64,000 bases of DNA from a virus. This document shows positions 1-64,000 of the stretch, piece after piece (positions within the stretch are counted from its first letter, which is position 1; each line of letters starts with the position of its first letter). The notes under the pieces were generated by a model. The model worked only from the letters and a program-made list of their open reading frames with translations, made no database searches and was not told the origin of the DNA. The stretch spans positions 64,001-128,000 of the IMG/VR virus record IMGVR_UViG_3300031251_000003. The stretch is one strand, 5' to 3'. Made by a program: the position numbers and the translations under genes.

Positions 1-30
1 GGATAAAGACAACACTTCCATGGAGATAAA

Positions 31-612
31 ATGGCAACTTTAGTAAAGATTAGAGGACTAGATCGAATTTCACCGTCAACCGACTCCCCGGTATCCAGGG
101 GCTACAGAGGTTTTCGTGTGAAGTCTCAGTTCACTCAGGTTCAGGGTGGAACCAGTATGGTAAAGGCTACTTTGAGCATCACGAACCAGTTAACCGTAAC
201 TGCTCTTACAGCGGGTACTTGGGGTAACAGCGTTACTTTCGCAACGGCTGTTGGTGGTTCTACCCCTGTTGTGGCAACAACATATGCATCAAGTACAGGT
301 CTACCGACCATTACGGTCACGGCTCCTGCAACTGCTACATTAGCAGCTAACACATTGATCGTTAACGCAATTAACACAGACCCGCTTGCATCACAGTTCG
401 TCGTGGCTGCTCTTGTAGGTACTGGTGCTGCTGCTAACGGTTCAACTTCGGCTGCTTTGTCAACCGGTTCCAACGGTTCTAACGGTACTCAGTACCCGAT
501 CTGGATCCGAACGGGACAGAATGCTCCGGTAATTGTAGATATCGATGATCCTCAGAACGTTCGAATTCTTCGACGTAACTACAATCGTTTCATCTCACTA
601 GGCGCAGCCTAA
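31..612 (+). CDS. virion structural/decoration protein (Ala/Thr/Gly-rich)
   Basis: RBS GGAGA; shares a domain with 44465..45076 (TALTAGTWGNSVTF vs SALRSGASGNAISV). Confidence 0.55.
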   Translation: MATLVKIRGLDRISPSTDSPVSRGYRGFRVKSQFTQVQGGTSMVKATLSITNQLTVTALTAGTWGNSVTFATAVGGSTPVVATTYASSTGLPTITVTAPATATLAANTLIVNAINTDPLASQFVVAALVGTGAAANGSTSAALSTGSNGSNGTQYPIWIRTGQNAPVIVDIDDPQNVRILRRNYNRFISLGAA

Positions 613-624
613 GGAATTAAGGAT

Positions 625-657
625 ATCCCTGCTGATCCACAAGTCAGCAGGGATTTA
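625..657 (+). terminator. rho-independent terminator-like hairpin
   Basis: ATCCCTGCTGA-loop-TCAGCAGGGAT followed by TT. Confidence 0.55.
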
Positions 658-680
658 CCTCTCTTCGGGAGTAGATTATA

Positions 681-1283
681 ATGCCTAAACTCAATTACTA
701 TAATACTCATGATCTAATGGTGAAGGAAGCTCATGGTTCACAAACCAAGACCCTGGCTGTTCTTCACGAAACTGTTAGTCCTGATATCGCTGGACTCTCA
801 GATATTACCGGAGTTGAGAACTATCTAGCTTCGATTGGATATGGTATCCATGGTATGACTGATCTAGAAGGTCATATGGCCTGGGCTTATGGATTAGGTA
901 ATGCAATCTTCTGGCAGGCCGGTGGAGTCAATGAGATGTCTATCGGCATCGAGCAAGTGAGTTATATTCCTGCTCAACTTGCAAACAAGAGTATCACGCT
1001 AGCGCAGGCTAAGGCTAGGTGGCAGGCTAGAGATAAGCAACTTCACGCCACGGCTAAGCTACTTGCTTGCTGGCATAACGTATCTCCCACGAATCATCGA
1101 CTTGAATACGTTGATGGTACGGGTACTCACAAGGGCGTCACATCTCATTGGGACGTATCCCAGCATCATCCTGAGTCTGAGGGCCATACGGATTGTTGGC
1201 CTGTACCTCATGGTGGCTACTATCCTATTCTTGAAGTGATCGACTTCGCTAAGACGTACGCGAAGCTGAACTATCACTTCTAG
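681..1283 (+). CDS. N-acetylmuramoyl-L-alanine amidase (endolysin, Amidase_2-like)
   Basis: Motifs VLHET, SIGIE, TSHWDV, HTDC (Zn ligands). Confidence 0.8.
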   Translation: MPKLNYYNTHDLMVKEAHGSQTKTLAVLHETVSPDIAGLSDITGVENYLASIGYGIHGMTDLEGHMAWAYGLGNAIFWQAGGVNEMSIGIEQVSYIPAQLANKSITLAQAKARWQARDKQLHATAKLLACWHNVSPTNHRLEYVDGTGTHKGVTSHWDVSQHHPESEGHTDCWPVPHGGYYPILEVIDFAKTYAKLNYHF

Positions 1284-1358
1284 AGAACATCTAGCAGTCT
1301 CTCCACGGTTTAAAACTATTACAGTTTTGTTTAAATCGGGATCTTCTAGATCGTCTGC

Positions 1359-2117
1359 TTAGACTGGATTAGAGTCGGCCAGAAAGTGCCAGGGAATGTT
1401 GAATTCCTTTGCAACCATCTTGGCCAATGCCTGCACACCAGATCTCTCAGTCTTATCATGACCGAGGGCCAGAACGTTCATCTTTAGATCCCGCGCAAGG
1501 TAGAGTGTCGGTTCAGCAGGCTCACCAGTAACGAAGGTATCAAACCCGTCACGATGAGCCTGCACTACGTAATGAGCCGCACCCCCAGCAATCACAGAAA
1601 TCTTTTTGGCACCGATGTTACCGAAGTTGTAAAGAGTTCCTTCTCTATCACTTAAACCAAGTGCAGTGCTAAGCTTCGCATACAATGACGGAAGGAAGTA
1701 AGGTTCCTTTAGCTCGCCTCCCCAACCGATATCGGCCCAAGGCTTGAGCTTCTTTAGACCTAGCGCCTTAGCAAGAAGAACGTTATTACCAATCTTAGGA
1801 TGGGCATCGAGAGCTAGATGATAACCCAGAAGGGTAATCCCATACTGTTCTAGGAGATCGATGCGGCCACCAACACGTTCATCGAGGATACGAGATTCAT
1901 TGTTCCAGAACATGCCATGGTGAACGATAAGGAGATCAGCGTCAGCAGCAGCGGTTCGCTCAATGATATCTTTCGATACACTGACGGCACAAGCAACCTT
2001 TCTAACTTCATCCTTACCCTGGAACTGTAGACCCATTGGCCCGTAGTCGGGAAAGGAGTGAAGCTTCAAGATATCGTTACAGAATGATGTAATGTTATCT
2101 CTGGGCGTGGCTCGCAT
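1359..2117 (-). CDS. Nif3/YbgI-like dinuclear metal-binding protein
   Basis: DYGPMGLQ, LIVHHG, YHLALDAHP..GNN, FVTGE, GHDKTE; start placed at ATG 2117. Confidence 0.9.
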   Translation of the reverse strand: MRATPRDNITSFCNDILKLHSFPDYGPMGLQFQGKDEVRKVACAVSVSKDIIERTAAADADLLIVHHGMFWNNESRILDERVGGRIDLLEQYGITLLGYHLALDAHPKIGNNVLLAKALGLKKLKPWADIGWGGELKEPYFLPSLYAKLSTALGLSDREGTLYNFGNIGAKKISVIAGGAAHYVVQAHRDGFDTFVTGEPAEPTLYLARDLKMNVLALGHDKTERSGVQALAKMVAKEFNIPWHFLADSNPV

Positions 2118-2124
2118 TCCTGAA

Positions 2125-2307
2125 TCAGCCACGGTCGACCCACTCCTTGTGCCAGCGCTCGACCACTTCGACAAGCGCAGCGGCGCACTCTCCGGTCGCG
2201 GCGATCTGAACGTCAATCACCACGTCCGGGTCGGCATCCGTACCGCGTCCAACAGCCATGCCGAACTCGCCGCCGCTTTCGCGGACGACTGCGAGCAGAC
2301 TCGTCAT
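2125..2307 (-). CDS. hypothetical protein (GC-rich island)
   Basis: Coupled to neighbour by 4-nt overlap. Confidence 0.35.
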   Translation of the reverse strand: MTSLLAVVRESGGEFGMAVGRGTDADPDVVIDVQIAATGECAAALVEVVERWHKEWVDRG

Positions 2308-2612
2308 GCGAACACCCGGATGCCATCGTCGGGCGCTTCGCCCGCGAGAACCTGGCGCTCTGCCTGCGCCTCGCGTTCAAGCCATTCAACCGGGCGACCA
2401 ACGATGTCGCCCACGACAGGACACGGCTTGTAGAAGGTCAGCGCGAAGCTGTAGCCGGGATGCGCCATCGCGGCCTGCTCGCTCGGGAAGCGCTGCGCCT
2501 GCTCAAGATCCCACGTTCCGCAGGGGCCGATGGCCGTCCAGGTCATCAGGTAGCCGATGCGCTCGGGCGCTTTCAAGTCCTGCTGCGCCAGCACGTATTC
2601 GGTGTCAGGCAC
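2304..2612 (-). CDS. hypothetical protein (GC-rich island)
   Basis: Overlap-coupled ORF in leftward operon. Confidence 0.55.
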   Translation of the reverse strand: MPDTEYVLAQQDLKAPERIGYLMTWTAIGPCGTWDLEQAQRFPSEQAAMAHPGYSFALTFYKPCPVVGDIVGRPVEWLEREAQAERQVLAGEAPDDGIRVFA

Positions 2613-2835
2613 GGGACTTCCTCGGTTTCCGTGGCCCGAAGTCGCGCACCCAGCCGGGTCGCGCGCCGAGCCTGACGTAGAACCGGCGCTCGCCGGGATA
2701 GGCGTGGTTCGTGAAGTAGCACCAGTGGGTCAGGTTCACCGCGAACTCGTTGCCGTGCCGCGAAAAGCGCCAGAGCGTCAGCCCTCTCACGAACGCGAAC
2801 AGCGACTCTCCGGGCGTGGTTGGCAGACGGTTCAT
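2605..2835 (-). CDS. hypothetical protein (GC-rich island)
   Basis: ATGA overlap with upstream gene. Confidence 0.5.
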   Translation of the reverse strand: MNRLPTTPGESLFAFVRGLTLWRFSRHGNEFAVNLTHWCYFTNHAYPGERRFYVRLGARPGWVRDFGPRKPRKSRA

Positions 2836-3350
2836 CTGTCCATCCTGATCTCGTAGCGGTGACCCTCGTAATGCCCCTCGTCAAGCAGGCAACGCTCACC
2901 CTCAACACTGGCTGGGCATCGAGCAGGAAGCACCTGCTCTGTCGCTTGCTTTGATTCAAACGTATTACTGATCTGTTCTCGCCAGTCCTCCCCAAAGAGT
3001 TCTTCAATAGAGAGAATGAGATCGTGAAGATCCCACGCCTCATCGATTAGCCTCAAGATACGACCATTCGCATCGGCCCAATCCTGTAGAGACTGATTAC
3101 GAATCTCTCTACTAGTTCGTTCAACATCCTTAGCCTCAACAATAGCCACGAGAGAACGAGCATTCTTGACCTTAGATATCGGATTACTGTGATTCGCATG
3201 AGTCTCTCGTTTGATATGAAAGGTTCCGCCTTGTACTTTGGTAATTGTACCAATAGCGAGATCCCCAGAGTAGTTGAACGCTACACGAACACCCTCAACT
3301 AACTGTCTACCACGAATATCAATCATAGTCTGCACAATCATAGTCTTCAT
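2832..3350 (-). CDS. hypothetical protein
   Basis: 172-aa ORF, operon-coupled. Confidence 0.65.
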   Translation of the reverse strand: MKTMIVQTMIDIRGRQLVEGVRVAFNYSGDLAIGTITKVQGGTFHIKRETHANHSNPISKVKNARSLVAIVEAKDVERTSREIRNQSLQDWADANGRILRLIDEAWDLHDLILSIEELFGEDWREQISNTFESKQATEQVLPARCPASVEGERCLLDEGHYEGHRYEIRMDR

Positions 3351-3567
3351 CTTTCTTGATTTGGAAAGCTACCTCATCGGGCCAGAGATCGACAAAGACC
3401 TGTAAGAGTCGCTCTTTTCTCATCCTAACCCAGGCACTTTCTTTGCCATCGACATATAGTTGAATCTTTACCATATCTGCTTCACCCTCATCCATAACTG
3501 AGAAGAAATCTAAAGTGTTCTCAGGAAGCTTTTTAAGGATAATCTGTCGTTTGACTATATTAGCCAC
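3319..3567 (-). CDS. hypothetical protein, paralog of 39241..39522
   Basis: Shared LWPDEVAFQ motif. Confidence 0.7.
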   Translation of the reverse strand: MANIVKRQIILKKLPENTLDFFSVMDEGEADMVKIQLYVDGKESAWVRMRKERLLQVFVDLWPDEVAFQIKKDEDYDCADYD

Positions 3568-3928
3568 GGCCCTTTACCTCAGGATGGTGCCAGCAGTTAT
3601 AGGCGTCAGGGGAATTACATCTCGTACAGCGAAGAATGTGACGAGTTTGATTATTCCTCCGAGGACGAGTCAGGAAGGTAGCGGATCCACCCTTGCTTAG
3701 GTAAAACTCGTGAGGGCCAGGAACACGCTTCTCTCCGGTATACTCAAATCCTGAAGGGGCATCGTTGAAGTCAGTGAATCCGTCTTCAACCGGGCGCTCA
3801 ATTACGCGGTCACCTTTACCGTCGTTGTATCCCATCTCGTAATGAGACTCGGTAACCAGTGAAGCGTTAGCTGCCTTTCCTTCCTTGCCATCCTCATATC
3901 CAAGGTTATAGAGATCATCCGGGTTCAT
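3560..3928 (-). CDS. hypothetical protein
   Basis: Operon-coupled; repeated GY(E/N)DGK; CxxC. Confidence 0.65.
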   Translation of the reverse strand: MNPDDLYNLGYEDGKEGKAANASLVTESHYEMGYNDGKGDRVIERPVEDGFTDFNDAPSGFEYTGEKRVPGPHEFYLSKGGSATFLTRPRRNNQTRHILRCTRCNSPDAYNCWHHPEVKGRG

Positions 3929-4146
3929 TACTTATCCTTCCTATGGAAAGGCCCAAAGGTGACCAGAATAGCCAAGGGGACATAGACCAGAGCAACAACA
4001 CAAGCCACACTCCCAGCGGTCACCATGGAGCTATCTTTGGTAAAAACCATGATGGCGATTCCCACGATAGCGGCCCCGACAATTGGCAGTACATCTCTCT
4101 TCCAAGAGCCTGCCTCACCCCAGATTTTCCATGCTGTAAAGTTCAT
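3928..4146 (-). CDS. small membrane protein
   Basis: Two hydrophobic segments; RBS. Confidence 0.6.
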   Translation of the reverse strand: MNFTAWKIWGEAGSWKRDVLPIVGAAIVGIAIMVFTKDSSMVTAGSVACVVALVYVPLAILVTFGPFHRKDK

Positions 4147-4156
4147 CTCATCCTTT

Positions 4157-4339
4157 CTAGAAAAGTCTTACGGCTTCCATTATACCAATAATGGGCCAAA
4201 GAATCAAGTTAATTGTGACTGTTGTTGCGATGAATAGATGGACGAGAAACGGAACACTGAAACTGAATGTACAGGTACCTCCACCCACGACAGGGAACTT
4301 GAAACCAAACAGTGGAGATCCCTTAAATAGATCTCTCAT
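4157..4339 (-). CDS. small membrane protein
   Basis: Hydrophobic C-terminus. Confidence 0.45.
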   Translation of the reverse strand: MRDLFKGSPLFGFKFPVVGGGTCTFSFSVPFLVHLFIATTVTINLILWPIIGIMEAVRLF

Positions 4340-4496
4340 TGGTCAAACACCACTGCTGCTACTACAGTTGAAATGAAAACCAATGCCACGAGCGTCAGCG
4401 TGAGAACGATATAAACGTTCACATCGTTTGCTGCACAAACCACGGCTGCTAGGCATGGTAACCACACCAGACCCGAGATAGACAACCATGCCGTTC

Positions 4497-4694
4497 TCAC
4501 TTACTTACCGCCTTATCTAGCTGATCGATTAGATCACCACAGAACTTGATCCTATCAGTAATTACCTGACCGCCACCTTCACGGCCACTTGAAGCGTTGA
4601 TACGATAGAGGTTAAGTGTGTGTGACAACTCCTTAGCCTCTTCCTCGGTCAGCAATACTTGAACCGCTGCGATGGTTGCCTTACCAGCTAGCAT
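4497..4694 (-). CDS. hypothetical protein
   Basis: RBS GGAG; operon-coupled. Confidence 0.55.
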   Translation of the reverse strand: MLAGKATIAAVQVLLTEEEAKELSHTLNLYRINASSGREGGGQVITDRIKFCGDLIDQLDKAVSK

Positions 4695-4697
4695 TTC

Positions 4698-4904
4698 TTA
4701 CTCCTTCCCAAGTTGATGAATGGTCATTGTCAGTTCAAGCGGGATTGGCTTGTGGTATGCTTCTAGCAAAATACCCAAGGCATCTACAACTTCGTCCCAA
4801 TTGGGTCTAACTTCATGAGGTTCCAGACCCCATTCCTTTTCCATGCTCGGAGGACTTCCGTGAATTGCTCGTGCATAAACCTGTGTTGCATCTGCGATAG
4901 TCAT
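4698..4904 (-). CDS. hypothetical protein
   Basis: Stop/start overlap, RBS GGAGG. Confidence 0.6.
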   Translation of the reverse strand: MTIADATQVYARAIHGSPPSMEKEWGLEPHEVRPNWDEVVDALGILLEAYHKPIPLELTMTIHQLGKE

Positions 4905-5797
4905 CAGTCTTCCTCCTTTGCATTCATGCGGGACGCAAGCTCCTTGGCAAGCTCATCAACGAGCCGGACGTACTTGTGAAGAGCCTTGAGATCTCCACCC
5001 GACCAAGAGGCCAGATAGGGAACCGATGCCTCACTGACATCGAAACCGACCAGACCCAGAGCCATGACGGTAGCCGACTCCACGATAACCTCTGCCTCTT
5101 CGCGGCTGTAATCGGTGTAGTTGACATTGCCGTAGGCATGAGCAAGCTCGTGAACCAGGGTACGGACGATACCGTTACCACTCAGGTTCTTGTTGATGAT
5201 GATCTTCCACATGCGATCATCGACCCAACCATGAGCGTCGTTGGTATCCTCGCGGTACTCGACACTGTAGCCAAGAAGACGAGCGAAGTGCTCAAGCGGG
5301 CCGATCTTATCGCTCAGATCCTCGCCCTCAAGCTCGACCATGGGGTTGACCGTAACCTCAGGAGCATCGGTGTCGGAGACATCGAAACCACTGACGATGC
5401 GGAAGAACATGCGGCGCTGGGGATTCCCGTTCTTGTCGAGAACCTCGTTGCCGTTGGCATCCTTGTAAACGTAGAAACCGGCAGGAGCGAAGTAACGAAG
5501 CGGCTTCGCGTCAGCATTGACGGTGACCTTCTTCTTCTCCCACTGCTTCTTGCCCCAGACGACCGTGGCATCGCGCTTTTGCGACCAGATCATCAGAGCG
5601 TTGTTGAGAGTAAGACGACTCAGATTGGCCCGACCGAACTTGACGAAGTTCTCCCAAGCCTCCGAAGAAATGAGTTCCGCAACAGCGTTCTCGATCAACT
5701 GCTTCTGCTCCGAGAGGCGCTCTTCCTTCCAGGCAGCCTTCTCTTCGGCGGTGTAGTTGACCTTCTTGACCTTACCCTTCTTCGTTGCGACGGCCAT
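4904..5797 (-). CDS. ArdC-like ssDNA-binding antirestriction protein with HExxH metallopeptidase domain
   Basis: NNALMIWSQ..AT..GKKQW, FDVSDT, TLVHELAH, EVIVES, SVPYLASW. Confidence 0.8.
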   Translation of the reverse strand: MAVATKKGKVKKVNYTAEEKAAWKEERLSEQKQLIENAVAELISSEAWENFVKFGRANLSRLTLNNALMIWSQKRDATVVWGKKQWEKKKVTVNADAKPLRYFAPAGFYVYKDANGNEVLDKNGNPQRRMFFRIVSGFDVSDTDAPEVTVNPMVELEGEDLSDKIGPLEHFARLLGYSVEYREDTNDAHGWVDDRMWKIIINKNLSGNGIVRTLVHELAHAYGNVNYTDYSREEAEVIVESATVMALGLVGFDVSEASVPYLASWSGGDLKALHKYVRLVDELAKELASRMNAKEED

Positions 5798-5826
5798 TTG
5801 AAATCCTTTCATTCGCTTGTCGAAGT

Positions 5827-5855
5827 ATTATATCACTTCTACGTAACGATGTCAA
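5827..5855 (-). promoter_or_regulatory. sigma70-type promoter
   Basis: TTGACA-17-TATAAT. Confidence 0.8.
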
Positions 5856-6043
5856 ATATTTGTGTCGTTTGGCGGAATCCTATATGTTCCGACTACCAGG
5901 GCAGAAGAAACATACCAGACCCGACTTCCAGGTGACCATGCGGCCCGCTGAAGCGCCAGTTGGTTTTCCTTATAGGCTGCGACGTAACAACCGTCTACTT
6001 CAACGGCGTACCATCCATCTGTGAGTCCTGCTCTTCCAGTCAT
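5852..6043 (-). CDS. hypothetical protein (leaderless)
   Basis: ATG 6 nt downstream of -10 box. Confidence 0.5.
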   Translation of the reverse strand: MTGRAGLTDGWYAVEVDGCYVAAYKENQLALQRAAWSPGSRVWYVSSALVVGTYRIPPNDTNI

Positions 6044-6049
6044 ATTCAT

Positions 6050-6078
6050 AGTATATCAGGCTCGATAATAGATGTCAA
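6050..6078 (-). promoter_or_regulatory. sigma70-type promoter
   Basis: TTGACA-17-TATACT. Confidence 0.8.
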
Positions 6079-6335
6079 GCCAAATAACCTTTTGATTCAA
6101 GAAAATTACGGAATAGAGTTAGCGCACCTTCCACTTCATCTGGCTCTACATCAGTCCCGAATCCCTCGCCAATTGTATCGTCTCCTAGATAATCTAAGAT
6201 CCCTACATTATGTTCAAAGAAATAAACAAAAGCCTCAAAATCGTCGGCTTCGCAGAGATCATCAAAAGAGATCTTAAGAGGGAAGATCGTGTAGTCCTCA
6301 TCTTCACCATACCACAAGATCAATTTGTTATTCAC
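6075..6335 (-). CDS. acidic hypothetical protein
   Basis: Operon-coupled; D/E-rich. Confidence 0.6.
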   Translation of the reverse strand: MNNKLILWYGEDEDYTIFPLKISFDDLCEADDFEAFVYFFEHNVGILDYLGDDTIGEGFGTDVEPDEVEGALTLFRNFLESKGYLA

Positions 6336-7333
6336 ATCATCATCCTGTTCTTGTCAATAGAACCTACCCGCCAGTGTGTGCGATTTGTTACATGATCGGC
6401 ACGGACATACTTGGCGACTGACTTCTGGAAGTCAGATAGAATAAAGGATCCAGACTTGCGAACAACGTAACCCTCACGGTCATCATCCTGCCAGGTCTGG
6501 AAGAACTCATCTAGATCTCCGAATCGAGTATGGGCAATTACTGGAACAGGAGTGATCCCAAGGATATCAAAGTTCTCTAGCGTTTCATCCCAACTCAGGC
6601 ATACGTTATCCTGCCAGATTCCAAATCCATAGAAGTATGATTTTAGATTATCATACTTGATCGAATGAGTCGCGGCCATATTCTCACCCACGATTCGCAT
6701 CCCTGTTGGAATCTGATAGGAAATGCTATTAGCCCAGAAGTTCTTGACCCATGTTCTAGACCAGTGATAACCACCTTCAAGAGATCGGGCATGGATATGA
6801 TCCGCGTACATGGTTGTATTCTCACCGTCAAGTTTCTCGGTAACAACTACGATTTCTTCAGGATCGAACGGAGCATCGGGGAGAACCATATCATCCTTGG
6901 AACGTCCAAGACTCCAAGGAAGATGCGGAGTACGAGGATACTTGACGTATTGGTGAAACTTACCCAGATAGGGCGCTATGATCTTCTGCACCGATTCATC
7001 ATAGAAGAGCGGGCCTCGCATACGATGACCATCAGGGAGGATGATATTCCCCCACTTATCGTATTCATGGTCGTCTTCAAGAGTATCGGGCAGAGTCACC
7101 TTATGGATACCGGCGAGCTTACGTAACTCGGTAGCCGATAGCTCAGTACTCTCAGCCTGAAGATGATGAACAGAACAAAGACTTACGCCATTGTCCAAAT
7201 GATACCCACCATCGGGCCAGAGCCGACGTTCAATCAGATGATGAGCATCGACGGCAGGAGCAAAGCACTTCACGCAGAGGAAGTTATCTCGCTCGAAAAC
7301 TGCTTCTCTGAACTCATCCCGTGTCATAACCAT
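6332..7333 (-). CDS. HNH-like domain fused to ATP-dependent RNA ligase
   Basis: N-term VFERDNFLCVKC..DAHH..NGVSLC..HH; ligase KYPRTPHLPWS, TEKLDGEN, EGYVVR, AKYVR. Confidence 0.85.
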   Translation of the reverse strand: MVMTRDEFREAVFERDNFLCVKCFAPAVDAHHLIERRLWPDGGYHLDNGVSLCSVHHLQAESTELSATELRKLAGIHKVTLPDTLEDDHEYDKWGNIILPDGHRMRGPLFYDESVQKIIAPYLGKFHQYVKYPRTPHLPWSLGRSKDDMVLPDAPFDPEEIVVVTEKLDGENTTMYADHIHARSLEGGYHWSRTWVKNFWANSISYQIPTGMRIVGENMAATHSIKYDNLKSYFYGFGIWQDNVCLSWDETLENFDILGITPVPVIAHTRFGDLDEFFQTWQDDDREGYVVRKSGSFILSDFQKSVAKYVRADHVTNRTHWRVGSIDKNRMMM

Positions 7334-7335
7334 CC

Positions 7336-7364
7336 ATTATAACACATCAAGAGTGATGTGTAAA
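7336..7364 (-). promoter_or_regulatory. sigma70-type promoter
   Basis: TTTACA-17-TATAAT. Confidence 0.7.
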
Positions 7365-7369
7365 GTGGT

Positions 7370-7585
7370 TTATTCGGCTTTATCGATCAGAACTGATGCG
7401 TTAAGTTTATTCAACTTCTTTGCCCTACGTGTCCAGAGCTTGAAGGAGAGACGAGCCATCCACCAAGTCATAAAAGTCTTATCTCTAACGATATTCATAT
7501 TGAAATCGGAACACTTATCGTCTCGAACCATAGTGACTCGCCACTTGAACGATCCAGTCTCACAATGAATCTGTGTTCTATACAT
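7370..7585 (-). CDS. hypothetical protein
   Basis: Directly follows ligase stop. Confidence 0.5.
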   Translation of the reverse strand: MYRTQIHCETGSFKWRVTMVRDDKCSDFNMNIVRDKTFMTWWMARLSFKLWTRRAKKLNKLNASVLIDKAE

Positions 7586-7587
7586 GA

Positions 7588-8763
7588 TTAGACATCTTCT
7601 CTGATTCTAAGACCTACGGGGAATCGCGGGACTCCACCGTTCGTCATCCCCTGGAACTGTACGGTAAGCTTCTTACCTTCCCAGGTGGAATGATCCACAA
7701 GGTACTTCTTTAGATCATCCAGAGCGCCCTTCATCTTGACCTGGAAGGTTTCTCCATTCTCGGCTTCGCAGACGAAGAGTGCCTTGTCATCCATCTTCCC
7801 CTTACCAGCTACGACACCCTTGATTGGGAACTCGGCATCATCGAACTTCTTCACCTTCTGAAGACTATCGGTACGCTTGCCAACGTAATGACCATTGGCA
7901 CTACGAATCATGATACCCTCATACCCCAACTTGATAAATTCATCAAGAAGCCAGGGGAGAGTCTCACGGTCACCAATAGATTCGGTCATAACCGAGACAA
8001 TCGTATTCTGGGTTCCATTAGCCTCAGAACGTGTCTCAAGCTCTGAGAGTACAGGAACACGATCCTTAAAGGGGGCGTCCACCACAACGTCGTAGACCCA
8101 ATACTGGACTACCTCATAACCAGGCTGAGGAACGGTCTGACGAATCTTGCTAGTCAGTTCCTCGAACCGATCCTTGTAGGCGTGGTTATAAAGCTCACCA
8201 TCGAGGGTGATATCGACATCAGGATACAGGCGCTCCAAGGCGTCCACGATATGCGGCATCGAAGTGATGCGCTTCCTCGTGCGCGACCAGAGTGTGCAGC
8301 CACCATCCTTAACGATAGCGATACAACGATGACCATCGAGCTTCGGCTGAATGTATGCGGGGAACTGCATCTTGTGACCATCTTTCTCGAAGGTCTTGGC
8401 CAGCATGGGATTGACGCCGCCCTCGATCAGGGAATCGACTGTACCGGCCTGTGCGTCATCGATAGACTCCACGTAGCCTTTCTTCTTCTTCTGTTCCCAC
8501 TGACTCTTAGCCTCAAGCTCAGCCTGTTCCAGGGCGGTTGTGGAGTTAGCCTTACCCAGGTTCTTACCTTCTTTGATAAGCTCCTTGGCAGTCTGCGGCT
8601 TGCCATTCTGCAAACCATAGACGGTAATAATCTGACCATAAGTGAATGGGATACCGTCACCCCCACCACCGTAATAGATCCGATGCTTAAAGGGTTCAAC
8701 TGAAATATCCCACATCTGGATCTTCCCTGTTGAAGTCTTCTTGTAAAGAGTCGGTAGATTCAT
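7588..8763 (-). CDS. ATP-dependent DNA ligase
   Basis: QPKLDGHRC, LDGELY, YDVV, EGIMIR, QKVKK, PRFP. Confidence 0.92.
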   Translation of the reverse strand: MNLPTLYKKTSTGKIQMWDISVEPFKHRIYYGGGGDGIPFTYGQIITVYGLQNGKPQTAKELIKEGKNLGKANSTTALEQAELEAKSQWEQKKKKGYVESIDDAQAGTVDSLIEGGVNPMLAKTFEKDGHKMQFPAYIQPKLDGHRCIAIVKDGGCTLWSRTRKRITSMPHIVDALERLYPDVDITLDGELYNHAYKDRFEELTSKIRQTVPQPGYEVVQYWVYDVVVDAPFKDRVPVLSELETRSEANGTQNTIVSVMTESIGDRETLPWLLDEFIKLGYEGIMIRSANGHYVGKRTDSLQKVKKFDDAEFPIKGVVAGKGKMDDKALFVCEAENGETFQVKMKGALDDLKKYLVDHSTWEGKKLTVQFQGMTNGGVPRFPVGLRIREDV

Positions 8764-8999
8764 GACTTGCTCTGCTCCAATATCCCGTAGTGGTTGTTCA
8801 TGACCAACGAAGTTCTCTTGGTGATAAGAGAAAGCTCAATGATGTGCTTTCTCTCGTCCACTCCACGACTGGCCACTTCTTCGCCCTCGTTGTTAACCTC
8901 GATCCCACTCAAACACTTAGTACCCATGAACTCGACTTCATGAGAATCACGGAGGATCACAGTCTTGTTATCGAAGCGAATACGTTCATACTTGACCAT
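8760..8999 (-). CDS. hypothetical protein (leaderless)
   Basis: ATG 6 nt from -10; ATGA overlap. Confidence 0.65.
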   Translation of the reverse strand: MVKYERIRFDNKTVILRDSHEVEFMGTKCLSGIEVNNEGEEVASRGVDERKHIIELSLITKRTSLVMNNHYGILEQSKS

Positions 9000-9005
9000 A
9001 TGTAT

Positions 9006-9034
9006 AGTATATCACGTCAGAGTGTTCGTGTCAA
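9006..9034 (-). promoter_or_regulatory. sigma70-type promoter
   Basis: TTGACA-17-TATACT. Confidence 0.8.
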
Positions 9035-9045
9035 CTTGTCCTAAA

Positions 9046-9351
9046 TCAAGAATGCAAGGCTGCGTCACAAGGCGTACCGGGCGCTGTATGACAGATAGGA
9101 CAAGCCATCTCATGGTACGCCTTTACGATATCTACCTTGAGGTTTTCAATTACGTCGAAATTCTTGTCACGGGTTCGGTGAACCCAACGACCATCGGGAT
9201 GTCCACGCCAGAACTTCTCGACATCAGTAGATTCTAGCAGGACTTCGGTAGAAGTAACACGAATAACCACCCATGGATTACCGTATCGACGGATACGATT
9301 CTTCCCATGGAGAGTCTTCCCTTGAAGGGTTATGGTGTCTCCGGGTTTCAA
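9046..9351 (-). CDS. hypothetical protein
   Basis: Operon-coupled; C-terminal CPICH..C..H. Confidence 0.65.
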   Translation of the reverse strand: MKPGDTITLQGKTLHGKNRIRRYGNPWVVIRVTSTEVLLESTDVEKFWRGHPDGRWVHRTRDKNFDVIENLKVDIVKAYHEMACPICHTAPGTPCDAALHS

Positions 9352-9746
9352 AAGTCTGCGTTCCTCAGTCTATTAAGTGCCTTTTCGTACCGGGGAACAT
9401 GAGAGAAACGATCTACTTTCGCCCTTGCGAGGTTGACGGTAAGGTCGATGATCTTGACATCGACGGCTCCGCTGTTCCCAGATTCTAGGATGCGAGTAAT
9501 GAAATCGTCATAAGTCTCACCGTCACGGCGACTGACGATCATTACAATATCGACAACCTCATCGGGGAACAGACCACGAAGCTCTTCTTCAGTAGCGTAG
9601 CCATCCTCGACGGAATCATGCAACCAACCAGCGATCCCCTGGGCAGTATAACCACTGAACCGGGATGCTACACGAACCAGATGCGGAAGATCGTCAGCCC
9701 TGGCTGCGATGTTGATAGCGAGATCGATGTGATGATCGTTAATCAT
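9348..9746 (-). CDS. HD-domain hydrolase, RelA/SpoT small alarmone hydrolase-like
   Basis: HLVRVA, GWLHDSVED, VKIIDLTVNL. Confidence 0.8.
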   Translation of the reverse strand: MINDHHIDLAINIAARADDLPHLVRVASRFSGYTAQGIAGWLHDSVEDGYATEEELRGLFPDEVVDIVMIVSRRDGETYDDFITRILESGNSGAVDVKIIDLTVNLARAKVDRFSHVPRYEKALNRLRNADF

Positions 9747-9758
9747 GGACATATTATA

Positions 9759-10340
9759 TCATGCCTCCTGTAGAAGTGCAAGTAGTGCTTCAGCATTACC
9801 CTTGGCATCATCGACGGGATTGTGAGTATGAGTGGTCTTCCGTAGCTTCTTCCAGGAGTTATGATCCGACCAATCTCTATTAAGCCCGCTATAGAAATCA
9901 CCGATCCTACGAGCACTAAAGCCAAAGGGATTACCCAACCCGTAGAGATGGAAATAGAAGTTAATGAACTGCCAATCAAAGGCAGGATTATCGGATACAA
10001 AGACCGGTCTATCGAACAGCGTGGTTAGCCAACTCTTGAACTGGATCATTGTTAGTTGAGAGTGTTGGAAGGACTCATGCTCAGCCCTCGTATAGCCACT
10101 GATGGCCAGATTCTTCTCTTCCCATCTAATGTACTCATCGGTGCGGCCACGAATCGATAGGTCAGCGGTCGTGAGAGGCGCTGTAAGCCCGTAGAAGCTC
10201 ACGTTCTTGTGTTCCGATAGACGGTTAACACTAACGGCTCCGAAGCACACCATGGAGCCTAGAGTGGGTGCAGGCCCATCAGCCTCAACGTCTACGATGA
10301 TGTACTCTCGATCTAGCTTAGTGTCAAGCATTGCACACAT
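9759..10340 (-). CDS. DEDDh 3'-5' exoribonuclease (Rv2179c/RNase AS-like)
   Basis: VDVEADGP, NPAFDWQF, HNPVDDA. Confidence 0.85.
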   Translation of the reverse strand: MCAMLDTKLDREYIIVDVEADGPAPTLGSMVCFGAVSVNRLSEHKNVSFYGLTAPLTTADLSIRGRTDEYIRWEEKNLAISGYTRAEHESFQHSQLTMIQFKSWLTTLFDRPVFVSDNPAFDWQFINFYFHLYGLGNPFGFSARRIGDFYSGLNRDWSDHNSWKKLRKTTHTHNPVDDAKGNAEALLALLQEA

Positions 10341-10767
10341 CCTTTAGCTTAGCAATAGCTTTGGGAGAAAGAACCTTGAAGCTATCACCTGTAATTGTCT
10401 TGGTCTGGGCAATGGCAATATCGGGCTTCCAGACCCCGTTGTACTTATACAGATCAACAATAAATTCACAGCCTCCCTCATTAATCCTGATCTGAGGGGT
10501 GTAATAGATCTCGTTCCCGCCCTGCTTGATAGCATTGGAAGGAAATCGATACCCATTAGCAATAAGATCTTGATAGATCTGTTGATGTTTTGCTTTACCT
10601 TGAGCTTCGCTGCGTCGGACAGCGCCATCAAATGTAACAACTGAACATGCAACAAGGATCACGAAAAAGATAAGAAAAACAGGATCTCCTGCATAGATCG
10701 TGGACATCAAAGCAAAAAATGCTGCACTAGCAAAAATAACACCGAAGATGAAGAAGAAAACTACCAT
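10324..10767 (-). CDS. membrane-anchored hypothetical protein
   Basis: Two N-terminal TM segments. Confidence 0.6.
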   Translation of the reverse strand: MVVFFFIFGVIFASAAFFALMSTIYAGDPVFLIFFVILVACSVVTFDGAVRRSEAQGKAKHQQIYQDLIANGYRFPSNAIKQGGNEIYYTPQIRINEGGCEFIVDLYKYNGVWKPDIAIAQTKTITGDSFKVLSPKAIAKLKDVCNA

Positions 10768-10770
10768 TTA

Positions 10771-11178
10771 TTACCTCCAATAAGGTTTGATATCAAAGTT
10801 GTCATAAAAGCCCTTAGCACCTTCGTCCCAAGGATAGCAGTACACGTTCTTGAAACGGCTCATACGTCGAGCAAGTTTAGTACCAATCCCACGGCGACGG
10901 AATCGCTTAGGAACATAAATCATCATGATTCTTCGGCCCATCGTGTAATGAGCCTCAGCGATCAGACTCCATCCCATGATGGTATTATGATTACGAGCGA
11001 TCACGATGGGAACATCCTTAGCTGAAATATCTCCTGCCTCTAAACATTCCAAAGTTCGATACATCGTTGAACCCATATCCCCATCAGGATTCTCACCCGT
11101 AAGAGTAAGCTTCTTCAGTCTAGCCCGTAGCTTGGGGCTACACTTGGAGTAGTTTGTTTTCTGCAACTTTATAGACAC
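10771..11178 (-). CDS. GNAT-family acetyltransferase
   Basis: YVPKRFRRRGIGTKL, AKGFY. Confidence 0.8.
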   Translation of the reverse strand: MSIKLQKTNYSKCSPKLRARLKKLTLTGENPDGDMGSTMYRTLECLEAGDISAKDVPIVIARNHNTIMGWSLIAEAHYTMGRRIMMIYVPKRFRRRGIGTKLARRMSRFKNVYCYPWDEGAKGFYDNFDIKPYWR

Positions 11179-11367
11179 AGTTCCCGAACCCTTCTCAGGC
11201 AGGAACTCATTGCGTCATCGTTACTCATGAAAGGCTGGCCCTTAGCGAGCCGCCTGTAGTTGGTTGCGTCGAAAGAAATCAGATTGCCAGAATGACGCTT
11301 CTGGGCGATTACTACCCAACCCAGATCCTCGATCATTTCTTTAGCGGCTTGATGCGTCATCTTCATT
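11169..11367 (-). CDS. hypothetical protein
   Basis: Start MKMTHQ with RBS GAAAGG. Confidence 0.5.
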
Positions 11368-11520
11368 CCTTTCGCGTACGCATTGATTACAAATACCAAC
11401 TGGAACATCCTTGTCATTAAGACTGACCTGGAAGGGATTCTCTGGGTCAACTACCTTTTCCGCAATGTATCTCATTCGGAAACAAGAAGTACAGAAACCT
11501 AGATCTCCTTCGTATGTCAT
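11341..11520 (-). CDS. small CxxC..CxxC protein (leaderless; below ORF track cut-off)
   Basis: MTYEGDLGFCTSC...ICNQC; TTGCTT-17-TATACT 7 nt upstream. Confidence 0.6.
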   Translation of the reverse strand: MTYEGDLGFCTSCFRMRYIAEKVVDPENPFQVSLNDKDVPVGICNQCVRERNEDDASSR

Positions 11521-11550
11521 ACTAACTAGTATAGCAGATTAATATTAGAA

Positions 11551-11579
11551 AAGCAAGAGGGACGGTTGCCCGTCCCTCT
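11551..11579 (-). terminator. terminator after rIIB
   Basis: GAGGGACGG-GCAA-CCGTCCCTC then TTGCTTTT. Confidence 0.7.
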
Positions 11580-11601
11580 CACCTTTTGCTAGCCTGAACT
11601 A

Positions 11602-12783
11602 CTAGACCTTACGGAACCTGTGTGGTGTGGTCAGTCTCTCCGTAGAGATCCACACATGGACGTTACTCGGTAGCGACTTGCAATATGACTTATTCGGCCC
11701 TGACTCAAGAATCGTGACGGTGCGACCGACCCGCCTTGGATCAAGATCCTGGAAGATATCTCCAATGTTTACCGTAACATCCTCGGGATCGAAATCAGGG
11801 TCTACCTCTTCGTAGTCCTTGCTGATCAGCCGACCCAACTTGACCTTGACGACGTTGCCGGTTGTGGAGGACTGGCAGTAAGCAACCTGCTCATCCCGAT
11901 CAACGCTCACGACGGTCAGAGTGCGACCCTTGCGACGGGGATCACGGTCAGCGTAGACCTTGCCGACGTAGTAATCCTCGACCTGATCCTCATCGTCCTC
12001 ACGAGTAACCACAGCAGCGGTGTATTCCTGCTCGATGAGATCGACAACGGTATAACGGCAGACACGCATCTTAGCCTGTCCACAGTCCGTAGGAACGCTC
12101 ACAACGTCACGAGGGTTGACGTGAACCTCAAGCAGAGCGCCCTGCGCCCAACCTCTTGCGTAGTCGTAGGTGCCGACGTGCAGCCCCGTAGAACAGCCCT
12201 CACTAGGATCATGAGTAACCTCGTTGCGAGGCATCTCAACAACCGAACCAATTGCGTTCGGGATGGCTCCGGTCTTGACTTCACCGTCAACGATAGCGGT
12301 ACCCTGGTTGACGGAAACGTAGCCACCGTCCTCGCCCTTGCGGACGCCCTTGTAACCGATGATCAGACCGTCATTGGTGATACTGAAGTTACGAGACTCA
12401 AGCCAGGTGTAAAGCTGCTCACGGGAATGCTCGTTCGGATTGGCTAGGACGTTCTCGAAGAAGAGAACGAGTGACTTCCAATCCTCAACACCCTCATCGA
12501 GGAACCGGATGACCTGAGCCGTGAGAGCATTTGCAACCTCAACATTGTCAAGGTAGAGCCGTCCGTTGGCGGTGGTGATCCGATCACTGAGCCGCTGGAA
12601 CTTGGTTGCGGCGGTCTGAGCGACATCGAAAAGCTCGACTACGGATTCGTCATCAGCCACAACAGCGGCAACGATCTTGTCGAAGTTGACGTGGGTGGAA
12701 TGAGCCACCAATGGAGCCGAACCCTTGACGAACACGGTGATGTTCGAAGTCCCGTCCTCAGCGCCTACTAGTGTGTATTGCAT
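11602..12783 (-). CDS. rIIB: rIIB-like protein with duplicated C-terminal domain
   Basis: GYKGV, CSTGLHVGTYDYA, VNPRDVVSVP, KMRVCRY; adjacent to rIIA. Confidence 0.88.
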   Translation of the reverse strand: MQYTLVGAEDGTSNITVFVKGSAPLVAHSTHVNFDKIVAAVVADDESVVELFDVAQTAATKFQRLSDRITTANGRLYLDNVEVANALTAQVIRFLDEGVEDWKSLVLFFENVLANPNEHSREQLYTWLESRNFSITNDGLIIGYKGVRKGEDGGYVSVNQGTAIVDGEVKTGAIPNAIGSVVEMPRNEVTHDPSEGCSTGLHVGTYDYARGWAQGALLEVHVNPRDVVSVPTDCGQAKMRVCRYTVVDLIEQEYTAAVVTREDDEDQVEDYYVGKVYADRDPRRKGRTLTVVSVDRDEQVAYCQSSTTGNVVKVKLGRLISKDYEEVDPDFDPEDVTVNIGDIFQDLDPRRVGRTVTILESGPNKSYCKSLPSNVHVWISTERLTTPHRFRKV

Positions 12784-12784
12784 G

Positions 12785-14695
12785 TTAGTTTTCCTCTCCT
12801 GCCGAGTAAACGGCATTCATATAATGAGTCAGGTGATCAATCATCTTGGTATTCAGTTTATCATAGAAATAGATCTGTGTCAAGAGGATGTACTTATCGA
12901 AGGGGTTCTCCCATTCAGTCTCGGGGAGAACAGCGTAATTGCGGTAGAGATCGTAATCCTGAATCAGCTTGCTACCACTGTTGGAGAACTGAATCACATG
13001 CTTGAGTGCGGGATCCAGGATTCTCTCAGCGTCAAACTGACTGACCCGATGGGTGTGATCGTCTAGATGAAGCCGGATCGATGAAACCTGATCGGGAGTC
13101 AACTTGGCAAACCACTTCTGAGCCGCCTTGGACTGGTAATCGGTAAGGCTCTTGGCCTTAGGAAAGTCCCGCTGGAACTTGTTGACCCTGTTGCGATACA
13201 GAGTAACGATGGTGTGATTGGGGTTCTTCTTCTGAGCAAGAGCCGGATTGTACCGGTCACCCTGGACGTGATAGAAGATCGGATTACCCTGATTGATATC
13301 AGCGGCCTGAAGCTCGTGAACCCGAACACCGTCAACGAGGGCGCTGTAGGAGCCAGAGATCCGCCCGTTCCGAAGAACGGTACCTTGCGGCCGAGCGATC
13401 TTCTGAGCAGCAACGTCCGCCCAATCGTGAATCGTAGAAGGGTCAACCCACTCGGGAGCAGGAACCTTATCGACCAGTGCATAGTTCTCGAACTTGTAGT
13501 TCTCGATGCCCTTCTCTTCCAAATACTGGAACATCTTCTTGCGCTTGGTAGGAGTGAAGTCAGCACCGTCATAACCGGTGAACCAAAGGGTCTTGTTGAA
13601 CGTGAGGGGGAAGAGATCCTTCTCGAAATGCCATCCCTTGCTCTTATACCCCTTGGTACGATTGACCATGAGAATCTTGATATCCTGGCCCTGGGCACCC
13701 TGACCCAACTCAATCCGCTGAGGGATATCGACGCCCTTGTACACGGGGACTTCGGAGAAACCAAGAGCCTTGGCCTCCTTATAGATCCTGATTGCATCGA
13801 CGTTATCGACAGCAGCGTCAATTAGCTTCTGAAGAGCGACGTTCTTTTCGGCAACAACGCGATCCTTGAGGGTAGCGATAGTTGCCTTGGTCTTCGCCGT
13901 CATCTGAAGTGCCTCCCGCGAAGGAGTGAAGTTAACATCACCGATTGCGACAAAGGCAACGAATGGATGAGGCTCGTAGTGATCATTCGGATAGGGATAT
14001 GCGACATTACCCATGACGATCATAGACCGATCAACATCACGAGTGACTACGATGTCATCAGCGATCCACATGCCATCGATACGAGTAGGCTCTTCTCCAT
14101 TGACCAGAACGGAACCCTTCTCCCAGAAGCGGAAGAAATTCGTGCTCTTGGTATCAAAGGAATTCCAGCGATTGACCGGGACAATGATCTCGACGCCCGA
14201 AGGCTCATCGGTATCGTACTGAGCAACGATGGTCATAGAGCCGCCGCCGTCCTCATCACGGCTCACGCTCACCTGGGTACAAACTCCGTTCTTGATCCCC
14301 TGAAGGGTGAACTGGTCGCTGTAAGTGAGGGCCGACTTACAACCCAGACCCAGCGTGCCCACGACATCGTTGGATTCACGCTTCGTGGAAGTACCGTAGC
14401 GTGAGTAAATGTTGCGAATGTCACCGGCATCCAAGCCGAAACCAAAGTCACGAACGCGGAAGAAGGGAGCGAGATTCGACGGCAGAGTAACCTCGATAGG
14501 ACGGGTAACTCCAGCCTCGACGTGTGCATCGTATGCATTGGTGCTGTACTCACGGATGACCGCCAACTCGGGGTCGGAGTACAGGTCGGTAAGGACGCTC
14601 ATGATATGAGCAAGGGCACCCTCATCGATGGACATCCCAACGCGCTCACCCTCAAGGGTGGTCGTGACATCCATGACACGCGCTTCAACTTTCAT
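12785..14695 (-). CDS. rIIA: rIIA-like protein (GHKL ATPase domain)
   Basis: LYSDPELAVIREYSTNAYDA, RDFGFGL, GTLGLGCKS, FTPSREAL. Confidence 0.9.
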   Translation of the reverse strand: MKVEARVMDVTTTLEGERVGMSIDEGALAHIMSVLTDLYSDPELAVIREYSTNAYDAHVEAGVTRPIEVTLPSNLAPFFRVRDFGFGLDAGDIRNIYSRYGTSTKRESNDVVGTLGLGCKSALTYSDQFTLQGIKNGVCTQVSVSRDEDGGGSMTIVAQYDTDEPSGVEIIVPVNRWNSFDTKSTNFFRFWEKGSVLVNGEEPTRIDGMWIADDIVVTRDVDRSMIVMGNVAYPYPNDHYEPHPFVAFVAIGDVNFTPSREALQMTAKTKATIATLKDRVVAEKNVALQKLIDAAVDNVDAIRIYKEAKALGFSEVPVYKGVDIPQRIELGQGAQGQDIKILMVNRTKGYKSKGWHFEKDLFPLTFNKTLWFTGYDGADFTPTKRKKMFQYLEEKGIENYKFENYALVDKVPAPEWVDPSTIHDWADVAAQKIARPQGTVLRNGRISGSYSALVDGVRVHELQAADINQGNPIFYHVQGDRYNPALAQKKNPNHTIVTLYRNRVNKFQRDFPKAKSLTDYQSKAAQKWFAKLTPDQVSSIRLHLDDHTHRVSQFDAERILDPALKHVIQFSNSGSKLIQDYDLYRNYAVLPETEWENPFDKYILLTQIYFYDKLNTKMIDHLTHYMNAVYSAGEEN

Positions 14696-14722
14696 AAGAG
14701 ATCCTTTCTATCGTGTTCAGAT

Positions 14723-14751
14723 AGTATATCAGAATGACTCAGAGAAGTCAA
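14723..14751 (-). promoter_or_regulatory. sigma70-type promoter for rIIA
   Basis: TTGACT-17-TATACT. Confidence 0.75.
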
Positions 14752-14926
14752 ATCTTTTCAGTGGAAACCTTTTTCCAGACGGCTGTTTTCGCCCAGACCG
14801 TAAAGGTCTGATCCCTCTGCTTCTCAGCCCTGGACTCGGCTAGTTCTTTAGTCGAAGCTTGGACTCTGAAGGAGTAGGTGCCGCCCGCCGGAACCTTATT
14901 GTTGGTGTAAGTAACTTTCCACTTCA

Positions 14927-15148
14927 TCAGTCAAGCCCTCCGGTGACACCATGGAACCGATCACCGTTATGATCGATCTCGTACTGAAGCCATCCGGGTT
15001 CACCGAACTTGTAGAACCGTGCAACGACAGTACGGCTCTCCTGCTCGCTGTAAGTAAGCTGAACGTTGAAATAGTTCAGTTCGTTCAACTCTTTGTTCAA
15101 CTCCGCAAGAGTGCTGATCTGATTACCGTTGAGTTGGAAAATCAACAT
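14927..15148 (-). CDS. hypothetical protein
   Basis: RBS GAAAGGAT; promoter at 15179-15207. Confidence 0.6.
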   Translation of the reverse strand: MLIFQLNGNQISTLAELNKELNELNYFNVQLTYSEQESRTVVARFYKFGEPGWLQYEIDHNGDRFHGVTGGLD

Positions 15149-15178
15149 CGCTATCCTTTCCTCGAAACTTGTACAGAT

Positions 15179-15207
15179 AGTATACCAGATTAGGATTTCT
15201 GTGTCAA
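15179..15207 (-). promoter_or_regulatory. sigma70-type promoter
   Basis: TTGACA-17-TATACT. Confidence 0.8.
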
Positions 15208-15485
15208 GACTTGTTACGAACAAATTCATACGGATCATATCCCCGATTCCTGAATACAGCAGATATGAACCCTTGAGTGGCCATAACGATAAGAACCACC
15301 GCCAGAGAAGTGTAGGTTGACGAGAATGCATTCCAAAGATACACGTACGCAACGATGGTCAAAAAGAAGTCGAACAGAAACAGATATATCCTCTCGGTAG
15401 TATCACTCGTACGACGCGCCTGAATCATGGGCAAGAATGATGCGCTATAGATCAAAATGGCCCAGAGTAGATTAATCCAGTGCAT
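15204..15485 (-). CDS. membrane protein
   Basis: Three hydrophobic segments; RBS GGAGA. Confidence 0.6.
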   Translation of the reverse strand: MHWINLLWAILIYSASFLPMIQARRTSDTTERIYLFLFDFFLTIVAYVYLWNAFSSTYTSLAVVLIVMATQGFISAVFRNRGYDPYEFVRNKS

Positions 15486-15492
15486 GACTCTC

Positions 15493-15687
15493 CTAAAGAT
15501 TGATTTGAACTGCTTGAACTTTTCGTTTCTTACCTTGTCGATAGTTCTTGATCCGTGGCCTCATGTAATCCCGCCACGCTTCAGTACACTTATCACAGCG
15601 GCAGCCATGGTTGTTGTACGAGCTAGCTCGCCCGTGGACAACCGATTTACCTGATGGTGTTAAGTCTACTGTAATGGGTTCAGTCAT
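15493..15687 (-). CDS. small Zn-binding phage protein
   Basis: HG...Y...GCRCDKC motif; RBS GGAGG. Confidence 0.7.
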   Translation of the reverse strand: MTEPITVDLTPSGKSVVHGRASSYNNHGCRCDKCTEAWRDYMRPRIKNYRQGKKRKVQAVQINL

Positions 15688-16215
15688 TTAAACCTCCTGC
15701 AAATCTTCTAGTTCCACCCTTTCATACTCGTGGTCACCACGGTCACTGAGGATAATCCAAGACAATGGAGTCTTGCGACCATTCTTGAATGTCACCATTC
15801 TAGTAGTATCCTGAGACTCAACTAGTTCTTTCATCTCAGCATACCACTCTCTATATCCACGACGATATTTATATTCTGAAACAGCGTTTTTAAACCCTTT
15901 GAGCTTCAGGTCTAGGATATCCTGATCATCGCCATACTTCTCTCTGATCTCTTTTGAATGAGCGTTAATAGCCTCGCTACGCACTTGTTCATCGACATCC
16001 CATCCTGGCCATGATTCACCAAGATGTGTTTCTACGAGATCCTTCGGACGAAACTTAAGTGTTTCGTTATCAAGGATCTCGGGATCATGATACCAGTATC
16101 CCTGTTCGTATCTCTGAGTTAGAATTGTCAGAGCAGACTTCGATAGCTCTTCATCTGTTGAGGCGGGCCAATACCACGTTCCATGCTTCTCTTCCGCTAC
16201 TAAGATGCTTCCCAT
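15688..16215 (-). CDS. hypothetical protein
   Basis: 175-aa ORF, operon-coupled. Confidence 0.7.
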   Translation of the reverse strand: MGSILVAEEKHGTWYWPASTDEELSKSALTILTQRYEQGYWYHDPEILDNETLKFRPKDLVETHLGESWPGWDVDEQVRSEAINAHSKEIREKYGDDQDILDLKLKGFKNAVSEYKYRRGYREWYAEMKELVESQDTTRMVTFKNGRKTPLSWIILSDRGDHEYERVELEDLQEV

Positions 16216-16523
16216 TTCCTGATCCTTTCTATGGAGTCAATTGCCGCTTGCATGTTCTTTCGACCGACTGGATTAGCAGAATGAATAGAGAACTTGTCAG
16301 GTAAAATCACTGAACGCATTTCTCCTGTGCCCACCATTCCCTCTAGGATATTGACAAAATCATATCCCGTAAGGATATCAGTCTCACCGAGATCGTGATC
16401 CAGGCTAACCTCTTCTACGAATCCACAATTATCAAGGAGCAAATCAAACGCATCCTGGACAGTACGAGCTACCGTCCAGGAATCATTTGGTGCATCTCTG
16501 AGATCATCTAGCCAGATTTTCAT
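16200..16523 (-). CDS. cyclic-phosphate-processing receiver-like domain protein
   Basis: IWLDDLR, SLDHDLG, TGYDF, IHSANPVG. Confidence 0.8.
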   Translation of the reverse strand: MKIWLDDLRDAPNDSWTVARTVQDAFDLLLDNCGFVEEVSLDHDLGETDILTGYDFVNILEGMVGTGEMRSVILPDKFSIHSANPVGRKNMQAAIDSIERIRKWEAS

Positions 16524-16969
16524 TTAGTGTGCTTCCTATATGTCCCGTCGAGATTGGTCGAAACAATCCTGTGACAATAGCGACACTCGGACTTCTTCCC
16601 GAATGCTCTATGCCTTTTCTCAACAAGAGCACCAGAACCAGGACAGGTACCTGAGGGCAGCTTCTTGGGCTTTGAGTTGAATGGATTAGTTCTTGGGGTA
16701 ATTCGAACACCAGGCTTCTTAGAGACTATTGGAGCAGGGGTTCGTTTAGCCGTTCTAGGAATACGAACGGGGCTTTCCTTTGTAAGAACCAACGTGTACT
16801 TATCACCAACGCTATCCAACGATGGATCTCCAAAGATGTCGTAGTCAACTAGAAGGATGTACTTGATATCGCGCTCAACACCCTCAAGAGTGGTTGCGCG
16901 AGCCGTGTTGTCTACGTTCGTGGCTATAAGGTTAACTTCTACTTTGGGCTTCTTGATACTCATCGTCAC
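16520..16969 (-). CDS. hypothetical protein, C-terminal Zn finger
   Basis: CPGSG..CRYC..RKH. Confidence 0.6.
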   Translation of the reverse strand: MTMSIKKPKVEVNLIATNVDNTARATTLEGVERDIKYILLVDYDIFGDPSLDSVGDKYTLVLTKESPVRIPRTAKRTPAPIVSKKPGVRITPRTNPFNSKPKKLPSGTCPGSGALVEKRHRAFGKKSECRYCHRIVSTNLDGTYRKHTK

Positions 16970-17032
16970 CTATAATATCACATATCTTACCAAACCGCAA
17001 CTTCCGGCTGTAAATAAATAGGAGGTAAGTAT

Positions 17033-17857
17033 ATGCAAGAGCGGGTTTACACAGGAGATACGGCTCTCATCGAGGCCAGTTTGTTTGACGAGGATGGAAC
17101 AACTCCGCTATCGTCAACTACCGTAGAGTATAGCATAAAGAAGCCGGACGGTACAACTTTTCAAGCACCCCCTTCTTCTATGGCTCAAACCATAGCCAGT
17201 ATAGCGTATAACGATACTGATCTGGTTGGCCAGTATTTAGCTAAGGTGACGTTCACTTTGAATGATCCATCTAGTACCAGACGTTCTACGCCTCTATCCT
17301 TTGAGGTTGTCGATCCACTTGAGAGCACGTATGATGAATCGACACCAGTAGATCATGTAGTCAACCGAACATGGATGAAGCTAGAAGATCTCTTCGACTC
17401 TGATCTAGGTGGCCCGTGGCTACGTGATAGAACCTTAGCGACATTCAATCGTGATAAGATAGAACGCTTGCTTCCCGACGCATTGTATAACATCAACTAC
17501 TACTATCAGCCCGCAACGAATTACTCCGAAACCGATTTCCCATACGAGACTCAGTTGCCTCTACTCTCACAAGCACTTTTGGTAGAGTCAGTAAGACATC
17601 TAATGCGATCTTACGTCGAGCAGCCTCAGCCAATGGGAGCCGGTACACCCACGTACTTTGATCGCCGTGACTATCTCAACCGATGGCAGAGTATTCTCAC
17701 CATCGAAGAAGACCGTCTAAACATGTGGTTGGATCTCTTCAAGAGAGGACTTATGGGATTCGGGCATACATCGATCCTTGTCGGTGGTTACGCAAGTTAC
17801 ACAAGTCGTTACCCTCGCTACATGCGTGGACGATATCCATACTTCTACAGGTACTAA
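17033..17857 (+). CDS. head-tail connector/neck protein (putative)
   Basis: RBS GGAGGT; first gene of the structural run. Confidence 0.55.
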   Translation: MQERVYTGDTALIEASLFDEDGTTPLSSTTVEYSIKKPDGTTFQAPPSSMAQTIASIAYNDTDLVGQYLAKVTFTLNDPSSTRRSTPLSFEVVDPLESTYDESTPVDHVVNRTWMKLEDLFDSDLGGPWLRDRTLATFNRDKIERLLPDALYNINYYYQPATNYSETDFPYETQLPLLSQALLVESVRHLMRSYVEQPQPMGAGTPTYFDRRDYLNRWQSILTIEEDRLNMWLDLFKRGLMGFGHTSILVGGYASYTSRYPRYMRGRYPYFYRY

Positions 17858-17858
17858 T

Positions 17859-18149
17859 ATGCTAGCAAACATTATCATCAGTTTTGCGAATGTTCTCCGA
17901 ACTATGGATGTATTCTTGCTCGCTCTTTCAACCGGTATTTTTATCAGTAAGATATTCATCTATAAATCTTTCTCATATGGATGGATGCTCTCGTTCTCAT
18001 TCATTGTGTACTCTGTAGTTACCTTAGAGGTTGTACTCCATCGTTTCAATCATCCATTTAATTTTTGGATTGTAATAGTTTTCTTGGCAGCCTTGTGTAC
18101 TACAATAGGTCAATTAATGTATCCAGGTCTTAATATCAAAAATGAGTAA
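17859..18149 (+). CDS. membrane protein
   Basis: Three TM segments; AT-rich. Confidence 0.55.
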   Translation: MLANIIISFANVLRTMDVFLLALSTGIFISKIFIYKSFSYGWMLSFSFIVYSVVTLEVVLHRFNHPFNFWIVIVFLAALCTTIGQLMYPGLNIKNE

Positions 18150-18942
18150 AACATTAGAGAACTATGATCTTGGCCCAGCAGGGACTCCGCATGAAGTTAA
18201 GCAGTTACGTGAATCATCTTATGATTTACACAACCAACTTGGCGAAGCAATAATTTTCAAGCACCGTTGGAATGACCAAGATGTCCTCGACGGCAAGACT
18301 CAGCCGTGTCCATATCATGACGAACTATATGGTGGTCGTGATTCTGAATGGGACAATGTTTGTTTTGGAACCGGCTTCGTCGGTGGATACTCCGATGGAG
18401 TAGTCGTATTTGTTACTATTCAAGATGCGCCTGAAACACAGATCAAGATTACACAGCAAGGTATCTTGCAATTAGATATGCATCCGGCGATGACAGCACC
18501 CTGGTTACCCCATATGGGGAACGGGGATCTAATCATTACGGGAGAATTTAATACAGGATCATGGACTCTCGTTGATGAGTATGAACGTTTTACTCTCAGA
18601 GATGTTTCTCCTATTACGATGCGAGGGCCAGGTTGGGGACGGCAAGCAGGGTCGGTGTTGAAAAGAGAAAGGATCAGTCAGCAATCTCAGCTAGATAAAC
18701 TCCCATCTGGACATCCTCTCTACAAGGTTCCTATTGTCTTCGATTACTCATCAGTACCTCCCGACGTGACTCCACCATATGCACCACCCGGAACGACTCA
18801 GTATACAGACTTCGACGTACTTGTTCGGATTCATGGAATTGAAGGAGTACCCGAAGTTATTGAAGGTACGACAACAGTTACTCAGGTTACCAGTAAGATT
18901 GGTGGCAAGAGTCTAGATCCCGGAACTATAATAAACTTCTAA
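18142..18942 (+). CDS. head-tail joining protein (putative)
   Basis: CP..CFGTGFVGGY motif seen in large-phage neck proteins; position. Confidence 0.55.
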   Translation: MSKTLENYDLGPAGTPHEVKQLRESSYDLHNQLGEAIIFKHRWNDQDVLDGKTQPCPYHDELYGGRDSEWDNVCFGTGFVGGYSDGVVVFVTIQDAPETQIKITQQGILQLDMHPAMTAPWLPHMGNGDLIITGEFNTGSWTLVDEYERFTLRDVSPITMRGPGWGRQAGSVLKRERISQQSQLDKLPSGHPLYKVPIVFDYSSVPPDVTPPYAPPGTTQYTDFDVLVRIHGIEGVPEVIEGTTTVTQVTSKIGGKSLDPGTIINF

Positions 18943-19577
18943 TGACTGTCGGAATAAACTTCAATTACACTCAGGGTGTCAAGCGGGCAGTTGTGTCTAC
19001 ACTTGAACCTATGATGAAAGATCCCAACTTCCCTATCCCCGAATTGACCGGTAATGTTACCGTTGGATTAGAGTACCCATTAACCAAGGCAAGTTACCCC
19101 GCTATCTTTATTACGTTTCAAGAAAGTCAGTTGAGAAATGTCGGAGTAGGAAATGAAGAGTTAGTCATTCAAGCTGATGGAACACCCACTCGTGTTAAGC
19201 ATTGGTATTTTATCGGAACAATTAACTTCAATATTCTAGCTTTATCTCCGATGGAACGTGATGAATTAGGATCCGTTTTAATTAATATCTTGGCATTTGG
19301 TGACACGAATAGTTGGCTGGGTAGATTCCAAAAGAATTTGATGGACGCATCTTACATAGAGGTTCAGTACCTCAAAGATATAATCCATCCAGGCGGCGAG
19401 CAAATTGGTACCGTTCCATGGGAAAGCACCACAGAGATGTCATTCGGAGTAAATTACTCGATAGATATCTTCGGTGAATTCTATAGTGATCCATGGACAG
19501 GAGATCTTATTCAGGTTGAGCATGTTGAGCTTTACCCTTATCTTCCTGGAACTACTCCACCGCTTGGAGATATCTAA
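18942..19577 (+). CDS. tail terminator/completion protein (putative)
   Basis: YP...YPAIFITF; immediately upstream of sheath. Confidence 0.55.
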   Translation: MTVGINFNYTQGVKRAVVSTLEPMMKDPNFPIPELTGNVTVGLEYPLTKASYPAIFITFQESQLRNVGVGNEELVIQADGTPTRVKHWYFIGTINFNILALSPMERDELGSVLINILAFGDTNSWLGRFQKNLMDASYIEVQYLKDIIHPGGEQIGTVPWESTTEMSFGVNYSIDIFGEFYSDPWTGDLIQVEHVELYPYLPGTTPPLGDI

Positions 19578-19680
19578 GATATACTATTTCATTAGTATAA
19601 CACTCAATAGGAATCTCCACTATAAAGAGGCAAAACTCTCAGGCTAATAGATGATGAATCTTTCGGGAGATAGAATTTAA

Positions 19681-21363
19681 ATGGCCTACACTTCGCCTGG
19701 TGTAACAGTAGTCGAGACTGTCAATCCTACAGTTGCGCCCATAGCTGGAAACCCTGCTGTTGTCGCCCTAGTTGGTGCAGCCTCAGGTACACAGTCAGCA
19801 TCCCAAGCGGTTACTCTACCAGGGACGCAGGCTATTACGCTTAACAACACAGGCATTACCACGAACACAATCGTAGTTAAGACCTATGCCGGGGTAACAG
19901 TTGGTGCTGGTAGTTACGCTGTCGTTCAATCCAGTGCAGGAACCTCTGCAATCGGTGATGAAGTTTACACTATCGCTCGTGTAGCTTCTCCTTCAACAGC
20001 ACCGACAACAGCGTCAACGGCAGGTGCTCTAACAGGTACTTATGTCTACGCAGTATCTTATATCAATGCTGGTGGAGAAACTGGTATCGGCCCAGCGAGC
20101 GCACCGATCACGCTTACCGCCCAGGGTACTAGCATTTCAGCTATCCCCATCGGTATATCGGGTACTACGTCGAGAAACATCTATCGTATTAGAACTGATG
20201 GAGATAACATCTACCATCTTGTCGCAACGATTGCTAACAACTCCGCGACAACTCTAACCGATAACGTATCAGATGCTACCGCTTCAACTGGTGCTCTTCC
20301 CAAGGGAGGCATTGGAGATGGAGATACCGTGTACGTTTCTTATAGCTACGCTGATCTTCAGTACTACCAGCCGACCTTGATGTCCAATTTCGGTGATGTC
20401 ACGAATAAGTACGGTCAGCCTTACGATACAAACGGTAACATTCTAAGCCCTCTTAGCTTTGCAGCTAGATTAGCGTATGTAAATGGAGCCTCAGATGTCG
20501 TCTGTGTTGCAGCCAAGTCTTCAGGACAAGCAGATATTCAGAGCGCACTTCAGCTACTCGAATCAGATCCTACTATCAGGATCGTAGTAGTTGCCGAAGG
20601 TAGCGCCGGAACTCTTGCCTCTGTAGCGGCTCATTGTAACACCACGATTTCACAGGGATTGTATCGAATCGGTGTATGTGGACTCGATGGTACAAGTACT
20701 GCTATCACACCGGCAAGCCTTCGATCTTCTGCCCAAGGTATCAACTTCCAGGCAATTCGTCTCGTAAGCCCGACGAGTTTCCAGATGCAAAACCCGGTAT
20801 CCCCAGCAGCCAGTCTTAACGTTGGTGGTCAGTACATGGCGGCGGCATTAGCAGGAATGTATGCAGCCCGAGACGTACAGATTCCATTGACTAGAAAGTC
20901 AATTGCAGGGTTCACTGGTATAAACGATATTCGTACAGCAAGTGATCTCGTTCTAGATGCAACCGCTGGTCTACTTGCAGTCAAGCTCCTTGGTGGGGTT
21001 CTATTAGTAAATCACGATATAACCACCGCTGTAGGTAACGTTAACACTCGTGAGGCTTCAGTGGTTCGTGCTAAGTACGAGATGGCTACGCGACTCAAGC
21101 TCACACTTGACTCTGGGGTTGTCGGTTTGGTTGCACCTACTGACCGAGCAATCTTGGTTGTACAGAGCACCATCGTTGGAGTCTTGGAGCAGATGGTTCT
21201 TGAACAAGCTATCCAGTCCTACAGTGATGTTGCGGCTGTGGTCGCTAATGCTGATCCGACAACAGTGCAGGCTCAGTTCATGTATGTTCCTGCATACCCG
21301 ATCAACAACATTATTGTTCAACTAGCAATCAATACTACGAGTGGAGAGTTTACTCTTCAATAA
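19681..21363 (+). CDS. tail sheath protein
   Basis: N-term YTSPGVTVVET; C-term YVPAYPINNIIV. Confidence 0.88.
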   Translation: MAYTSPGVTVVETVNPTVAPIAGNPAVVALVGAASGTQSASQAVTLPGTQAITLNNTGITTNTIVVKTYAGVTVGAGSYAVVQSSAGTSAIGDEVYTIARVASPSTAPTTASTAGALTGTYVYAVSYINAGGETGIGPASAPITLTAQGTSISAIPIGISGTTSRNIYRIRTDGDNIYHLVATIANNSATTLTDNVSDATASTGALPKGGIGDGDTVYVSYSYADLQYYQPTLMSNFGDVTNKYGQPYDTNGNILSPLSFAARLAYVNGASDVVCVAAKSSGQADIQSALQLLESDPTIRIVVVAEGSAGTLASVAAHCNTTISQGLYRIGVCGLDGTSTAITPASLRSSAQGINFQAIRLVSPTSFQMQNPVSPAASLNVGGQYMAAALAGMYAARDVQIPLTRKSIAGFTGINDIRTASDLVLDATAGLLAVKLLGGVLLVNHDITTAVGNVNTREASVVRAKYEMATRLKLTLDSGVVGLVAPTDRAILVVQSTIVGVLEQMVLEQAIQSYSDVAAVVANADPTTVQAQFMYVPAYPINNIIVQLAINTTSGEFTLQ

Positions 21364-21375
21364 ACCGAGGGAATA

Positions 21376-21891
21376 ATGGCAGTAGCAAGAGTAGGTGGCG
21401 GGTTTACCGTCTTCCATTGGAGTAATTCAACTGATCCGGGTAAGGTTATCGGATACGCTGATCGCGTTCAGAAAACTGCTGTACAGCCGGTTGCAACTCC
21501 GGTTGACGTACAGCCCATGAATGCTCTTCGTCCGCTAGAGATTGCGGTACCGAGAGCACATATTCATGGTGTTCTTACTCTCACATTGACTGAACTTTAC
21601 AATCAGGCTGTGTGGCAGAGACTAGCGGGACTTGCTAACTCTAACGATATCATCGATATCATGGAGTACATGGCGGGTCTTGATCAAGGTGTCATGATCA
21701 CCGAATACATCGAGCCGCCTAACGGTAAGACTTACAGTGAGACGTTCTATAACTGTATGATTACCCGCGTTGGTGACGACGAGGATATTCGTATCGACAC
21801 AATGTTGGTGAACAAGGATCTTGAAGTATGGTACACATACAGCAAGAAGAACTGGATCAACTCACCGGCACGACCCGCGACGTTTACTTAA
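21376..21891 (+). CDS. tail tube protein
   Basis: Follows sheath; 171 aa; FYNCMIT. Confidence 0.75.
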   Translation: MAVARVGGGFTVFHWSNSTDPGKVIGYADRVQKTAVQPVATPVDVQPMNALRPLEIAVPRAHIHGVLTLTLTELYNQAVWQRLAGLANSNDIIDIMEYMAGLDQGVMITEYIEPPNGKTYSETFYNCMITRVGDDEDIRIDTMLVNKDLEVWYTYSKKNWINSPARPATFT

Positions 21892-21917
21892 AATCTTTTC
21901 TATAAGCGAGGTTAGGG

Positions 21918-22361
21918 ATGACGACGCCTTTAGAGGCAGCTTTTGATGTGCCTGTATTTGAGGAACCTGAGATTCAGGAAGATCCCATTGCAGATGACAC
22001 ATACAGTTTACTTCAGTTAGGATACCTGACTGACACAGTTACGATTGGGACGCATGTGATCCGTATTCGGACTCTCAAGATTGGAGAGGAACTGAATGCG
22101 GCCTTACTCGCTAACAAGTACAAGGATACAGCCGAAGAAGCAAGAGCCTTCGCAACAGCATTGGTTGCTGGCTCGATTGTTTCGGTGGACAATGCACCAT
22201 TACTTGGTGAATTACTCGGCCCCCGAGATGATGCATTGGAAGCTAAGTTCGACTTCATCCTTGCTAACTGGCATTGGGAGCCGATTAACCGGCTCTGGGT
22301 TAAGTACAATGAGCTACTTAATCGTGTTCGTGAGTCGGCAGACGAACTAAAAAAAGACTAA
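21918..22361 (+). CDS. tail assembly chaperone
   Basis: IRTLKIGEE; ends in slippery A AAA AAA G. Confidence 0.75.
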   Translation: MTTPLEAAFDVPVFEEPEIQEDPIADDTYSLLQLGYLTDTVTIGTHVIRIRTLKIGEELNAALLANKYKDTAEEARAFATALVAGSIVSVDNAPLLGELLGPRDDALEAKFDFILANWHWEPINRLWVKYNELLNRVRESADELKKD

Positions 22362-22675
22362 AGGCCGAGTCTGAGTTAGTAGGAAATCTGTTGAGACTCT
22401 TAGATCGCCAAGGACTTCTTAAGGGAGATCTGAATATTTTGCAACAGAACGGATTAGCATGGGTCTTGGGTTATGAATCTCAACAAATGGTTGACTTCGA
22501 GAAGTATCGAACGATCAACACAGGGCTAGTGACTAACCCAGCTACCTCTAAGGGGTTCCTCAAGAGACTTCTTGATGAACAAGAGCCGCAAACGATCCAT
22601 GAATCAAGCGATGAGTGGATGACCCCTCAGTCACTTCAAGATATCGAAGCCTTTTTGCAGCAGACGGTTACGTAG
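22355..22675 (+). CDS. -1 frameshift extension of tail assembly chaperone
   Basis: -1 frame is open from the slip site into ORF 22391..22675. Confidence 0.7.
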   Translation, partial: RLKAESELVGNLLRLLDRQGLLKGDLNILQQNGLAWVLGYESQQMVDFEKYRTINTGLVTNPATSKGFLKRLLDEQEPQTIHESSDEWMTPQSLQDIEAFLQQTVT

Positions 22676-22829
22676 TGTCGTTGCCGAACAGGGTGCCCAG
22701 GAGCAACATGAAAATCACGAAGGCAATAACTCCACCGATGACCGGGATGGTCAAAGCTCCGAGCACTACGAAGATCATTCCGAAGAAGATGAATAATCCG
22801 TACCCTATATTTGAAGCTAACTGTTTCAT
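22668..22829 (-). CDS. small membrane protein (53 aa) on the opposite strand
   Basis: MKQLASNIGYGLFIFFGMIFVVLGALTIPVIGGVIAFVIFMLLLGTLFGNDTT; RBS GAAAGGAT; own promoter. Confidence 0.7.
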   Translation of the reverse strand: MKQLASNIGYGLFIFFGMIFVVLGALTIPVIGGVIAFVIFMLLLGTLFGNDTT

Positions 22830-22850
22830 AGTTTTATCCTTTCAATCACT

Positions 22851-22879
22851 ATTATATCACTAATTATGTGGATGTCAAA
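22851..22879 (-). promoter_or_regulatory. sigma70-type promoter (antisense to the tail operon)
   Basis: TTGACA-17-TATAAT. Confidence 0.8.
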
Positions 22880-25167
22880 TGGCCGATATAAGTAATAGTC
22901 CTTTTTTTGATTCAGGATCCCAACGTAGAATTAACCCTTTGACGTTTGATCCTGGGCAATTCCCTCCTGGTCAACCTACCCCAACTCATCCTCTGTTATA
23001 TCAGATTCCTACTGTTGGCAGAGAACAGGTAGACCTTACGAATATCCTTAAAACCAATCTAGAAGTACTGGTGGGATTAGGCAATCAAACAAATAGGAGT
23101 CTTGGAGGCATTAATAATCTCCTTAATAGGACTGTGCAGCACTATGACAATATGGTAAATAGTGCTCAGCAACTTAATATCGAAACACAAAAGGGTGCAG
23201 AACAAAATCAGCAAATGATCGAGTTCGCTCAAGCCAGAGAACGGGCAGAGAAGCAAGTCAATGCTGCTATGGAGAAAGGTTTAAACTCACTAAGAACACA
23301 GTTTCAACTTGCCGGAATGTTAAAGAAAGAGAAGATCACTTATGCTGATTCCCAAGGTAGACCAAGATCTATTGATTTAAATCAGTTTTCTTCTCTTCCA
23401 CAAGAACAACAAGATCTTATCAAGAGGCAAGTTGTCTCAGGTATAGCTTCGGCTTCTCCTGGTAAGGCATCATTCAGTCAAGCATTTCAGCATATCCTTC
23501 ACGGAAACCTTGGAGCAGCAGTTGGTGAGCTAGTACAGGCACTACCGGGTACCAGCGGATTTGCAATGAAAGCTGCCGAAAAAGGAGCAGCTATTCAAGC
23601 CGGTGCAGGAGAGGGAATGACAGGGATGTTACAAAGAGGGCTTGGAGGACTTGTAGCATCGGGTGGAGAGTTCTTGGTTTCACCGGCAGCAGTATATTTG
23701 GTTCAGCGAGAGGTACGCCAAGGGATTAGAGCTTATCAGGAAAACCTTAGAACTGGTATGCAGACAGGTCTACAGGGTGGTTCAGCAGTAACGGAATCTA
23801 TTGGAGCTAATATCCGAGCGCACTTCGAGGCGCTGAACCCCTTCGACGCTTTGACGACCAGCATGGCAGAACAGATTTCCAAGGGGATTATGAGTGAAGG
23901 GTTCTCTGGGCCGATAAGAGCGGCATGGCAGGACTCAGTAACCGATGTGGTCAAGCAGACTGGATTAGACGCTAGCCAAGCTCTACAACTAATGACAACA
24001 GCAGTAGACCAATTAGGGTCTAGCGCTGACCAGTTCCGTAGCAACATGGGACTCGTTGAGCTAACCTCTAAACAAACTACTCTAAGTGTCGAGCAAGCGG
24101 CACAGTCCATGCAAGCTTTACAGTCACAGTTCGCCCCTAAGGGTGGAGCAGCCGGTGCTCAAGCTGTAGCTCCTGGTGGACAAGTATTCCAATCTCAGAT
24201 CACAAAGTTCTCCCGAATTGCAGGAGCAGGGTTAGCTCAGAGACTAATCCCAGCTATAGGGCAGAATTGGCAGATGTTGGTCACCAGGGCCGGACTCAAT
24301 CCCGCTGATGCATTTACACCACAGGTTGAAAAGCAGTTCCTAAAAGTTTTGGATGCTAATGGTCAGTGGTTATGGAACCTCAAGAATTCAAATCCGCTAT
24401 GGAGAAATATGGGATTAGGGCTTTGGGTAGGTCATATGGAAGGTATGTCTCCACAACTATTCGATACCCTATTGGGGCCGGGTGTCCAGAATTCAGATGT
24501 TGTAGCCTTTATGAATGCAACCAAGGGTCACGGGTTAGAGGTTCAGCAAGCCAAGACTGCCGCTGATCAACTCAAGACAGAGACTAAACCACAGGCTCAG
24601 CATAGAGGATTCTTTGGTGGACTCCTTCATGGTGGTCTTCATGTTATAACTGCCGGTACCCATGAAGTAGGGAATATAGCTAGCATCCCAGGAAAGTATC
24701 TAGGGAAGGGTGTGGCCGAAACCCTTCGTGATGTCGGTGTACCGAAGGATCTAGCTAATCAGATCGGAGGAATTAGTGGTGAGACTGGTGGGGATCTTGT
24801 ACCCGGAGCCTTGTTCAAGCATCTGCCAATCTATAACGATTACAGTTTCTCGAAAACACAAAATCAGATGCTCAAAGTTGCTTCACAGCAATTGAATTCA
24901 TTGAATATCCCGAGCAAATACAGAGATGAAATCCTTGCCCCATTACGCGAAGCCAATTCTATTGATCAGCTTCGTGGATCGGCCGCGAAAGCATATCAAG
25001 ATCAAGTAGTGAAGATTGAGATAGACCTTCATCCTAATGCCAAGAAGTTGATTCTTGCTCGAACAGATCCATCCTCGCAGCAGAAGTACCACGATTCCCG
25101 CAGCGCTAAATCAGGTACACAGGGTATGCCAACTACAGCAAACAACTCATCCTATTACGGTCAATAA
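22879..25167 (+). CDS. tape measure protein
   Basis: 762 aa, A/G/Q-rich, follows chaperones. Confidence 0.75.
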   Translation: MADISNSPFFDSGSQRRINPLTFDPGQFPPGQPTPTHPLLYQIPTVGREQVDLTNILKTNLEVLVGLGNQTNRSLGGINNLLNRTVQHYDNMVNSAQQLNIETQKGAEQNQQMIEFAQARERAEKQVNAAMEKGLNSLRTQFQLAGMLKKEKITYADSQGRPRSIDLNQFSSLPQEQQDLIKRQVVSGIASASPGKASFSQAFQHILHGNLGAAVGELVQALPGTSGFAMKAAEKGAAIQAGAGEGMTGMLQRGLGGLVASGGEFLVSPAAVYLVQREVRQGIRAYQENLRTGMQTGLQGGSAVTESIGANIRAHFEALNPFDALTTSMAEQISKGIMSEGFSGPIRAAWQDSVTDVVKQTGLDASQALQLMTTAVDQLGSSADQFRSNMGLVELTSKQTTLSVEQAAQSMQALQSQFAPKGGAAGAQAVAPGGQVFQSQITKFSRIAGAGLAQRLIPAIGQNWQMLVTRAGLNPADAFTPQVEKQFLKVLDANGQWLWNLKNSNPLWRNMGLGLWVGHMEGMSPQLFDTLLGPGVQNSDVVAFMNATKGHGLEVQQAKTAADQLKTETKPQAQHRGFFGGLLHGGLHVITAGTHEVGNIASIPGKYLGKGVAETLRDVGVPKDLANQIGGISGETGGDLVPGALFKHLPIYNDYSFSKTQNQMLKVASQQLNSLNIPSKYRDEILAPLREANSIDQLRGSAAKAYQDQVVKIEIDLHPNAKKLILARTDPSSQQKYHDSRSAKSGTQGMPTTANNSSYYGQ

Positions 25168-26093
25168 TGGCTACGATATTCTCTCATCCAAATCTCAAGA
25201 CAGATCTAATATTGCGGCTAGACCCTACTGAAGTTGACTGGACATACAATCTCAATACTTCAGAGACAGCCACGTATGCAGGCCAGGTTGTTCAGATCCT
25301 CAGTGTGAACTTTGAGAGCTTTGTCATTCAAGGCAGATTTGGACGAGAAGCTAGAGATGATTATACCAGAGAAGGTGCGGCCCTAGTTAGGAAGCCACAG
25401 GGGAACCCGCTAACATCAGGAGCTTATGGGCCAGGATTGTTTCAAATGCATGAATGGTTCAAGCAGTATTTCTCTATAGCATCTCAGGGAATCAATGGTC
25501 AGGACAACTACAACCAGAGTCCGGTAACAGTAACCTACCGAGGAACTTATGATATCCCGGTCGATGATGATAAATCTGAAACTAGTTGGAAGGTATACCC
25601 AACTAGCTTTCCTAGCTTCCGAATTGCAAACGATAATTTCGCCCCGGAATGGAAAGTGGAATGTCAAGTCTATGAAGCGCCTAGTTCTATATCAACCTCT
25701 ACAATCGATGAAGCAATCGATAGATTACAGTATCAGCCTTTGTATCAGCCGGGTTCCAAGTGGAGTGATCCTAATCCTATCTCCGGTAATCCTACGCCAT
25801 CCCAACTAAGAGATGCAGCCCAAGCTGTATTCAACTCTTTGAATCAGGCAGCGGATATCTTTATTCAGAATCTACCGACCTATACTGCTTCAGATTTAGA
25901 AGAAATGATCGTAAAGGGATTCTCCACACCGCAGAGTGCTTCTGTTGGAAGTCAGGCGAAACCACAACAAGAAGTGATACCGGGTAACCTTTTCTCTGGT
26001 GATCCATTCTCGTTAGATCAGATCCTACCGGGTGTAGACGTAAATCCAGCTACAAATCCCAATGCTGCTGGGCCAGTGAAAGGAGGATCATAA
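25167..26093 (+). CDS. tail tube initiator/baseplate protein (putative)
   Basis: Position after TMP. Confidence 0.55.
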   Translation: MATIFSHPNLKTDLILRLDPTEVDWTYNLNTSETATYAGQVVQILSVNFESFVIQGRFGREARDDYTREGAALVRKPQGNPLTSGAYGPGLFQMHEWFKQYFSIASQGINGQDNYNQSPVTVTYRGTYDIPVDDDKSETSWKVYPTSFPSFRIANDNFAPEWKVECQVYEAPSSISTSTIDEAIDRLQYQPLYQPGSKWSDPNPISGNPTPSQLRDAAQAVFNSLNQAADIFIQNLPTYTASDLEEMIVKGFSTPQSASVGSQAKPQQEVIPGNLFSGDPFSLDQILPGVDVNPATNPNAAGPVKGGS

Positions 26094-26645
26094 ATGGCAC
26101 AATGGGGAACACTTAGTTACATCGATGTTCAGGGGAACAGCCTTACTCACGACATCAAGATAACGAGCATAGATCAGCAGCAGTCCTTAGAAGGTCAGTC
26201 TTATCAAAGTCGTTCTAAGAGACATTTCTATCCTCGATCCCATATGCCGGGAGATATTCTCGTGGCTGGGATCTGTTCTAAGAGTAATCTAGGAGATGGT
26301 CAACAAACCTATCAGGCTTTAGCTGCATTTATTCGTCACCATCAGAGAGTGTTGTTAGGTGTACCTAGTGGCAATTTCCAGTTTAAAACAAATGCAGCAA
26401 GTAAATCACTTTTAACTTTGAATATCCCTACAGAGAATAGCGAATGGCAAGGATTCATTAAACAATTTGGAATGGTAAAGAAAGGAGTTTATGAACCAGC
26501 ACCAACTTACTTATTTAACTTCTTTGTTGTATTCGATAATTCTTCTGTAAATATCGGAATATCGAATCGTGTTTCAGCATATTACACAGCAGGGGCACAA
26601 ACTCCACCCCCGCCGAATTTGGCACAGATAATAAAGAACACTTAA
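26094..26645 (+). CDS. baseplate protein (putative)
   Basis: Position; coupled ORF. Confidence 0.5.
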   Translation: MAQWGTLSYIDVQGNSLTHDIKITSIDQQQSLEGQSYQSRSKRHFYPRSHMPGDILVAGICSKSNLGDGQQTYQALAAFIRHHQRVLLGVPSGNFQFKTNAASKSLLTLNIPTENSEWQGFIKQFGMVKKGVYEPAPTYLFNFFVVFDNSSVNIGISNRVSAYYTAGAQTPPPPNLAQIIKNT

Positions 26646-29206
26646 TGGAAAGATTAGTATACAATCCAAAGGTAGAATGTCTCATCATGCTAGAGGATGA
26701 AACGAGGCAGATAGATGTAACTCCTGATATCGTCAGCGGTACTATCAATCGACGCCTTAATGCCATGAGTGATATGTCTCTGACTCTTCAGAACAAGGAC
26801 GGGCGCTACACCAAGACAGATCTCATTCAGCCAATGGATCGTATCATTGTACGCATGTGTAGGGTTGGACAACCCTTCCTGACATTTAGTGGATTTGTCG
26901 ATGATGCTCCATACTATCAAATCTACCCCGGTACAGTGACGTTAGCGGCGAGTGATACACTGAAACTTCTCGCTAATACTTACTTTGATCCAGGACTTGT
27001 TGCGTTGCAAATGTGGTTCCAAAGTAAAGGATGGACTTATGATGCTGCTGCTGGGACTCTTTTGAAGTTTAGCAATGGCGGTGGAGTAGGTAATGACGAT
27101 CTCTTTGGGAACATGGGAGATCTGATTCAGTCCATGCTGATGGAGATAGCAAATTGGCCCAAAGACTCTATAGCAATTTATAACATTCCAATAACATTTA
27201 TTCAAAGTATTGCTAATGTATTGCAGGATGTAAATGCTGACGCCGAACAAACCTACAAGGAATCCGTGATTCTTTTGGATAAACTCTATGGTTCTACATC
27301 ATCCAATTTACAGAGTACAGGTGGTGGAACCATAACAAGCCCAGGAGCTTCGACGGGTGGCGGAAACATTAGTGGAAATGATGTAGCTAAGCTGGCTCTC
27401 AATGCTGGATTCTCAGGTGACAGTGCGGTAAAAGCTGTAGCCATTTCTAATGCAGAAAGTTCTTTCGTTACGAATGCCATGAACTTTAATTCAGATGGTT
27501 CTTATGATGTCGGACTGTGGCAAATCAATACCGTCCACACTTCGGGTGGAACCGGATTAACTGCGCCTCCCGGTGGAGTAGGAACCCTCAAGATGCCAGA
27601 AGATTGGTATGCTGTCAAGCCATCCCTGCCTTCCTCCGTTGCAGCATATATCGAAAGTATGTTCGTCCCGGCGACTAATGCCGGTGCTGCATTCTCGATC
27701 TCTAGTTCAGGTACAAGCTTCTCTCCTTGGTCAACATTCAATAATGGTGATTATCTATCTCATATGAGTGATGCAGCAGGATTCGTTCAAGGTGGAGCAA
27801 GTTCTTTGTCGGCAGGAACCTTGGGCCAACTAGCTAAAAATTCAAATGATACAACGCAGGCCACCACAAATCAAGCTCAGACGACAACCATTGCCGACAA
27901 CATTGTCAAGATAGCAGAGGGTGAAGCATCCAAGGGAATTAGGGAAATTGGTGATACTAACTCTGGCCCCGAGATCCAGAAGTATCAAGCTGTCACGGGT
28001 GCATTCGGTGAGGCTTGGTGTGCGTCATTCGTTCAGTGGGTCTACAAGACCGCAGGACGACCGTTGACGGAAACGGGATATACAGCGGGTGTAGGATCAA
28101 TGCAAGCAACAGCAGCGAGTAAGAATTGGGATATTGGTTCTCCACGCCCTGGCGATATCGTTATGTGGAGTGACGATCATACAGGGATTGTTACAGGCGT
28201 ACAAGGCAATCAGTTCTGGACGGTTGAAGGTAACTCATCCGATGGAGTAAACGCTCGTGGCCCATATACCATCGGTGTAGCGACTCCTGATGTCGATGGT
28301 GCTGTCCCGACATTTGCTCATCCATCGGGAATCGGATCATCAGCGGCTAACTACGTAGGAACCGATGCAAACACAACAGGTGTCGGCGGTAACCAGGATC
28401 TATCAACCCTTACAGTAGCACAAATTGCTCAACTTGGTAACCAGGGTGCATTCTACACACAGCAATTCCAGAGTTCGGATGTACTTCTTTCTCAATCTCT
28501 AACAGGTGCCCGTGCTTTAGCGAACGACCAGCCGATCCTAGAATGGATAGATACCGCTGTGCAGTCATCCGGTCGCGTCTACTGTACCACCCCAAGTGGT
28601 AAGTTTTTGGCATTCTTTCCAGATCGTTGGGGCTTCTTTGAGCGAACCCCTTACTTCCACATCAACGATATAGAAATAATAGATTTAACCATTAACAAGA
28701 ACGACACAAACCTTACTACACATGTGTTCACTAGTGGCCCAATCCTTCCAGCTTCCGGGATCACTATCATTGACCGTATGAGATCCATGGTGGCTTCAAT
28801 CGAGGATGAGGCATTTCCATTCTTCGTTCCGACCAGCAAGCCTCTCAATGCACTAGACTTCTTAAAGAGGTATGGTGCTCGCCCCTTTGTGAACGATATC
28901 CAGAATATCAACAACCCCTTCTTACTTTGGATGCACGGTTGGATGAAGTTCATCGAGCTATGGTCACAGAGATTTACTTCCAGCGCTTCGTTTACATTCA
29001 TGCCCGAGATTCTACCCGGTGGTCTAGTTTCTTTTGGTAATCGTGTCCAAATGTTTGTGGAGAGTGTAACCCATAACTTTGATTTGAGTGGCGGGTTTAC
29101 CACCAATGCAGAACTATCATCTCTCACCGCCTTGCAAGGAACTAATCAATTCCCCGATCTTACGGCTCCTGCACTTGAAGGTGGATTCGGAGTACAGACT
29201 ACATAA
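26645..29206 (+). CDS. baseplate hub with lytic transglycosylase and CHAP domains
   Basis: AISNAESS..DVGLWQIN (SLT-like); AWCASFVQW..HTGIV..TVEGN (CHAP). Confidence 0.82.
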   Translation: MERLVYNPKVECLIMLEDETRQIDVTPDIVSGTINRRLNAMSDMSLTLQNKDGRYTKTDLIQPMDRIIVRMCRVGQPFLTFSGFVDDAPYYQIYPGTVTLAASDTLKLLANTYFDPGLVALQMWFQSKGWTYDAAAGTLLKFSNGGGVGNDDLFGNMGDLIQSMLMEIANWPKDSIAIYNIPITFIQSIANVLQDVNADAEQTYKESVILLDKLYGSTSSNLQSTGGGTITSPGASTGGGNISGNDVAKLALNAGFSGDSAVKAVAISNAESSFVTNAMNFNSDGSYDVGLWQINTVHTSGGTGLTAPPGGVGTLKMPEDWYAVKPSLPSSVAAYIESMFVPATNAGAAFSISSSGTSFSPWSTFNNGDYLSHMSDAAGFVQGGASSLSAGTLGQLAKNSNDTTQATTNQAQTTTIADNIVKIAEGEASKGIREIGDTNSGPEIQKYQAVTGAFGEAWCASFVQWVYKTAGRPLTETGYTAGVGSMQATAASKNWDIGSPRPGDIVMWSDDHTGIVTGVQGNQFWTVEGNSSDGVNARGPYTIGVATPDVDGAVPTFAHPSGIGSSAANYVGTDANTTGVGGNQDLSTLTVAQIAQLGNQGAFYTQQFQSSDVLLSQSLTGARALANDQPILEWIDTAVQSSGRVYCTTPSGKFLAFFPDRWGFFERTPYFHINDIEIIDLTINKNDTNLTTHVFTSGPILPASGITIIDRMRSMVASIEDEAFPFFVPTSKPLNALDFLKRYGARPFVNDIQNINNPFLLWMHGWMKFIELWSQRFTSSASFTFMPEILPGGLVSFGNRVQMFVESVTHNFDLSGGFTTNAELSSLTALQGTNQFPDLTAPALEGGFGVQTT

Positions 29207-30462
29207 TGGCATCAGATAGACAAATACGACGGATGACCGAACAGAGAAGTGTAATCATCAATAACGTCGATACGACGAATAACAATATCAGCATGACCGA
29301 TCAGTATGGTAGTACTCTCTCGGCATCTATCCACTTCGGAGATCCAGTCATCTCTGTCCCTAAACAGGGCGAAGAGTGGGTAGTAGAAAGGAGAAATAAC
29401 GACTGGTTTCTTAAAGATAAAGCTACTGTTGGAGTATTACCGACTCTCAATCCGGGCGATGTTTTCTTTACTGGTGACAATCTCATTATGCCTGGTGGCA
29501 ACACTTATGGAAATACTGTTTTCATTACACAAGCTAATCATGGATTCACTAATGGAACTGTGCTGTATTACACCGGAAGTGCTTATGGGAAGGCAAAAGC
29601 AGATTCTATGCCTAACTCAGAAGTCGTAGGTATCGTGAGTTCCGTTCAAGATGCTAATAGTTTCATTCTCACTACAAGCGGATTGATGACTGGACTCTCT
29701 GGTCTTACTCCTGGCGCTGTCTACTTCTTAGATCCAGTTACAGCCGGGGCGTTAACCACCACGGAACCCACTACAGCGGGACAAGTCAGCAAGCCTCTTC
29801 TGGTTGCTGTTAGTGCTCTGAGCGGTTTCTTTATCAACTGGCGAGGTAATCTAGTAGTTTCATCGGTACCCTCAGGAGCAGTCTTCGCTCACGCTGCCAC
29901 TTCAGCACCTTCCGGCTATCTAATCTGTGATGGATCATCCCAACTTAGAGCCACATACCCTACTCTCTTTACTGCAATTGGTACTACGTATGGATCAGTC
30001 GATGGTACTCACTTTACTCTACCCGATATGCGAGGTAGAACTGTAGCTGGGTATGCCTCAGGTGGACACTCAGATGTCGCCACTATCGGTAACAACGATG
30101 GATCCTCCTTAGCCAATAGGCGACCAAAACACCCTCATACATCTTCTCATACCCTAACACTACCTAATCACGGTCACTCCGATACAATTTCGGTTAGCGT
30201 TGTACCTGATAATTCTGGTTCAGGTTATGAGTTCGTTACACACATCCCTGGTGCTAATAACTATGGGACATTCGGGATGTCAGCTAATTTCAATACAGGT
30301 GGTAATGAAGGTCACGTAGCAAATGCCGTGGCTACTAAAAGTGGATCAGTTGATAACCCTACCTCTAACCCGGCGATTAACGGTTCGGTAACAGTTGGAT
30401 CCTCAGGAGCAGCAAATGATGCACCTTCGTATATCGTCCTCAATTACATCATCAAAATATAA
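29206..30462 (+). CDS. baseplate spike/tail fibre with tail-collar domain
   Basis: VPKQGEEWVV N-term; APSGYLICDGS..YPTLFTAIGTTYG..FTLPDMRGR; PSYIVLNYIIK. Confidence 0.78.
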   Translation: MASDRQIRRMTEQRSVIINNVDTTNNNISMTDQYGSTLSASIHFGDPVISVPKQGEEWVVERRNNDWFLKDKATVGVLPTLNPGDVFFTGDNLIMPGGNTYGNTVFITQANHGFTNGTVLYYTGSAYGKAKADSMPNSEVVGIVSSVQDANSFILTTSGLMTGLSGLTPGAVYFLDPVTAGALTTTEPTTAGQVSKPLLVAVSALSGFFINWRGNLVVSSVPSGAVFAHAATSAPSGYLICDGSSQLRATYPTLFTAIGTTYGSVDGTHFTLPDMRGRTVAGYASGGHSDVATIGNNDGSSLANRRPKHPHTSSHTLTLPNHGHSDTISVSVVPDNSGSGYEFVTHIPGANNYGTFGMSANFNTGGNEGHVANAVATKSGSVDNPTSNPAINGSVTVGSSGAANDAPSYIVLNYIIKI

Positions 30463-30926
30463 TGTCCAATAATTTCAAAATAGCCAATGGAGATCTAGTC
30501 GTACAGAGTCGTTCGTATGATCGAGTCTCCGGTTTACAAAAACTACAACAGGATCTGATCCTCTGGATTCTAGAACATATCGGCACGGATCCATCCACTC
30601 CTACCTATGGAAGTTCATTGGACGGCGGTGTAATAGATGGAAGCCCTGTTCCTTCTTTCATAGGAGAACAGCCTACTCAAGCTCGTATCCAACAAATCGT
30701 GTCCGAAGTTAGGAGAGTTCTTGAGCTTTACCAGCAAACCCAAATCAATAAGATGCAGTTAGAAATGTCTATCTTTAGAGGAAAGCACACCTTGAGCGCC
30801 GATGAGGTTTTGGCTTCTGTTGATTCCATCAACGCAGTCGTTGAAGGAGATCAGGTGATCGTTCAGGTAGGAATTTCCACAGCTTCTAACCAGTCTCTAC
30901 TTCTCACTATCCCGGCACAGGCTTAA
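30462..30926 (+). CDS. baseplate wedge protein (gp25/gpW-like)
   Basis: KLQQDL..PTYGSSL. Confidence 0.72.
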   Translation: MSNNFKIANGDLVVQSRSYDRVSGLQKLQQDLILWILEHIGTDPSTPTYGSSLDGGVIDGSPVPSFIGEQPTQARIQQIVSEVRRVLELYQQTQINKMQLEMSIFRGKHTLSADEVLASVDSINAVVEGDQVIVQVGISTASNQSLLLTIPAQA

Positions 30927-32696
30927 ATGGCACAGACATCAGCAGATATCTCGAATGCAATTAGAACGAATCTTCGCGTTCTTGATCCTGACATCTCGAC
31001 CGAACCTCTAACACCTGAACGTAAGATCATCGACACTGTTGCCGATGTCATCGCAGAGGCCGGTGTCGATACCTTTGTTTCTAATTATCAGTTTGATATC
31101 GATACCAAGGTTGGTACTGATCTTGACAAGTTCATAGCTCTCTGGGGATTTGCTCGCCAAGGTGGTAGAGCAGCTTCAGGGGTTGTCACACTTTCTCGTT
31201 TCGATAGCGCAACGGTAGATCTACAGATTCCAGCGGGTACTCAGATTGTCAAGCCTGCTACTAGTGTTTCTCCGGCTATCACGTTCCAGACTACCACGAG
31301 TACGACAATCTATGTCGGCACGACATCTGCTAATGCTCCGATCCAATGTACGACGATAGGTAATCTCGGTAACGTTGCAGCTAATACCCTCACGGTTCTG
31401 TCCAGCTTAGCGGGTAGTGGTGTTTCGGCCGTTACGAATCCTAACCCTACCTCTGGTGGTACCGATCAAGAAAGTGATGCAGAGCTTCGTGTCCGCTTCA
31501 AGAACACTGTCTTTAGGAACATCGCTGGTACTCAAGATCAGTTCCTCGCTCTAGCTATCGCCTCTAGGTTCGCTAACAAAGCAAACGTCATTGGGCCTAC
31601 TAGCCGTTTCATCGAATATTTGCAGATTGCGGCTGGTGCAGCTACGTCAATTATCCCTTATTCAAAGAACACTTATAGCTTTGATTACTGGTTAACTGAT
31701 GGGAATTATACATCGGAGACTTTCTATACTCCTGCTGGTGCTGATTACACGTTCAATGCTACAACACCACCATCTATCACAGTAAACAACTCTACTCATC
31801 TTCCTAACGGGAAGATCGTTCTCTTGGAACACACCTATACGTCTAAGAATTCACGTAATGTCCCTGCCAGTGGGATCATGAACTATGTAGATGTCTACGT
31901 CTCCGGTAGGGATGAAACAACGGCAACCGAGGCGTGTGTATTCCCGTCATCGGCCAACAATTTCGTCAGTACTCCTACCACATCTACGTTCTACAATCAG
32001 AGCTTCTTACGAGTCGCTACATCAGTGGCTCCTACTGTGGGGAATAGACTTCAGTTCCTTATGTGGCAACCTGTAGATATTCTACCATCTCAGATTATCA
32101 TCGGCGCAAGCACATACAACTTGAACACTCACTACTGGTTCGTACGCGACGTAACGCTTTCTAAGGGATCAAGACGTGCCCTTAATGGTATTGAGTGGTC
32201 TACTACCGTCACGGGCGCTGTGACGGCTGGTACGGCCTTCCAGGTGGTATATACGTTCAATAGACTTCCACTTACGTTGAATGAGCTTATGGAAGCTCAC
32301 AAGCAGATCGCCACAGACGTACTTGTTCATGCGGCTTTGGAACGATACTATCGAATCGCTTTAACTGTTATGTACTCTCCTGGATTCTCTCAGGCAGCGG
32401 TTGATACGGCGATCACATCATCCTTGACAGATTTCCTTGAACGTCAGCAATTCGGTGCAGTCATCCAGGTATCAGATATCCTCGAAGTAGCCCATGAGGT
32501 TCCGGGTGTAGATAACGTAAGACTGACTACCAACGTCGAAAATGGAACTGTCTATGGTATCCAGGAAATGGCCATCGACGGTTCAACTGTTCTGAGCACT
32601 ACTTCCGGGGACTTTACATTACCTGATTCTGATCTTCCAGTCCTCAACAACATCGTAACACTCGCTAAGAGTCAGAACACATGGAGCACCTTCTAA
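30927..32696 (+). CDS. baseplate J-like protein
   Basis: G.DLD...GFAR, IPAGT, GGTDQESDAELRVR, VPGVDNV. Confidence 0.88.
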   Translation: MAQTSADISNAIRTNLRVLDPDISTEPLTPERKIIDTVADVIAEAGVDTFVSNYQFDIDTKVGTDLDKFIALWGFARQGGRAASGVVTLSRFDSATVDLQIPAGTQIVKPATSVSPAITFQTTTSTTIYVGTTSANAPIQCTTIGNLGNVAANTLTVLSSLAGSGVSAVTNPNPTSGGTDQESDAELRVRFKNTVFRNIAGTQDQFLALAIASRFANKANVIGPTSRFIEYLQIAAGAATSIIPYSKNTYSFDYWLTDGNYTSETFYTPAGADYTFNATTPPSITVNNSTHLPNGKIVLLEHTYTSKNSRNVPASGIMNYVDVYVSGRDETTATEACVFPSSANNFVSTPTTSTFYNQSFLRVATSVAPTVGNRLQFLMWQPVDILPSQIIIGASTYNLNTHYWFVRDVTLSKGSRRALNGIEWSTTVTGAVTAGTAFQVVYTFNRLPLTLNELMEAHKQIATDVLVHAALERYYRIALTVMYSPGFSQAAVDTAITSSLTDFLERQQFGAVIQVSDILEVAHEVPGVDNVRLTTNVENGTVYGIQEMAIDGSTVLSTTSGDFTLPDSDLPVLNNIVTLAKSQNTWSTF

Positions 32697-32699
32697 TTC

Positions 32700-35432
32700 A
32701 TGACATCTGTAGCAGATTTAAGAGTAGTTAGTGATTCACTAACTGCCACGTCCTACCCTATACTTGAACCCCTCAATGCTCCCGAGATCTTTGGGAACAA
32801 ACTTGCGCGGTTCGGTGACATCTATAATCTGGGTGGTCAATCTCATCTCTATCGTTACTTAGTCGCCCTTTGTGGAGATGCAGGAGCGGGTCAACTCAAG
32901 AAAGAAATGCTACTCCCGAGATTAGAGCAGGCATTATCCGGGACGAACTTCGGAAATCTTGACAAGCTCTATGGGAATCCTCTAGCTCTACCTCGTATAT
33001 CCGCTGAGCTTTATACCTATGATCCAGAAACTGATATTCTAACTGGTGCTCAGTGGGATGAAGTCTTCATGAAGGATGCCTCATATCGAGCAAGATGCCT
33101 CATTTGGATGAGAGCGCTCATTTATGGCCCTACTCCTGACGGTATAGCTCTGGCAGCCCTGGCCGCTACAGGGATCGAGGCAGACGTATGGGAAAGATAC
33201 CAGTATGTTCAAACCTCTCTAGGTACAGACTTCGGAAAGACTTCGAGCACCAATGAATTTGTGGTTATCCCAAGAACTACCTCATTGACATTAGACCAAT
33301 CACGAGGTCTTAGTCGATTGCTGGATATCATCAAGCCAACAAATACAATTGGTACCGTTTACAACGGAGTATCACCCCGAACACAGAAAACAGTTCGCCT
33401 AACAGACTCTTCTTCGACGTTCTTCAATATCCAGAGATTAGTTACCGGACGTTCTGATATAACCTGGCCGGTACTGGATTCATCAACTGGTTCTTGGATT
33501 AGTACAGCCGAAACAGAAGCTCCTACTCTTGCATTCATGAATCGTCAAGAGTCAGTAACCTACTTGAGTGTGCTTGGAACTACCTCGTCATCGATCCACG
33601 TAGGTCAGTTCAGTCCCGCCCAGCAAAGTCTATTCTCCCATCTCAATCATGACGTGGATGATTTCTTTGCCTTCCTGCCCGATTATTCCTTTGATACTAG
33701 CATTGCTCCGGTCAATATCACAATCGGGTGGAATGGTGGAGGGACAACCGGGGAGAACATCGTTGTCAATAACAACTATCCGGTTTCTTACTTCACTAAT
33801 GAGCAGACACCATTAGTCAACACTCTCGGAAAGTTCTTTTGGGCATCGGTAGAAGCCACAACCGGTAGCGAATGGATTACCTACGATCTCGGTAGACTTC
33901 GCCCACTCAATTACATTCACTTTGAAATCTGTCAGAAGCCAATCGACTGGACTATCCAATACTACGATGGTTCAAACTGGATCAATATACCGACTAGAAG
34001 TGACTACCCTGTTACTATGTCGTCCTCCTATCTTCCATCCTTGTCTAACCCTTGGATGGAATTCGATGTTTACTTCAATACCATTCAAGCTTCACAGGTT
34101 CGGATCAATTTCACTAGACGGAGTGATCCATTCCCGGTTAGTTCATCCGATCCTATTCCTTTCAGTATCGACCTTCGTGGTGTTAATCTCATGCATACTA
34201 TGCCTACAGCTAGTGATTTCGTAGCTGATACGGGGGTGGATATCTTGGGTAACAACTTCAGAACCGCAATAGTTTCCTATAGCCCAAGTTACACCAATGA
34301 CGGCTTAGACACTCAATGGAAGTCTAAGCCTAATCCTTCTCGATGGGCTATTGAGTCTCTGTACTTTGATCTTAGATTAGGATCTACTGCCGGACTCATG
34401 AGTGTCTTGGACACCAAGTACATGGATGAACTTGACGATCTCGATATGGCAAACATTGAAACATTCCGTGCTGGTGGCCAGTTAGTCGATGAGATATTCA
34501 TCGATCCGATTACCTATGGTCAGGATATGCACTTCTATTACAGTGATGATGACAGTACCGGCGTGTGGGATAACAAGCTATGGGTTCCCATTCCTCGTGA
34601 CTATATTCTAAAGAGGGGCTTCCATTCATTACCTCGACCGACGATGATCAAGTACTTCAAGATCGAATTCTCTAATCTATGTCCATTCCCGTACGAACCT
34701 GTACAGACACCAACAATGCCACCTGTGACATTCAACAGATTCCCACTTTGGGTGAACAACTACTTCTTGAATGTCAATCCTATTACGACCAAGGATGTCA
34801 TAATCCAAACGGATACTCTTAGCTTGGATCCACTTCAGTTTGGTTTCGTACTTGAAAACGATAACCTTGTCTCATCTTATGAGCAAGAGCGAACCTTGCA
34901 GTTGGCTGACACAACTCCCGAAGTTACTAGCTTCATCCAGGGTCTTGTCATCGGGCAAACTCCAACCACTGAGCAGACTTCCCTGGAATCTACCATCGAA
35001 TATCATTCTCCTGTAATGTGGCAGTCTGATCTAATCTCTAACTTAGATCCGACTCGTGCTCTTTCTAGAGTAGCACTTCAACCCCACGATAGCAATGTCA
35101 ACAGTACGGGATGGAATGCAGAGTTAGCTTTGCCTCAAACGTCTGCGAATATCCCTGTTCAGGCTTCTACGACTGATCTCTCTAAACCACTAGCCGAGAA
35201 GACTTTCCCAACTATGTTCTTCCCGATTAGATGTCGTCACTACTATCAAGTCTGTCAGGCTCCTTTGACGAACAAGATTGCCTATATGGTAGGTATCAAG
35301 GAAGTTGGCTTTTACCGCCGTGACTATACATCTCCGATTGATGAATCGATCTATGTCGAAACCTTAGACGATACGGCTCACATTTCGTCTAATGACTTTG
35401 TACAGAACGATTGGAGATATGAGGTAAGCTAA
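32700..35432 (+). CDS. baseplate wedge/tail protein with discoidin-like domain
   Basis: Follows gpJ; EWITYDLG..YYDGSNW. Confidence 0.6.
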   Translation: MTSVADLRVVSDSLTATSYPILEPLNAPEIFGNKLARFGDIYNLGGQSHLYRYLVALCGDAGAGQLKKEMLLPRLEQALSGTNFGNLDKLYGNPLALPRISAELYTYDPETDILTGAQWDEVFMKDASYRARCLIWMRALIYGPTPDGIALAALAATGIEADVWERYQYVQTSLGTDFGKTSSTNEFVVIPRTTSLTLDQSRGLSRLLDIIKPTNTIGTVYNGVSPRTQKTVRLTDSSSTFFNIQRLVTGRSDITWPVLDSSTGSWISTAETEAPTLAFMNRQESVTYLSVLGTTSSSIHVGQFSPAQQSLFSHLNHDVDDFFAFLPDYSFDTSIAPVNITIGWNGGGTTGENIVVNNNYPVSYFTNEQTPLVNTLGKFFWASVEATTGSEWITYDLGRLRPLNYIHFEICQKPIDWTIQYYDGSNWINIPTRSDYPVTMSSSYLPSLSNPWMEFDVYFNTIQASQVRINFTRRSDPFPVSSSDPIPFSIDLRGVNLMHTMPTASDFVADTGVDILGNNFRTAIVSYSPSYTNDGLDTQWKSKPNPSRWAIESLYFDLRLGSTAGLMSVLDTKYMDELDDLDMANIETFRAGGQLVDEIFIDPITYGQDMHFYYSDDDSTGVWDNKLWVPIPRDYILKRGFHSLPRPTMIKYFKIEFSNLCPFPYEPVQTPTMPPVTFNRFPLWVNNYFLNVNPITTKDVIIQTDTLSLDPLQFGFVLENDNLVSSYEQERTLQLADTTPEVTSFIQGLVIGQTPTTEQTSLESTIEYHSPVMWQSDLISNLDPTRALSRVALQPHDSNVNSTGWNAELALPQTSANIPVQASTTDLSKPLAEKTFPTMFFPIRCRHYYQVCQAPLTNKIAYMVGIKEVGFYRRDYTSPIDESIYVETLDDTAHISSNDFVQNDWRYEVS

Positions 35433-37402
35433 TGTCAGGAATCTTTGCTAGTAAGCTGAACGAAAATTTTGATGCGCATGATGGGTCTATGACGAACTAC
35501 CTACAAAGCGATCACTCGACGGCGCTCACCCCACGATACCACTATGACCTTCGAGCCTTTCATGCTCTGAACCCAACCGTCCCATTCACCCAGAACGATT
35601 ATGATTTCTGGCATCTGTACGCATACAATTCCATGAATACCTATTCGGTTGCAGATAACAGACCACTTGGTACAGCATTCGGTACAGAAACATGGTCTAA
35701 TGGAACTGTAGCCAAGAACTCTTCTTATCGGTACTCTAATACTATGACTCTCTCTGTCAGTGCAGCAGGAAGTACAACCTACGGTGTGGGTCACTATGGA
35801 ACAGACACATATGGTGTATCGAACCCGATCACATACTCGACTTTCGGAGACGACATTCTAACGGACTTCAATGTGGCAGGACATTCATACTTCCTACAGG
35901 TCGTCTTACGAAGTCTACCATCTCAGGCATCATCTCCTAAACTGGATCTCACAAACAGCTTTATCGATATTTCCAGTTCGGCTACATTCGATCCGACCGT
36001 GACAGATACTCTCGCATTCAGTGCATCACTGAACAGCGTTTCTGGTGGTGGAGATTGTTACCTTAGTTACAATCGTAACTCACTCACCCATGCTGATCTT
36101 ACAAATATCCAAGGGGTAAGGTTCAGATTGCTAAGCGTTGGAGGAACTGTAACGTTTATCATGCAGGCCATGAGATTAGTACGCGACGATTATTCGTTCC
36201 AGGTTATTGACGTGGATACCAAGAGAGGCCAACTAGCTAGAAGTGTGCCACAGGCAGGAGGATCCGAATCTGGTTCCGTCTATGGCGACATCTATTTCAA
36301 GGGCAGCAAGCCTAAGGATTCCACTTACGTTGTCTCCTTCAATGCTGGGCACAATCCAACTGGAAATGATAATGTTTATCGACAATACTTCCGTACCCAG
36401 GCAAACGGTGATCGTATCGAAGTCAATATAGCGGCGAGGGATACACAGTCTAGGCTCACAATTAAGCAGACTGTAAGCGGGGTCACGACGACGATCTATC
36501 AGTCATCTATCAACACGAACATCCTTACCAACGAATCCTATTACTACCTCGTAATCAAGGTAATCGGAACAGTAGTGAACGCAACAGTGTATGCCAACAA
36601 CGGGATTCTATTGGGTTCGTCGGTCTATACGTCTGGGGATCAGACCACGACTCTTACCTCTCGTGGCCTAGTTGGTTATAGCTTTGAGCCTTACAACTAC
36701 GATTTTACGATTCAATACATTGCTCCACAGACAACAGCCTTCGCTACTTTCCAGACAACATCCTTCGCGTCTCATAGCCTGGTAATCGGTGCAACTCTGT
36801 ATCCACAGAATAGTACACCGTTGAATCTCATCAGCGATCTAACCCCTAAAGCATGGGCCGATGCTACTGTATCCACAGACGCTAATGGGGATCTTGTCGT
36901 TACTCGTGCAAATACTTTACCTCAGGGTGGAGTTAAATGGACGCCATTGACATTCACCGGAGACAGCAATCAGCTAATCATTCATGGATACCTCTGGACA
37001 TCTCTTGTTCAGGGATCATATCGAGCGGCCTTACTCGATCAGTTCGATAGCGTGCAGTGGCTACTTACGATCCCCAATGTACTCGCCAACCAGTGGAACG
37101 AGTTTACTCTCTTGGTCACACCTAATCTCTTACCGGAATCCTCTTATCTTCATATTCAACAACTAGGAACCTATGGTGGCTCTTTCAAGCTGCGTGATGT
37201 ATCCTTGGGTTACAAGACTATTGAATGGGATATCTCAGGAGATAACGGAACCACATGGCAATCGTTTGTAAATGCAGTTGGAGCGCCCTATACTGGTGCA
37301 ATGTTTGCGACTCCTTCAACAGCCTTTAAACTACGAGCTATAGCCAATACTGACCAAGGATGGATCGGTGGCTACCAGCTTGTACCGAATTACAAATTCT
37401 AA
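35432..37402 (+). CDS. minor tail/receptor-binding protein (putative)
   Basis: Beta-rich composition; last gene of tail module. Confidence 0.55.
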   Translation: MSGIFASKLNENFDAHDGSMTNYLQSDHSTALTPRYHYDLRAFHALNPTVPFTQNDYDFWHLYAYNSMNTYSVADNRPLGTAFGTETWSNGTVAKNSSYRYSNTMTLSVSAAGSTTYGVGHYGTDTYGVSNPITYSTFGDDILTDFNVAGHSYFLQVVLRSLPSQASSPKLDLTNSFIDISSSATFDPTVTDTLAFSASLNSVSGGGDCYLSYNRNSLTHADLTNIQGVRFRLLSVGGTVTFIMQAMRLVRDDYSFQVIDVDTKRGQLARSVPQAGGSESGSVYGDIYFKGSKPKDSTYVVSFNAGHNPTGNDNVYRQYFRTQANGDRIEVNIAARDTQSRLTIKQTVSGVTTTIYQSSINTNILTNESYYYLVIKVIGTVVNATVYANNGILLGSSVYTSGDQTTTLTSRGLVGYSFEPYNYDFTIQYIAPQTTAFATFQTTSFASHSLVIGATLYPQNSTPLNLISDLTPKAWADATVSTDANGDLVVTRANTLPQGGVKWTPLTFTGDSNQLIIHGYLWTSLVQGSYRAALLDQFDSVQWLLTIPNVLANQWNEFTLLVTPNLLPESSYLHIQQLGTYGGSFKLRDVSLGYKTIEWDISGDNGTTWQSFVNAVGAPYTGAMFATPSTAFKLRAIANTDQGWIGGYQLVPNYKF

Positions 37403-37431
37403 TTGACACACAATTAATTTTGTGATATAAT
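37403..37431 (+). promoter_or_regulatory. sigma70-type promoter
   Basis: TTGACA-17-TATAAT. Confidence 0.8.
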
Positions 37432-37440
37432 TAAAGGTAA

Positions 37441-39258
37441 ATGTCACAAGTCATTCGTTGGGATGATTCGCTTAAATCGGACTTCAAGAAATGGGTAGAC
37501 GATAAAAGTTCGGTTCTTATCATTGAGAATCATCCCACCTATCTATCATATCTGGTTGTCAATTCCTTTAACCCAGACTTCGAGGAAATCTTCGAGTCGG
37601 TTATTGGCCCATACAAGGCAATCCATAAGCTAGATATTTACAAACTCTTAGAAGCGGCCGAGAAGGAACAGTTCTCTGTCGTCTTCATCAATGATCCCCA
37701 AGAAGTATTCGACTTCGTAGATTCGTTGAATGATCCTCTGCCGGTTAAGCTCAACGTCAATCTCTTTCCCTTCCAGTTAAGAGGGTTCAACTACCTGAAG
37801 GATCTCGATGCATCCATTTGTAATTGGAGTACAGGCACGGGTAAGTCGGTCTGGGCAGTAACATGGTCTAAGTACCTGCTCGAAACCAACCAGATCGATA
37901 AGATTATCGTCTTAAGCAAGAGTCATAACAAGTACAACTGGCAACGTCAGTACAAGGGGATTGGCGATTTGGATTCCATTACTGATGAAGATGTCAAAGG
38001 CAGTAACAAAACGGATGTCAAGAGAGAACGACGTGAAACTCTCTACGCCGACAATCAGATCATCATCCTCAACTACGAGAAGCTACGCTTTAGACCGGAG
38101 AACGAGAAGGAGAGGTTCCTAGCAGGGCGCAAACTTCCTTCAAGCTCAGGAGACGGCGCAGAGCTTCTCAAGGCTCTCAAGGGCAAGCGAGTGGCCTGGA
38201 TCCTCGATGAAGCTCCGTCTAAGCTTAAGTCTATGAACACCGGCTGGTACAAGGGGCTTTCTAAGCTTCAAAGTAAAACAAAATCTAATAAGATTACAGC
38301 ACTCACGGCTACCAAGATAGAGAAGAACCCGGAAGATCTCTACGCCTGGATTAAAGTATTAGATAAACAGATCTGGCCCACCAAGGTTAACTTCAGATAT
38401 GCCTACGCTAGATCGATGATCGGTTATCAGGTTCTCTCGTGGGATGCTTCAAAATTACCCGAGATTGGAATGAAGATCGCCCACTTCACTTCAAAGGCCG
38501 ACAAATATCTCGACCCCGATATCCGTGACCAGTTCCCTGAATCACACCATGAAGATGTCTACATTCAACTTTATCCTACCGAACGTCGGATCTATGATGC
38601 ACTAAAGAAGGAGATCAAAGACCAGGATCTTCTCACCATTTCTTCTCTGGCTCCGTTACAGATCGCCGTCAACAATGTAAGCTACTTGAAGAACTCAACT
38701 AGTCCACTGGCGCAGAAGATAGCCGATCAGTTCAGGCCATCCGATTCTCATGTGGCGAAGATCGACAAATTACACGATATGTTAGATGAGATCCCCGGTA
38801 AGGTTGTGATTTTCTCAGCCTATACAGAGTTTGGTTCTCTGATGCTGGCCGACTACCTGACAAAATGGGGATACTGGTTTGCTCTCTATGATGGAGATGC
38901 CAAGAAGAAGCAGATGGCTCAGGATGCTTTCAACAACAATCCAAAGATCAAGATCTTCCTCTCGTCAGACCAAGGTTCAGATAGCATCAACCTAGAACAA
39001 GCCGCTAGTGTTATCCATTATGATCTACCATGGAACTCTAGTACATTCATTCAACGAATGAATCGCATCCATAGGATCACGAGCAAACACCTACACGTCT
39101 ACTCTTACTCCCTTATCGCGGATAAAACTCTTGAAGAAGGTAAGCTAGATACGCTCGAAAGGAAGAGAGTAATGGAGCTAGCCGTTGACGAACACTTGAC
39201 AAATCAGGAAGATTTGATGCGTTCATTCTCTAGCGACCAGTTACGGGAAATGATTTAG
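37441..39258 (+). CDS. SNF2-family helicase
   Basis: LFPFQ, TGTGKS, ILDEA, TAT, SINL..A..VIHYDLPWN, QRMNRIHRI. Confidence 0.88.
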   Translation: MSQVIRWDDSLKSDFKKWVDDKSSVLIIENHPTYLSYLVVNSFNPDFEEIFESVIGPYKAIHKLDIYKLLEAAEKEQFSVVFINDPQEVFDFVDSLNDPLPVKLNVNLFPFQLRGFNYLKDLDASICNWSTGTGKSVWAVTWSKYLLETNQIDKIIVLSKSHNKYNWQRQYKGIGDLDSITDEDVKGSNKTDVKRERRETLYADNQIIILNYEKLRFRPENEKERFLAGRKLPSSSGDGAELLKALKGKRVAWILDEAPSKLKSMNTGWYKGLSKLQSKTKSNKITALTATKIEKNPEDLYAWIKVLDKQIWPTKVNFRYAYARSMIGYQVLSWDASKLPEIGMKIAHFTSKADKYLDPDIRDQFPESHHEDVYIQLYPTERRIYDALKKEIKDQDLLTISSLAPLQIAVNNVSYLKNSTSPLAQKIADQFRPSDSHVAKIDKLHDMLDEIPGKVVIFSAYTEFGSLMLADYLTKWGYWFALYDGDAKKKQMAQDAFNNNPKIKIFLSSDQGSDSINLEQAASVIHYDLPWNSSTFIQRMNRIHRITSKHLHVYSYSLIADKTLEEGKLDTLERKRVMELAVDEHLTNQEDLMRSFSSDQLREMI

Positions 39259-39522
39259 GGGACTATTGTTTCGTCGGATTTGGCTCAACGGTGAAGTGGC
39301 CGGTGACTTAAATTGAAACGCTACTTCATCAGGCCAAAGAGATTCAATCATCTCAGCGAATCGATCCCTACTGATTAGACCTTCGGCCTTTAGTGGACGC
39401 TGACCGCCTCGTGGCCCTTCTTCTCCAAACACTTGGATAAGAACATCTCCTTCTCCGGTATCATGAAGCTTCAATTTCAATCTGCCGGTAGAAGAGACTA
39501 CTGTTCTAATCACTGGTATCAT
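39241..39522 (-). CDS. hypothetical protein, paralog of 3319..3567
   Basis: LWPDEVAFQ. Confidence 0.65.
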   Translation of the reverse strand: MIPVIRTVVSSTGRLKLKLHDTGEGDVLIQVFGEEGPRGGQRPLKAEGLISRDRFAEMIESLWPDEVAFQFKSPATSPLSQIRRNNSPLNHFP

Positions 39523-39803
39523 TTAGAGTTAGGTGTAGAGAAGTCTTTAAAGAGGGTGTTCTTAATAGTAATCTCTTCCTCAGTCAACTTATAATCACTC
39601 GCCATTTTCTTTACGCAAACAGCACAAAGCTCCCTATAAATAGTGTACTGCTTCTTAAGAGGACTAGCTAGGTTTTCCCAACTCAATTCATAGGTGCTTC
39701 CGGCCCTAACCGGATAATTAAAGGGAACACGATACATATCGCTCGCGGGAACGTATGACTCACACTTGTCACAGATGTAGATTGTCTGATTAGCCATCAA
39801 CAC
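39519..39803 (-). CDS. CxxC..CxxC hypothetical protein
   Basis: CDKC, ELCAVC. Confidence 0.6.
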   Translation of the reverse strand: MLMANQTIYICDKCESYVPASDMYRVPFNYPVRAGSTYELSWENLASPLKKQYTIYRELCAVCVKKMASDYKLTEEEITIKNTLFKDFSTPNSK

Positions 39804-40179
39804 TCCCGATGTTTCTCACATGACTCCAATCAGACCCAAGTGAATCTCGTAGGGCCTCCCATCGATCTTCTTTGTGAGGCTTATCGAGCCAGTCCATCAG
39901 TAGTACTACCTGTGCAACCGCAGCATCACGCTCAGCCTTCAGAGCCGCGGCGTCCTCGTAAGCCTCGCGGTACAGATCAGCCCAGAACGACGGCTGCCAC
40001 TCGGCGGCGCGCTTCCAGCGGTCGCGTTCCCGTTCGGCTGTCTCTACCAGAGCGCGCAAAGCCGCCAACGACTCCTGAGCCAACGGAACACGAGCATCGC
40101 TCGCCATGCAAGCCTCGCACACGTCATCGAGCACTTCGCGGATTCTAGCTATATGTTCTGCTACTGTCAGTTCCATCAT
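39790..40179 (-). CDS. coiled-coil hypothetical protein (GC-rich core)
   Basis: AERERD/AERD repeats. Confidence 0.6.
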   Translation of the reverse strand: MMELTVAEHIARIREVLDDVCEACMASDARVPLAQESLAALRALVETAERERDRWKRAAEWQPSFWADLYREAYEDAAALKAERDAAVAQVVLLMDWLDKPHKEDRWEALRDSLGSDWSHVRNIGSVDG

Positions 40180-40622
40180 CCATCGAGCCTTTCCATCTTC
40201 TCATACATCCGGTGGATAACTGTATCGGGGATCTGTCGATCAACAGGACGATCACTCTGCCGGTCAATTGCAACCTGAAGAGGAACCTGGACAGAGACGA
40301 CCTGAACGTCATAGTCGAAAATCTTGGCCATCACCATGTACGGCTCTGCATCCTTGCGAGTGATGTTCGTGTTGTCAATAATAATGTCACCAGAGTCAGG
40401 CGCTGCCATTTCCTTGACGGTGCGCTGCTGATTCCACTGGTGAGCTACACCAAGCTTTCCGGGATCGAAATCGTACTCCGTAGTATTACCATTCTTCTGA
40501 TACCAGAAGTCATCAGTAGAGAAGATGGTTCCGCCTACCTTGTCGGCAATGACCTTGGCCAACGTAGACTTACCGCTGCCCGGAATGCCTTGCATAATCC
40601 AAAGAGTCTTGTTTTTAGCCAT
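40176..40622 (-). CDS. AAA_33/N4BP2-like polynucleotide kinase
   Basis: GIPGSGKST, STDDF, AHQWNQ, IIDNTN; ATG 6 nt from TTTACA-17-TATACT. Confidence 0.85.
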   Translation of the reverse strand: MAKNKTLWIMQGIPGSGKSTLAKVIADKVGGTIFSTDDFWYQKNGNTTEYDFDPGKLGVAHQWNQQRTVKEMAAPDSGDIIIDNTNITRKDAEPYMVMAKIFDYDVQVVSVQVPLQVAIDRQSDRPVDRQIPDTVIHRMYEKMERLDG

Positions 40623-40782
40623 TGATATAGTATACCACAGATCTACACGTCTGTAAACTGAAAGGCCAGTTCGGTGTCCTGCCATGAGCGAAGTCGCAAT
40701 TTCCCCGCAGGAGATGCAACGATCTTCTCTACGACGATCTTAGCCATCTGGATATAGTATCAGGGATCTAGTTAGATGTCAA

Positions 40783-41085
40783 CTAACGGCCAATACGTTC
40801 ATGGTGCCAGAGCATACCAAGAATGATACTACGGAACAGATATCCAGCAACAAGATTGGGATCCAACCCACCACGAGTCTTAACCCGTTCGGTAATTTCG
40901 GTCATGCGATCAGAGATGTAACGCTTAACGTCTTCCTCTTCCCAATCGGCTAAATGTAGATCGTGTGGCCATACATAACTATCTGAGATTTCTTCATCTG
41001 TCAAGAACCCATCGGCAATAGCCTGGTCTAGTGAATGAGTGTAGATATCCCAGATCTCTGTTAATGGCTGAATAGATTTGTCCAC
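40783..41085 (-). CDS. hypothetical protein
   Basis: 100-aa ORF. Confidence 0.6.
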   Translation of the reverse strand: MDKSIQPLTEIWDIYTHSLDQAIADGFLTDEEISDSYVWPHDLHLADWEEEDVKRYISDRMTEITERVKTRGGLDPNLVAGYLFRSIILGMLWHHERIGR

Positions 41086-41113
41086 TTCATCTATTCAGAC
41101 GAAGTTTGCTCTC

Positions 41114-41395
41114 CTAAGTGTGTGCGACCTTGGAGTCGGGATCTTTCTTCTTCCCAATAGGAGATTGTGCAACAGTCTCCTTGATCTCACGACCCTCAGC
41201 CAAAAACTCAGCCCACTTACGAGACTCCTTGTAATCCTCGGTGATCAAGTTCGACTTGACCATCTTCTGTTCTACGTCATGCTTATGCTTCATGGTACAG
41301 TTATCTGCACAAGCGATCCAACCCTCATCGGGGTAGAAGATCTCATACTTACCGTCAAGTCTCTTGTGGAGAATGAGATAGTCGATCTTAGTCAT
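41114..41395 (-). CDS. hypothetical protein
   Basis: 93-aa ORF. Confidence 0.6.
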   Translation of the reverse strand: MTKIDYLILHKRLDGKYEIFYPDEGWIACADNCTMKHKHDVEQKMVKSNLITEDYKESRKWAEFLAEGREIKETVAQSPIGKKKDPDSKVAHT

Positions 41396-41631
41396 GGATA
41401 TAGTTTAGCATATCGGTCAAGTTTGTGCCGAAAGTCACCAGCCACTAAGTCCCTATCATCAACGTATTGTTAGAGGAAGGATTTAAAGGTAAGGACTTTC
41501 AACTACTAACCTATATAAGTAATACATATATAAGTACTATGGGTTGGCAAGTGCCGATTGGTACAAACATTCGGACAGTTATTTCTCACAATGTACGACA
41601 GTGAATAGATGAAGAAACTTTTAGGAGGAAT

Positions 41632-42072
41632 ATGCAACACTTACTATCAGAGGCCGGTCGTAGCTTTTTGAGAGCTTTCGGTGCCTCACTTATTGTTTTG
41701 ATCCCTGGTATTTTGGCCGCGCCGAATATGAGTACGACGCTAGCTTTGAGCGTTGCTGGTCTGGTCGCAGCTTTAGCAGCAGGACTAAAGGCTGTCCAGG
41801 TCTTTGTACCACAGATTTCGTTCAAGTCTATTATGAAGGGAAAGATTGCACCGTACTACACTTGGGCCGACTCGTTTGTTCGAGCAGCAGTATCAGCTTT
41901 CATCGTCGGTATCTTGGGTTGGTTGGCAATGCCGACTCTAGACTTTAGCAAGTCAGTAATCTTCGGTTTACTCGTTGGTGCATTTGCAGCAGGGTTCAGA
42001 GCGCTTCAGGGTACCGGTACTGTAGGAGATGTCCCTCAGCCGGAAAAGGGGTTAGTTACTAAAAGCGGCTAA
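41632..42072 (+). CDS. holin-like membrane protein
   Basis: RBS AGGAGG; four TM segments in two repeats (SFLRAF/SFVRAA). Confidence 0.6.
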   Translation: MQHLLSEAGRSFLRAFGASLIVLIPGILAAPNMSTTLALSVAGLVAALAAGLKAVQVFVPQISFKSIMKGKIAPYYTWADSFVRAAVSAFIVGILGWLAMPTLDFSKSVIFGLLVGAFAAGFRALQGTGTVGDVPQPEKGLVTKSG

Positions 42073-42231
42073 GTGTGCTACACTGCAAAGATCGGTTCAG
42101 GGAACCGGTATGTGTGGCTGGGAGTAGCAAGCTTTCCTCCTTTCCCTTGCTACTCCCAAATTTTTCTGGTATAATCCTTGTGTGGTTGACCCTTATTTTT
42201 GGTTCGTTTGAACAACTAACTTATAGAAGCC

Positions 42232-42260
42232 TTGACACAGGCGAAGAATTTTGGTATACT
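42232..42260 (+). promoter_or_regulatory. promoter at start of RNA array
   Basis: TTGACA-17-TATACT. Confidence 0.85.
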
Positions 42261-42275
42261 GTAGTAGATGAGTGA

Positions 42276-42347
42276 GTCCCTATAGCTGAGTGGATTTAGC
42301 GGCGGTCTTCTAAACCGCATACGAGGGTTCGAATCCTTCTAGGGATA
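42276..42347 (+). tRNA. tRNA-Arg(UCU)
   Basis: Cloverleaf; GCGGT-CTTCTAA-ACCGC. Confidence 0.9.
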
Positions 42348-42393
42348 TAGAATAAGGTGGTTCGACTCCATGAAAGTCCGGCGAAAATTCTTC

Positions 42394-42422
42394 TTGACAG
42401 CAAGATCGTCAAGTGGTATCAT
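42394..42422 (+). promoter_or_regulatory. sigma70-type promoter
   Basis: TTGACA-17-TATCAT. Confidence 0.75.
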
Positions 42423-42701
42423 GTAGTTAGCAAGAAAGGGTTCCTCCGGTCGAAAGACTATGAGCCTTGTAGGTGTCGGGTGACCAGCCTGCTTGGTGAT
42501 TGGATGCAAAACCGGGAAGTGTCGATCCAGACTCTAATATCCTCCGCGAGAGGGTGGCGAGGAAGGGGAGCTTCGTAGGGGAGTAGAGAGAATCCTTCCG
42601 TATTTTGGAGAATAGACTGTATTGACGTGGGCGCACGGAACGACGACCATTCGTGGTATGCTAACCCTAGCCCCGTCAATAGAGTCTAGGCTCTATTTTA
42701 T

Positions 42702-42774
42702 GCTGTCCATCGTCTAATAGGAAGGACTCCGGCCTCTGCCGGGAACGGGAGTTCGATTCTCTCTGGGCCTAAGC
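42702..42774 (+). ncRNA. tRNA-like RNA with 4-nt anticodon loop and bulged acceptor
   Basis: D and T arms intact; CCGGC-CTCT-GCCGG. Confidence 0.6.
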
Positions 42775-42778
42775 AGAA

Positions 42779-42864
42779 CTAAGATTGAGGATCCCGGAAA
42801 CGTCTTTTAAAACTGCTCCATCGCTAACATCGTTGGGGTGAGCGAAAGCTGGGGGAGTCTTAGT
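42779..42864 (+). ncRNA. orphan RNA motif copy 1 (GAAACGUCU/AGCGAAAGC)
   Basis: Repeated motif with covarying stems. Confidence 0.65.
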
Positions 42865-42878
42865 GATGAGCATAACTT

Positions 42879-42950
42879 GGGGGATCAGTGCTAATGGGGA
42901 AACGTTGCGCTTGCACCGCAAAGAAAAGAGTTCGACTCTCTTATCCTCCA
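42879..42950 (+). tRNA. tRNA-Ala(UGC)
   Basis: Cloverleaf, G3:U70. Confidence 0.88.
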
Positions 42951-43048
42951 CTGCAAGGAAGAAGAGTAGGTTGAGGGACGACGAATCCCAAAATTACCCG
43001 AATCGATGAATCCTTTGAGGGTGTACGGGTCGTGCCGTTACCCAATAC

Positions 43049-43120
43049 GGGCGGTTAGTGCTAGTGGGAACACGCCGGTTTTGCATACCGGAGTCAGGAG
43101 TTCGACTCTCCTACTGTCCA
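43049..43120 (+). tRNA. tRNA-Ala(UGC)
   Basis: Cloverleaf, G3:U70. Confidence 0.88.
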
Positions 43121-43286
43121 TATGAAAGCTGATGCGGGATATAAGATGGTGGTAAGAAGGGGTACCGCACCAAATGAGTAGCCACCTTAAGCTTTCAGAA
43201 TTGCCGATGCCATTAGATCAGGTGGCTTAAGCAACAGCGGAACCTGCTAAAGTGGTTCGCGGGCAACCGGCGACAGGTTGCAACAT

Positions 43287-43358
43287 GGGCGAGTAGTTCA
43301 GCGGGAGAATAGCTGCTTTACACGCAGAAGATCGTAGGTTCGATCCCTACCTTGCCCA
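43287..43358 (+). tRNA. tRNA-Val(UAC)
   Basis: Cloverleaf. Confidence 0.88.
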
Positions 43359-43365
43359 CTACATA

Positions 43366-43543
43366 TTAGATTTGAATTAGCTGGCGAACCCCTTGACCGG
43401 GGTTGTGATGGGTTCGATTCCCAGGTGAGCGTGGTTGCCATGCGAGAGCCGTCAGTGAAGTTGAGTCATTCGGGATAGATCTCACGGTTACACTATTATT
43501 CTTAAATAATGGTAGTGTGTTGGTTCGAGTCCAACGGTCTAGC
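43366..43543 (+). ncRNA. tRNA-like RNA with two T-arms
   Basis: TGGG-TTCGATT-CCCA and GTTGG-TTCGAGT-CCAAC; ends pair. Confidence 0.55.
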
Positions 43544-43626
43544 CCCTATGTACCGCTGGAAGCCGGAAACGTCTCCGATGATACTTTAATCTAGGATATA
43601 GCGAAAGCTGGCTGAGGTATTAGGGC
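43542..43626 (+). ncRNA. orphan RNA motif copy 2
   Basis: AGCCG-GAAACGTCT...AGCGAAAGC-TGGCT. Confidence 0.65.
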
Positions 43627-43919
43627 GTCTTTGAATGACTTTATCTTAGACCGGAAGCGAATATGTACGGAGTCAAGCGTGACATATGGCTAACTCTAGT
43701 TGTCTCTAGAACTTGACAGAAGGAGACAACGTGGTCTTATACGGCGGTCGAGTCCCATTAAGTTGGGATTCCCGCCACCAATTTGAAACACCCGCTCCGG
43801 GGTAGGAGGCGTGAACTAGCGTAACTAGTTCGGAGGCTACTTGATCCTAATCGTAGCAGGGTTCGCCCTAAACAGCGTAATCAAGCGTGGTTAGCTCTAA
43901 CGGGTTAATCACGCTCCAT

Positions 43920-44002
43920 ACCCCGCTGGTGAAATTAGGTAAACACGCAGGTCTTAGAAATCTGTGCCGCGAGGCTTACGAGTTCGATTCTCGTGTGGGG
44001 TA
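43920..44002 (+). tRNA. tRNA-Leu(UAG)
   Basis: Cloverleaf with variable arm. Confidence 0.88.
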
Positions 44003-44219
44003 CTTGGGGTGAGGTAGTCGTTGTCCGGGATAGCTTCCTAAGGAATAGGCTAGCGCTGGCTGATTTGCGTAAATCTGCACACCCTAAAACTTGAGTAAGG
44101 GCGAAGTCTGCTACATGCAGCAGATAGGTTAGCTTGTGCCGTGGTGTAAGGAGCCTGGGGTCATAGAATCCCGACAGACCCTCTGTATTTCTTCCATTAC
44201 CGTGATGGTAATGTGTAGG

Positions 44220-44456
44220 ATGTCTGGATACGAAAGAGAACAACAAAAAGAAACTCAGTACACCGATACGGCGGATTTCCCCCGTTACTCTGACTATGCT
44301 GGTTTTAGTTCTTATTCTTATCCTACCTATCCTGCTCAGAGTCGAACGTACGTCGTTCAAACTAGTAATTGGGATCAGACACAAGACTACACCGCTTCTG
44401 GTCTAGCTGCTACTCAAGCAACCTGGACAAGAACTGAACTGCATAACACTAATTAG
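44220..44456 (+). CDS. hypothetical (possibly virion) protein
   Basis: MSGYEREQ...; Y/T/S-rich. Confidence 0.55.
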   Translation: MSGYEREQQKETQYTDTADFPRYSDYAGFSSYSYPTYPAQSRTYVVQTSNWDQTQDYTASGLAATQATWTRTELHNTN

Positions 44457-44464
44457 AGGTTAAC

Positions 44465-45076
44465 ATGGCTAAGAGAAAGTTTGACGATAAGGCTACGTGG
44501 CGCACCGATACTTGGGGTATCGATATGACCCAGCCTGCTCGTGCCGAGCGCGTATTTGACCCTAACGATACCGTTACCGATGATCCCACTAAGGGTGGAA
44601 TCGCTGGTTCTGGTGATAATACCAAGGTCACTCATGCTGCTGGTGTTATGTACACAGGATTGAATGATAATCCGGCTGTCGCTGTAGCTCGTGCATACGA
44701 CGATTTCCAGAATCTTACTCCTGCTGTAACTGCGACTTTGACAACATCTTTAACGGGCGCGAACAATGACGTGACTTTCAGTGCTCTTCGTTCCGGTGCA
44801 TCAGGAAACGCAATATCTGTAACCTATGTCGATCCAGGTGGTGCTACTGCTACTCTTGGGGTAACAGTCTCCGGTACCGATATCACGGTCAACCTAGGTC
44901 GAGCAGCATCAGCTATTAACACCACAGGTACGTTGCTCATCGCAGCAGTACAGGCAGTTCCCGCAGCAGCGGCATTGGTCAATGTGGCCAACGCAGCAGG
45001 TAATGATGGAACTGGTCTAGTAACTGCTTTGACTAAGACGAACCTTGCTGGTGGTTTGGAAGCTTTCTACTCTTAA
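44465..45076 (+). CDS. virion structural protein, paralog of 31..612
   Basis: RBS GAGGT; shared Ala/Thr/Gly-rich domain. Confidence 0.65.
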   Translation: MAKRKFDDKATWRTDTWGIDMTQPARAERVFDPNDTVTDDPTKGGIAGSGDNTKVTHAAGVMYTGLNDNPAVAVARAYDDFQNLTPAVTATLTTSLTGANNDVTFSALRSGASGNAISVTYVDPGGATATLGVTVSGTDITVNLGRAASAINTTGTLLIAAVQAVPAAAALVNVANAAGNDGTGLVTALTKTNLAGGLEAFYS

Positions 45077-45079
45077 CGC

Positions 45080-45108
45080 TTGACAGCCAGTACCCTGTGT
45101 GATATAAT
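45080..45108 (+). promoter_or_regulatory. sigma70-type promoter with palindrome over -10
   Basis: TTGACA-17-TATAAT; CCTGTGT-GATATAAT-ACACAGG. Confidence 0.85.
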
Positions 45109-45142
45109 ACACAGGTAAGGGAAAACGACAGAAAGGATTCCC

Positions 45143-45499
45143 ATGGCACTTTCAGCAGCAGAGCGCGAGACAGTGATTGTCATCTCGGATGCAGACGACT
45201 TCTGGACTATCCATACTTGTCAGCGCCGGATGGTGACCCAGCTTCTCAAGAACCCGGTCGCCAAGATCCTTGAGAACACCCTCTTCGAGGGTACTCGGTT
45301 CCTCGTTGCTGAGGTTCCTGCGAATGGTATCACTGTTCGCAAGTCGAACGGTCGCAAGGCCAAGTCTTCGCAGCCGCGTAAGGCGACTCTCCGGACAATG
45401 CCGGGTGAGAAGTGCGGCGGCACCAAGTCTGATGGAAGTAAGTGCGGTGCAATCGCAGTGAGTGGTACGGGGTTCTGCCGCCATCATCAGAGCAAGTGA
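45143..45499 (+). CDS. hypothetical protein with C-terminal CCCH Zn finger
   Basis: RBS GAAAGGAT; C...DGSKC...FCRHH. Confidence 0.75.
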   Translation: MALSAAERETVIVISDADDFWTIHTCQRRMVTQLLKNPVAKILENTLFEGTRFLVAEVPANGITVRKSNGRKAKSSQPRKATLRTMPGEKCGGTKSDGSKCGAIAVSGTGFCRHHQSK

Positions 45500-45644
45500 A
45501 GTGCAGTTGAAGTGAAGTAGTAGTTGAAATTGTAGTTAGTCTTCTTGGGAGGGTCAGGAGTCGGTTGTGTCCTTCGATCTAAGGAGGTATACAAATTACG
45601 ACTAAGGTAGTAAGAGGGACTCCTGACCCTCACAGGGGACTTTA

Positions 45645-45719
45645 CGGGTGTGTAGCTAAGCGGTTCAAGGCAGGGGACTCTTAATCCCAAGATCACAGGT
45701 TCGAATCCTGTCACACTCA
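45645..45719 (+). tRNA. tRNA-Lys(CUU)
   Basis: Cloverleaf. Confidence 0.9.
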
Positions 45720-45726
45720 TCTAAGC

Positions 45727-46027
45727 ACGGTGGATAGGAACTATCCGCAGGAGCGATACGAGGATACAAGACCGATCAGGGGCCACTGTGAGGTCTTCTC
45801 TACCTCTGGCAGGGTCGCGGTGGGTACTAACTCATCTAGTGTATATGCCGGTCTTAGCCCGAATGCAGATGTTTCAGCGTATACATCTAGTAGGGCTTTA
45901 CTTTGTAACACCCCTCTCAAGTACACGGAGGAAGGATACGAACGGTACGCAGCCAAAAGGGTCTGCCATATTGAGAACCGAGTAACAATGCTCAATACTT
46001 ACCTGATTTAATCAGGTATTTTACCGT
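45727..46027 (+). ncRNA. large orphan structured RNA
   Basis: Ends pair; several internal complementary blocks. Confidence 0.55.
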
Positions 46028-46061
46028 CATCCGTCTGGTCGTACCGGGATGACGTTAGAAA

Positions 46062-46147
46062 CTCCAAGTGGTGGAATTAGGTATACACGTCAGGTTGAGA
46101 GCCTGATGGCCATCGCGGTCTTGCAGGTTCAAATCCTGTCTTGGAGA
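46062..46147 (+). tRNA. tRNA-Leu(GAG)
   Basis: Cloverleaf with variable arm. Confidence 0.9.
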
Positions 46148-46169
46148 TCTCTTACAGGAGGTAAGAAAT

Positions 46170-46298
46170 ATGAATCCAATCTTTTGGCTTCTCTTGATTC
46201 TCTTGATTGTCATCCTTTTGGGTGGAGCAGTATTCAGCCATCTAATCTGGGTATTGATCATTGTAGTTGTCATCCTTTTCTTCCTCTTCGGAAGGTAA
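46170..46298 (+). CDS. 42-aa hydrophobic peptide
   Basis: RBS AGGAGGT; MNPIFWLLLILLIV... Confidence 0.65.
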   Translation: MNPIFWLLLILLIVILLGGAVFSHLIWVLIIVVVILFFLFGR

Positions 46299-46346
46299 GT
46301 CATGGCCGTTCCCTATTCTTATGCGGTCTGGGGTAACGGCCACCAT

Positions 46347-46419
46347 GGTTCTCTAGCTCCAACGGTAGAGCGGCTGTTTGAAGCACAGCGCGTTGGCGGT
46401 TCGAATCCGTCGGGAACCA
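46347..46419 (+). tRNA. tRNA-Phe(GAA)
   Basis: Cloverleaf. Confidence 0.9.
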
Positions 46420-46591
46420 CTGTAGTCGAAGATCCAAGAGCCTCGCTCCACTAAAGTTGGCTGTCTTATAATACAGCACCGGAAGAGAAACTCAAGGGGA
46501 GACGAAATTACGGAGACAAATAGATTAAGCTCCGTAAGATTTATGTTCTATCCTGATGCGTGAATGTTGATCACTAACAAAAGGAGAGAAC

Positions 46592-46792
46592 ATGAAGACA
46601 GCAGTAGGTACTGAAGATCTAACAGGCGCAGTAGTGGTTGATGTTGGCTACAATGATGTGACTCTTGAGAAGGATGGAGTCAGGTTTACTCTTGAACTTG
46701 AGTATGAAGCCGACTACAACAGTTTCTGCGAAGGTAGTTGCTCTTGTTGTGGTAGTTCTGGCTCATCGTACTTCCGGGCCTATAAGGAATAA
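46592..46792 (+). CDS. small Cys-rich hypothetical protein
   Basis: RBS AAGGAG. Confidence 0.65.
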   Translation: MKTAVGTEDLTGAVVVDVGYNDVTLEKDGVRFTLELEYEADYNSFCEGSCSCCGSSGSSYFRAYKE

Positions 46793-46842
46793 AGAATCGT
46801 CTGTCACGCCGGATCCTGACGTAAAACTTAGTCCGGCCACAT

Positions 46843-46915
46843 GGCTCTATAGACTAGTTGGTTAGGTCGCTACCCTCTCAAGGTAGAAGTCGGAGTTCGA
46901 GTCTCCGTAGAGCTA
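46843..46915 (+). tRNA. tRNA-Glu(CUC)
   Basis: Cloverleaf. Confidence 0.9.
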
Positions 46916-46919
46916 CTAT

Positions 46920-46998
46920 GATCACGCAGCCACAGGGCAGGGCGCGGCGACCCGACACTTTCTCGGGGAACATGGAGGTTCGAATCCTCTCGGGATCA
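46920..46998 (+). ncRNA. aberrant tRNA-like RNA
   Basis: T-arm and acceptor present; extra nucleotides before anticodon arm; loop CACTTTC lacks U33. Confidence 0.5.
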
Positions 46999-47230
46999 CT
47001 GTGGGATAGAAAGGGCAACAAAGCGATATAACTTGACGCATCAGGGAGAGTTAGTCCCCTACTATCCCCCTATACTTTAAGAACGTGTGTGTGACGCTGT
47101 GACGCAGCAGAGGCACACTTTCGGGCGGGGGCGTCACCCCACGGTACCGGCGCGGTTTGGGACAACCGTTGTAAGACGACCGGAGGCGGCTTAGCGGCTG
47201 CTGAGAGGGTTCTCAAATGTTCTTATACTA

Positions 47231-47301
47231 TGGCGTATCGTTCAACGGCAGGACGGGTGGCTGTTAACCATCTAATTCAGGTTCGAATCCTGGTATGCCA
47301 G
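47231..47301 (+). tRNA. tRNA-Asn(GUU)
   Basis: Cloverleaf. Confidence 0.9.
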
Positions 47302-47372
47302 CTTTAAATTCGTAGGGCACTACTCGCTGGTCGGACTAGTTTGCTGGCGAGCAACCCTACGGCGCGTTTCAT

Positions 47373-47443
47373 TCCCCGGTCGTCTAACGGTAGGGCAGAT
47401 GGCTGTTAACCATCGTATGAGGGTTCGATTCCTTCCTGGGGAG
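47373..47443 (+). tRNA. tRNA-Asn(GUU)
   Basis: Cloverleaf. Confidence 0.9.
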
Positions 47444-47607
47444 CTTCGCAGTACATTGTTCGTCGTCCGGGAGCATCGCGAGGCATAACGGGTAGCTCAG
47501 GGTTAAATTCCCTGATAGGGCGGCTAGCCCTAGACTGAACGTATTGATCCTTACTTGTTAAAGCGGGTTTGGGGAATGTGGCAATGTATTGCGCCGGTTT
47601 TAATCGT

Positions 47608-47648
47608 CGCGGATTAGAGAAAAGGTCATCTCGTGAGTCTCATAAACT
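47608..47648 (+). pseudogene. orphan 5' half of tRNA-Met(CAU)
   Basis: Acceptor 5' strand, D arm and anticodon loop, then HNH gene. Confidence 0.7.
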
Positions 47649-47652
47649 TTTC

Positions 47653-48048
47653 ATGAGTTTACGAACACTAATAGTAGAGATGCCATACAAAGATCCCGAA
47701 AAACAGAAAGAAGCACAGGCTAGATTAAGTGCTGCTTATTATCAAAAGAATAAGAAAAAGATGAAAGTTCGTGCAAAGCAGTATACATACGAACATCGAG
47801 AACGTCTTAAGCAGTTTTTGATAGAGATAAAGTCTGCTCCATGTATGGACTGTGGAAATTCGTTTCCATCATGTGTAATGGACTTTGATCACCGTGAGGG
47901 TGAAGAGAAAAACGGTTGTGTGTCTGTAATGGTGAACCGCGCACTAAGCTTAGATAGAATTAAACAAGAAGTATCTAAGTGCGACCTAGTATGTGCGAAC
48001 TGTCATCGGATTCGAACCTCCACGCGGAAACAAGCCCTGGTGGGCTAG
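47653..48048 (+). CDS. HNH homing endonuclease (start at 47653 or 47680)
   Basis: CMDC..MDFDH..KCDLVCANCHRIR. Confidence 0.88.
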   Translation: MSLRTLIVEMPYKDPEKQKEAQARLSAAYYQKNKKKMKVRAKQYTYEHRERLKQFLIEIKSAPCMDCGNSFPSCVMDFDHREGEEKNGCVSVMVNRALSLDRIKQEVSKCDLVCANCHRIRTSTRKQALVG

Positions 48049-48096
48049 GGAGTCTCATAAACTCTCTCATGGTCAGTTCGATTCTGACTTCCGCTA
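48023..48096 (+). tRNA. tRNA-Met(CAU), overlapping HNH 3' end
   Basis: CGCGGAA/TTCCGCT acceptor with 1:72 mismatch; GGAGT-CTCATAA-ACTCT. Confidence 0.7.
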
Positions 48097-48250
48097 TTTC
48101 AAAATGCAACTAGGCCGACATAGTTGCGCCATATGGTGAAATGATCGGCATACAATTCTGTCTAACCTAGATAGGAGCGCAAATAATCATGAAGTAAGTT
48201 ATAACCTTTGCTCGTATTTGAAGGTTAAATGATTATTCCGCATATACGTG

Positions 48251-48357
48251 AGACGAATGCCGCAGAAGCCGGAAACGTCTAGCAGGGTCAAGTCCGCGAT
48301 AATCAGCTTGATGCATTCCCTGTGAATACAGCGAAAGCCGCCGCCGAGGTTGAGTCT
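48251..48357 (+). ncRNA. orphan RNA motif copy 3
   Basis: GAAACGTCT 48272, AGCGAAAGC 48330. Confidence 0.55.
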
Positions 48358-48494
48358 GGATTACAGTGTATGTGATTATATGATATGATTTTAAGTTTGA
48401 TTCATCTTGACTGTGGAGCCGAAAGCTGAGAAGCAGATCAAGAAACTAATGTAGATACATCGAGGGGTCGCGCATCTCTAACACGCGAATATTT

Positions 48495-48584
48495 GGATAG
48501 GTACTCAAGAGGCTTAAGAGGATGGTTTGCTAAACCATTAGAGGATGTCAAAGTCCTGCCAGAGTTCGAATCTCTGTCTATCCG
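48495..48584 (+). tRNA. tRNA-Ser(GCU)
   Basis: Cloverleaf, long variable arm. Confidence 0.9.
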
Positions 48585-48655
48585 TGTAAGACGATCCGAA
48601 GACGATGGGAACGTACGCGCATATCATGCGTGGTGACAGTCTATTCGAGGATCAG

Positions 48656-48728
48656 TGAATTGTAGCTCAACGGTTAGAGCGTTCCCTTCATATGGGAAAG
48701 GTAGTCGGTTCGACTCCGATCAATTCCA
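48656..48728 (+). tRNA. tRNA with CAU anticodon (Met or Ile2)
   Basis: TTCCC-TTCATAT-GGGAA. Confidence 0.8.
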
Positions 48729-48816
48729 TTAAAGAGGATGGTAGCCGATAGGTTGGCGTGGGTGTGCTGATTCGGTGAGATGGTTCGTCCTGCCTCATAA
48801 GACCACGCGAGAATTT

Positions 48817-48903
48817 GGATATATGGCTGAGTGGATTAAAGCGCTAGTCTTGAAAACTAGTATGTGTGAAAGCGCATCCGGGGTTCGAATCCCTGTGTAT
48901 CCG
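48817..48903 (+). tRNA. tRNA-Ser(UGA)
   Basis: Cloverleaf, long variable arm. Confidence 0.9.
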
Positions 48904-49083
48904 TAGGATGGTTTACGACGTGGTAGTGTACGTTTGGCGCTTAAGTGCGTTCTGGCCGAGAATCAAAGGCATCCATCCTTGGGGTTAGAGACTTAGGATT
49001 CTGAGGCGAGCAACCTGAAATGGTAAGGAACGAATAACCGTTGCTGCGGCCTGTCGTTCAAACTGGATCAAGTCTCTTCTTTT

Positions 49084-49170
49084 GGAAACGTGGCCGAGAG
49101 GATTAAGGCGCAGACCTGGAAAGTCTGTTGGTATTTACGTGCTACGCAGGTTCGAATCCTGTCGTTTCCG
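49084..49170 (+). tRNA. tRNA-Ser(GGA)
   Basis: Cloverleaf, long variable arm. Confidence 0.9.
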
Positions 49171-49175
49171 CTCAT

Positions 49176-49310
49176 GGGGTGAAAATGGAGAGTCGTCTAG
49201 TTCGATTCTAGACTTGTGGATGGTTCCACGGCGGTTCAATTCCGCGTTATAAACTTGTGGCAGCAAATAGGGTAGCCCCCGCTCAGAGGGTTCAATTCCC
49301 TTACACTCCA
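49176..49310 (+). ncRNA. tRNA-like RNA with three T-arms and G3:U70 acceptor
   Basis: Three TTCRATT hairpins; GGGGTG/CACTCC-A. Confidence 0.6.
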
Positions 49311-49356
49311 TTTATTTACAATTAGGATTACTAATTACTCTTGTATAATAGATAGA

Positions 49357-49785
49357 ATGATTAATTCTAGAGTTTTAAATGAGAAAATAAAGGCCCAAAA
49401 GGAGATTACGAATCAACGATTCGCTGATTCAGAAAAAGCTGTTGCAGCAGCTTTAGCTGCTCAAGAAAAGGCAACAGCGGCAGCATTTGCGGCTGCAAAG
49501 GAAGCTGTCATCAAGGCAGAAATTTCCCAACAGCGTGTCAATGAAAGTCAGAATGAATTCCGTGGCCAGCTTAAAGATCAAAATGCCGCTACGGAACGTA
49601 ATATGATGCCTCGTGCTGAAACAGAGTTATTGGTTAGAGAAATTCGAAGTAGTATTCAGGATCTTCAGAAGAGCCGAGATACCATCACAGGCAAGTCAAT
49701 GGGGATAGCTAACTTGACTAGCTCTGTCTATGCGTTTATCTTTGCTATTGCAGCTATTGCAGCTATCGCAGGCCACTTTCTCTAA
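49357..49785 (+). CDS. coiled-coil protein with C-terminal TM anchor
   Basis: EKAVAAALAAQEKA..NEFRGQL. Confidence 0.75.
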   Translation: MINSRVLNEKIKAQKEITNQRFADSEKAVAAALAAQEKATAAAFAAAKEAVIKAEISQQRVNESQNEFRGQLKDQNAATERNMMPRAETELLVREIRSSIQDLQKSRDTITGKSMGIANLTSSVYAFIFAIAAIAAIAGHFL

Positions 49786-49804
49786 TATGCTATAATGTGA
49801 TCCC

Positions 49805-49957
49805 ATGAGGATCATTGGTGAACATTTCACTAGGCAGGGTAAGCCTAAGGTTACTTATGCGACCTTCCAGGGCGCTCAGAAGAAAGCACTGAAGCTTCAT
49901 ATGCGGGCTTATCAGTGTGGGTTTTGTGGCAAGTATTATCTAACGCATAAAGTTTAG
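49805..49957 (+). CDS. small basic Zn-ribbon protein
   Basis: RAYQCGFCGKYYLTH. Confidence 0.6.
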   Translation: MRIIGEHFTRQGKPKVTYATFQGAQKKALKLHMRAYQCGFCGKYYLTHKV

Positions 49958-50039
49958 GAAGATATCCGAACGGTTAGGAAGCGCCCTCGAAAAGCGCCGG
50001 TGTTCATAGCACTTGGGAGTTCGAATCTCCTGTCTTCCG
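49957..50039 (+). tRNA. tRNA-Ser(CGA)
   Basis: Cloverleaf with variable arm. Confidence 0.8.
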
Positions 50040-50255
50040 CTTATCGATAATCCGGGGATAGACCTAGGATTGTGACTGGATTAGGATCGCAACCTGATTA
50101 CGGCAATCTCATGATGGTCAGCTAGGGCCAGCACCTAGAATCGATTTCTAAAAGAACGACTCACGAAAGACTAGTGTAGGAAGGTAAGGGACGCAGGGTT
50201 GGGATGACGATCTCGACGCGCCTATTTCTGTATCTTTCGTGGGAAGGTTTAACAC

Positions 50256-50327
50256 ACGCCTTAGCCAATGGATAGGCAGATCGGCTCCAACCCGATCCAA
50301 AGGTGGGTTCGATTCCTACAAGGCGTG
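50256..50327 (+). tRNA. tRNA-Trp(CCA)
   Basis: ATCGG-CTCCAAC-CCGAT. Confidence 0.82.
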
Positions 50328-50349
50328 CTCAGTCTTATAAGGAGGATGT

Positions 50350-50682
50350 ATGCGAGTTCTATTACTGGTCTTGGTATTCTTGGTAATGGCAACGTCCGCG
50401 TTAGCATCTCCACCCCGCCCTGCGAGGGCTTTCGATACCTTATGGTGTTGGCAATTGAAAGTTCAGTACACGCTCAAGCTGGGATGGCAAGCTAAGCATT
50501 GGAAATGCAACCTAGGTAGTTGGGATCCGTATGCTAAAGAATGGACATATCGGGTCTGGGTTGATGAAGTAAAAGGTAGTCGTGTTTATCATGACTATGT
50601 GATCCTCTTTACAGACTTTGCTACTAAGAATTGGACACGAGTTCCCCATGGATATCCTGAAACAGGTGGTCTAAAGGGTTAA
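50350..50682 (+). CDS. secreted hypothetical protein
   Basis: RBS AAGGAGG; signal peptide ending ALA. Confidence 0.7.
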   Translation: MRVLLLVLVFLVMATSALASPPRPARAFDTLWCWQLKVQYTLKLGWQAKHWKCNLGSWDPYAKEWTYRVWVDEVKGSRVYHDYVILFTDFATKNWTRVPHGYPETGGLKG

Positions 50683-51022
50683 AGTGTGTACATCTCTTTC
50701 ACTGGATTCCAATGGTGTTCATGATTACAGTGACTGTGGAGCGAGAGCTTAGCACCAAGCGCACTCCTATTACTTGCACGGTTGGCTGATCGGTGTAAGC
50801 GCCACTCTTATAAGGTGGTTTAAGCTAGGTTCGACTGATATCCTGAAACAGGTGGTCTAAAGGGTTAAAGTGTGTACATCTCTTTCACTGGATTCCAATG
50901 GTGTTCATGATTACAGTGACTGTGGAGCGAGAGCTTAGCACCAAGCGCACTCCTATTACTTGCACGGTTGGCTGATCGGTGTAAGCGCCACTCTTATAAG
51001 GTGGTTTAAGCTAGGTTCGACT
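50651..51022 (+). repeat. perfect 186-bp tandem duplication
   Basis: 50651-50836 = 50837-51022; first copy holds a truncated tRNA-Ile. Confidence 0.92.
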
Positions 51023-51035
51023 CCTAGACCGTGTA
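50962..51035 (+). tRNA. tRNA-Ile(UAU)
   Basis: CCACT-CTTATAA-GGTGG. Confidence 0.85.
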
Positions 51036-51054
51036 CTTGTGCTATAATGTAGTC

Positions 51055-51549
51055 GTGAACGAAGAACGACAACAAGCTTGGAACCATTACTTCCAGACCG
51101 GCGATAGAGAACCAATCATCAAAGCCTACTGGAAGTCGATCAGTTACATTGCTCATGCTCGTTATCCGGCCTACGAAGAAGATATGTTCCAGGTCGGGCT
51201 AATGGGTTTGCTCAAGGCTATCAGTCGTATCGATGTCAATCGAGTCAAGTCTATTGATGCTTGGGTATGGTTGAATGTTCGTGGAGAAATGTTTAACGTA
51301 AAGCTTGCTAAGCCAACTCTTCCGATTGTTATCGAGTCAGAGAGGTTTGCTATCGAGGAAGACAAAGATCCAAAGATCTACATGCAACAGGCATTCGAGG
51401 TTCTAAACGAGCGCGATAGGTATATTCTTGATAGTATTTACTATAAGAATAAGACACGTCAGGCTCTAGGCAAGGAGTTGGGCATTACCGGCATGAGAGT
51501 CGGCCAACTAGAACAAAGAGCATTAAAGCAGTTGAGAGAAGTATTGTAA
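51055..51549 (+). CDS. sigma70-family RNA polymerase sigma factor
   Basis: EDMFQVGLMGLLKAI (region 2); LGKELGITGMRVGQLEQRALKQLR (region 4). Confidence 0.88.
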   Translation: MNEERQQAWNHYFQTGDREPIIKAYWKSISYIAHARYPAYEEDMFQVGLMGLLKAISRIDVNRVKSIDAWVWLNVRGEMFNVKLAKPTLPIVIESERFAIEEDKDPKIYMQQAFEVLNERDRYILDSIYYKNKTRQALGKELGITGMRVGQLEQRALKQLREVL

Positions 51550-51622
51550 GCACAGGTACTCAAGCGGTTAAGAGGCCACTCTGATAAGGTGGTATGCGAA
51601 AGTTCGAATCTTTCTCTGTGCA
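51550..51622 (+). tRNA. tRNA-Ile(GAU)
   Basis: Cloverleaf. Confidence 0.88.
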
Positions 51623-51697
51623 TAGGATCGGATTATTGATCCAAAGTAAGGCGACCAATATCGTGGCGCTAGCGAAAATCACAAAAACGACTTTACA

Positions 51698-51797
51698 GAT
51701 ATTTTCATTTGTAGGTTCGAATCCTACTCCCCGCTCTTCACGCGGGGATGGCGAAATTGGCAAACGCGCTGGGCGATCAGCCCGGTTGTGAAATATC
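51698..51797 (+). ncRNA. circularly permuted tRNA-like RNA (YrlA-like topology)
   Basis: Order T arm, loop-closed acceptor, D arm, hairpin; ends pair. Confidence 0.75.
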
Positions 51798-51875
51798 AAT
51801 CAAGCGAAAGTTGTGTTAGCTAGAATAAGGCGCGTGATGCTAGCCTTTTATTTAAGGTTATATGCCTCTTATAGT

Positions 51876-52020
51876 CTAGTGAGGATCAAAGAAACGTCTC
51901 ATGGTATGGGCTTCCAAACCTATACTACGTGTAGCTCAAATGGGAGAGCCGCCGCCTGAAAAGCGGTGGGTTGGGGGTTCGAGTCCCTCCACGAAAGTAG
52001 CGAAAGCTTTGGGAGTTAGT
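51876..52020 (+). ncRNA. orphan RNA motif copy 4 containing a tRNA-Phe(GAA)-like domain
   Basis: TCAAA-GAAACGTCT...[tRNA-like 51925-52000]AGCGAAAGC-TTTGG. Confidence 0.65.
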
Positions 52021-52051
52021 CGAGTGAAAAGTGGTTAATTAGCCTTATTCC

Positions 52052-52374
52052 GGGAGCGTCCCGGTTTCGATGTGGAATTACGGTTCTGACTTCAATCCGT
52101 GGAAACATGATGGCCACGTAAAAAACATGTAACGTACTAAATGCAAACGCTAATATGAGCGTCCCGGACTTCATCCCTGATTGGGTAATGGATGAGTCCT
52201 TAGTTGCTGCTTAACTAGGAAACCTAATAAGCAGAGACTCTCAGGAAAGACTGAGTGGCGGAGGGGCGACTGCCCTCCATGCTTGACAAGTACGACCGTG
52301 ATGGGTATAATCTATGATTGTAAGCGTTAGTTCAACGATTACCGCAGACGCGAGTTCGACTCTCGCCGCTTCCA
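52052..52374 (+). ncRNA. ssrA: tmRNA
   Basis: G3:U acceptor, CGGTTTCGA, T arm; tag ANANMSVPDFIPDWVMDESLVAA at 52143-52214. Confidence 0.92.
52283..52311 (+). promoter_or_regulatory. consensus promoter inside tmRNA
   Basis: TTGACA-17-TATAAT. Confidence 0.65.
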
Positions 52375-52409
52375 TATGTACTATATTTCACTCCCTCCAA
52401 AGGAAGTTA

Positions 52410-52604
52410 ATGCACGATAGATCAGACTACCATATCCACAAGGATGAGCAAGGGAAACTACACAGGTGTTACCACAACTGCCGAAATATCTTACCCAACT
52501 GGCAGTTCTGGGTTGGTATGACGATGGGATTCCCTCTCGAACATCTGATTTGGCAACATCTTTGGCCCTTCTATTTAGTTAGTAATCTTTTGGGCCTTTC
52601 GTGA
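52410..52604 (+). CDS. hypothetical protein
   Basis: MHDRSDYHIH..; RBS AAGGA. Confidence 0.6.
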   Translation: MHDRSDYHIHKDEQGKLHRCYHNCRNILPNWQFWVGMTMGFPLEHLIWQHLWPFYLVSNLLGLS

Positions 52605-52672
52605 CCTTGGCCGAGTGGTTTAGGTATGGCTCTGCAAAAGCTATTACATCAGTTCGAATCTGATAGGTCACT
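52601..52672 (+). tRNA. tRNA-Cys(GCA)
   Basis: Cloverleaf, U73. Confidence 0.9.
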
Positions 52673-52784
52673 TGAAGTACAATGTTTCATACAGGATCTA
52701 CCTCTGGCTCATAGCTAGGCGGTTTAGATTTGAATGGTTGGAAAGGCTGGTTCGTAAACCTATAAACCAGAGATGGAGAAGGTA

Positions 52785-52985
52785 ATGGCACAGTTGCAGA
52801 AGACATTCATTGCACGATTCTACGATAGCTCACGACATCAATTTGCTACCAACAAGGTAGTCGCGGCAAACTTCGTGATGGCAGGAGAAGTTGCCCATGA
52901 GTGGGCAGAAGATCACTACCATGGACGTGCAACGAAGATCAAACTAGAATCCTCCAAAGGTGGAGAAGTTGTGTGTTCCGACTAA
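52785..52985 (+). CDS. hypothetical protein upstream of rpsL
   Basis: RBS GGAGAAGG. Confidence 0.6.
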   Translation: MAQLQKTFIARFYDSSRHQFATNKVVAANFVMAGEVAHEWAEDHYHGRATKIKLESSKGGEVVCSD

Positions 52986-52997
52986 AAGGAAGGGTGT

Positions 52998-53399
52998 ATG
53001 GCGACAATTAATCAGCTTGTAAGAAAGGGCCGAACGGCCAAGAGGAAGAAGGATAAGTCCCGTCATTTAAAGGGTAACCCTCAGGTTGCCGGTACTGTCT
53101 TGCGCGTCATGGTTCTCAACCCTTGTAAGCCGAATTCTGCCGAACGTCATTCGTGCAGGGTTAGACTCTCCAATGGCGGTGAGGTAACCTGTTACGTCCC
53201 TGGTCGTGGTATGAATATCCAGGAGCACAGCAGAGTCCTTGTTCGCGGCGGAATTGCTCCTGATCTCCGTGGAGTCAAGTACAAGGTTGTCCGTGGTAAT
53301 CGTGACTGTGCCGGGGTCAGTGATGAGATGGGTGGAAAGAAGAATTCCACACCAGTTCCTCGTAAGAATTCTCGTTCACTCTACGGAGTGAAGAAGTAG
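52998..53399 (+). CDS. rpsL: ribosomal protein uS12, divergent, phage-encoded
   Basis: [29 protein letters not shown]...DL.GV, RSLYGVK. Confidence 0.95.
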
Positions 53400-53511
53400 T
53401 GTTACATCACCTTATCGCTCGTTCCGATGCCTGTTGACGCAGGCTTAGGGAGCAAAACTGAAGCGTCAACTTCGTCTCAATATCGGCACAAGCCGAAGCG
53501 ATAAGGATCTT

Positions 53512-53595
53512 GCCCGCCTGGTGGAATGGTATACACGGTTGGCTTAAACCCAACTGCCTATAACGGGCTTGCGAGTTCGAATCTCGCGGTGGGTA
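53512..53595 (+). tRNA. tRNA-Leu(UAA)
   Basis: Cloverleaf with variable arm. Confidence 0.9.
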
Positions 53596-53617
53596 CTTGG
53601 TAAGGATGGTAGTTCAT

Positions 53618-53701
53618 ACCGGTGTGCTGGAATTAGGTATACAGGGGCGTCTCAAAAACGTCTGCTCAAAAGGCATGAGAGTTCGATTCTCTCCATCGGT
53701 A
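53618..53701 (+). tRNA. tRNA-Leu(CAA)
   Basis: Cloverleaf with variable arm. Confidence 0.88.
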
Positions 53702-54000
53702 CTGTCGGTATCACGCTGGCGCTCTAAGGAGTCGAGGCCGAATATCGGGATGCATCTCGTGAGAGAAGGGGATCTTGACGCCCGGAGTTTTGTCTTTATG
53801 TCTGAAACTCCTTTATGTTCAATAAACTAACTCATAACGGTACAGCACCTGAGTCAGTGGATGGAGTCGTCTAGTTCTCTAACAGTCAAATTGGCGTCCT
53901 TTCTAGATAAGGTAATCCTCTAAGATTGAGATTGACTAGCGGCGAACTTGAGGTACGGAAGTACCTTAGCCGACGACATTTATGATAAACTGTAGTATTA

Positions 54001-54073
54001 CCCTCCATAGCTTCAACGGTAAAGCACGGGCCTTTTAAGCCATGAGTTCTGGGTTCGAATCCTAGTGGGGGGA
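54001..54073 (+). tRNA. tRNA-Lys(UUU)
   Basis: Cloverleaf; imperfect anticodon stem. Confidence 0.78.
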
Positions 54074-54150
54074 CTTGAGATCTAGGGTGTGGGTTATACG
54101 TCCACGTTTCCTTATAGGCGATGCGCTCGGTAGTGTCGTGATCTCTATTA

Positions 54151-54223
54151 GCCCTCTTAATTCAGTGGACAGAATGTTAGCCTTCGAAGCTAAACGTCGG
54201 GAGTTCGAATCTCTCAGAGGGTA
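54151..54223 (+). tRNA. tRNA-Arg(UCG)
   Basis: TTAGC-CTTCGAA-GCTAA. Confidence 0.88.
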
Positions 54224-54237
54224 TCTAGAAAGAAGAC

Positions 54238-54266
54238 TTGACAACCAGACAACAATGAGGTATACT
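54238..54266 (+). promoter_or_regulatory. sigma70-type promoter
   Basis: TTGACA-17-TATACT. Confidence 0.8.
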
Positions 54267-54272
54267 TAAGCC

Positions 54273-54491
54273 GTGGCTAAGAAACACAAGCCGAAGGAAA
54301 AGACTGAAACGAAGTTTTCGAAGTATCTTCCCGGCGAGAGTACATGGACGGGACGACGCAATAAGACGAGGCAGGATCTAATCCCAATGGGTCAACGTGA
54401 TCGCGTTGAAACAGCACAGAAGATCAGATCCTTCTCGATGCAGCATAAGCCATCTTGCACTAAAGATTGGCTGAAGTTGCGAGTACATTGA
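54273..54491 (+). CDS. small basic protein (leaderless)
   Basis: GTG 6 nt after -10. Confidence 0.55.
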   Translation: MAKKHKPKEKTETKFSKYLPGESTWTGRRNKTRQDLIPMGQRDRVETAQKIRSFSMQHKPSCTKDWLKLRVH

Positions 54492-54653
54492 TAACTTAGG
54501 TGGTGGTACCGGGAACCCCGATCCGGTGACGCGGAAGCGTATGGTGTAAGGGTTATGCACGCCACATGTACTAAGCCTTGGGATGCGATTCTCAAGGTAC
54601 CCTTTCTAGCAGGGGATGTGCCTGGGCACCGCTCCAGAGCCAGCTAGATGTAA

Positions 54654-54727
54654 CTGGATGTAGGAAAGCTTGGTAATCCGTCTGCTTTGGGAGCAGAAGA
54701 GCGTGAGTTCGAATCTCACCGTCCAGA
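54654..54727 (+). tRNA. tRNA-Pro(UGG)
   Basis: Cloverleaf. Confidence 0.9.
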
Positions 54728-54730
54728 CTG

Positions 54731-54939
54731 AAGAGTTAGGAGGTTGGCCTAAAGGCAGCCACCCTTTAAAGAGTAGACTTACGTGAGCCGACCACGCTGA
54801 GCGAAAGCCTATTTGAGAGTCATGATCGCGCAAAGGTGACAATGATCCCGCGCCCGGAATGGCAACATGACGAAGACCAAGGAAACGACTTGGAAGAATA
54901 AACGGGTTAGTCTTTTGGCGTAACAGCACACTATCTCTT
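54731..54939 (+). ncRNA. 23S rRNA GTPase-associated-centre (H43-H44) mimic with 143-nt insert
   Basis: TAGGAGGTTGGCCTAAAGGCAGCCACCCTTTAAAGAGT...GCGTAACAGCACACTA closed by AAGAG/CTCTT. Confidence 0.85.
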
Positions 54940-54949
54940 TTAGAATTGA

Positions 54950-55024
54950 CTGGATATAGCTCAGCCTGGTTAGAGTACGCCCTTGGGGAGGGTGAGGCCG
55001 CAAGTTCGAATCTTGCTATCCAGA
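54950..55024 (+). tRNA. tRNA-Pro(GGG)
   Basis: Cloverleaf. Confidence 0.88.
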
Positions 55025-55027
55025 TAA

Positions 55028-55098
55028 CAGGATGTTGTATAGTGGTAATATACTTGCTTCGGGAGCATGAGTCAGAGGTTCGAGTCCTCTCATCCTGA
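55028..55098 (+). tRNA. tRNA-Pro(CGG)
   Basis: Cloverleaf. Confidence 0.85.
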
Positions 55099-55154
55099 TA
55101 TGTACTAGCTTTCTTATGGTGATCTCGCCCTACTAATGGGTAGGTGATAAATAA

Positions 55155-55322
55155 ATGAGACAACATATAGAAGGTGGATTACTTTCATTCTTAGGATTAT
55201 GTGCTGCTGCTCTCTTCTTTGGTCTTCTCGTATTTGGAGGATCCATTAGCGATTGGCCATTAGAGGTAGCAGGCTTCTTTGCTCTAGCTATTGCGTTCGT
55301 TCTGGAACGCTTAGGGTTGTAA
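55155..55322 (+). CDS. 55-aa membrane peptide
   Basis: MRQHIEGGLLSFLGLCAAALFF... Confidence 0.6.
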   Translation: MRQHIEGGLLSFLGLCAAALFFGLLVFGGSISDWPLEVAGFFALAIAFVLERLGL

Positions 55323-55557
55323 GACTCCGCTGGAATGCGGCGCATAGGGAGGTTCTTCGAGCCGTTGATCTATGTGATGGTGGAAACCGTGCCCGTTGAG
55401 CCGGGTAAAGGTACGACTAGCCATCGTATCGAAAGCGTAGGGCAGCGCGGTTGTAGCTGGTGGTGAGGGCGCAGCTATGGTATGGCTAAACGCCGAATCG
55501 TTCGAAGCGACAAGGCTTACGGGGTTGGTAATTCTCACGACTTGCCGATCCCGCCAA

Positions 55558-55629
55558 TGCGGTGTAGTCTAATGGTAGTGACTTCCGGCTCTGAACCGGA
55601 CAGTGTTGGTTCGAATCCAGCCTCCGCAG
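55558..55629 (+). tRNA. tRNA-Gln(CUG)
   Basis: Cloverleaf. Confidence 0.88.
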
Positions 55630-55919
55630 CTAACTCTAACGAGTAACAAGTGATTACAGCCGCTGATTGCCACGAGCGGTAAAGGATGGTCTTTTATGCC
55701 GGACGCTAGAATATGGCAGGTATAAAACTAAGTGTGTGGGTACCCGTAGCAATCACAGCCGCCGTTTTGTAATCCAGGATGTGGATTGTCGAGGTATGGT
55801 ATAGACACCACTTCTAGAAATCCACCATACATGCGCTACCTTGGAAAGGTGTAACGGTTCATAACCTGCCTTTCCTCCAATCCCCACTTAGGCTGAAATA
55901 TACCTAGGTGGGGAACCAA

Positions 55920-56000
55920 GCATATGTTGAGCAAAGGCTAGCTCCGCTGTCTGTAAAACAGCCGTCTCCGACTATGTAGGTTCGAATCCTACCATATGCA
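55920..56000 (+). tRNA. tRNA-Tyr(GUA)
   Basis: Cloverleaf with variable arm. Confidence 0.85.
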
Positions 56001-56004
56001 CTGA

Positions 56005-56076
56005 TGGGAAATCGGTTAATGGTTAAACCAAGAGCCTTTGAAGCTCTGACTTTGGGTTCGAGTCCCAATTTCCCTA
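56005..56076 (+). tRNA. tRNA-Gln(UUG)
   Basis: Cloverleaf. Confidence 0.85.
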
Positions 56077-56113
56077 TAGGTCAAGCTGGTGGGCCTGAAG
56101 CACTAGCATTTAC

Positions 56114-56187
56114 GGAAGCGTAGCTCAGTTGGTTAGAGCACCGGCCTGTCACGTCGGTAGTCGCGGGTTCGAGTCCCGTCGTTTCCG
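56114..56187 (+). tRNA. tRNA-Asp(GUC)
   Basis: Cloverleaf. Confidence 0.93.
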
Positions 56188-56418
56188 CTCTTTGGACGAT
56201 GACCTGTGGAAGGATTTATGCCAAACTTCCTAAAGGGTAAAAAGCTAGCGAGTAAGGCGAAGCTGGGGCACCACAAAATGCGTCAGTGGATGAAAGCTAG
56301 CGAATCAAGCTGCTGTAGGCATAACGGTAGTGTAATGAGCGAGTCTAACTCAAGTATTTTCGCTCCACCGTCCAAGGTTTTAAGTTGACCAATCATAATT
56401 TGTATGATATACTAAGTC

Positions 56419-56592
56419 ATGGTTACTAAAACGGACATAAAAACTCTTGAATTCGATGTAGATGGGAAGACAATCGAGCTTCAAGTTAAATGTGAGTTGG
56501 TTAGTAAAACTTGGAAACTTACGATTAATTGTAAGGATCCCGGTCGTGTTGAGTTTGAAACCATCATGAGTAAGATGGGTGTTATAAGATAA
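56419..56592 (+). CDS. hypothetical protein (leaderless)
   Basis: TTGACC-17-TATACT then ATG 5 nt later. Confidence 0.6.
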   Translation: MVTKTDIKTLEFDVDGKTIELQVKCELVSKTWKLTINCKDPGRVEFETIMSKMGVIR

Positions 56593-56596
56593 ATAA

Positions 56597-56672
56597 CGGG
56601 GTGTGGTGTAGTCCGGTCTAACACGCTTGCCTGTCACGCAAGAGAACGAGGGTTCAAATCCCTTCATCCTGA
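56597..56672 (+). tRNA. tRNA-Asp(GUC)
   Basis: Cloverleaf. Confidence 0.85.
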
Positions 56673-56742
56673 TTGAAGATCGTCTAAAGTAGGACGCCTG
56701 GTTTAACGGGAGATTCTAGAGGTTAACGTCTCTGGCTTCAAA
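56673..56742 (+). pseudogene. degenerate tRNA-like element
   Basis: Acceptor and D arm; non-consensus T loop. Confidence 0.4.
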
Positions 56743-56748
56743 ATACTT

Positions 56749-56823
56749 GCCTCGTTGGTCTAGCGGTCTAGGATACCGGGTTTTCACCCCGCGTGAACAA
56801 GGGTTCGAATCCCTTACGAGGTA
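56749..56823 (+). tRNA. tRNA-Glu(UUC)
   Basis: Cloverleaf. Confidence 0.85.
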
Positions 56824-56835
56824 CCTTAATAAAAA

Positions 56836-57167
56836 TTAGACACCAGGGTTTCAGAGCAAAGCGGTAGCTCCGAGCGCTCTTATGAGATCTTGGGTGTTGT
56901 GACGGAAAAGTGCCTATCTTGCTTCCGCAAAGCGGTGAGCTAGGTATTGAACGTATAAGCGGCGAAAGCTCTGGGCAACCGGAGCCGGTAGCAGCCGAAG
57001 TAAAGGAATCGAAACCAGCGGCTTAGCGGCTGAGGGACTAGGTTCTGGGCGGGGGTTGTACCTCGTACAGTGGTGGCTCGACAGGGCAGCGGAAGTAGAA
57101 GAGAAACCATATGACAAGGTAGCTTGCCTCTTCTTGCGGGATACCAAGACCCGCCAACACAGTCTAA
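56836..57167 (+). ncRNA. large orphan structured RNA
   Basis: Ends pair; long-range complements; GNRA hairpins. Confidence 0.55.
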
Positions 57168-57207
57168 ATCTTGGGGATGTTTGGGTAAAACTGAGCATCC
57201 CCACCAA

Positions 57208-57283
57208 CCTTCAGTAGCTCAACGGTAGAGCGGTACGCTGTATGGAAGCGTTCGGGTTGCGAGTTCAATTCTCGTCTGAGGGT
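57208..57283 (+). ncRNA. tRNA-like RNA with enlarged anticodon arm
   Basis: Canonical D, T and acceptor; 4 extra nt in anticodon arm. Confidence 0.65.
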
Positions 57284-57348
57284 CTTCTCGCTCGACACTC
57301 CCCTCCTAGGCCAATGATCTAGCCCGTGGGAAAGTGCGGCGAGTTCTA

Positions 57349-57421
57349 GCCAGCCTCGTATAACGGCATATTACACCGCACTTGTAATGCGGGTATTTCG
57401 GTTCAATTCCGAAGGTTGGCT
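57349..57421 (+). tRNA. tRNA-Thr(UGU)
   Basis: Cloverleaf. Confidence 0.88.
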
Positions 57422-57526
57422 CTCGTGTGTGGAAATGAAACTATGTGACGAGCGCGTTCCGGCATAGAAGTAGTGGCCTTTCTGGGTTCGAGTCCCAGCA
57501 CCGATTTATCAAAACAAGGAGGCACT

Positions 57527-57880
57527 TTGCTGAAATGGCTAAAGTTGCCGATACTAACTGTACTAATCCTAAGTAGTTTGGGAAATCTCAGGACAAACGG
57601 CGCTAAAGCTGTCTCAGTTCGTAGTCTCACTGTTTTAGAGACTGCCTATTGTCTTAGGGGAACTATGGCCAACGGCCACTATGTTCACCCTGGGGCAATA
57701 GCGGTTGATCCAAGAGTTATTCCTATGGGATCTCGTATCTTTGTCCCCGGCTATGGTTGGGGAACAGCAGAGGATACGGGTGGTGCAATTATCGGCTATC
57801 ATATCGATGTATGGATGAGCGATTGCTCACAAGCTATGAGATCTACCCGATGGAATGTACGGATCAAAATTTCACGTTGA
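57527..57880 (+). CDS. secreted 3D-domain (MltA-like) cell-wall protein
   Basis: TAY..AVDPRVIPMGS..AEDTGGAI..IDVW; RBS AAGGAGG. Confidence 0.88.
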   Translation: MLKWLKLPILTVLILSSLGNLRTNGAKAVSVRSLTVLETAYCLRGTMANGHYVHPGAIAVDPRVIPMGSRIFVPGYGWGTAEDTGGAIIGYHIDVWMSDCSQAMRSTRWNVRIKISR

Positions 57881-58017
57881 GTGGGAAGGTAACAAATATA
57901 GGTGGCATTTGGGGCCAAATGGCTATGCCGAAATTACTAGAAGAGTTAGCTAAATGTGATGTTGTTTGTGCTAACTGCCATCTTCGTAGACATCATTCCG
58001 CGTTGTTCGTAGACTAA
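57880..58017 (+). pseudogene. HNH endonuclease C-terminal remnant
   Basis: EELAKCDVVCANCHLRRH, no N-terminal half. Confidence 0.75.
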
Positions 58018-58076
58018 TTGGTTAAGTCCCTACCCTGTGAAGGTAGCCTATACGGGTTCGAATCCCGCCGAACAAC
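58002..58076 (+). tRNA. tRNA-His(GUG)
   Basis: G-1:C73; CTACC-CTGTGAA-GGTAG. Confidence 0.85.
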
Positions 58077-58143
58077 TCAAGGGGATCTCCTTGATATGCC
58101 GTGGTTCGTCGGTTACGAATTCTTGGAGCAAGATCCCCTCCAT

Positions 58144-58257
58144 GCAGCAGTCGCTTAAGTGGGAAAGCACCTACTGATAAAGAAGTCTCCATGGTTATAG
58201 ACCGGTCAAACGGTGGAGATTTGTAGGAGATCATTGGTTCGAATCCAGTCTGTTGTT
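58144..58257 (+). ncRNA. tRNA-like RNA with large insertion in anticodon arm
   Basis: Acceptor, D and T arms canonical; CCTAC/GTAGG enclose ~48 nt. Confidence 0.7.
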
Positions 58258-58261
58258 CTTT

Positions 58262-58336
58262 GAGAGATTAGCATAATTGGACTAATGTTCCAGGTTGTGA
58301 TCCTGGCTAATTTCGGTTCGAATCCGAAATCTCTCT
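58262..58336 (+). tRNA. tRNA-His(GUG)
   Basis: CCAGG-TTGTGAT-CCTGG. Confidence 0.78.
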
Positions 58337-58429
58337 TGCCTTGATAACCCCAGTCGCTTCGGCGGCTCCGAGATAGGCACGGAATGAAACAGACCATTGG
58401 GAGCAGATGGCTTTAGCCGATCTGTTTTC

Positions 58430-58502
58430 GCCTGAGTAGTGATAACGGTCAGCACACATCCTTGGTAAGGATGGAGTTTGGGTTCGATTCCCAGCTTGGG
58501 CT
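58430..58502 (+). tRNA. tRNA-Thr(GGU)
   Basis: Cloverleaf. Confidence 0.9.
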
Positions 58503-58503
58503 T

Positions 58504-58635
58504 ATGAGTAACTTCAAACGCAAGAAATCAAGACGTTCGGTAAAGTGTACCATGTGTACACCATTTAGATGGTTAGGAAATACCAAAGAACGGCGACCCT
58601 TTAAAGACCGTCGCCAACTTCAGAAGGAGGAATAG
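58504..58635 (+). CDS. 43-aa basic CxxC peptide
   Basis: MSNFKRKKSRRSVKCTMCTPFRWLGN... Confidence 0.55.
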   Translation: MSNFKRKKSRRSVKCTMCTPFRWLGNTKERRPFKDRRQLQKEE

Positions 58636-58637
58636 CA

Positions 58638-59366
58638 TTGGCAGCAGTTGATCAGGCAATCTATGTTATCATCGATGGCAGTGGCTCGATGAGTAGCGTG
58701 AAGCATGATGTAGTCAAGGGCATTAACGATTTCATTACGGAACAGCAGGACGACATCAAGGGCACACAGGATGTTGTGTTGTTTTCTCTGACATCCTTTG
58801 ACACGAATGTCCAGGAAATCTACGTGAGAGAGAATCTAGAGCTAGTCAATCCTGTCTCTTTGAAGGATACTTACTTGGGCGGTGGTACATCTCTTCTAGA
58901 TGCTATTGGCCGTACACTGACTAAGGCTGAGGATGAACAGGCTGATCGTAACATCGTCGTGATCTATACCGATGGTGGCGAGAATTCAAGTCATGAGTTC
59001 ACTAAGACTCAGGTTGGTGATTTGATCGACAAGCTGACTGGTACAGGAGATTGGCAGATCATCTATCTCGGTGCTGAGTTTGCCGACTTCGCAGAAGATC
59101 GTCAGGGCTTTGGTGCTATTGCTGGTGCCGCAGCGGGTGGTACCTTTACTGGTATGAACACGTCGAAGAATGATGTTGGTGCCACGTTCTCTAACCTGTC
59201 CCAGACATCCATCTATTACAGAGGGATGCACACCAATTCTGCTAAGAATCTTGTTGCTCGCGGTGGAGTCGTGGCCGCAGCAGCGGAGGATATTGGCCTT
59301 ACCTGGAACGAGGATGACACAACGGTTATTCCGGCCGATGTAGTGGAACCTAAGAAGAAAGCCTAG
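58638..59366 (+). CDS. von Willebrand factor A domain protein
   Basis: MIDAS DGSGSM, GGTSLLDAIG, YTDGGENSS, YLGA. Confidence 0.9.
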   Translation: MAAVDQAIYVIIDGSGSMSSVKHDVVKGINDFITEQQDDIKGTQDVVLFSLTSFDTNVQEIYVRENLELVNPVSLKDTYLGGGTSLLDAIGRTLTKAEDEQADRNIVVIYTDGGENSSHEFTKTQVGDLIDKLTGTGDWQIIYLGAEFADFAEDRQGFGAIAGAAAGGTFTGMNTSKNDVGATFSNLSQTSIYYRGMHTNSAKNLVARGGVVAAAAEDIGLTWNEDDTTVIPADVVEPKKKA

Positions 59367-59407
59367 GGGAGAGGACGCCATCTGCTCTCTAAAAAATGAT
59401 GGCACTA

Positions 59408-59478
59408 GCCAGTTTAGTATAGTGGGAATACTCGCCTTTCGTAAGGGCGAAACTAGGGTTCGATTCCCTAATCTGGCT
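59408..59478 (+). tRNA. tRNA-Thr(CGU)
   Basis: Cloverleaf. Confidence 0.85.
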
Positions 59479-59514
59479 CTGCTTATCAGGCGCGTCCCGG
59501 TAGCTCCGGGTTAA

Positions 59515-59586
59515 GAGCGTGTAGTTCAGCGGGAGAACGTCTGGGTGACAACCAGAAGATCGTAGGTTCGATTCCTACCATGCTCA
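59515..59586 (+). tRNA. tRNA-Val(GAC)
   Basis: Cloverleaf. Confidence 0.88.
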
Positions 59587-59654
59587 TACGGCCCTTGTGG
59601 GGTCCAAAACAATACAAATTCTATTTAGATCTGAAAGGGATAAGGTGAATAGAT

Positions 59655-59843
59655 ATGAAGACTCGTTGGATGATTATTCCGACCGTGGTGGCCCTTTTAG
59701 GTATGATTGTTGTGTTCGTAGTCGGGTATCTTACTTACGGTATTTGGGCCGGTTTCTTTGTTTCTATTCTTTTCGGAGTTATTAGCTTGATTCTTCTCAT
59801 CTGGGCTGCTATAATGGATGGAGAAGATAATACGCATGTATAG
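59655..59843 (+). CDS. small membrane protein
   Basis: Two TM segments. Confidence 0.6.
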   Translation: MKTRWMIIPTVVALLGMIVVFVVGYLTYGIWAGFFVSILFGVISLILLIWAAIMDGEDNTHV

Positions 59844-59906
59844 CAAAGTTGGTATTGCGCTTCCTTGCCATGGAAGAGGCCACGAGTTCGAGTCTCGTTA
59901 CATGCT
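59834..59906 (+). tRNA. tRNA-Gly(GCC)
   Basis: Cloverleaf. Confidence 0.88.
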
Positions 59907-59910
59907 TTAC

Positions 59911-59982
59911 GCACCAGTAATGTAGTGGTTAACATGACAGTCTTCCAAACTGTATACCAGAGTTCGAATCTCTGTTGGTGCA
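59911..59982 (+). tRNA. tRNA-Gly(UCC)
   Basis: Cloverleaf. Confidence 0.88.
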
Positions 59983-59986
59983 TCGT

Positions 59987-60059
59987 TGCTCCGTAGATTA
60001 GAGGACAAATCACTTCCCTGCGAAGGAAGAAATCACGAGTTCGAATCTCGTCGGGGCTA
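59987..60059 (+). tRNA. tRNA-Arg(GCG)
   Basis: CTTCC-CTGCGAA-GGAAG. Confidence 0.85.
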
Positions 60060-60097
60060 TAGTTCAGCTAACACCGATTTATGATATAATAGGTATC

Positions 60098-60422
60098 TCA
60101 GTAGATGGACATACGCTGCATCGTGTATCTATCGGTGTAGAGGAAGTTCGGGACATCCTTCTAGGGGAGCCAAGGAACCTAGAGAAAAACGTGCGGCAGT
60201 AGTGGGAGTCAGGTGCATTGGGTAAACCTTCGGGCATAATGCGGTGCTATCACCCTCCTGACGCCTTACCACGAGAATCGGCGGGATGCGATCACAAGCA
60301 GATACATCAGCTACGATGATATCGGGTAGTGAGCAGCCCTTCGGGGCCAGGGATTGAACAGACCCTGAGATAGATGTATGTCGCCCTTGACAGGGTACAA
60401 AATTCCGGCTATAATCTACTGA
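60098..60422 (+). ncRNA. rnpB: RNase P RNA
   Basis: P1 TCAGTAGAT/ATCTACTGA, P2 GACATAC/GTATGTC, P4 GAGGAAGTTCGGG and ACAAAATTCCGGCTAT; TATAAT just upstream. Confidence 0.85.
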
Positions 60423-60432
60423 AGCAATGTAC

Positions 60433-60504
60433 GGCGATAAGCCTGCGGTGGGCAACTTCTCTCATAAGGAAGTCTGAGGTAAGGTTCGATTCCTACTATC
60501 GCTA
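60433..60504 (+). tRNA. tRNA-Met(CAU)
   Basis: CTTCT-CTCATAA-GGAAG. Confidence 0.75.
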
Positions 60505-60506
60505 CT

Positions 60507-60767
60507 ATGAGCAAACACAACAAAACCAAGATCGAAAAGGTACTAAGGAACGAAGTCAACGTACTACGTTTCAAGCCGAAGACAGATCCTAAGGACTCTA
60601 AGCCAGAGAAGAAGATCGGCAAGTTCGCTAACTGGTGTCGTCTTCAGGGTCATCCTGCAACGTGCGGGTGTGCCTATAGCAAGATCGAAATCTCGGCTAA
60701 GAACCATCCAGTTAGTAATGGAGACTGTGTTAACGGCAGAGACTGCCCTAACCACCCGAGAAGGTAG
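60507..60767 (+). CDS. small basic Cys/His protein
   Basis: 86-aa ORF starting 2 nt after tRNA. Confidence 0.55.
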   Translation: MSKHNKTKIEKVLRNEVNVLRFKPKTDPKDSKPEKKIGKFANWCRLQGHPATCGCAYSKIEISAKNHPVSNGDCVNGRDCPNHPRR

Positions 60768-60781
60768 TGTACCCAATCTAA

Positions 60782-60853
60782 TCCCTTGTAGGTTAGAGGA
60801 TAAACCAGTGGTTTCCTAAACCACAATCCCGAGTTCGAGTCTCGGCAGGGGGA
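60782..60853 (+). tRNA. tRNA-Arg(CCU)
   Basis: Cloverleaf. Confidence 0.88.
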
Positions 60854-60855
60854 CT

Positions 60856-61056
60856 ATGAAAAGAAAACTAAAGTGCAGCACTTGTGGCACCACGACAAAT
60901 ACAGCTACAGGGAAGCCTTTGTATCTGTTAGGTTCCAGTGATGCGTCTCTAATGCTTCTTCCCGCTGAGATAGAATGTTGGGAATGTGGGGAGAAGAGAC
61001 GCGATGCCGATCAGAAGAGAAAGACCTTAGATCGGTACGCTAAGGCAAAATCTTAG
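60856..61056 (+). CDS. small Zn-ribbon protein
   Basis: CSTC..CWEC. Confidence 0.65.
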   Translation: MKRKLKCSTCGTTTNTATGKPLYLLGSSDASLMLLPAEIECWECGEKRRDADQKRKTLDRYAKAKS

Positions 61057-61070
61057 AATACGGTAAATCC

Positions 61071-61109
61071 AGCCCGGATGAGAGAAAATCTCATCCGGGC
61101 TTTCCTTTT
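61071..61109 (+). terminator. terminator closing the RNA array
   Basis: AGCCCGGATGAGA-GAAAA-TCTCATCCGGGCT-TTCCTTTT. Confidence 0.85.
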
Positions 61110-61315
61110 GTGGAAAATGGAAAATACGAGTGCGTAATTAAGGAGAGTACCTTTTGTTTAGTTAAAGTGAGGTCGGGATATGTTAGGTGTGTTAGCTTAT
61201 GATTGTGTACAGTGGGCTTGGGTACTGCTTCTTCCTTTCTGGTTAAGTGGGTATGGTGTGGGGTACTGGTTGGGTAGTAAAAAGCGCAAAGAGCGAAAGA
61301 GGACGAGAAACAATA

Positions 61316-61513
61316 ATGTCAAAGGCAGATAGATTTATTCGCAATTCGTTGTTAATTGTTATGCTCGTTCTATGGCTTGCTTCGGCGGTAGATGCTTTCC
61401 TAACCCAGAACTTTACAGGACTAGCATTAATAACGACAGCCGTAACAACCTTAGGAGGAATTTATCTAGGGTTCCAAGGCGGCAAGAAGGATGACAACAA
61501 AAATGACAAATAA
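61316..61513 (+). CDS. small membrane protein
   Basis: Two TM segments. Confidence 0.6.
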   Translation: MSKADRFIRNSLLIVMLVLWLASAVDAFLTQNFTGLALITTAVTTLGGIYLGFQGGKKDDNKNDK

Positions 61514-61907
61514 AGCAAAGAGATGGTATAGGGGTGTTGATAAGATTGCGCTTCTCATCATGATCGTGGCCGCTGCTGGTTTCTTGATTTTGTATTTCAG
61601 GACTACTAACCTGAATTCAGATATTAAGAATACACAGAAGAATCAAACGGCTTTGGTCAAGAAGCAGGCCACTTTAACAAGGTGTATAACCTCGTGGGCT
61701 AATGAGTTTGGTGATCGATCTATCATTCTAAGTGATCTTAGTGTCGATAGACAACAGAAGTTGGATGCATTGATCAGATCCGTAGCGACTGGCAAGGCTG
61801 ATATCTTCAAGGCAAAGCTTGCTGATTACATTCACTCTTCGAATGTATACAACACGGCAGCTAAGAAGCATCCGATCCCTTCACCACCGAAGATAGCGTG
61901 TAAGTAA
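61491..61907 (+). CDS. membrane-anchored coiled-coil protein
   Basis: N-terminal TM segment. Confidence 0.65.
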   Translation: MTTKMTNKAKRWYRGVDKIALLIMIVAAAGFLILYFRTTNLNSDIKNTQKNQTALVKKQATLTRCITSWANEFGDRSIILSDLSVDRQQKLDALIRSVATGKADIFKAKLADYIHSSNVYNTAAKKHPIPSPPKIACK

Positions 61908-61915
61908 TAGATGTA

Positions 61916-62275
61916 ATGATCAATATTAGTCTTCATACCCTAGACCTGTTAAGGTTCGCGGGCCTGTTTGAGATTTTCTTCTCGATAGGGTTTGTCTTGG
62001 CTTCTGTTAACAAGGTTGCAGATACTTACAAATTCCCGGTGTATATTTGGGGAATGACTTTTTCTTATGTGCTGTTCGCTCTTGGTGGAGCTTCAGAAAT
62101 ACTCGTAGGATTGGGTCATTCCTTTGATATGATCACCATTTTTGCCATAGTAGGTGCGACGATTTCTATGGCGACTCAGTTGTATACCTTATTCCTCTTG
62201 GAGTCAGAACCTAGGCGGATCACTTCTTTAACCAGTTTCAGAAAGTATAGACCTGAGAGAGTAAGAATAAGATAG
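61916..62275 (+). CDS. membrane protein
   Basis: Three TM segments. Confidence 0.6.
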   Translation: MINISLHTLDLLRFAGLFEIFFSIGFVLASVNKVADTYKFPVYIWGMTFSYVLFALGGASEILVGLGHSFDMITIFAIVGATISMATQLYTLFLLESEPRRITSLTSFRKYRPERVRIR

Positions 62276-62315
62276 CCCTTGCACTGATGCCCTATTTGTG
62301 GTATCATTGTGGTAG

Positions 62316-62621
62316 ATGATCAGCAGGGTTGAGAAAGTAAAAAAGACATCGGCTAATGCGGTTCCACGCTTAGAGGTATATGTCTCCAACTTAACACCTT
62401 CTCCCCTGCCGATCATCGAGCATTTTTCAATGCTTGATGACTCTGAGGCGGCTGAAGAGGATCTAGTGGCCTCGCTCTTGGCCGTTATTGGTTATTCGGC
62501 TCAATCTTTGGAGCTTGGTCGGAACAAAGAACAGATCATCAAACACTTAAGATCAGAGCAGCAGCGGATTCAAATTAAGTATAAGTGTGCGTACATGCGG
62601 CTGGGTTTTGGCGGCTCCTAA
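62316..62621 (+). CDS. hypothetical protein
   Basis: TTGCAC-17-TATCAT just upstream. Confidence 0.55.
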   Translation: MISRVEKVKKTSANAVPRLEVYVSNLTPSPLPIIEHFSMLDDSEAAEEDLVASLLAVIGYSAQSLELGRNKEQIIKHLRSEQQRIQIKYKCAYMRLGFGGS

Positions 62622-62655
62622 TAAGAGATAACTGAAGATACGGAGTAAAATTTGA

Positions 62656-64000
62656 ATGGATGAAACTTTCTTTCCCTCAGGATTGGGGGATATTATTTTT
62701 AGGGACAGATACGCACGAAGTCCTGAAGAGACGTGGGAAGAGGCGTGTCATAGAGTCGCTAGTCATGTTGCCCAAGCCGAAGAAAACGGCAGGGTAAAGA
62801 AGTACACCGAGAGGTTTTACCAGCAGCTTGTTTCCGGGCATTTTAGCCCTGGTGGACGTATTTGGTATGGCGCTGGAAGACCTAAGGCACAGCTTTGTAA
62901 TTGTTTTGTTATACCATCCGGTGACTCCCGAGAAGCATGGGGTAAAACTGCATCAGATACCATCGTTGTCAGTGGCCTTATGGGTGGAGTGGGTATTAAC
63001 CTTTCTCCGATTCGTGGTCGTGGCTTCGCTATTAAGGGAACGGGCGGTGTAGCTACTGGTGCTGTTTCGTATGGTCAGTTGATCAACGGTATTGGTGACA
63101 TCATCGTTGGTGGTGGTGGTCGCAGAATGGCCCTCATGCTTGCGTTGGCTTTGAACCATCCAGATATCGAAGAGTTTCTTGAAGTGAAGCTCGACAAAGA
63201 AGAGCTTAACAACGCTAATATTTCGCTCATCATCCCCGATAATCTACCGACCGATAAGTTTGTAGAGATGGTAAGAGGTAATGAAGAGATTGAGCTTGAG
63301 TTCAACGGTGTTCCCACCGGTAAGACTATCAGAGCTAAGTGGCTATGGGACAAGCTGGTCGAAAATGCCTACAAGTCGGGTGAACCGGGTGTTCTTAACG
63401 GGTACCTGGCCAATAGGCAGAACAATATTTGGTATTACAAGGCTCTTGAATGCACTAACCCATGTGGAGAGATCTGGCTAGAGCCGTACGGAGTTTGTGA
63501 CCTTGGTGCCTTGGTGCTCCCTAGGTTCGTGGAAGAGGGCCAGTTCAATTGGGATCGATTGGAGGAATCTATTCGTCTTGGTGTTCGATTCCTTGATGAT
63601 GTTCTCACCGTGAACCATTATCCTCTCCCCGAGATCAAGGAGAACAGTGATAACGTTCGACGCCTTGGTATGGGAGTCATGGGTCTTCACACAATGCTTT
63701 TAGAAATGGGTCTAACCTATGATTCAGAGGCTTCTTTTGCGTTTGTGGATCACTTATTTGACGTGATCAAGAACACCGCTTATGATACCTCTATCAATCT
63801 TGCTATTGAACGTGGCCCCTTCCCGGCCTACGATCCTAAGTTTCTTGAAGGTCAGTTCGTCAAGGGACTGAAGCGGGGTATCCGTAACAAGATTAAGGAG
63901 TACGGTATCAGGAACTGTGCTTTAATGACTATTGCTCCTACGGGAACGACATCATTAGTAGCCGGTGTATCCTCTGGCATCGAGCCAATTCCTTCTCCCG
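62656..64000 (+). CDS. nrdJ: ribonucleotide reductase large subunit, probably class II (NrdJ); runs off window
   Basis: Hand translation: FSPGGR, LCNCFV, GGVG, TNPCGE, CDLG, RRLGMG, RNCALMTIAPTGT..SSGIEP. Confidence 0.88.
   Translation, partial: MDETFFPSGLGDIIFRDRYARSPEETWEEACHRVASHVAQAEENGRVKKYTERFYQQLVSGHFSPGGRIWYGAGRPKAQLCNCFVIPSGDSREAWGKTASDTIVVSGLMGGVGINLSPIRGRGFAIKGTGGVATGAVSYGQLINGIGDIIVGGGGRRMALMLALALNHPDIEEFLEVKLDKEELNNANISLIIPDNLPTDKFVEMVRGNEEIELEFNGVPTGKTIRAKWLWDKLVENAYKSGEPGVLNGYLANRQNNIWYYKALECTNPCGEIWLEPYGVCDLGALVLPRFVEEGQFNWDRLEESIRLGVRFLDDVLTVNHYPLPEIKENSDNVRRLGMGVMGLHTMLLEMGLTYDSEASFAFVDHLFDVIKNTAYDTSINLAIERGPFPAYDPKFLEGQFVKGLKRGIRNKIKEYGIRNCALMTIAPTGTTSLVAGVSSGIEPIPSP

Follow-up and report, generated by a model that had tools for sequence, protein, structure and literature searches.

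The window analysed here, a stretch of 64,000 nt spanning positions 64,001-128,000 of IMGVR_UViG_3300031251_000003 (coordinates are window-based throughout), stems from the 158-kb genome of an uncultured phage and harbors an 18.6-kb island, one strand of which encodes 45 canonical tRNAs together with a tmRNA, a sigma factor and a variant of ribosomal protein uS12 (Table 1). ARAGORN returned 46 tRNAs that together serve all 20 amino acids and among which isoacceptors are often neighbors, and Rfam was concordant; the canonical count is 45 rather than 46, because the predicted 'His-atg' tRNA exhibits a 9-nt anticodon loop. When the region (18,579 nt) was partitioned, tRNA, tmRNA and pseudo-tRNA sequences accounted for 22%, protein-coding genes for 27-34% and conserved non-coding RNA blocks for 4.7%, while 38% is non-coding sequence without assignment. 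Among 50,697 phage records no DNA-level relatives were detected, single tRNAs excepted. Streptomyces phage tRNAs are among the matches of this comparison.

Table 1. Features of the island, sorted by position in the window (L001, L038 and L040 are related phages; coordinates following these names are theirs).
Feature	Position	Strand	Evidence or remark
Promoter P1, TTGACA-N17-TATACT, 11/12	42232..42260	+	16 nt upstream of first tRNA
tRNA array	42276..60854	+	46 ARAGORN tRNAs, 45 canonical; CCA encoded in 1/46
Orphan T-arm hairpin, 9 nt after tRNA-Arg(tct)	42356..42372	+	conserved in L001, around 1505
Promoter P2, 11/12	42394..42422	+	conserved in L001 at 1549
Conserved non-coding block	42445..42600	+	77% identity to L040 452-579; substitutions without codon-phase bias
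Degenerate tRNA-like element	42703..42771	+	32 bits
Degenerate tRNA-Ala(tgc)-like pseudo-tRNA	42880..42950	+	29.5 bits; upstream of intact tRNA-Ala
560-nt spacer without ORF	43360..43919	+	z about -4; orphan T-arms at 43411 and 43522
Two protein genes, 106 aa and 203 aa	44136..45076	+	conserved in L001, third-position substitution bias
Promoter P3, 12/12	45080..45108	+	conserved in L001 at 3866
118-aa protein, phrog_1709	45143..45499	+	C-terminal Cys/His cluster
Hairpin RNA between two tRNA-Asn genes	47313..47363	+	conserved across three phages
HNH homing endonuclease	47569..48048	+	3' end overlaps tRNA-Met
Conserved non-coding block	48223..48356	+	three-helix consensus fold; 82% identity to L001 6310-6396
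Double T-arm module	49225..49313	+	conserved in L038, different array position
Perfect tandem duplication, 2 x 186 nt	50651..51022	+	truncated tRNA-Ile(tat) copy at 50776-50836
Sigma-70-family factor, regions 2 and 4	51031..51549	+	region 4 at 2.6e-11
T-arm and hairpins module	51708..51790	+	86% identical to L038 16544-16607, different array position
tmRNA, tag ...ESLVAA	52052..52377	+	ARAGORN; Rfam 96 bits
Promoter P4, 12/12	52283..52311	+	within tmRNA 3' part
Two small conserved genes, 64 aa and 66 aa	52410..52985	+	homology to L001
Ribosomal protein uS12	52998..53399	+	altered decoding-centre loops; Pfam 2.7e-25
Closed three-way structured unit	53410..53508	+	z -5.3; conserved in L038 11688-11769, different array position
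Promoter P5, 11/12, then conserved 72-aa gene	54238..54491	+	site match, L001 homology
GAC-mimic RNA, 209 nt	54732..54940	+	LSU rRNA model match, covariation
GAC mimic 5' part: 5' H42 strand, H43, junction	54732..54780	+	
GAC mimic insert, roughly 125 nt	about 54781..54905	+	
GAC mimic 3' part: H44, ACAC, 3' H42 strand	54906..54940	+	
Non-canonical tRNA, 9-nt anticodon loop	57208..57284	+	conserved in L001 14389-14464
3D-domain protein (peptidoglycan hydrolase-like)	57527..57880	+	
Degenerate tRNA-like element	58144..58257	+	38.9 bits; insert ~41 nt
VWA-domain protein, phrog_7371	58638..59366	+	
Promoter P6, 12/12	60387..60415	+	conserved in L001 at 16948
Two small conserved genes, 86 aa and 66 aa	60507..61056	+	
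Intrinsic terminator, closes island	61071..61101	+	13-bp stem, 8 G-C pairs, T-tract

Interleaved with the tRNAs are about 13-20 small protein genes, which besides uS12, the sigma factor and the HNH homing endonuclease include VWA- and 3D-domain proteins as well as unknowns. In comparisons with counterparts in L001, the share of substitutions that fall on third codon positions is 44-52% for 9 of 11 ORFs, similar to the 52% of uS12, and the 66-aa gene immediately upstream of uS12 occupies this place in both phages. L001 carries five to six HNH copies, each abutting the 5' end of a tRNA, and the 118-aa phrog_1709 protein recurs near related arrays at 14 metagenome loci. uS12 is a core decoding-centre protein that does not belong to the loosely bound, exchangeable ribosomal proteins, and the phage form is altered at the classical streptomycin-resistance and accuracy positions. 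In encoding a bacterial-type ribosomal protein, the phage resembles the viruses surveyed by Mizuno et al. 2019 (PMC6375957), the main text of which makes no mention of uS12.

The array contains six near-consensus sigma-70 sites (TTGACA-N17-TATAAT), all on the + strand, and the window as a whole holds 12 promoter-type sites against 0.32 expected. Considering that at least six strong promoters are internal, three of them conserved in position in L001, the array is not the single polycistron proposed in a sequence-only reading of this DNA, and co-transcription with the flanking tRNAs need not hold for every spacer. Expression of the island would instead be driven by several promoters of the host sigma-70 type.

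The same reading placed an RNase P RNA in the array and had the phage's own RNase P excise the spacers, neither of which was borne out. Rfam searches for this RNA over the array (E<=1) and over the 5' spacers (E<=2) gave no match, the RF00010 model, run against all 158 kb of the genome, retrieved nothing at E<=10, the RNase P P4 motif occurs at chance level, and no RNase P protein was found in the genome. Without an RNase P of its own, the phage must leave the 5' cuts to the host enzyme. Moreover, as nearly all of the tRNA genes are devoid of CCA, endonucleolytic 3' processing is required, and maturation would thus combine cuts by the RNase P of the host with those of a 3' endonuclease, after which the CCA-adding enzyme that the phage encodes would complete the ends. 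The same processing probably frees small structured RNAs located in the gaps. tRNA punctuation and tRNA-like processing signals are established for mitochondrial transcripts and for the MALAT1 mascRNA. Analogously, RNAs of other kinds in the island have tRNA or T-arm-like structures as neighbors, and RNase P and RNase Z cuts would therefore define the RNA ends; the phage system differs in being bacterial and in possessing several internal promoters, and its processing is predicted from sequence.

The clearest of these RNAs is a free-standing copy of the GTPase-associated centre (GAC) of 23S rRNA. In bacteria, this centre comprises H42-H44 (E. coli 1051-1108) and constitutes the 58-nt domain that binds uL11 and thiostrepton. 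The mimic retains the stem and loop of H43 including A1067, the U1082-A1086 pair, H44 including A1095, the helix H42 that closes the structure, and the 1072/(1092-1099) triple, in a covarying manner; in contrast to the rRNA site, it is situated outside a 23S gene, between phage tRNA genes, has the insert between the junction and H44, and carries C for U at 1065. Its two ends rebuild the uL11/GTPase-binding domain, with the insert between them. LSU model positions 1096-1145 were matched independently by the window mimic and by L001. In a comparison of 24 sequences, pairing holds in 98.8% of cells, and the covariation score was reached in none of 500 shuffles; the basal pair of H43 alternates between GC (9), UA (9), AU (4), CG (1) and UG (1), and the equivalent of U1082-A1086 between UA (11), CG (6) and AU (5). 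Fifteen loci have a single H44 motif, then ACAC, then a strand able to pair with the 5' flank of that same locus; such own pairings have on average 7.6 of 9 positions paired versus 4.5 for mismatched pairings. At all 15 loci, furthermore, the base at position 1072 (C or U) matches that at 1092 (C or U), and thus the known base triple is compensated in the mimic. Minimum-energy folds of the mimic show no exceptional stability (z -1.0 and -0.5).

The mimic has close tRNA neighbors on both sides, tRNA-Pro(tgg) ending 3 nt ahead of it and tRNA-Pro(ggg) starting 10 nt beyond it. Of 24 other phages with the mimic, at least 8 likewise have a tRNA on its upstream side, at a distance of 0-41 nt. This anatomy fits the earlier idea of tRNAs as punctuation, of which the phage-borne RNase P does not stand. 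The mimic is single-copy in its genome, where neither a uL11 gene nor another obvious partner was found, and no sarcin-ricin-like motif was found in the insert. Rfam 15 has no entry for the family, and the searchable literature holds no published description of it. L038 has no mimic despite keeping the tRNA backbone, and the mimic is thus dispensable for the island.

The gaps contain at least seven conserved non-coding modules, several of which rest on two or three sequences. In the hairpin between the tRNA-Asn genes, 6 of 16 pairs are compensatory across three phages, and the modules at 51.7, 49.2 and 53.4 kb share 74-86% identity with L038, versus ~43% for the proteins of the two phages. The array also holds eight orphan T-arm hairpins and three degenerate tRNA-like matches, with T-arm hairpins 9-90 nt after tRNAs in both the window and L001. 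As a class, spacers are more structured than the remainder of the genome and length-matched controls (mean z -1.5 vs -0.5, p = 0.001). The claim that most spacers are self-closing structured units is nevertheless overstated: a z below -2 is reached by just 13 of the 45 non-coding segments, and the 27-34% of the region that codes for proteins went unremarked in the sequence-only reading. Of roughly 8 kb of non-coding spacer, conservation in any relative was detected for only about 0.9 kb, and for the 560-nt spacer neither a relative nor a family was found.

The first observations are largely real and partly confirmed, including the tRNAs, tmRNA, uS12, sigma factor, consensus promoters, strong terminator, rRNA mimic, minihelices and tRNA mimics, and their interpretation is partly supported. 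Cluster C mycobacteriophages and BE-type Streptomyces phages possess 30-45 tRNAs and a tmRNA, and the T4 tRNA region yields the small stable 'species 1 and 2' RNAs. The island shares with such large clusters dozens of one-strand tRNAs, a tmRNA, intervening small ORFs and homing endonucleases, and embedded non-tRNA RNAs, but has uS12, the GAC mimic, conserved T-arm modules and six consensus promoters in addition. The data support a phage translation-supply island in which conserved structured RNAs make up some of the spacers, and one of these RNAs truly mimics an rRNA site.

How far do such RNAs extend into the spacers? That nearly all spacers form an RNA library, cut out by a phage RNase P and countering translation-shutdown defences, as originally envisaged, is congruent with the excess structure of the spacers as a class, with several conserved structured modules and with the Rnl2-type RNA ligase encoded elsewhere in the phage. 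This view is however very improbable, given the undetected RNase P RNA and protein, the share of the region taken by protein genes, the internal promoters, and spacers that are mostly unconserved and far shorter in relatives with the same tRNA order; what stands of the library is a set of conserved structured RNAs. A counter-defence role of the island and the RNA-repair genes may be envisaged; the ligase agrees with the RNA-repair gene noted earlier, while the accompanying alarmone hydrolase traces back to a sub-threshold HD_4 match only. At the opposite extreme, everything beyond tRNAs, tmRNA and protein genes could be non-functional leftovers of array expansion, originating from homing-endonuclease traffic, duplications, decayed tRNAs and a captured rRNA fragment, with tRNA-derived hairpins and terminators providing the excess structure. 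The perfect 186-nt duplication with its truncated tRNA, the pseudo-tRNAs, an HNH remnant, the many HNH copies of L001, a 2.4-fold variation in spacer load among phages with conserved tRNA order and the large unassigned fraction all speak for such turnover. Nevertheless, we regard this explanation as unlikely: decay cannot account for the covariation of the mimic over 24 phages and its compensated triple, and the six compensatory pairs of the Asn-Asn hairpin and modules that exceed proteins in identity also argue against it.

Equally doubtful is that the mimic and the T-arm modules serve in cis, as processing guides or 3'-end protectors of neighboring tRNAs or mRNAs, for instance as docking sites for RNase P or Z, or for a ribosomal protein with a chaperone role. 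The frequent position of the mimic directly 3' of a tRNA, the T-arm hairpins shortly after tRNAs and the 3' processing needed by CCA-less genes are in line with such a role, but the exactly kept uL11- and factor-contacting loops (A1067 and A1095) and tertiary contacts exceed the needs of a processing signal, many mimic copies have no neighboring tRNA, and modules change array position in relatives. Most likely, the mimic would instead function apart from the ribosome, serving as decoy or sponge and drawing in a protein or small molecule with specificity for this site. As a whole, we consider it reasonably probable that a translation island, released structured RNAs, a GAC decoy and turnover debris together explain the locus. 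The remaining ~7 kb of non-coding spacer is lineage-specific and best viewed as additional fast-evolving RNAs mixed with debris from HNH homing, duplications and decayed tRNAs. The tRNA order itself is common to the window, L001, L038, L039 and L040, and in the comparison across these four relatives tRNA-Arg(tct) and tRNA-Leu(taa) are 4.7, 5.7, 9.5 and 11.2 kb apart.

The array is a phage translation island, in which a conserved tRNA backbone carries inserted protein genes, homing endonucleases and structured RNA modules. The window covers positions 64001-128000 of the source record (158,106 bp, ~47% G+C), and the array treated here lies at 42232-61109 of the window. ARAGORN, in agreement with Rfam, places 46 tRNAs here, on the + strand throughout and with all 20 amino acids represented. 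One of them, called tRNA-His(atg), has a 9-nt anticodon loop (UGUAUGGAA) rather than the 7-nt loop and GUG anticodon of a canonical tRNA-His and was rejected as such, leaving the 45 canonical tRNAs claimed in the sequence-only reading. Its orthologue in L001, the sole relative in IMG/VR, lies at 14389-14464 and has a 10-nt loop, read by ARAGORN as a four-base anticodon and called '???'; the enlarged-loop tRNA-like gene is kept in both phages. One tRNA-Ile of the set has the anticodon UAU, an isoacceptor uncommon among bacteria, and three CAU tRNAs also belong to the set. The tmRNA (RF00023) scores 96.1 bits against a gathering threshold of 47 bits, and its tag ends in LVAA according to ARAGORN. 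Near-perfect TTGACA-N17-TATAAT promoters number 12 in the window, with 0.32 expected; six belong to the array, three of which have positional counterparts in L001, and a terminator with a 13-bp stem ends the island. The tmRNA, the promoters and the strong terminator of the earlier reading are all borne out by these data, as are uS12 and the sigma factor through Pfam and PHROGs matches. As to the tmRNA itself, the tag is long and alike in the window and in the compact-array relative L040 (4457-4791; ...SVPDF.P..W..ESLVAA), and short in L038, another such relative (ADSQLALAA). A perfect consensus promoter (52283-52311) lies within the 3' part of the tmRNA, facing a downstream 64-aa ORF and tRNA-Cys.

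Coordinates of features in the window (unless L001 is stated)
Feature	Coordinates	Strand	Remark
Rnl2-type RNA ligase	6332-7333	-
ATP-dependent DNA ligase	7588-8763	-
HD-domain protein, 134 aa	9348-9752	-	HD_4 match below threshold
Array promoters	42232, 42394, 45080, 52283, 54238, 60387	+	near-consensus pattern
tRNA array	42276-60854	+	46 ARAGORN calls
Conserved block	42445-42600		substitutions without codon-phase bias
118-aa protein	45143-45499		weak DUF5763 match
Asn-Asn hairpin	47313-47363		compared in three phages, with 6 of 16 pairs changed on both sides yet paired; outer stem and apical loop invariant
HNH endonuclease	47569-48048		intact
Block common to L001 alone	48223-48356		three conserved helices, variable apical loop
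Double T-arm module	49225-49313		different array position in L038
tRNA-Ile (UAU)	50962-51036	+
Sigma-70-family factor	51031-51549
T-arm plus hairpins module	51708-51790		different array position in L038
tmRNA	52052-52377		RF00023
uS12	52998-53399		PF00164
Closed three-way unit	53410-53508		z -5.3; different array position in L038
GAC mimic	54732-54940		209 nt
tRNA-like gene with enlarged loop	57208-57284	+	9-nt anticodon loop
HNH remnant	57913-57996
Terminator	61071-61101		13-bp stem
HNH genes or remnants, L001	5773-6085, 6525-6587, 7840-8151, 11334-11708, 15854-16228

For large phage tRNA arrays, the usual annotation consists of tRNAs and 'hypothetical' filler. Partition of the 18,579 nt spanned by the tRNAs assigned 18.8% to tRNA, 1.8% to tmRNA, 1.4% to degenerate tRNA-like elements, 26.6% to well-supported protein genes, 7.6% to putative small ORFs, 4.7% to conserved non-coding blocks and 38.4% to unassigned non-coding sequence, the inter-tRNA space totalling 14.5 kb. 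L001 shares the tRNA order and a 65% identical uS12, and no cultured phage was found to be related beyond matches to single tRNAs. The same backbone order recurs in the compact arrays of L038, L039 and L040. Since the distance from Arg-tct to Leu-taa nevertheless ranges from 4.7 kb (L040) and 5.7 kb (L038) to 9.5 kb (L001) and 11.2 kb (window), the spacer load is variable and mostly lineage-specific. Identity to the compact-array relatives nevertheless reaches 74-87% for five non-coding units (the Asn-Asn hairpin, the T-arm plus hairpins module, the double T-arm module, the closed three-way unit and the block at 42445-42600), against only ~43% for the proteins. Thus, the 'hypothetical' filler between the phage tRNAs holds conserved, covarying RNAs, and it is clear that a subset of the RNA modules is under selection for structure.

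Orphan T-arms, spacer hairpins resembling the T-arm of a tRNA, were detected through the box GGTTCRANTCC at eight spacer sites (37 matches in the window overall, 0.29 expected), and the copy that follows tRNA-Arg(tct) is kept in L001. These could be missed tRNAs, yet relaxed ARAGORN settings yield none and the likeness to real tRNAs ends at the T-arm. The minihelices and tRNA mimics proposed from the sequence are borne out by the eight sites, the Asn-Asn hairpin and three degenerate tRNA-like elements. A search of viral contigs gave no additional copy of the Asn-Asn hairpin; a candidate in L051, on a Jiangellaceae MAG, matches the outer stem only, and in 596 Gb some four matches of this kind would arise by chance. 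Likewise, L031 shares only a 19-nt seed with the block at 48.3 kb and was discarded as a chance match.

Folding energies were congruent with an enrichment of structure, the 45 non-coding segments of the island having a mean MFE z-score of -1.52 (13 with z < -2) against -0.47 (5 with z < -2) for length-matched controls taken elsewhere in the window (Mann-Whitney p = 0.001). The notion that most spacers are self-closing structured units is thereby too strong, with 13 of 45 below -2, although the spacers do exceed the controls. The Rfam scan that had been proposed for the spacers returned an LSU rRNA match, described below, but no family for 43360-43919 (560 nt) and 56826-57207 (382 nt). These two are long, ORF-free spacers with z near -4, for which no relative was detectable; the latter also lacks a counterpart spacer in L001. 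Matches to sX4, SpF41, tRNA-Sec, plastid UTR families and tmRNA_permuted were considered spurious, each of them coinciding with tRNAs, snoRNA matches in 48096-48493 score far under their thresholds, and the AGCGAAAGCC motif is weak, with eight matches against 2.9 expected.

One filler RNA accurately reproduces, as a free-standing unit, a functional centre of the ribosome, the GTPase-associated centre of 23S rRNA (GAC mimic). With tRNA-Pro(tgg) 3 nt to one side and tRNA-Pro(ggg) 10 nt to the other, it occupies all the space between these two genes. The Rfam LSU model matches the window (54734-54791) and L001 (11923-11971) independently, the match being confined to model positions 1096-1145 (1091-1152 at widest), equivalent to E. 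coli positions ~1056-1105. Could this be part of a 23S rRNA gene? Only the short LSU stretch matches and the flanks are tRNA genes, and we consequently rejected this explanation. In the cmscan alignment, the H43 helix and its 9-nt loop with A1067 are present; downstream, the window has an H44 motif with A1095, then ACAC, and then a strand that can pair with the 5' flank of the same copy. The L001 mimic displays compensatory changes.

A pattern search with the H43 loop recovered 27 loci in viral contigs, L001's own contig among them, all of them outside 23S genes and most of them within tRNA arrays, on contigs of 41-462 kb. Among the 24 non-redundant sequences, 98.8% of cells are paired. H43 is paired in 24 of 24 with five pair types at its basal pair (GC 9, UA 9, AU 4, CG 1, UG 1), and the equivalent of U1082-A1086 varies similarly (UA 11, CG 6, AU 5, UG 1, one unpaired), both columns being free of constraint from the search pattern. 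The observed covariation score was reached by none of 500 shuffles. A layout in two halves, 5' and 3', is found in fifteen loci, with a total length of 142-435 nt; here a closing H42 strand and its own partner pair at a mean of 7.6 of 9 positions, as compared to 4.5 +/- 1.6 for strands from mismatched loci. Position 1072 forms an established base triple with 1092-1099 in rRNA, and in the mimics it is C with C1092-G1099 (nine loci) or U with U1092-A/G1099 (six loci), the concordance in all 15 indicating that the triple is compensated. Aggregated, the LSU match, the H43, H44 and H42 parts and the covariation uphold the rRNA mimic put forward earlier.

Model R1, covering the 43-position 5' core, assigns the window mimic 62.8 bits (E 5.7e-16) as the sole strong copy in the genome; since the window sequence is in the training set this match is by construction, independent support coming from the Rfam LSU match. 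We found no second GAC-mimic copy and no uL11 gene in the genome, no sarcin-ricin-like motif in the insert of the mimic, no GAC mimic in L038 and no description of a free-standing GAC-mimic RNA in the literature searched. Minimum-energy folds mis-fold the GAC core and have unremarkable z-scores, and thus the z-score alone is a poor criterion for such RNAs. L004, an unrelated phage contig, has a second, diverged core (5783-5824, 32 bits) directly 3' of tRNA-Pro(tgg), which also neighbors the window mimic.

Turning to the proteins, uS12 matches PF00164 with 88.7 bits (cut-off 22.3) and PDB chain 8crx_L at 1.9e-33, and is ~50% identical to bacterial uS12. Its decoding-centre loops depart from the canonical PKKPNSA and GGRVKDLPG, reading PCKPNSA, with Cys in place of the first Lys of KKPNSA, and GGIAPDLRG. 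The L001 protein (10001-10384) has PKKPNSA and GGRVPDLPG, the Lys-to-Pro change of the second loop being common to both. The altered positions are classical streptomycin-resistance and accuracy sites, and the variant suggests that the phage directly remodels the decoding centre of the host ribosome. Apparent 'phage' matches of uS12 were bacterial contaminant records. A conserved 66-aa ORF directly precedes uS12 in both the window and L001. In the main text of a 2019 survey of virus-encoded ribosomal proteins (PMC6375957), uS12 is absent.

The sigma-70-family factor is recognized through region 4 (43.3 bits, cut-off 24.1) and a PHROG sigma-factor match (6.8e-19), region 2 falling slightly below its 24-bit cut-off with 23.1 bits. 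Pfam and PHROGs also revealed an HNH endonuclease together with 3D-domain and VWA proteins, none of which the sequence-only reading had named. With the 118-aa array protein as query, 14 metagenome loci were recovered; the L001 contig was the only viral contig matched by uS12 and likewise the only one matched by the 118-aa protein, and the VWA protein had no match in viral contigs. The 118-aa protein, whose C-terminus carries a Cys/His cluster, is the island's most widely conserved protein and sits near the start of related tRNA arrays. Ten small spacer ORFs belong to no Pfam or PHROG family. Eleven ORF pairs are conserved at the protein level between the window and L001, nine with 44-52% of substitutions at third codon positions, as in uS12 and sigma, and two (orf43 and orf86) with a less clear bias.

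How might the RNAs be released? An RNase P RNA and cleavage by the phage's own RNase P had been proposed, and this part must be abandoned: for RNase P RNA (RF00010, RF00011 and related families) Rfam gave no match in an all-family scan of the array (E<=1), in the ORF-free 5' spacers (42340-43925, E<=2) or for RF00010 across the whole genome (E<=10), the P4 motif (GGAAAGUCC-type) occurs at chance frequency only, and an RNase P protein family was not found. CCA is encoded by one of the 46 tRNA genes, and a CCA-adding enzyme of 618 aa is encoded elsewhere in the genome (entry coordinates G000 38869-39249). Maturation thus relies on host RNase P and a 3' endonuclease, besides the CCA-adding enzyme of the phage. 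As host, an actinobacterium is probable. Such tRNA-processing enzymes would release the structured RNA modules, and the GAC mimic would then serve as a decoy. Should tRNA processing free the conserved spacer RNAs, and should these act in trans, they would represent an unrecognized phage route to manipulate translation or evade translation-targeting defences. A more far-reaching model, in which the island is a tRNA-punctuated source of trans-acting decoy RNAs (the copy of the uL11/GTPase docking site, mobile T-arm modules and the enlarged-anticodon-loop tRNA) that together with the altered uS12 would reprogramme host translation, or protect it from defence toxins, stringent-response factors or GAC-binding antibiotics, we consider rather unlikely. 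The compact Pro-mimic-Pro unit represents a simple construct for processing and binding work. Regarding the RNA-repair and alarmone-hydrolase genes claimed elsewhere, the Rnl2-type ligase is present, while the hydrolase is reduced to the sub-threshold HD_4 match; RtcB was not found, nor any RelA/SpoT-type HD hydrolase above threshold.

Finally, the array appears to be in flux. There are five to six HNH copies in L001, and every HNH gene or remnant, in the window as well as in L001, ends at or overlaps the 5' end of a tRNA gene, a placement that suggests homing targeted to tRNA genes. A perfect tandem duplication of 2 x 186 nt at 50651-51022 has generated a truncated tRNA-Ile(tat) copy; it either happened very recently or is an artefact of the assembly. 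Together with the degenerate tRNA-like elements and the HNH copies, it points to turnover of the array. The duplicated unit takes in the 3' end of the ORF at 50350-50682 plus 61 nt from the start of tRNA-Ile(tat).

Follow-up and report, generated by a model that had tools for sequence, protein, structure and literature searches.

Several small non-coding RNAs encoded in a phage gene array with 47 tRNAs are built on one conserved structural module, a handle of about 45 nt that holds a variable cargo. The usual annotation of phage tRNA arrays distinguishes tRNAs and "spacers"; the spacers of the present array, which is part of the 64,000-nt stretch of DNA analysed here (the window), house a family of small RNAs whose shared module is portable, able to carry tRNA mimics and even grafted into an rRNA mimic. 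The handle is carried by six RNAs in the window and by at least five in the related phage L124, and it is known from three genomes, all of metagenomic origin, comprising this phage and its relatives L124 and L128. When its pattern was sought in IMG/VR, in metagenomes of JGI and across 185,579 species genomes, the module was seen only in this small clade, and within the whole 158-kb genome of the phage the matches of the covariance model are confined to the array. Should the handle dock a protein, it would define a new family of RNPs, with the ~45-nt module as a defined bait for the partner.

Anatomy of the handle and its cargo

A sequence-only reading of the window had described the 9-mers GAAACGWCU and AGCGAAAGC as a paired motif shared by several RNAs of the array. 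Both are found five times, compared to an expected 1.09 occurrences for the former and 0.33 for the latter, and none of 100 shuffled sequences reached these counts in either case. All copies are located on the + strand within the tRNA array, where they pair as proposed, including the pair with inverted order at 54800/54882, and each 9-mer supplies one of the two strands in the core of a single module. Beyond the five claimed copies, the window contains a sixth (copy 6, Table 1).

Followed from the outside inward, the handle consists of a helix P0, a purine-rich asymmetric loop of kink-turn-like layout (three to four nucleotides followed by GA on the 5' strand opposite GAG on the 3' strand), a 6-bp helix P1 of fixed length and free sequence, an A-rich internal loop with AAA facing AAAG, a helix P2 of four base pairs with one bulged base (CGNCU:AGCG) and finally the slot for the cargo. 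The conserved unit reaches outward past the 9-mers, encompassing the GA on the 5' side of P1, the GAG on its 3' side and P0. GA and GAG are invariant in the six short copies, and the junction reads AA/UAG in copy 6 and GA/UAG in copy 4 of both L124 and L128. The preceding bulge contains four nucleotides in copies 1, 2, 4 and 6 and in two orthologues of copy 3, and three in copy 3 of the window and copy 1 of L124. Further variation includes a shortening of the A-rich loop from 3x4 to 2x3 in L124 copy 1 and L128 copy 4 and the purine loop of the permuted copies, which is nearly symmetric (4x5). P0 is supported by the duplexes of cognate flanks, which have a mean energy of –10.6 kcal/mol compared to –8.1 kcal/mol (sd 2.6) for non-cognate flanks, with the long P0 of copy 2 contributing –14.8 kcal/mol, and the stability obtained from folding of single sequences is not significant (z-scores of –0.95 to +1.06).

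Table 1. Handle copies in the window (numbered in its coordinates) and their counterparts in related phages (coordinates of the respective genome).
Copy	Span	Strand	GAAACGWCU strand	AGCGAAAGC strand	P0	Bulge; junction	P1	Core, cargo or context
1	42778..42864	+	42797	42841	ACUAAGAU/GUCUUAGU	UGAG; GA	UCCCGG/CUGGGG	AAA / AAAG loop; P2 CGUCU:AGCG; 35-nt hairpin
2	43542..43629	+	43566	43600	GCCCCUAUGUACC / GGUAUUAGGGC	GCUG; GA	AGCCGG/CUGGCU	Loop and P2 as in copy 1; 25 nt
3	48259..48350	+	48272	48330			AGCCGG / CCG[CC]GCC, bulged	49 nt, Y-shaped
6	51668..51823	+	51684-51692, AAAACGACU	51803-51811, AGCGAAAGU	CUAG/CUAG		UCACAA/UUGUGU	Closing pair A-U
4	51875..52021	+	51891	51999			UCAAAG/CUUUGG	Directly upstream of tmRNA gene (52052)
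5	54800..54890	+	54882	54800				True circular permutation, AGCG-AAAG-[CCUAUUU]-GAGA-[hairpin GUCAUG...CAUGAC]-GAAGA-[CCAAGG]-AAA-CGACU
L124 copy 1 (variant)	1885-1954		GGAACGUCU	AGCGAGGUC
L124 copy 3	6310-6396
L128 copy 3	13042-13136
L124 copy 4	9230-9451							Non-tRNA, 179 nt
L128 copy 4	~15237-15541							Non-tRNA, 249 nt
L124 copy 5	12020-12103							Hairpin stem AUCAGA/UCUGAU
L124 syntenic locus	9020-9152							tRNA-Ser-like, normal order

The view of the motif as a modular element shared by several RNAs of the array is borne out by these data and extended by its conservation in two related phages. As anticipated, the cargo is variable, with a slot that measures between 25 and 110 nt in the copies of the window and is filled by plain hairpins or by a tRNA-like domain, either one resembling tRNA-Phe or a permuted one. 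Copy 1 is flanked by two degenerate tRNA-like units. Copy 6 encloses a circularly permuted tRNA-like RNA in which a T arm is followed by a loop-closed acceptor, a D arm and an anticodon-like hairpin, and copy 4 contains a side hairpin and a second domain resembling tRNA-Phe(GAA) (51925-51997) that lacks CCA and whose acceptor stem is weakened; the orthologues of copy 4 hold different cargos. Copy 5 resides in the insert of a mimic of the GTPase-associated centre (GAC) of 23S rRNA (54731-54939), which shows an Rfam LSU match at 54734-54791. At a syntenic locus, the handle is kept and the cargo is rearranged between the two genomes, with a tRNA-Ser-like domain of normal order in L124 and, in the window, a permuted tRNA-like domain that shares its D arm.

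Covariation and conservation in related phages

The flanking helix covaries as claimed (compare P1 in copies 1, 2 and 4, Table 1). In an alignment of 10 copies, standard pairs occupy 80.8% of the cells of P1 compared to 66.3% after shuffling, and changes on both sides of a pair are found in 16 cells compared to 6.9 expected, with none of 500 shuffles reaching the observed value in either case, although these counts do not reflect independent events since they come from three genomes only and many copies are paralogues. Pairing in P1 drops to 23-49% when the partner strand is slid. P2 is invariant across the same 10 copies, and in L128 copy 4 a U-A pair of this helix is exchanged for C-G (CGACC / GGCG). 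The closing pair changes from G-C to A-U in copy 6 and to G-U in L124 copy 4. The sequence-only reading was mistaken in one respect, as the supposedly poor pairing of copy 3 reflects a bulge of two to three nucleotides in its 3' strand (CCG[CC]GCC); its orthologues, with GGCCGG facing CCG[UA]GCC or CCG[CAA]GCC, pair better than the copy of the window.

L124 and L128 contain handle copies at positions that match those of the window, and P1, P2 and the cargo stems have undergone compensatory changes. The best conserved is copy 3, which is 82% identical over 89 nt to its L124 orthologue; it is one of the non-coding segments that have changed least between the genomes, at a protein identity of about 52-69%. 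The comparison of orthologues reveals an exchange of a cargo stem from CAGGG/CCCUG to CGAGA/UCUCG, and the covariance model R1 recovered this copy at 20.5 bits (E 0.0055) despite its absence from the training set. The module occurs in either connectivity, and its permuted form is kept in two genomes with a compensatory change in the hairpin.

Comparison with known RNAs

Membership in an Rfam family already known had been named as the finding that would deprive the motif of its novelty. No family matched, and the nearest model is that of YrlA, to which copy 6 aligns end to end at 19.1 bits (51678-51795), in the region of its cargo and below the gathering threshold of 69 bits; the threshold is reached by none of the copies and YrlA matches are absent from all others. 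For comparison, the YrlA-like RNA of mycobacteriophage Bxz1 itself scores just 20.6 bits with the same model. YrlA-type Y RNAs (RF02553) of bacteria and phages are bound by Rsr/Ro60 via the motif GNCGAAN0-1G (Chen et al., 2014, PMC4201824). Both they and the handle RNAs are encoded among phage tRNA genes and combine a stem carrying a short conserved motif, which in YrlA binds protein, with a variable head, in many cases a mimic of tRNA. The sequence of strand B of the handle, AGCGAAAG, fits five of the six fixed letters of the Rsr-binding motif. However, this stretch is located on the 3' strand and faces the cargo in five of the six copies of the window, with a polarity opposite to that of YrlA, where the motif belongs to the terminal stem, close to the 5' end; only the permuted copy has it in first position. 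The order of T arm, closed acceptor stem-loop and D arm in the head of YrlA is shared by copy 6 alone, whose handle exits at the position of the variable arm instead of the anticodon stem, whereas the heads of copy 4 and of the syntenic L124 locus are tRNA-like in normal order and those of the remaining copies are plain hairpins. YrlA is also devoid of the GAAACGNCU strand, the GA/GAG junction and P0, and it is usually encoded near a Ro60/Rsr gene, whereas we found genes for neither Ro60/TROVE nor DUF2828 proteins in the phage or its relative.

The GA/GA junction next to a bulge of three to four nucleotides, noted before as resembling a kink-turn, is present. As in kink-turns, a short bulge on one strand comes after a canonical helix, and putative tandem G.A and A.G pairs beyond it would open the next helix; the opposite strand has GAG, like Kt-7 with its GGGGAGCC. 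The handle also shares the portability of kink-turns, which are found in RNAs as diverse as Kt-7, the 5' stem-loop of U4 snRNA, box C/D RNAs, SAM-I and the T-box. Still, the assignment as kink-turn is insecure, because the bulge is not always three nucleotides long, as in the definition of the kink-turn, but usually four, A.G is replaced by A-U in three copies and the loop of the permuted form is 4x5. The second part of the unit, with an A-rich loop and P2 located 6 bp further on, is not known from any described kink-turn.

GOLLD (RF01998) and ROOL (RF03087) are, like the handle RNAs, structured, phage-borne and adjacent to tRNAs. Their function is obscure, and some enclose a tRNA. Either is a single RNA of 600-800 nt, in contrast to a module of about 45 nt that is repeated across many small RNAs, and the Rfam search gave no match to them.

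Proposed protein docking and alternative explanations

In Y RNAs, a stem that binds Ro60 is joined to a tRNA-like head. By analogy, we tentatively favor a reading, still short of probable, in which the handle serves as a docking platform for a single protein encoded by the host or by a so far unrecognised phage gene. The RNAs would be cut out of polycistronic transcripts of the tRNA array, and the binding of this protein to each handle would bring different heads, including plain hairpins, tRNA mimics and the mimic of the rRNA GAC, into the same kind of particle. The conservation of the loops and of the 6-bp spacing, at variable P1 and cargo, fits a site that is read by a partner. What the sequences demonstrate is the anatomy of the handle, its conservation and covariation and its restriction to the array; the kink, the binding of protein and the identity of the partner are inferred. 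No candidate for this partner emerged: TROVE/Ro60 (PF05731) gave no match in the 158-kb genome (G000), which CheckV rates as complete, or in G001, and neither DUF2828 (PF11443) nor the L7Ae family has a match in the former. The proteins encoded in the array, namely a 203-aa beta-sandwich-like protein, an HNH endonuclease, a sigma factor and a stand-alone VWA protein, seem unrelated to RNA binding. Ribosomal protein uS12 is unlikely to be an obligatory partner since copies 3 and 4 are kept in a 20.6-kb stretch of L128 that has no called uS12 gene.

Alternatively, the handle might act as a leader-trailer stem in processing or stability, similar to the processing stems of bacterial rRNA, either marking non-tRNA units for an endonuclease such as RNase III, RNase E or a phage enzyme, or shielding their ends from exonucleases. 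Both kinds of stem, like those in the spacer RNAs of tRNA operons, pair the flanks of a unit into a long helix within a polycistronic transcript of stable RNAs. Such a role would be in line with the handle enclosing the cargo in five of the six copies of the window, with the absence of dedicated promoters and terminators next to the copies and with tRNA-like cargos that lack proper acceptor ends; since a few consensus promoters and one strong terminator serve the array, each of its units has to be cut out. We nevertheless consider this explanation unlikely, as the permuted copy is conserved despite bracketing nothing, as the loops, the fixed 6-bp spacer and the bulged base exceed what known sites of RNase III or RNase E require and as small copies with featureless and rapidly evolving cargos (copy 1 compared to its L124 counterpart) offer nothing worth processing. 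To our knowledge, leader-trailer stems carry no conserved multi-loop module across unrelated cargos, nor do they occur in permuted form.

A quite unlikely extension of the docking platform is a Ro-less counterpart of Y RNAs, in which a handle whose sequence is not related to that of known Y RNA stems would, by means of its kink-turn, recruit a protein of the host, or a so far unrecognised one of the phage, to a set of decoys (tRNA-Phe-like, tRNA-Ser/Leu-like, the GAC mimic and bare handles) and might in this way titrate or redirect defences such as host RNA surveillance or anticodon nucleases during infection.

It appears very unlikely that the handle is an RNA core acting independently of protein as self-cleaving ribozyme, ligand aptamer or rigid tertiary connector. 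About 18 nearly invariant nucleotides of loops and helix are placed between free helices, and circular permutation and optional variable stems are tolerated as in hammerhead and twister ribozymes. However, none of the copies matches a ribozyme or riboswitch of Rfam 15 (cmscan of 42000-61000, E up to 10), and a hammerhead core could not be completed on reading the sequence, as the CUGAUGA strand is absent and stem III has no loop. The GUC cleavage triplet is not conserved either, because a base in CGNCU switches between U and A. The A-rich loop moreover shrinks in the two variants described above, and there are no downstream genes for a riboswitch to control.

A further possibility, that the copies are functionless and decaying paralogous repeats, left by duplications in the array, we regard as highly improbable. 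Such arrays do grow by duplication, copies 1, 4 and 6 of the window share an additional upstream CUAR-YGARRAUC with L124 copy 4, and the permuted copy and the GAC mimic are both lost from L128, but decay would account neither for the constancy of the loops amid diverging helices and cargos, nor for the compensatory changes, nor for the strong conservation of copy 3 at the given divergence of the proteins.

Finally, the outer half of the handle (P0, GA/GAG and P1) could derive from or mimic helix 42 of 23S rRNA with its kink-turn 42, the stalk base that binds uL10, which would place several stalk-base decoys beside the mimic of H43-H44. This proposal is highly improbable as well, as the likeness was spotted after the fact, about three 10-mer matches between copies and rRNA are expected by chance according to our estimate, R1 misses H42 in E. 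coli rrnH, where its top match of 11.2 bits is elsewhere, blastn-short yields nothing but chance 12-14-mers besides the GAC mimic and P1 of copies 4 and 6 is quite different, even though the E. coli 23S sequence GGC-CCA-GA-CAGCCAG ... CUGGUC-GA-GUC has the layout of copy 2, L124 copy 1 shares 10 identical nucleotides with its CUGGUCGAGU and the GAC mimic in the same array is host to the permuted copy.

Recurrence and anatomy of the module

A sequence-only reading had proposed five copies of an RNA motif, one of them with its two strands in reversed order, and exact counts bear this out. The window contains GAAACGWCU and AGCGAAAGC five times each, all on the plus strand and exactly where that reading had placed them (42797/42841, 43566/43600, 48272/48330, 51891/51999 and, as the pair in reverse order, 54800/54882), compared to expected counts of 1.09 and 0.33, with none of 100 shuffles reaching five. 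The paired 9-mers are spaced by 25-99 nt. Upon allowing one mismatch we found a sixth copy, composed of AAAACGACU (51684) and AGCGAAAGU (51803), which surrounds a permuted tRNA-like RNA that had been listed as a separate feature in the same reading. The window spans bases 64001-128000 of an IMG/VR phage record of 158,106 bp rated complete, and all copies reside in a tRNA array that is preceded by tail and baseplate genes and that also encodes uS12, a sigma-like factor, an HNH endonuclease and a stand-alone VWA protein.

The copies share a folded handle that closes a variable cargo. Its outermost helix P0 (3-13 bp) is followed by a bulge of 3-4 nt on the 5' strand, by a junction placing GA on the 5' strand opposite GA(G) on the 3' strand, by helix P1, which always comprises 6 bp including the closing G-C pair (with a 2-3-nt bulge in copy 3), by an internal loop of AAA opposite AAAG and by helix P2 (CG-N-CU paired with AGCG, N being bulged), beyond which the cargo is located. 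The 9-mers parse as G+AAA+CGNCU and AGCG+AAAG+C and therefore constitute P2, the internal loop and the last pair of P1. The observed slots of 25, 35, 49, 99 and 110 nt are in line with the proposed range of cargos from about 25 nt to the size of a tRNA. In copy 5 the module is truly circularly permuted, with P0 capped by a hairpin and P2 leading into the insert of a mimic of the 23S GTPase-associated centre (GAC mimic), whose assignment is supported by an Rfam match to LSU rRNA. In copy 6, UCACAA (51678-51683) can pair in one register, that of the YrlA model, with UUGUGA in the cargo (51787-51792) and in the other with UUGUGU after the 3' 9-mer (51811-51816), so that two mutually exclusive closing helices are available. 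Folding of the copies as single sequences was uninformative.

Coordinates of the module copies and of features of the array in the window and in two related contigs (L124, L128)
Feature	Window	L124	L128	Detail
tRNA array	42.2-60.9 kb			46 tRNA genes plus one tmRNA gene, exclusively on + strand
Consensus sigma-70-type promoters	42232, 42394, 45080, 54238, 60387			
Strong terminator	61071-61101			one
Copy 1	42778-42864			35-nt hairpin
Copy 2	43542-43629			25-nt hairpin
Copy 3	48259-48350			49-nt Y-shaped element
Copy 6	51668-51823	9020-9152		110-nt permuted tRNA-like domain (window)
Copy 4	51875-52021			99 nt, hairpin and tRNA-Phe-like domain with two acceptor mismatches, without CCA
Copy 5	54800-54890			circular permutation
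Rfam LSU match	54734-54791			
GAC-mimic remnant			16770-16870	last ~20 nt (CUGGCGUAAUAGUACACUAUC)
Promoter directly after GAC mimic and ~72-aa ORF driven by it	54238-54491	about 12150-12420	16860-17120	consensus promoter
HNH homing-endonuclease ORF	47569-48048		9091-9612	
Stand-alone VWA-domain ORF	58638-59366		19853-20551	phrog_7371
tRNA with 8-nt anticodon loop		14389-14464	19230-19305	
tRNA-His(atg)	57208-57284			aligns to the preceding tRNA
Direct repeat of ~100 nt	50680-50780, 50866-50965			186-nt period

Orthologous copies and conservation of pairing

Protein searches identified two related contigs with tRNA arrays syntenic to that of the window: L124, part of a 72-kb IMG/VR contig whose uS12 is 65% identical, and L128, from a 105-kb contig of NCBI GCA_034680565.1, found via a 203-aa array protein (65% identical). 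Queries with the helicase, the sigma factor and uS12 returned a single IMG/VR relative. Copy 3 has orthologues in both contigs, among which the cargo stem is changed from CAGGG/CCCUG to CGAGA/UCUCG, and outer P1 from AGC/GCC to GGC/GCC. Copy 4 is found in both directly upstream of tmRNA, where the enclosed cargos, 179 and 249 nt long, are unrelated, and in L128 a U-A pair of P2 is replaced by C-G (CGACC/GGCG) and the loop is shortened to 2x3. In L124, copy 1 is present as the variant GGAACGUCU / AGCGAGGUC, and the hairpin of the permuted copy is altered from GUCAUG/CAUGAC to AUCAGA/UCUGAU. A reading of AGC-GAAA-GCU as a free GNRA hairpin is broken by copy 1 of L124 and copy 4 of L128 (GGCGAAAUU), both of which keep P2.

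The GAC-mimic counterpart in L124 shares 94% identity over 35 nt with E. coli 23S 1054-1088. In L128, where the mimic is reduced to a remnant immediately after tRNA-Arg(tcg), the permuted copy was lost along with it; since no uS12 gene was called in this locus either, both translation-mimic parts appear dispensable in the L128 lineage.

A covariance model of the handle (R1), trained on five copies with copy 3 and L124 copy 4 left out, recovers three copy-3 orthologues and L124 copy 4 with 16.6-20.5 bits, and in a whole-genome search no match was obtained outside the array. It also reveals a new copy in L124 around a second tRNA-Ser(GGA)-like domain, which is syntenic with copy 6 of the window and has a D arm in common with it (UGGCGAAAUUGG), thus indicating that the cargo was rearranged while the handle was kept. 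In ten aligned copies, many of them paralogous and in an alignment fitted to the model, standard pairs occupy 80.8% of cells vs 66.3% in shuffles (0/500 reaching the observed value), 16 cells show changes on both sides vs 6.9 expected, and sliding the partner strand by 1-3 columns reduces pairing to 23-49%. The feature is a real, structured RNA module; that the copies are a decaying repeat is very doubtful. As the sequence-only reading had supposed for an orphan motif, the module is uncatalogued, with no Rfam family on any copy at the gathering threshold or at E values up to 10.

Distribution beyond the phage

Pattern searches point to a narrow distribution. A scan of IMG/VR with 17 fixed bases returned more than 119 matches, all by chance or in coding sequence and without flank pairing, and a stricter pattern that includes GAG gave seven, none with P1 pairing or a tRNA context. 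Applied to one genome per species in 185,579 species, the stricter pattern matched 85 times vs about 68 estimated by chance; the few matches with full P1 pairing are located within long ORFs and are devoid of the upstream GA. In JGI metagenomes, the copy-3 pattern retrieved the L124 phage again (L130) and two likely chance matches (L129, L131). In L129 (1255-1356), both 9-mers lie upstream of a Shine-Dalgarno sequence with its ORF, which, as judged by reading of the sequence, resembles a TonB-dependent receptor; this match reaches 13.8 bits with R1, folds in conflict with P2 and is probably due to chance. Judging from exact patterns with short cargos, the module is confined to this small phage clade.

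Likeness to known RNAs and candidate partners

In kink-turns, a helix and a short bulge are followed by GA opposite GAG, which open the next helix. The proposed resemblance to this motif holds for the layout of the handle, with its helix, short bulge, GA opposite GAG and next helix, whereas the length of the bulge, an A-U at the second pair in three copies and a 4x5 purine loop in the permuted copies make this a tentative assignment.

The handle also resembles YrlA RNAs, since both combine a conserved stem motif with a variable, often tRNA-like head. Copy 6 aligns over its full length to RF02553 with 19.1 bits, similar to the Y-like RNA of mycobacteriophage Bxz1 (95733-95858; 20.6 bits). AGCGAAAG of the handle resembles the Rsr-binding motif GNCGAAN0-1G (PMC4201824), although with reversed polarity in most copies. 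A helix-loop-helix site could, by reasoning, be bound by a protein in either connectivity. We tentatively favor a protein-docking handle in the manner of Y RNAs. Speaking against the likeness to Y RNAs, genes for TROVE, DUF2828 or L7Ae proteins were not found in the phage genome. Among candidate partners, uS12 is unlikely to be obligatory in light of its absence from the genes called in the 20.6-kb L128 locus, the 203-aa array protein is disfavored as an RNA-binding partner, its Atlas model resembling a beta-sandwich or sheath-type domain, and the VWA ORF as a Ro60 fragment received neither support nor an informative match in a PDB sequence search.

A function of the handle as processing or stability stem appears less probable than docking of a protein. 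We consider an autonomous ribozyme, aptamer or connector improbable; hammerhead, hairpin and BHB readings do not fit the core anatomy by reasoning and gave no model match. Least likely is a mimic of 23S H42 (Kt-42), which has a similar layout and one 10-mer in common with the handle, but this likeness is at chance level and H42 is not detected by R1. 16S h24 or other rRNA segments as source yielded only chance 12-14-mers.

Several features of the arrays accompany the module. The VWA-domain ORF is conserved without a TROVE part, and HNH ORFs reside within the tRNA arrays at sites that differ between genomes. The ORF driven by the consensus promoter after the GAC mimic encodes ~72 aa, is conserved and very basic, and has no family match. 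The direct repeat, whose copies each contain AGCGAGAGC, lies immediately upstream of tRNA-Ile(tat). Finally, both relatives encode the tRNA with an 8-nt anticodon loop, in which ARAGORN reads the four-base anticodon 'taag'; this tRNA may decode quadruplets or be unusual in another way.

Follow-up and report, generated by a model that had tools for sequence, protein, structure and literature searches.

CCA-ended hairpins in a phage tRNA array as possible mimics of the tRNA acceptor arm

The tRNA array of this phage, which extends from 42276 to 60854 of the 64,000-nt window (the whole stretch of DNA analysed here) and carries 46 tRNAs and one tmRNA, all on the + strand, harbours nine hairpins, also on the + strand, that are followed directly by one base and CCA. 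Their anatomy and spacing recur from unit to unit, they are enriched immediately before tRNAs, and in two related phages the structure is conserved without conservation of sequence. We put forward that these hairpins represent anticodon-less mimics of the tRNA acceptor arm (stem, unpaired base and CCA), laid out as separate units, spaced like CCA-encoding tRNA genes and cut out by RNase P, a proposal for and against which the case is nearly balanced. As a first-pass annotation of this DNA had claimed for the array, the tRNAs themselves encode no CCA after the discriminator (0/46), and it is absent from the tmRNA too; the trailers of these genes begin with T in about 41 of 47 cases. This phage has a gene for a complete CCA-adding enzyme that includes an HD domain. 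Near-consensus promoters are found in the array region at 42232, 42394, 45080, 54238 and 60387, and on the + strand one intrinsic terminator alone is convincing (61071-61101, a 13-bp stem plus T run), at the array end. Several promoters combined with a single terminator imply long transcripts, for which cutting is needed.

Eight of the hairpins had been listed in the first-pass annotation, and folding computation recovers all of them at the same coordinates and with the folds described; unit 5b (55843-55879) is an additional, ninth member. NCCA lies directly 3' of the stem in 9/9 units, with N being a purine (A or G) in six of them and U in the other three, and the stem starts with a G paired to C in all units except one. 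Six units (1, 2, 3, 5, 6 and 7) have stems of 11-13 bp, with MFE values of -17.9 to -22.6 kcal/mol and z of -3.5 to -6.2, and unit 5b nearly does, while a stem of about 12 bp (acceptor 7 plus T stem 5) is absent from hairpin 4 (7 bp) and unit 8. The exact 1-nt gap to the next tRNA or tRNA-like 5' end, also claimed previously, holds at six junctions: unit 2 (43885-43918; 11-13-bp hairpin, UCCA, U43919) before tRNA-Leu(UAG) at 43920; unit 3 (46304-46345; 7+5-bp hairpin, ACCA, U) before tRNA-Phe at 46347; unit 5 (55521-55556; 11-bp hairpin, GCCA, A) before tRNA-Gln(CUG) at 55558; unit 6 (55881-55918; perfect 12-bp hairpin, ACCA, A) before tRNA-Tyr at 55920; unit 7 (57173-57206; 12-bp hairpin, ACCA, A) before a tRNA with anticodon AUG at 57208; and unit 8 (58081-58142; 62 nt, 8-bp closing stem, UCCA, U) before a tRNA-like element (58144-58257) detected by the Rfam tRNA model only, at 38.9 bits. 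Unit 3 begins 5 nt past the stop codon of a 43-codon membrane-peptide ORF, and unit 8, whose interior is poorly defined (z -1.4), has its 5' end 2 nt past tRNA-His (58002-58078). Unit 5b is a 9-bp (+4) hairpin (GGAAAGG...CCUUUCC) with UCCA and one A before the first base of unit 6 (55881). Unit 1 (43743-43780), a 5+8-bp hairpin with a 2-nt bulge followed by ACCA (MFE -22.6, z -5.6), stands alone, with an A and a structured spacer of about 100 nt after it and no tRNA directly 3' in tRNA scans; hairpin 4 (48106-48131), with a 7-bp stem, the loop GGCCGACA and GCCA, is likewise stand-alone. The AACA- and CACA-ended hairpins noted earlier are indeed present, but they are weak, with 6-bp stems: one (43263-43285, + strand) is followed by U and tRNA-Val(UAC) at 43287, and the other (46808-46841, + strand; 6-bp (+4) stem) by U and tRNA-Glu(CUC) at 46843.

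CCA is the top trinucleotide at -4 to -2 of tRNA 5' ends (6/47 against 0.52 expected, P=1.3e-5), and at every other offset from tRNA starts it reaches counts of 0-3; one of the six sites, at tRNA-Met 48024, is without a hairpin and lies within an ORF. Dinucleotide shuffling, a check proposed together with the first-pass annotation, gave 5.4, 1.8 and 0.35 occurrences of stem plus NCCA at three stem thresholds, against 16, 10 and 5 observed, and CCA ranks first among the real stem ends at the two stricter thresholds. A looser test, in which any hairpin may precede NCCA, yields an enrichment of only about 2-fold. Given the tight-offset probability, as opposed to this loose result, the strong signal is the junction with the next tRNA, and hairpins 1 and 4, which stand alone, are on weaker ground. 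Furthermore, this type of junction was found in other viral contigs at 1 of 424 tRNAs without an adjacent upstream tRNA, against 13 of 133 in this lineage (Fisher P=6e-8).

Neither ARAGORN nor the Rfam tRNA model called a cloverleaf (D, anticodon and T arms) in any of the nine units. Their loops, of 4-10 nt, contain no UUCRANY consensus of a T-loop; the rest of the array is rich in real T arms (GGUUCGAAUCC). In addition, no unit matches the first pairs plus discriminator of a phage tRNA acceptor stem beyond 3-4 pairs, as would be expected of copies, and none carries the aminoacylation identity elements G3:U70 (Ala) or C73 (of the G-1:C73 pair, His). Unit 2 does present a Gly-like set (G1-C72, C2-G71, G3-C70 and U73), which could be due to chance. 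The hairpins were also considered as intrinsic terminators, and none of them appears in the terminator scan. In Rfam searches, unit 7 shows a weak match (15.7 bits) to the paired 5' and 3' ends of tmRNA.

The comparison set comprises this phage (G000) and two related uncultured phages, G001 and G002. Conservation in relatives had been suggested as a further check, and CCA is indeed found at -4 to -2 in 6/45 cases in G001 (P=6e-6) and 3/41 in G002 (P=0.01), being the top trinucleotide only at this offset in all three phages alike. The junctions of the relatives lie partly at the same tRNAs as in G000, with entirely different stem sequences; the slots before tRNA-Leu(UAG), tRNA-Phe and tRNA-Tyr are kept across phages despite unrelated stems. 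At tRNA-Leu(UAG), G001 has a hairpin, CCA and N, and G002 a similar hairpin, while at tRNA-Phe we find a different 6-bp hairpin with ACCA and U in G001 and a hairpin with UCC and C in G002. Where G000 has the degenerate AACA before tRNA-Val(UAC), G002 has a hairpin with ACCA and U. The slot of unit 5, before tRNA-Gln(CUG), is not conserved, G001 having a 9-bp hairpin with AUCUU. At orthologous sites CCA is sometimes replaced by ACA, CUA, CCC, or CC without a spacer, and thus is not strictly required everywhere; the closing stems of the relatives often span only 6-8 or 8+3 bp or surround larger structures, so that the 12-bp ruler is not conserved. Upstream of tRNA-Tyr a tandem is present in 3/3 phages, with two or three members and the layout stem-NCCA, N, stem-NCCA, N, tRNA. 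G001 has three, each with GCCA plus N, and in G002 three units fill the spacer (tRNA-Gln-GCCA, a, hairpin-ACCA, a, hairpin-GCCA, u, hairpin-ACC, c, tRNA-Tyr). Such tandems with 1-nt spacers fit individually excised units. Four units in front of tRNA-Tyr in G001/G002 have a conserved loop motif, GGCGAUCACUUCAAAUC, in common. Overall, units are gained and lost and their sequences fully turned over, and a role through shape only, or in cis, therefore fits better than a specific RNA partner.

How the units would be cleaved, which free RNAs would result and what these would do we infer as follows. Host RNase P would take a stem with single-stranded NCCA as a minimal substrate and cut at the first stem base; a second cut, at the 5' base of the unit or tRNA that follows, would leave NCCA plus one extra base, which a 3' exonuclease would trim. 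RNase Z, needed to process the real CCA-less tRNAs, would be blocked by the encoded CCA. The predicted products are hairpins released as free RNAs, about 35-60 nt long and with an NCCA end like that of a tRNA, which the phage CCA-adding enzyme could maintain by repair. They would interact with factors that recognise tRNA 3' ends by their shape and not their sequence, most likely as competitors or decoys. The first-pass annotation had read the hairpins as acceptor-end mimics with an NCCA exposed by RNase P, and the structural part of this reading gains from the 1-nt spacing, the two relatives and the match to RNase P hairpin substrates. A point against the mechanism is that a leader with a stable hairpin 5 nt before the tRNA is suboptimal for RNase P.

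Several known systems provide a context for this proposal. A hairpin of acceptor and T stem with a 3' RCCA is an efficient substrate of bacterial RNase P, the 12-bp stack acting as a ruler and RCCA pairing with the P15 loop (PMC11143913); synthetic minihelix or hairpin substrates go back to McClain, Guerrier-Takada and Altman 1987 (reviewed in PMC11143913). The phage units resemble these model hairpins in a stem of about 12 bp (in six of the nine), single-stranded 3' N-CCA, G+1 paired to C and mostly purine N, although the RNase P of the phage's host may be of a different type. Unlike the model hairpins they are natural, genome-encoded and repeated in an array, have no T-loop sequence and are in some cases bulged or shorter, and their cleavage is a prediction. 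In other phage arrays a 1-nt spacer is frequent between a CCA-encoding tRNA and the next one (tRNA-CCA-N-tRNA; 60 of about 107 CCA-conditioned matches), as in Bxz1, where Trp-CCA-a-Tyr has the same spacing; the hairpins thus occupy tRNA-like slots. As in tandem CCA-encoding tRNA genes, CCA is followed by one base and the next 5' end, whereas the upstream element here is a plain hairpin without D, anticodon and T arms, in a phage whose tRNAs are CCA-less. TRNA-shaped elements within longer transcripts are also known from plant mitochondrial t-elements, tRNA-like signals that define RNA ends via RNase P or RNase Z (PMC1920247), and from MALAT1, whose 3' end is generated by RNase P at mascRNA (PMC8457004). 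Those are cloverleaf-like and eukaryotic or organellar, in contrast to the phage units, which are minimal, tandem, tRNA-adjacent hairpins with encoded CCA. The C4 antisense RNA of phages P1 and P7 is a natural hairpin substrate of bacterial RNase P. So is pre-4.5S RNA, which is not a tRNA (PMC11143913). With these two the units share a long hairpin, a CCA-like 3' tail, an RNase P cut at the 5' base (predicted here) and, in part, a phage origin; pre-4.5S and C4 are, however, single sequence-specific functional RNAs, and the units form a variable family with at least nine members in one array.

In an alternative scenario, unlikely but with several observations on its side, RNase P cuts at the tRNA only and the hairpins are 3' end caps, so that the upstream mRNA or ncRNA keeps a hairpin-NCCA(+1) that resists exonucleases and can be repaired by the CCA enzyme, which the phage does encode. 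Unit 3 comes straight after a small ORF and units 5 and 7 after long structured spacers, and 3' ends made by RNase P are documented, with MALAT1 and the plant t-elements as parallels (PMC8457004, PMC1920247). In the Streptomyces phage Annadreamy, small GC hairpins (CCC-UUCG-GGG) without CCA stand 3-4 nt before several tRNAs, and a hairpin before a tRNA may thus be a general cap. Nevertheless, a tandem of two or three units spaced by exactly 1 nt goes beyond what a cap needs, and the mRNA that precedes unit 3 carries a hairpin of its own immediately before the unit. In G002, moreover, the three units fill the whole interval from tRNA-Gln to tRNA-Tyr, which leaves nothing upstream to tag and no other RNA that needs protection. 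The earlier suggestion of 3' tags on upstream ncRNAs is weakened accordingly, the tandem arrangement arguing for separate units.

Rather improbable, in our judgement, is that the hairpins serve as processing punctuation, that is, as RNase P entry or spacing signals for a long transcript of CCA-less tRNAs, and are functionless by-products once excised. Conservation of shape and NCCA alone, the decay of CCA at some sites and the status of RCCA as an RNase P determinant missing from the real tRNAs here would all agree with it. Yet RNase P requires no added signal for tRNA 5' cleavage, the tandem multiplication suggests product dosage, and the loop motif conserved in the four units before tRNA-Tyr suggests sequence-specific contacts. 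Finally, that the hairpins are what remains of CCA-encoding tRNA genes after internal deletion, or precede CCA by chance, is very hard to credit: in G002 two tRNAs, Gln-CUG and Pro-GGG, still encode CCA, the loose test gives a modest excess and the site at tRNA-Met is hairpin-less, but perfect 11-13-bp stems exceed an acceptor stem and hold no T-loop remnant, slots persist across phages through full compensatory turnover, the offset-specific enrichment reaches P ~1e-5 in each of two genomes, and the strong stem plus NCCA sites far outnumber those in shuffles.

Returning to acceptor-arm mimics cut out by RNase P, what they might do is more speculative. Toxic small alarmone synthetases (toxSAS) such as CapRel and FaRel2 pyrophosphorylate CCA. 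A pool of diverse CCA-ended mimics might act in counter-defence, soaking up by shape the host effectors that act on tRNA 3' ends (CapRel/FaRel2 toxSAS, MenT/AbiE-type nucleotidyltransferases and acceptor-end nucleases), with the phage CCA-adding/HD enzyme repairing mimics and tRNAs; in a variant, some would be charged and carry amino acids outside the ribosome. We regard this as a doubtful, if stimulating, idea. Minihelices have served in the laboratory since the 1980s to study RNase P, CCA-adding enzymes and synthetases, and here they appear as natural, selected genetic elements of phage tRNA arrays; a literature search found no published description of such CCA-ended hairpins in phage arrays. 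If cut out as proposed, they would constitute a new class of phage small RNAs made wholly by the tRNA-processing pathway, and stem, N, CCA, N, next unit would become an annotation rule for phage arrays. To date, anticodon nucleases and replacement tRNAs are the main known examples of phage-host conflict over tRNA, and decoys or competitors of the enzymes that read tRNA 3' ends would add a new, RNA-based layer to it. Since the elements are short and easily synthesised, every step of the model is open to direct testing.

Like unit 8 with its ill-defined interior, hairpin 4 is less tRNA-like, and it looks like the 5' stem of a conserved ncRNA of about 360 nt (48132-48493). At its position G002 has a hairpin without CCA, while in the G001 orthologue (L006:6010-6035) the loop and the GCCAU tail are identical and 4/7 stem pairs are changed on both sides. 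A candidate pseudoknot is also apparent, in which the loop GCCGA (48114-48118) can pair with UCGGC (48145-48149).

Folding bears out all eight of the CCA-ended hairpins that the first-pass annotation had placed at window positions 43743, 43885, 46304, 48106 (hairpin 4), 55521, 55881 (unit 6), 57173 and 58081, and adds a ninth on the plus strand, unit 5b (55843-55879), whose UCCA is separated by a single A from the 5' end of the hairpin at 55881. Six units, one more than first counted, have stems of 11-13 bp (z -3.5 to -6.2); hairpin 4 has the 7-bp stem originally described, and hairpin 8 (58081-58142) is closed by just 8 bp, its interior being ill defined. Eight of the nine units begin with a G that pairs with C, the unpaired base before CCA is a purine in six, and exactly one base separates a unit from the unit or tRNA that follows, between hairpins too. 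The six one-base junctions reported earlier likewise hold: five units end one base before tRNAs called by ARAGORN/Rfam, namely Leu (43920), Phe (46347), Gln (55558), Tyr (55920) and tRNA(AUG) (57208), and unit 8 precedes a tRNA-like element (58144-58257) reported by a permissive Rfam scan only. This 114-nt element reaches a tRNA score of 38.9 bits only when the alignment tolerates a long insertion, receives no ARAGORN call, and may be an intron- or insert-bearing tRNA. The tRNA with anticodon AUG (57208-57284) is called His yet lacks G-1; in two related phages the equivalent slot (L006:14236-14311; L014:19230-19305) holds a tRNA to which ARAGORN assigns the four-base anticodon UAAG.

Enrichment depends on how strictly the motif is defined. 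Any hairpin followed by N-CCA is only about two-fold enriched, and in the comparison with dinucleotide shuffles suggested by the first-pass annotation, stem plus NCCA occurs 16, 10 and 5 times at three stem thresholds against 5.4, 1.8 and 0.35 after shuffling. At the two stricter thresholds CCA is the top trinucleotide after real stem ends in the array. The strongest of the enrichment tests is positional: CCA occupies positions -4 to -2 (tRNA 5' end, +1) in 6/47 tRNA/tmRNA starts, against 0.52 expected (P=1.3e-5), and is the commonest trinucleotide there, with a count of 0-3 at each other offset. One of the six sites, before tRNA-Met (48024), lies inside an ORF and has no hairpin; thus five are hairpin junctions, to which that of unit 8 is added.

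A 203-aa protein encoded in the array led to two related uncultured phages (52% and 65% identity): G001 (IMGVR_UViG_3300004463_000262, locus L006) and G002 (an NCBI metagenome contig; loci L014, L134). Their tRNA arrays are syntenic with that of the window phage, G000. Conservation in related phages, another of the checks suggested, is borne out, with CCA at -4 to -2 in 6/45 starts of G001 (P=6e-6) and 3/41 of G002 (P=0.01), again specifically at this offset. Hairpin-NCCA-N precedes tRNA-Leu(UAG), tRNA-Phe and tRNA-Tyr in both G000 and G001, with unrelated stem sequences, and in G002 it precedes Ala, Val(UAC) and Thr(GGU). The AACA variant noted earlier fits here, the Val(UAC) slot of G000 being a degenerate AACA-U. 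Shortened forms occur in G002, as hairpin-UCC-C before Phe, hairpin-ACC-C before Tyr and hairpin-UCC directly before Asp; CCA varies at orthologous sites, and the stems of the relatives are shorter or branched.

On sequence comparison, the tRNA-Tyr spacer is the most telling locus. It reads [hp-UCCA]a[hp-ACCA]a[Tyr] in G000 (hp, hairpin), [hp-GCCA]c[hp-GCCA]a[hp-GCCA]a[Tyr] in G001 and [tRNA-Gln-GCCA]a[hp-ACCA]a[hp-GCCA]u[hp-ACC]c[Tyr] in G002, where three hairpins occupy the whole spacer. The stems differ entirely from phage to phage. Four units of G001 and G002 share the loop motif GGCGAUCACUUCAAAUC; a 15-mer scan for the GGCGATCACTTCAAA loop motif returned chance matches and G001 only.

Hairpin 4 stands apart. 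Its orthologue in G001 has an identical loop (GGCCGACA) and GCCAU tail, with four of seven stem pairs altered on both sides, and it heads an ncRNA of ~360 nt kept in all three phages. A conserved UCGGC lies 14 nt downstream and is predicted to be able to pair with the loop; in G002 the site carries a hairpin without CCA. For these reasons we treat it as part of the ncRNA: the stem and GCCA of the earlier description are present, its status as a secure minihelix is not. The conserved structured ncRNA (~300-360 nt; window 48132-48493; L006:6036-6330; 12950-13217 of L014 in G002) lies between a tRNA and tRNA-Ser(GCU) and has no Rfam match. Its motifs are GCUAG-AGGCCGGAAACGNCUAGC, AUCAAGUCCG...CAGCUUGAU and AGCGAAAGCCG...GCCGAGG, and the pieces CCGGAAACGUC ... 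AGCGAAAGCU recur at 42790-42860, at 43560-43620 and around tRNA-Phe (51890-52010).

The junction was also sought in other viral tRNA arrays. That of Streptomyces phage Annadreamy has none (0/24), and that of mycobacteriophage Bxz1 lacks the hairpin junction, its single CCA case being a genuine tRNA-Trp with encoded CCA, one base and tRNA-Tyr. Scanning viral contigs for CCA at -4 to -2 of tRNAs sharing one common D-arm sequence gave ~107 distinct matches, of which 60 are a tRNA with encoded CCA, one base and the next tRNA; phage tandems of CCA-encoding tRNAs are thus ordinarily punctuated by CCA-N, with the same one-base gap as the units here. A hairpin takes the place of the tRNA in seven matches (six distinct), for example in the unrelated viral contig L137 (IMGVR_UViG_3300012001_000271; 84-124, reverse strand), where a 13-bp stem, GCCA and C immediately precede a tRNA-Val that lacks CCA. 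Of the 633 other tRNAs in the surveyed loci, 424 have no adjacent upstream tRNA; 36 of these follow a stem of at least 7 bp ending at -6, with CCA after the stem in one only. With 13/133 hairpin-CCA junctions in the studied lineage versus 1/424 elsewhere (Fisher P=6e-8), the junction is uncommon overall, recurs in a few lineages and is concentrated in this one. Full-text literature searches turned up no account of hairpins with an encoded CCA end in the tRNA arrays of phages.

The array (42276-60854) holds 46 tRNAs and a tmRNA (ARAGORN/Rfam) on one strand. Five near-consensus sigma-70-type promoters lie outside genes (42232, 42394, 45080, 54238, 60387) and a single convincing terminator at 61071-61101, so the transcripts must be long and cut by endonucleases. 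As the first-pass annotation claimed, no tRNA in the window carries CCA after its discriminator; ~41/47 trailers start with T. Such trailers are expected where RNase Z and a CCA-adding enzyme mature the tRNAs, and CCA is an anti-determinant for RNase Z. The phage encodes its own class II CCA-adding enzyme (615 aa; G000:C1:38386-40233, L007:1018-2865), ~24-26 kb ahead of the window; its domains are PolyA_pol head, RNA-binding, tRNA_NucTran2_2 and HD. CCA-adding enzymes are common among phages; this one has an N-terminal extension (~160 aa) without Pfam match that other phage enzymes lack, their tblastn matches beginning at residue 171. RtcB is absent from G000 and present in G002.

Bacterial RNase P has as its classic minimal substrate a ~12-bp stem bearing an unpaired 3' RCCA; the enzyme cuts at the first stem base, measures a 12-bp stack and pairs RCCA with its P15 loop (PMC11143913). 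The G-C start, the mostly purine N and the one-base spacing are what would be expected of units processed like a CCA-encoding tRNA. The host RNase P, if of this bacterial type, would cut every unit, and the element after it, at its 5' base; the one leftover 3' base would be trimmed, and the encoded CCA would shield the units from RNase Z, true tRNAs taking the RNase Z and CCA-addition route. The product would, with fair probability, be free CCA-ended hairpin RNAs, tRNA-like processing elements and natural counterparts of minihelix substrates, and their most likely use would be as a shape-based competitor or decoy. The two proposals together are held tentatively, with slightly less than even confidence. 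The model is weakened by the form of the relatives' stems, the non-invariant CCA, the absence of a T-loop consensus from the unit loops and the lack of a recognisable synthetase identity set, save a possibly fortuitous Gly-like one in unit 2.

That the units instead provide a 3' cap for upstream RNAs seems rather unlikely: it would account for single units behind ORFs and spacers and has parallels in MALAT1/mascRNA and plant t-elements (PMC8457004, PMC1920247), but it leaves tandem units and the units-only spacer of G002 unexplained. Processing punctuation whose product has no function, which agrees with the free sequence turnover and partial decay of CCA, we consider improbable. Relics or chance are very improbable: the stems are long and perfect, turnover at the conserved slots is compensatory, and the statistics speak against them. 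Several narrower ideas were rejected: copies of acceptor stems (the units match neither the neighbouring tRNA nor any phage tRNA), terminators (no T runs follow the hairpins), pairing of the leader CCA with the tRNA trailer (trailers lack a consistent UGG) and, on strand polarity, which would argue against it, a leader CCA taking, in the active site of RNase P, the place of the 3' CCA that the tRNAs lack.

The window corresponds to bases 64001-128000 of an IMG/VR virus record of 158,106 bp that is rated complete, with window genes including tail and baseplate proteins, ligase and helicase. No close DNA relatives were found among cultured phages; the nearest by helicase are distantly related actinobacteriophages, namely cluster C mycobacteriophages and Gordonia phages (~25% identity). 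Neither the VWA protein nor a structural protein of 560 aa brought up further relatives in viral contigs, and a metagenome scan yielded one 1-kb contig. Small ORFs within the array encode this VWA protein, a sigma-factor-like protein, a 3D-domain protein and a ribosomal protein S12 homologue (52998-53399; Pfam Ribosom_S12_S23, E=2.7e-25), a search with which returned G001 only (65% identity). Just before the first array promoter, a conserved hairpin with covarying stems (42123-42158; L014:8007-8036) has the loop CUUUCCUCCUUUCCC (anti-Shine-Dalgarno-like CCUCC); (U/C)CCA-A and a T-rich stretch come after it, which makes it a probable terminator of the operon upstream. A tandem duplication of ~188 bp (~50650-51036), seen by eye, takes in most of tRNA-Ile(UAU) together with the 3' end of ORF 50350-50682; its first copy is a truncated tRNA. 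Between two tRNA-Pro genes, 54734-54791 (up to 54939) matches positions 1091-1152 of the bacterial LSU rRNA model in the permissive Rfam scan (21.3 bits, E=0.006).
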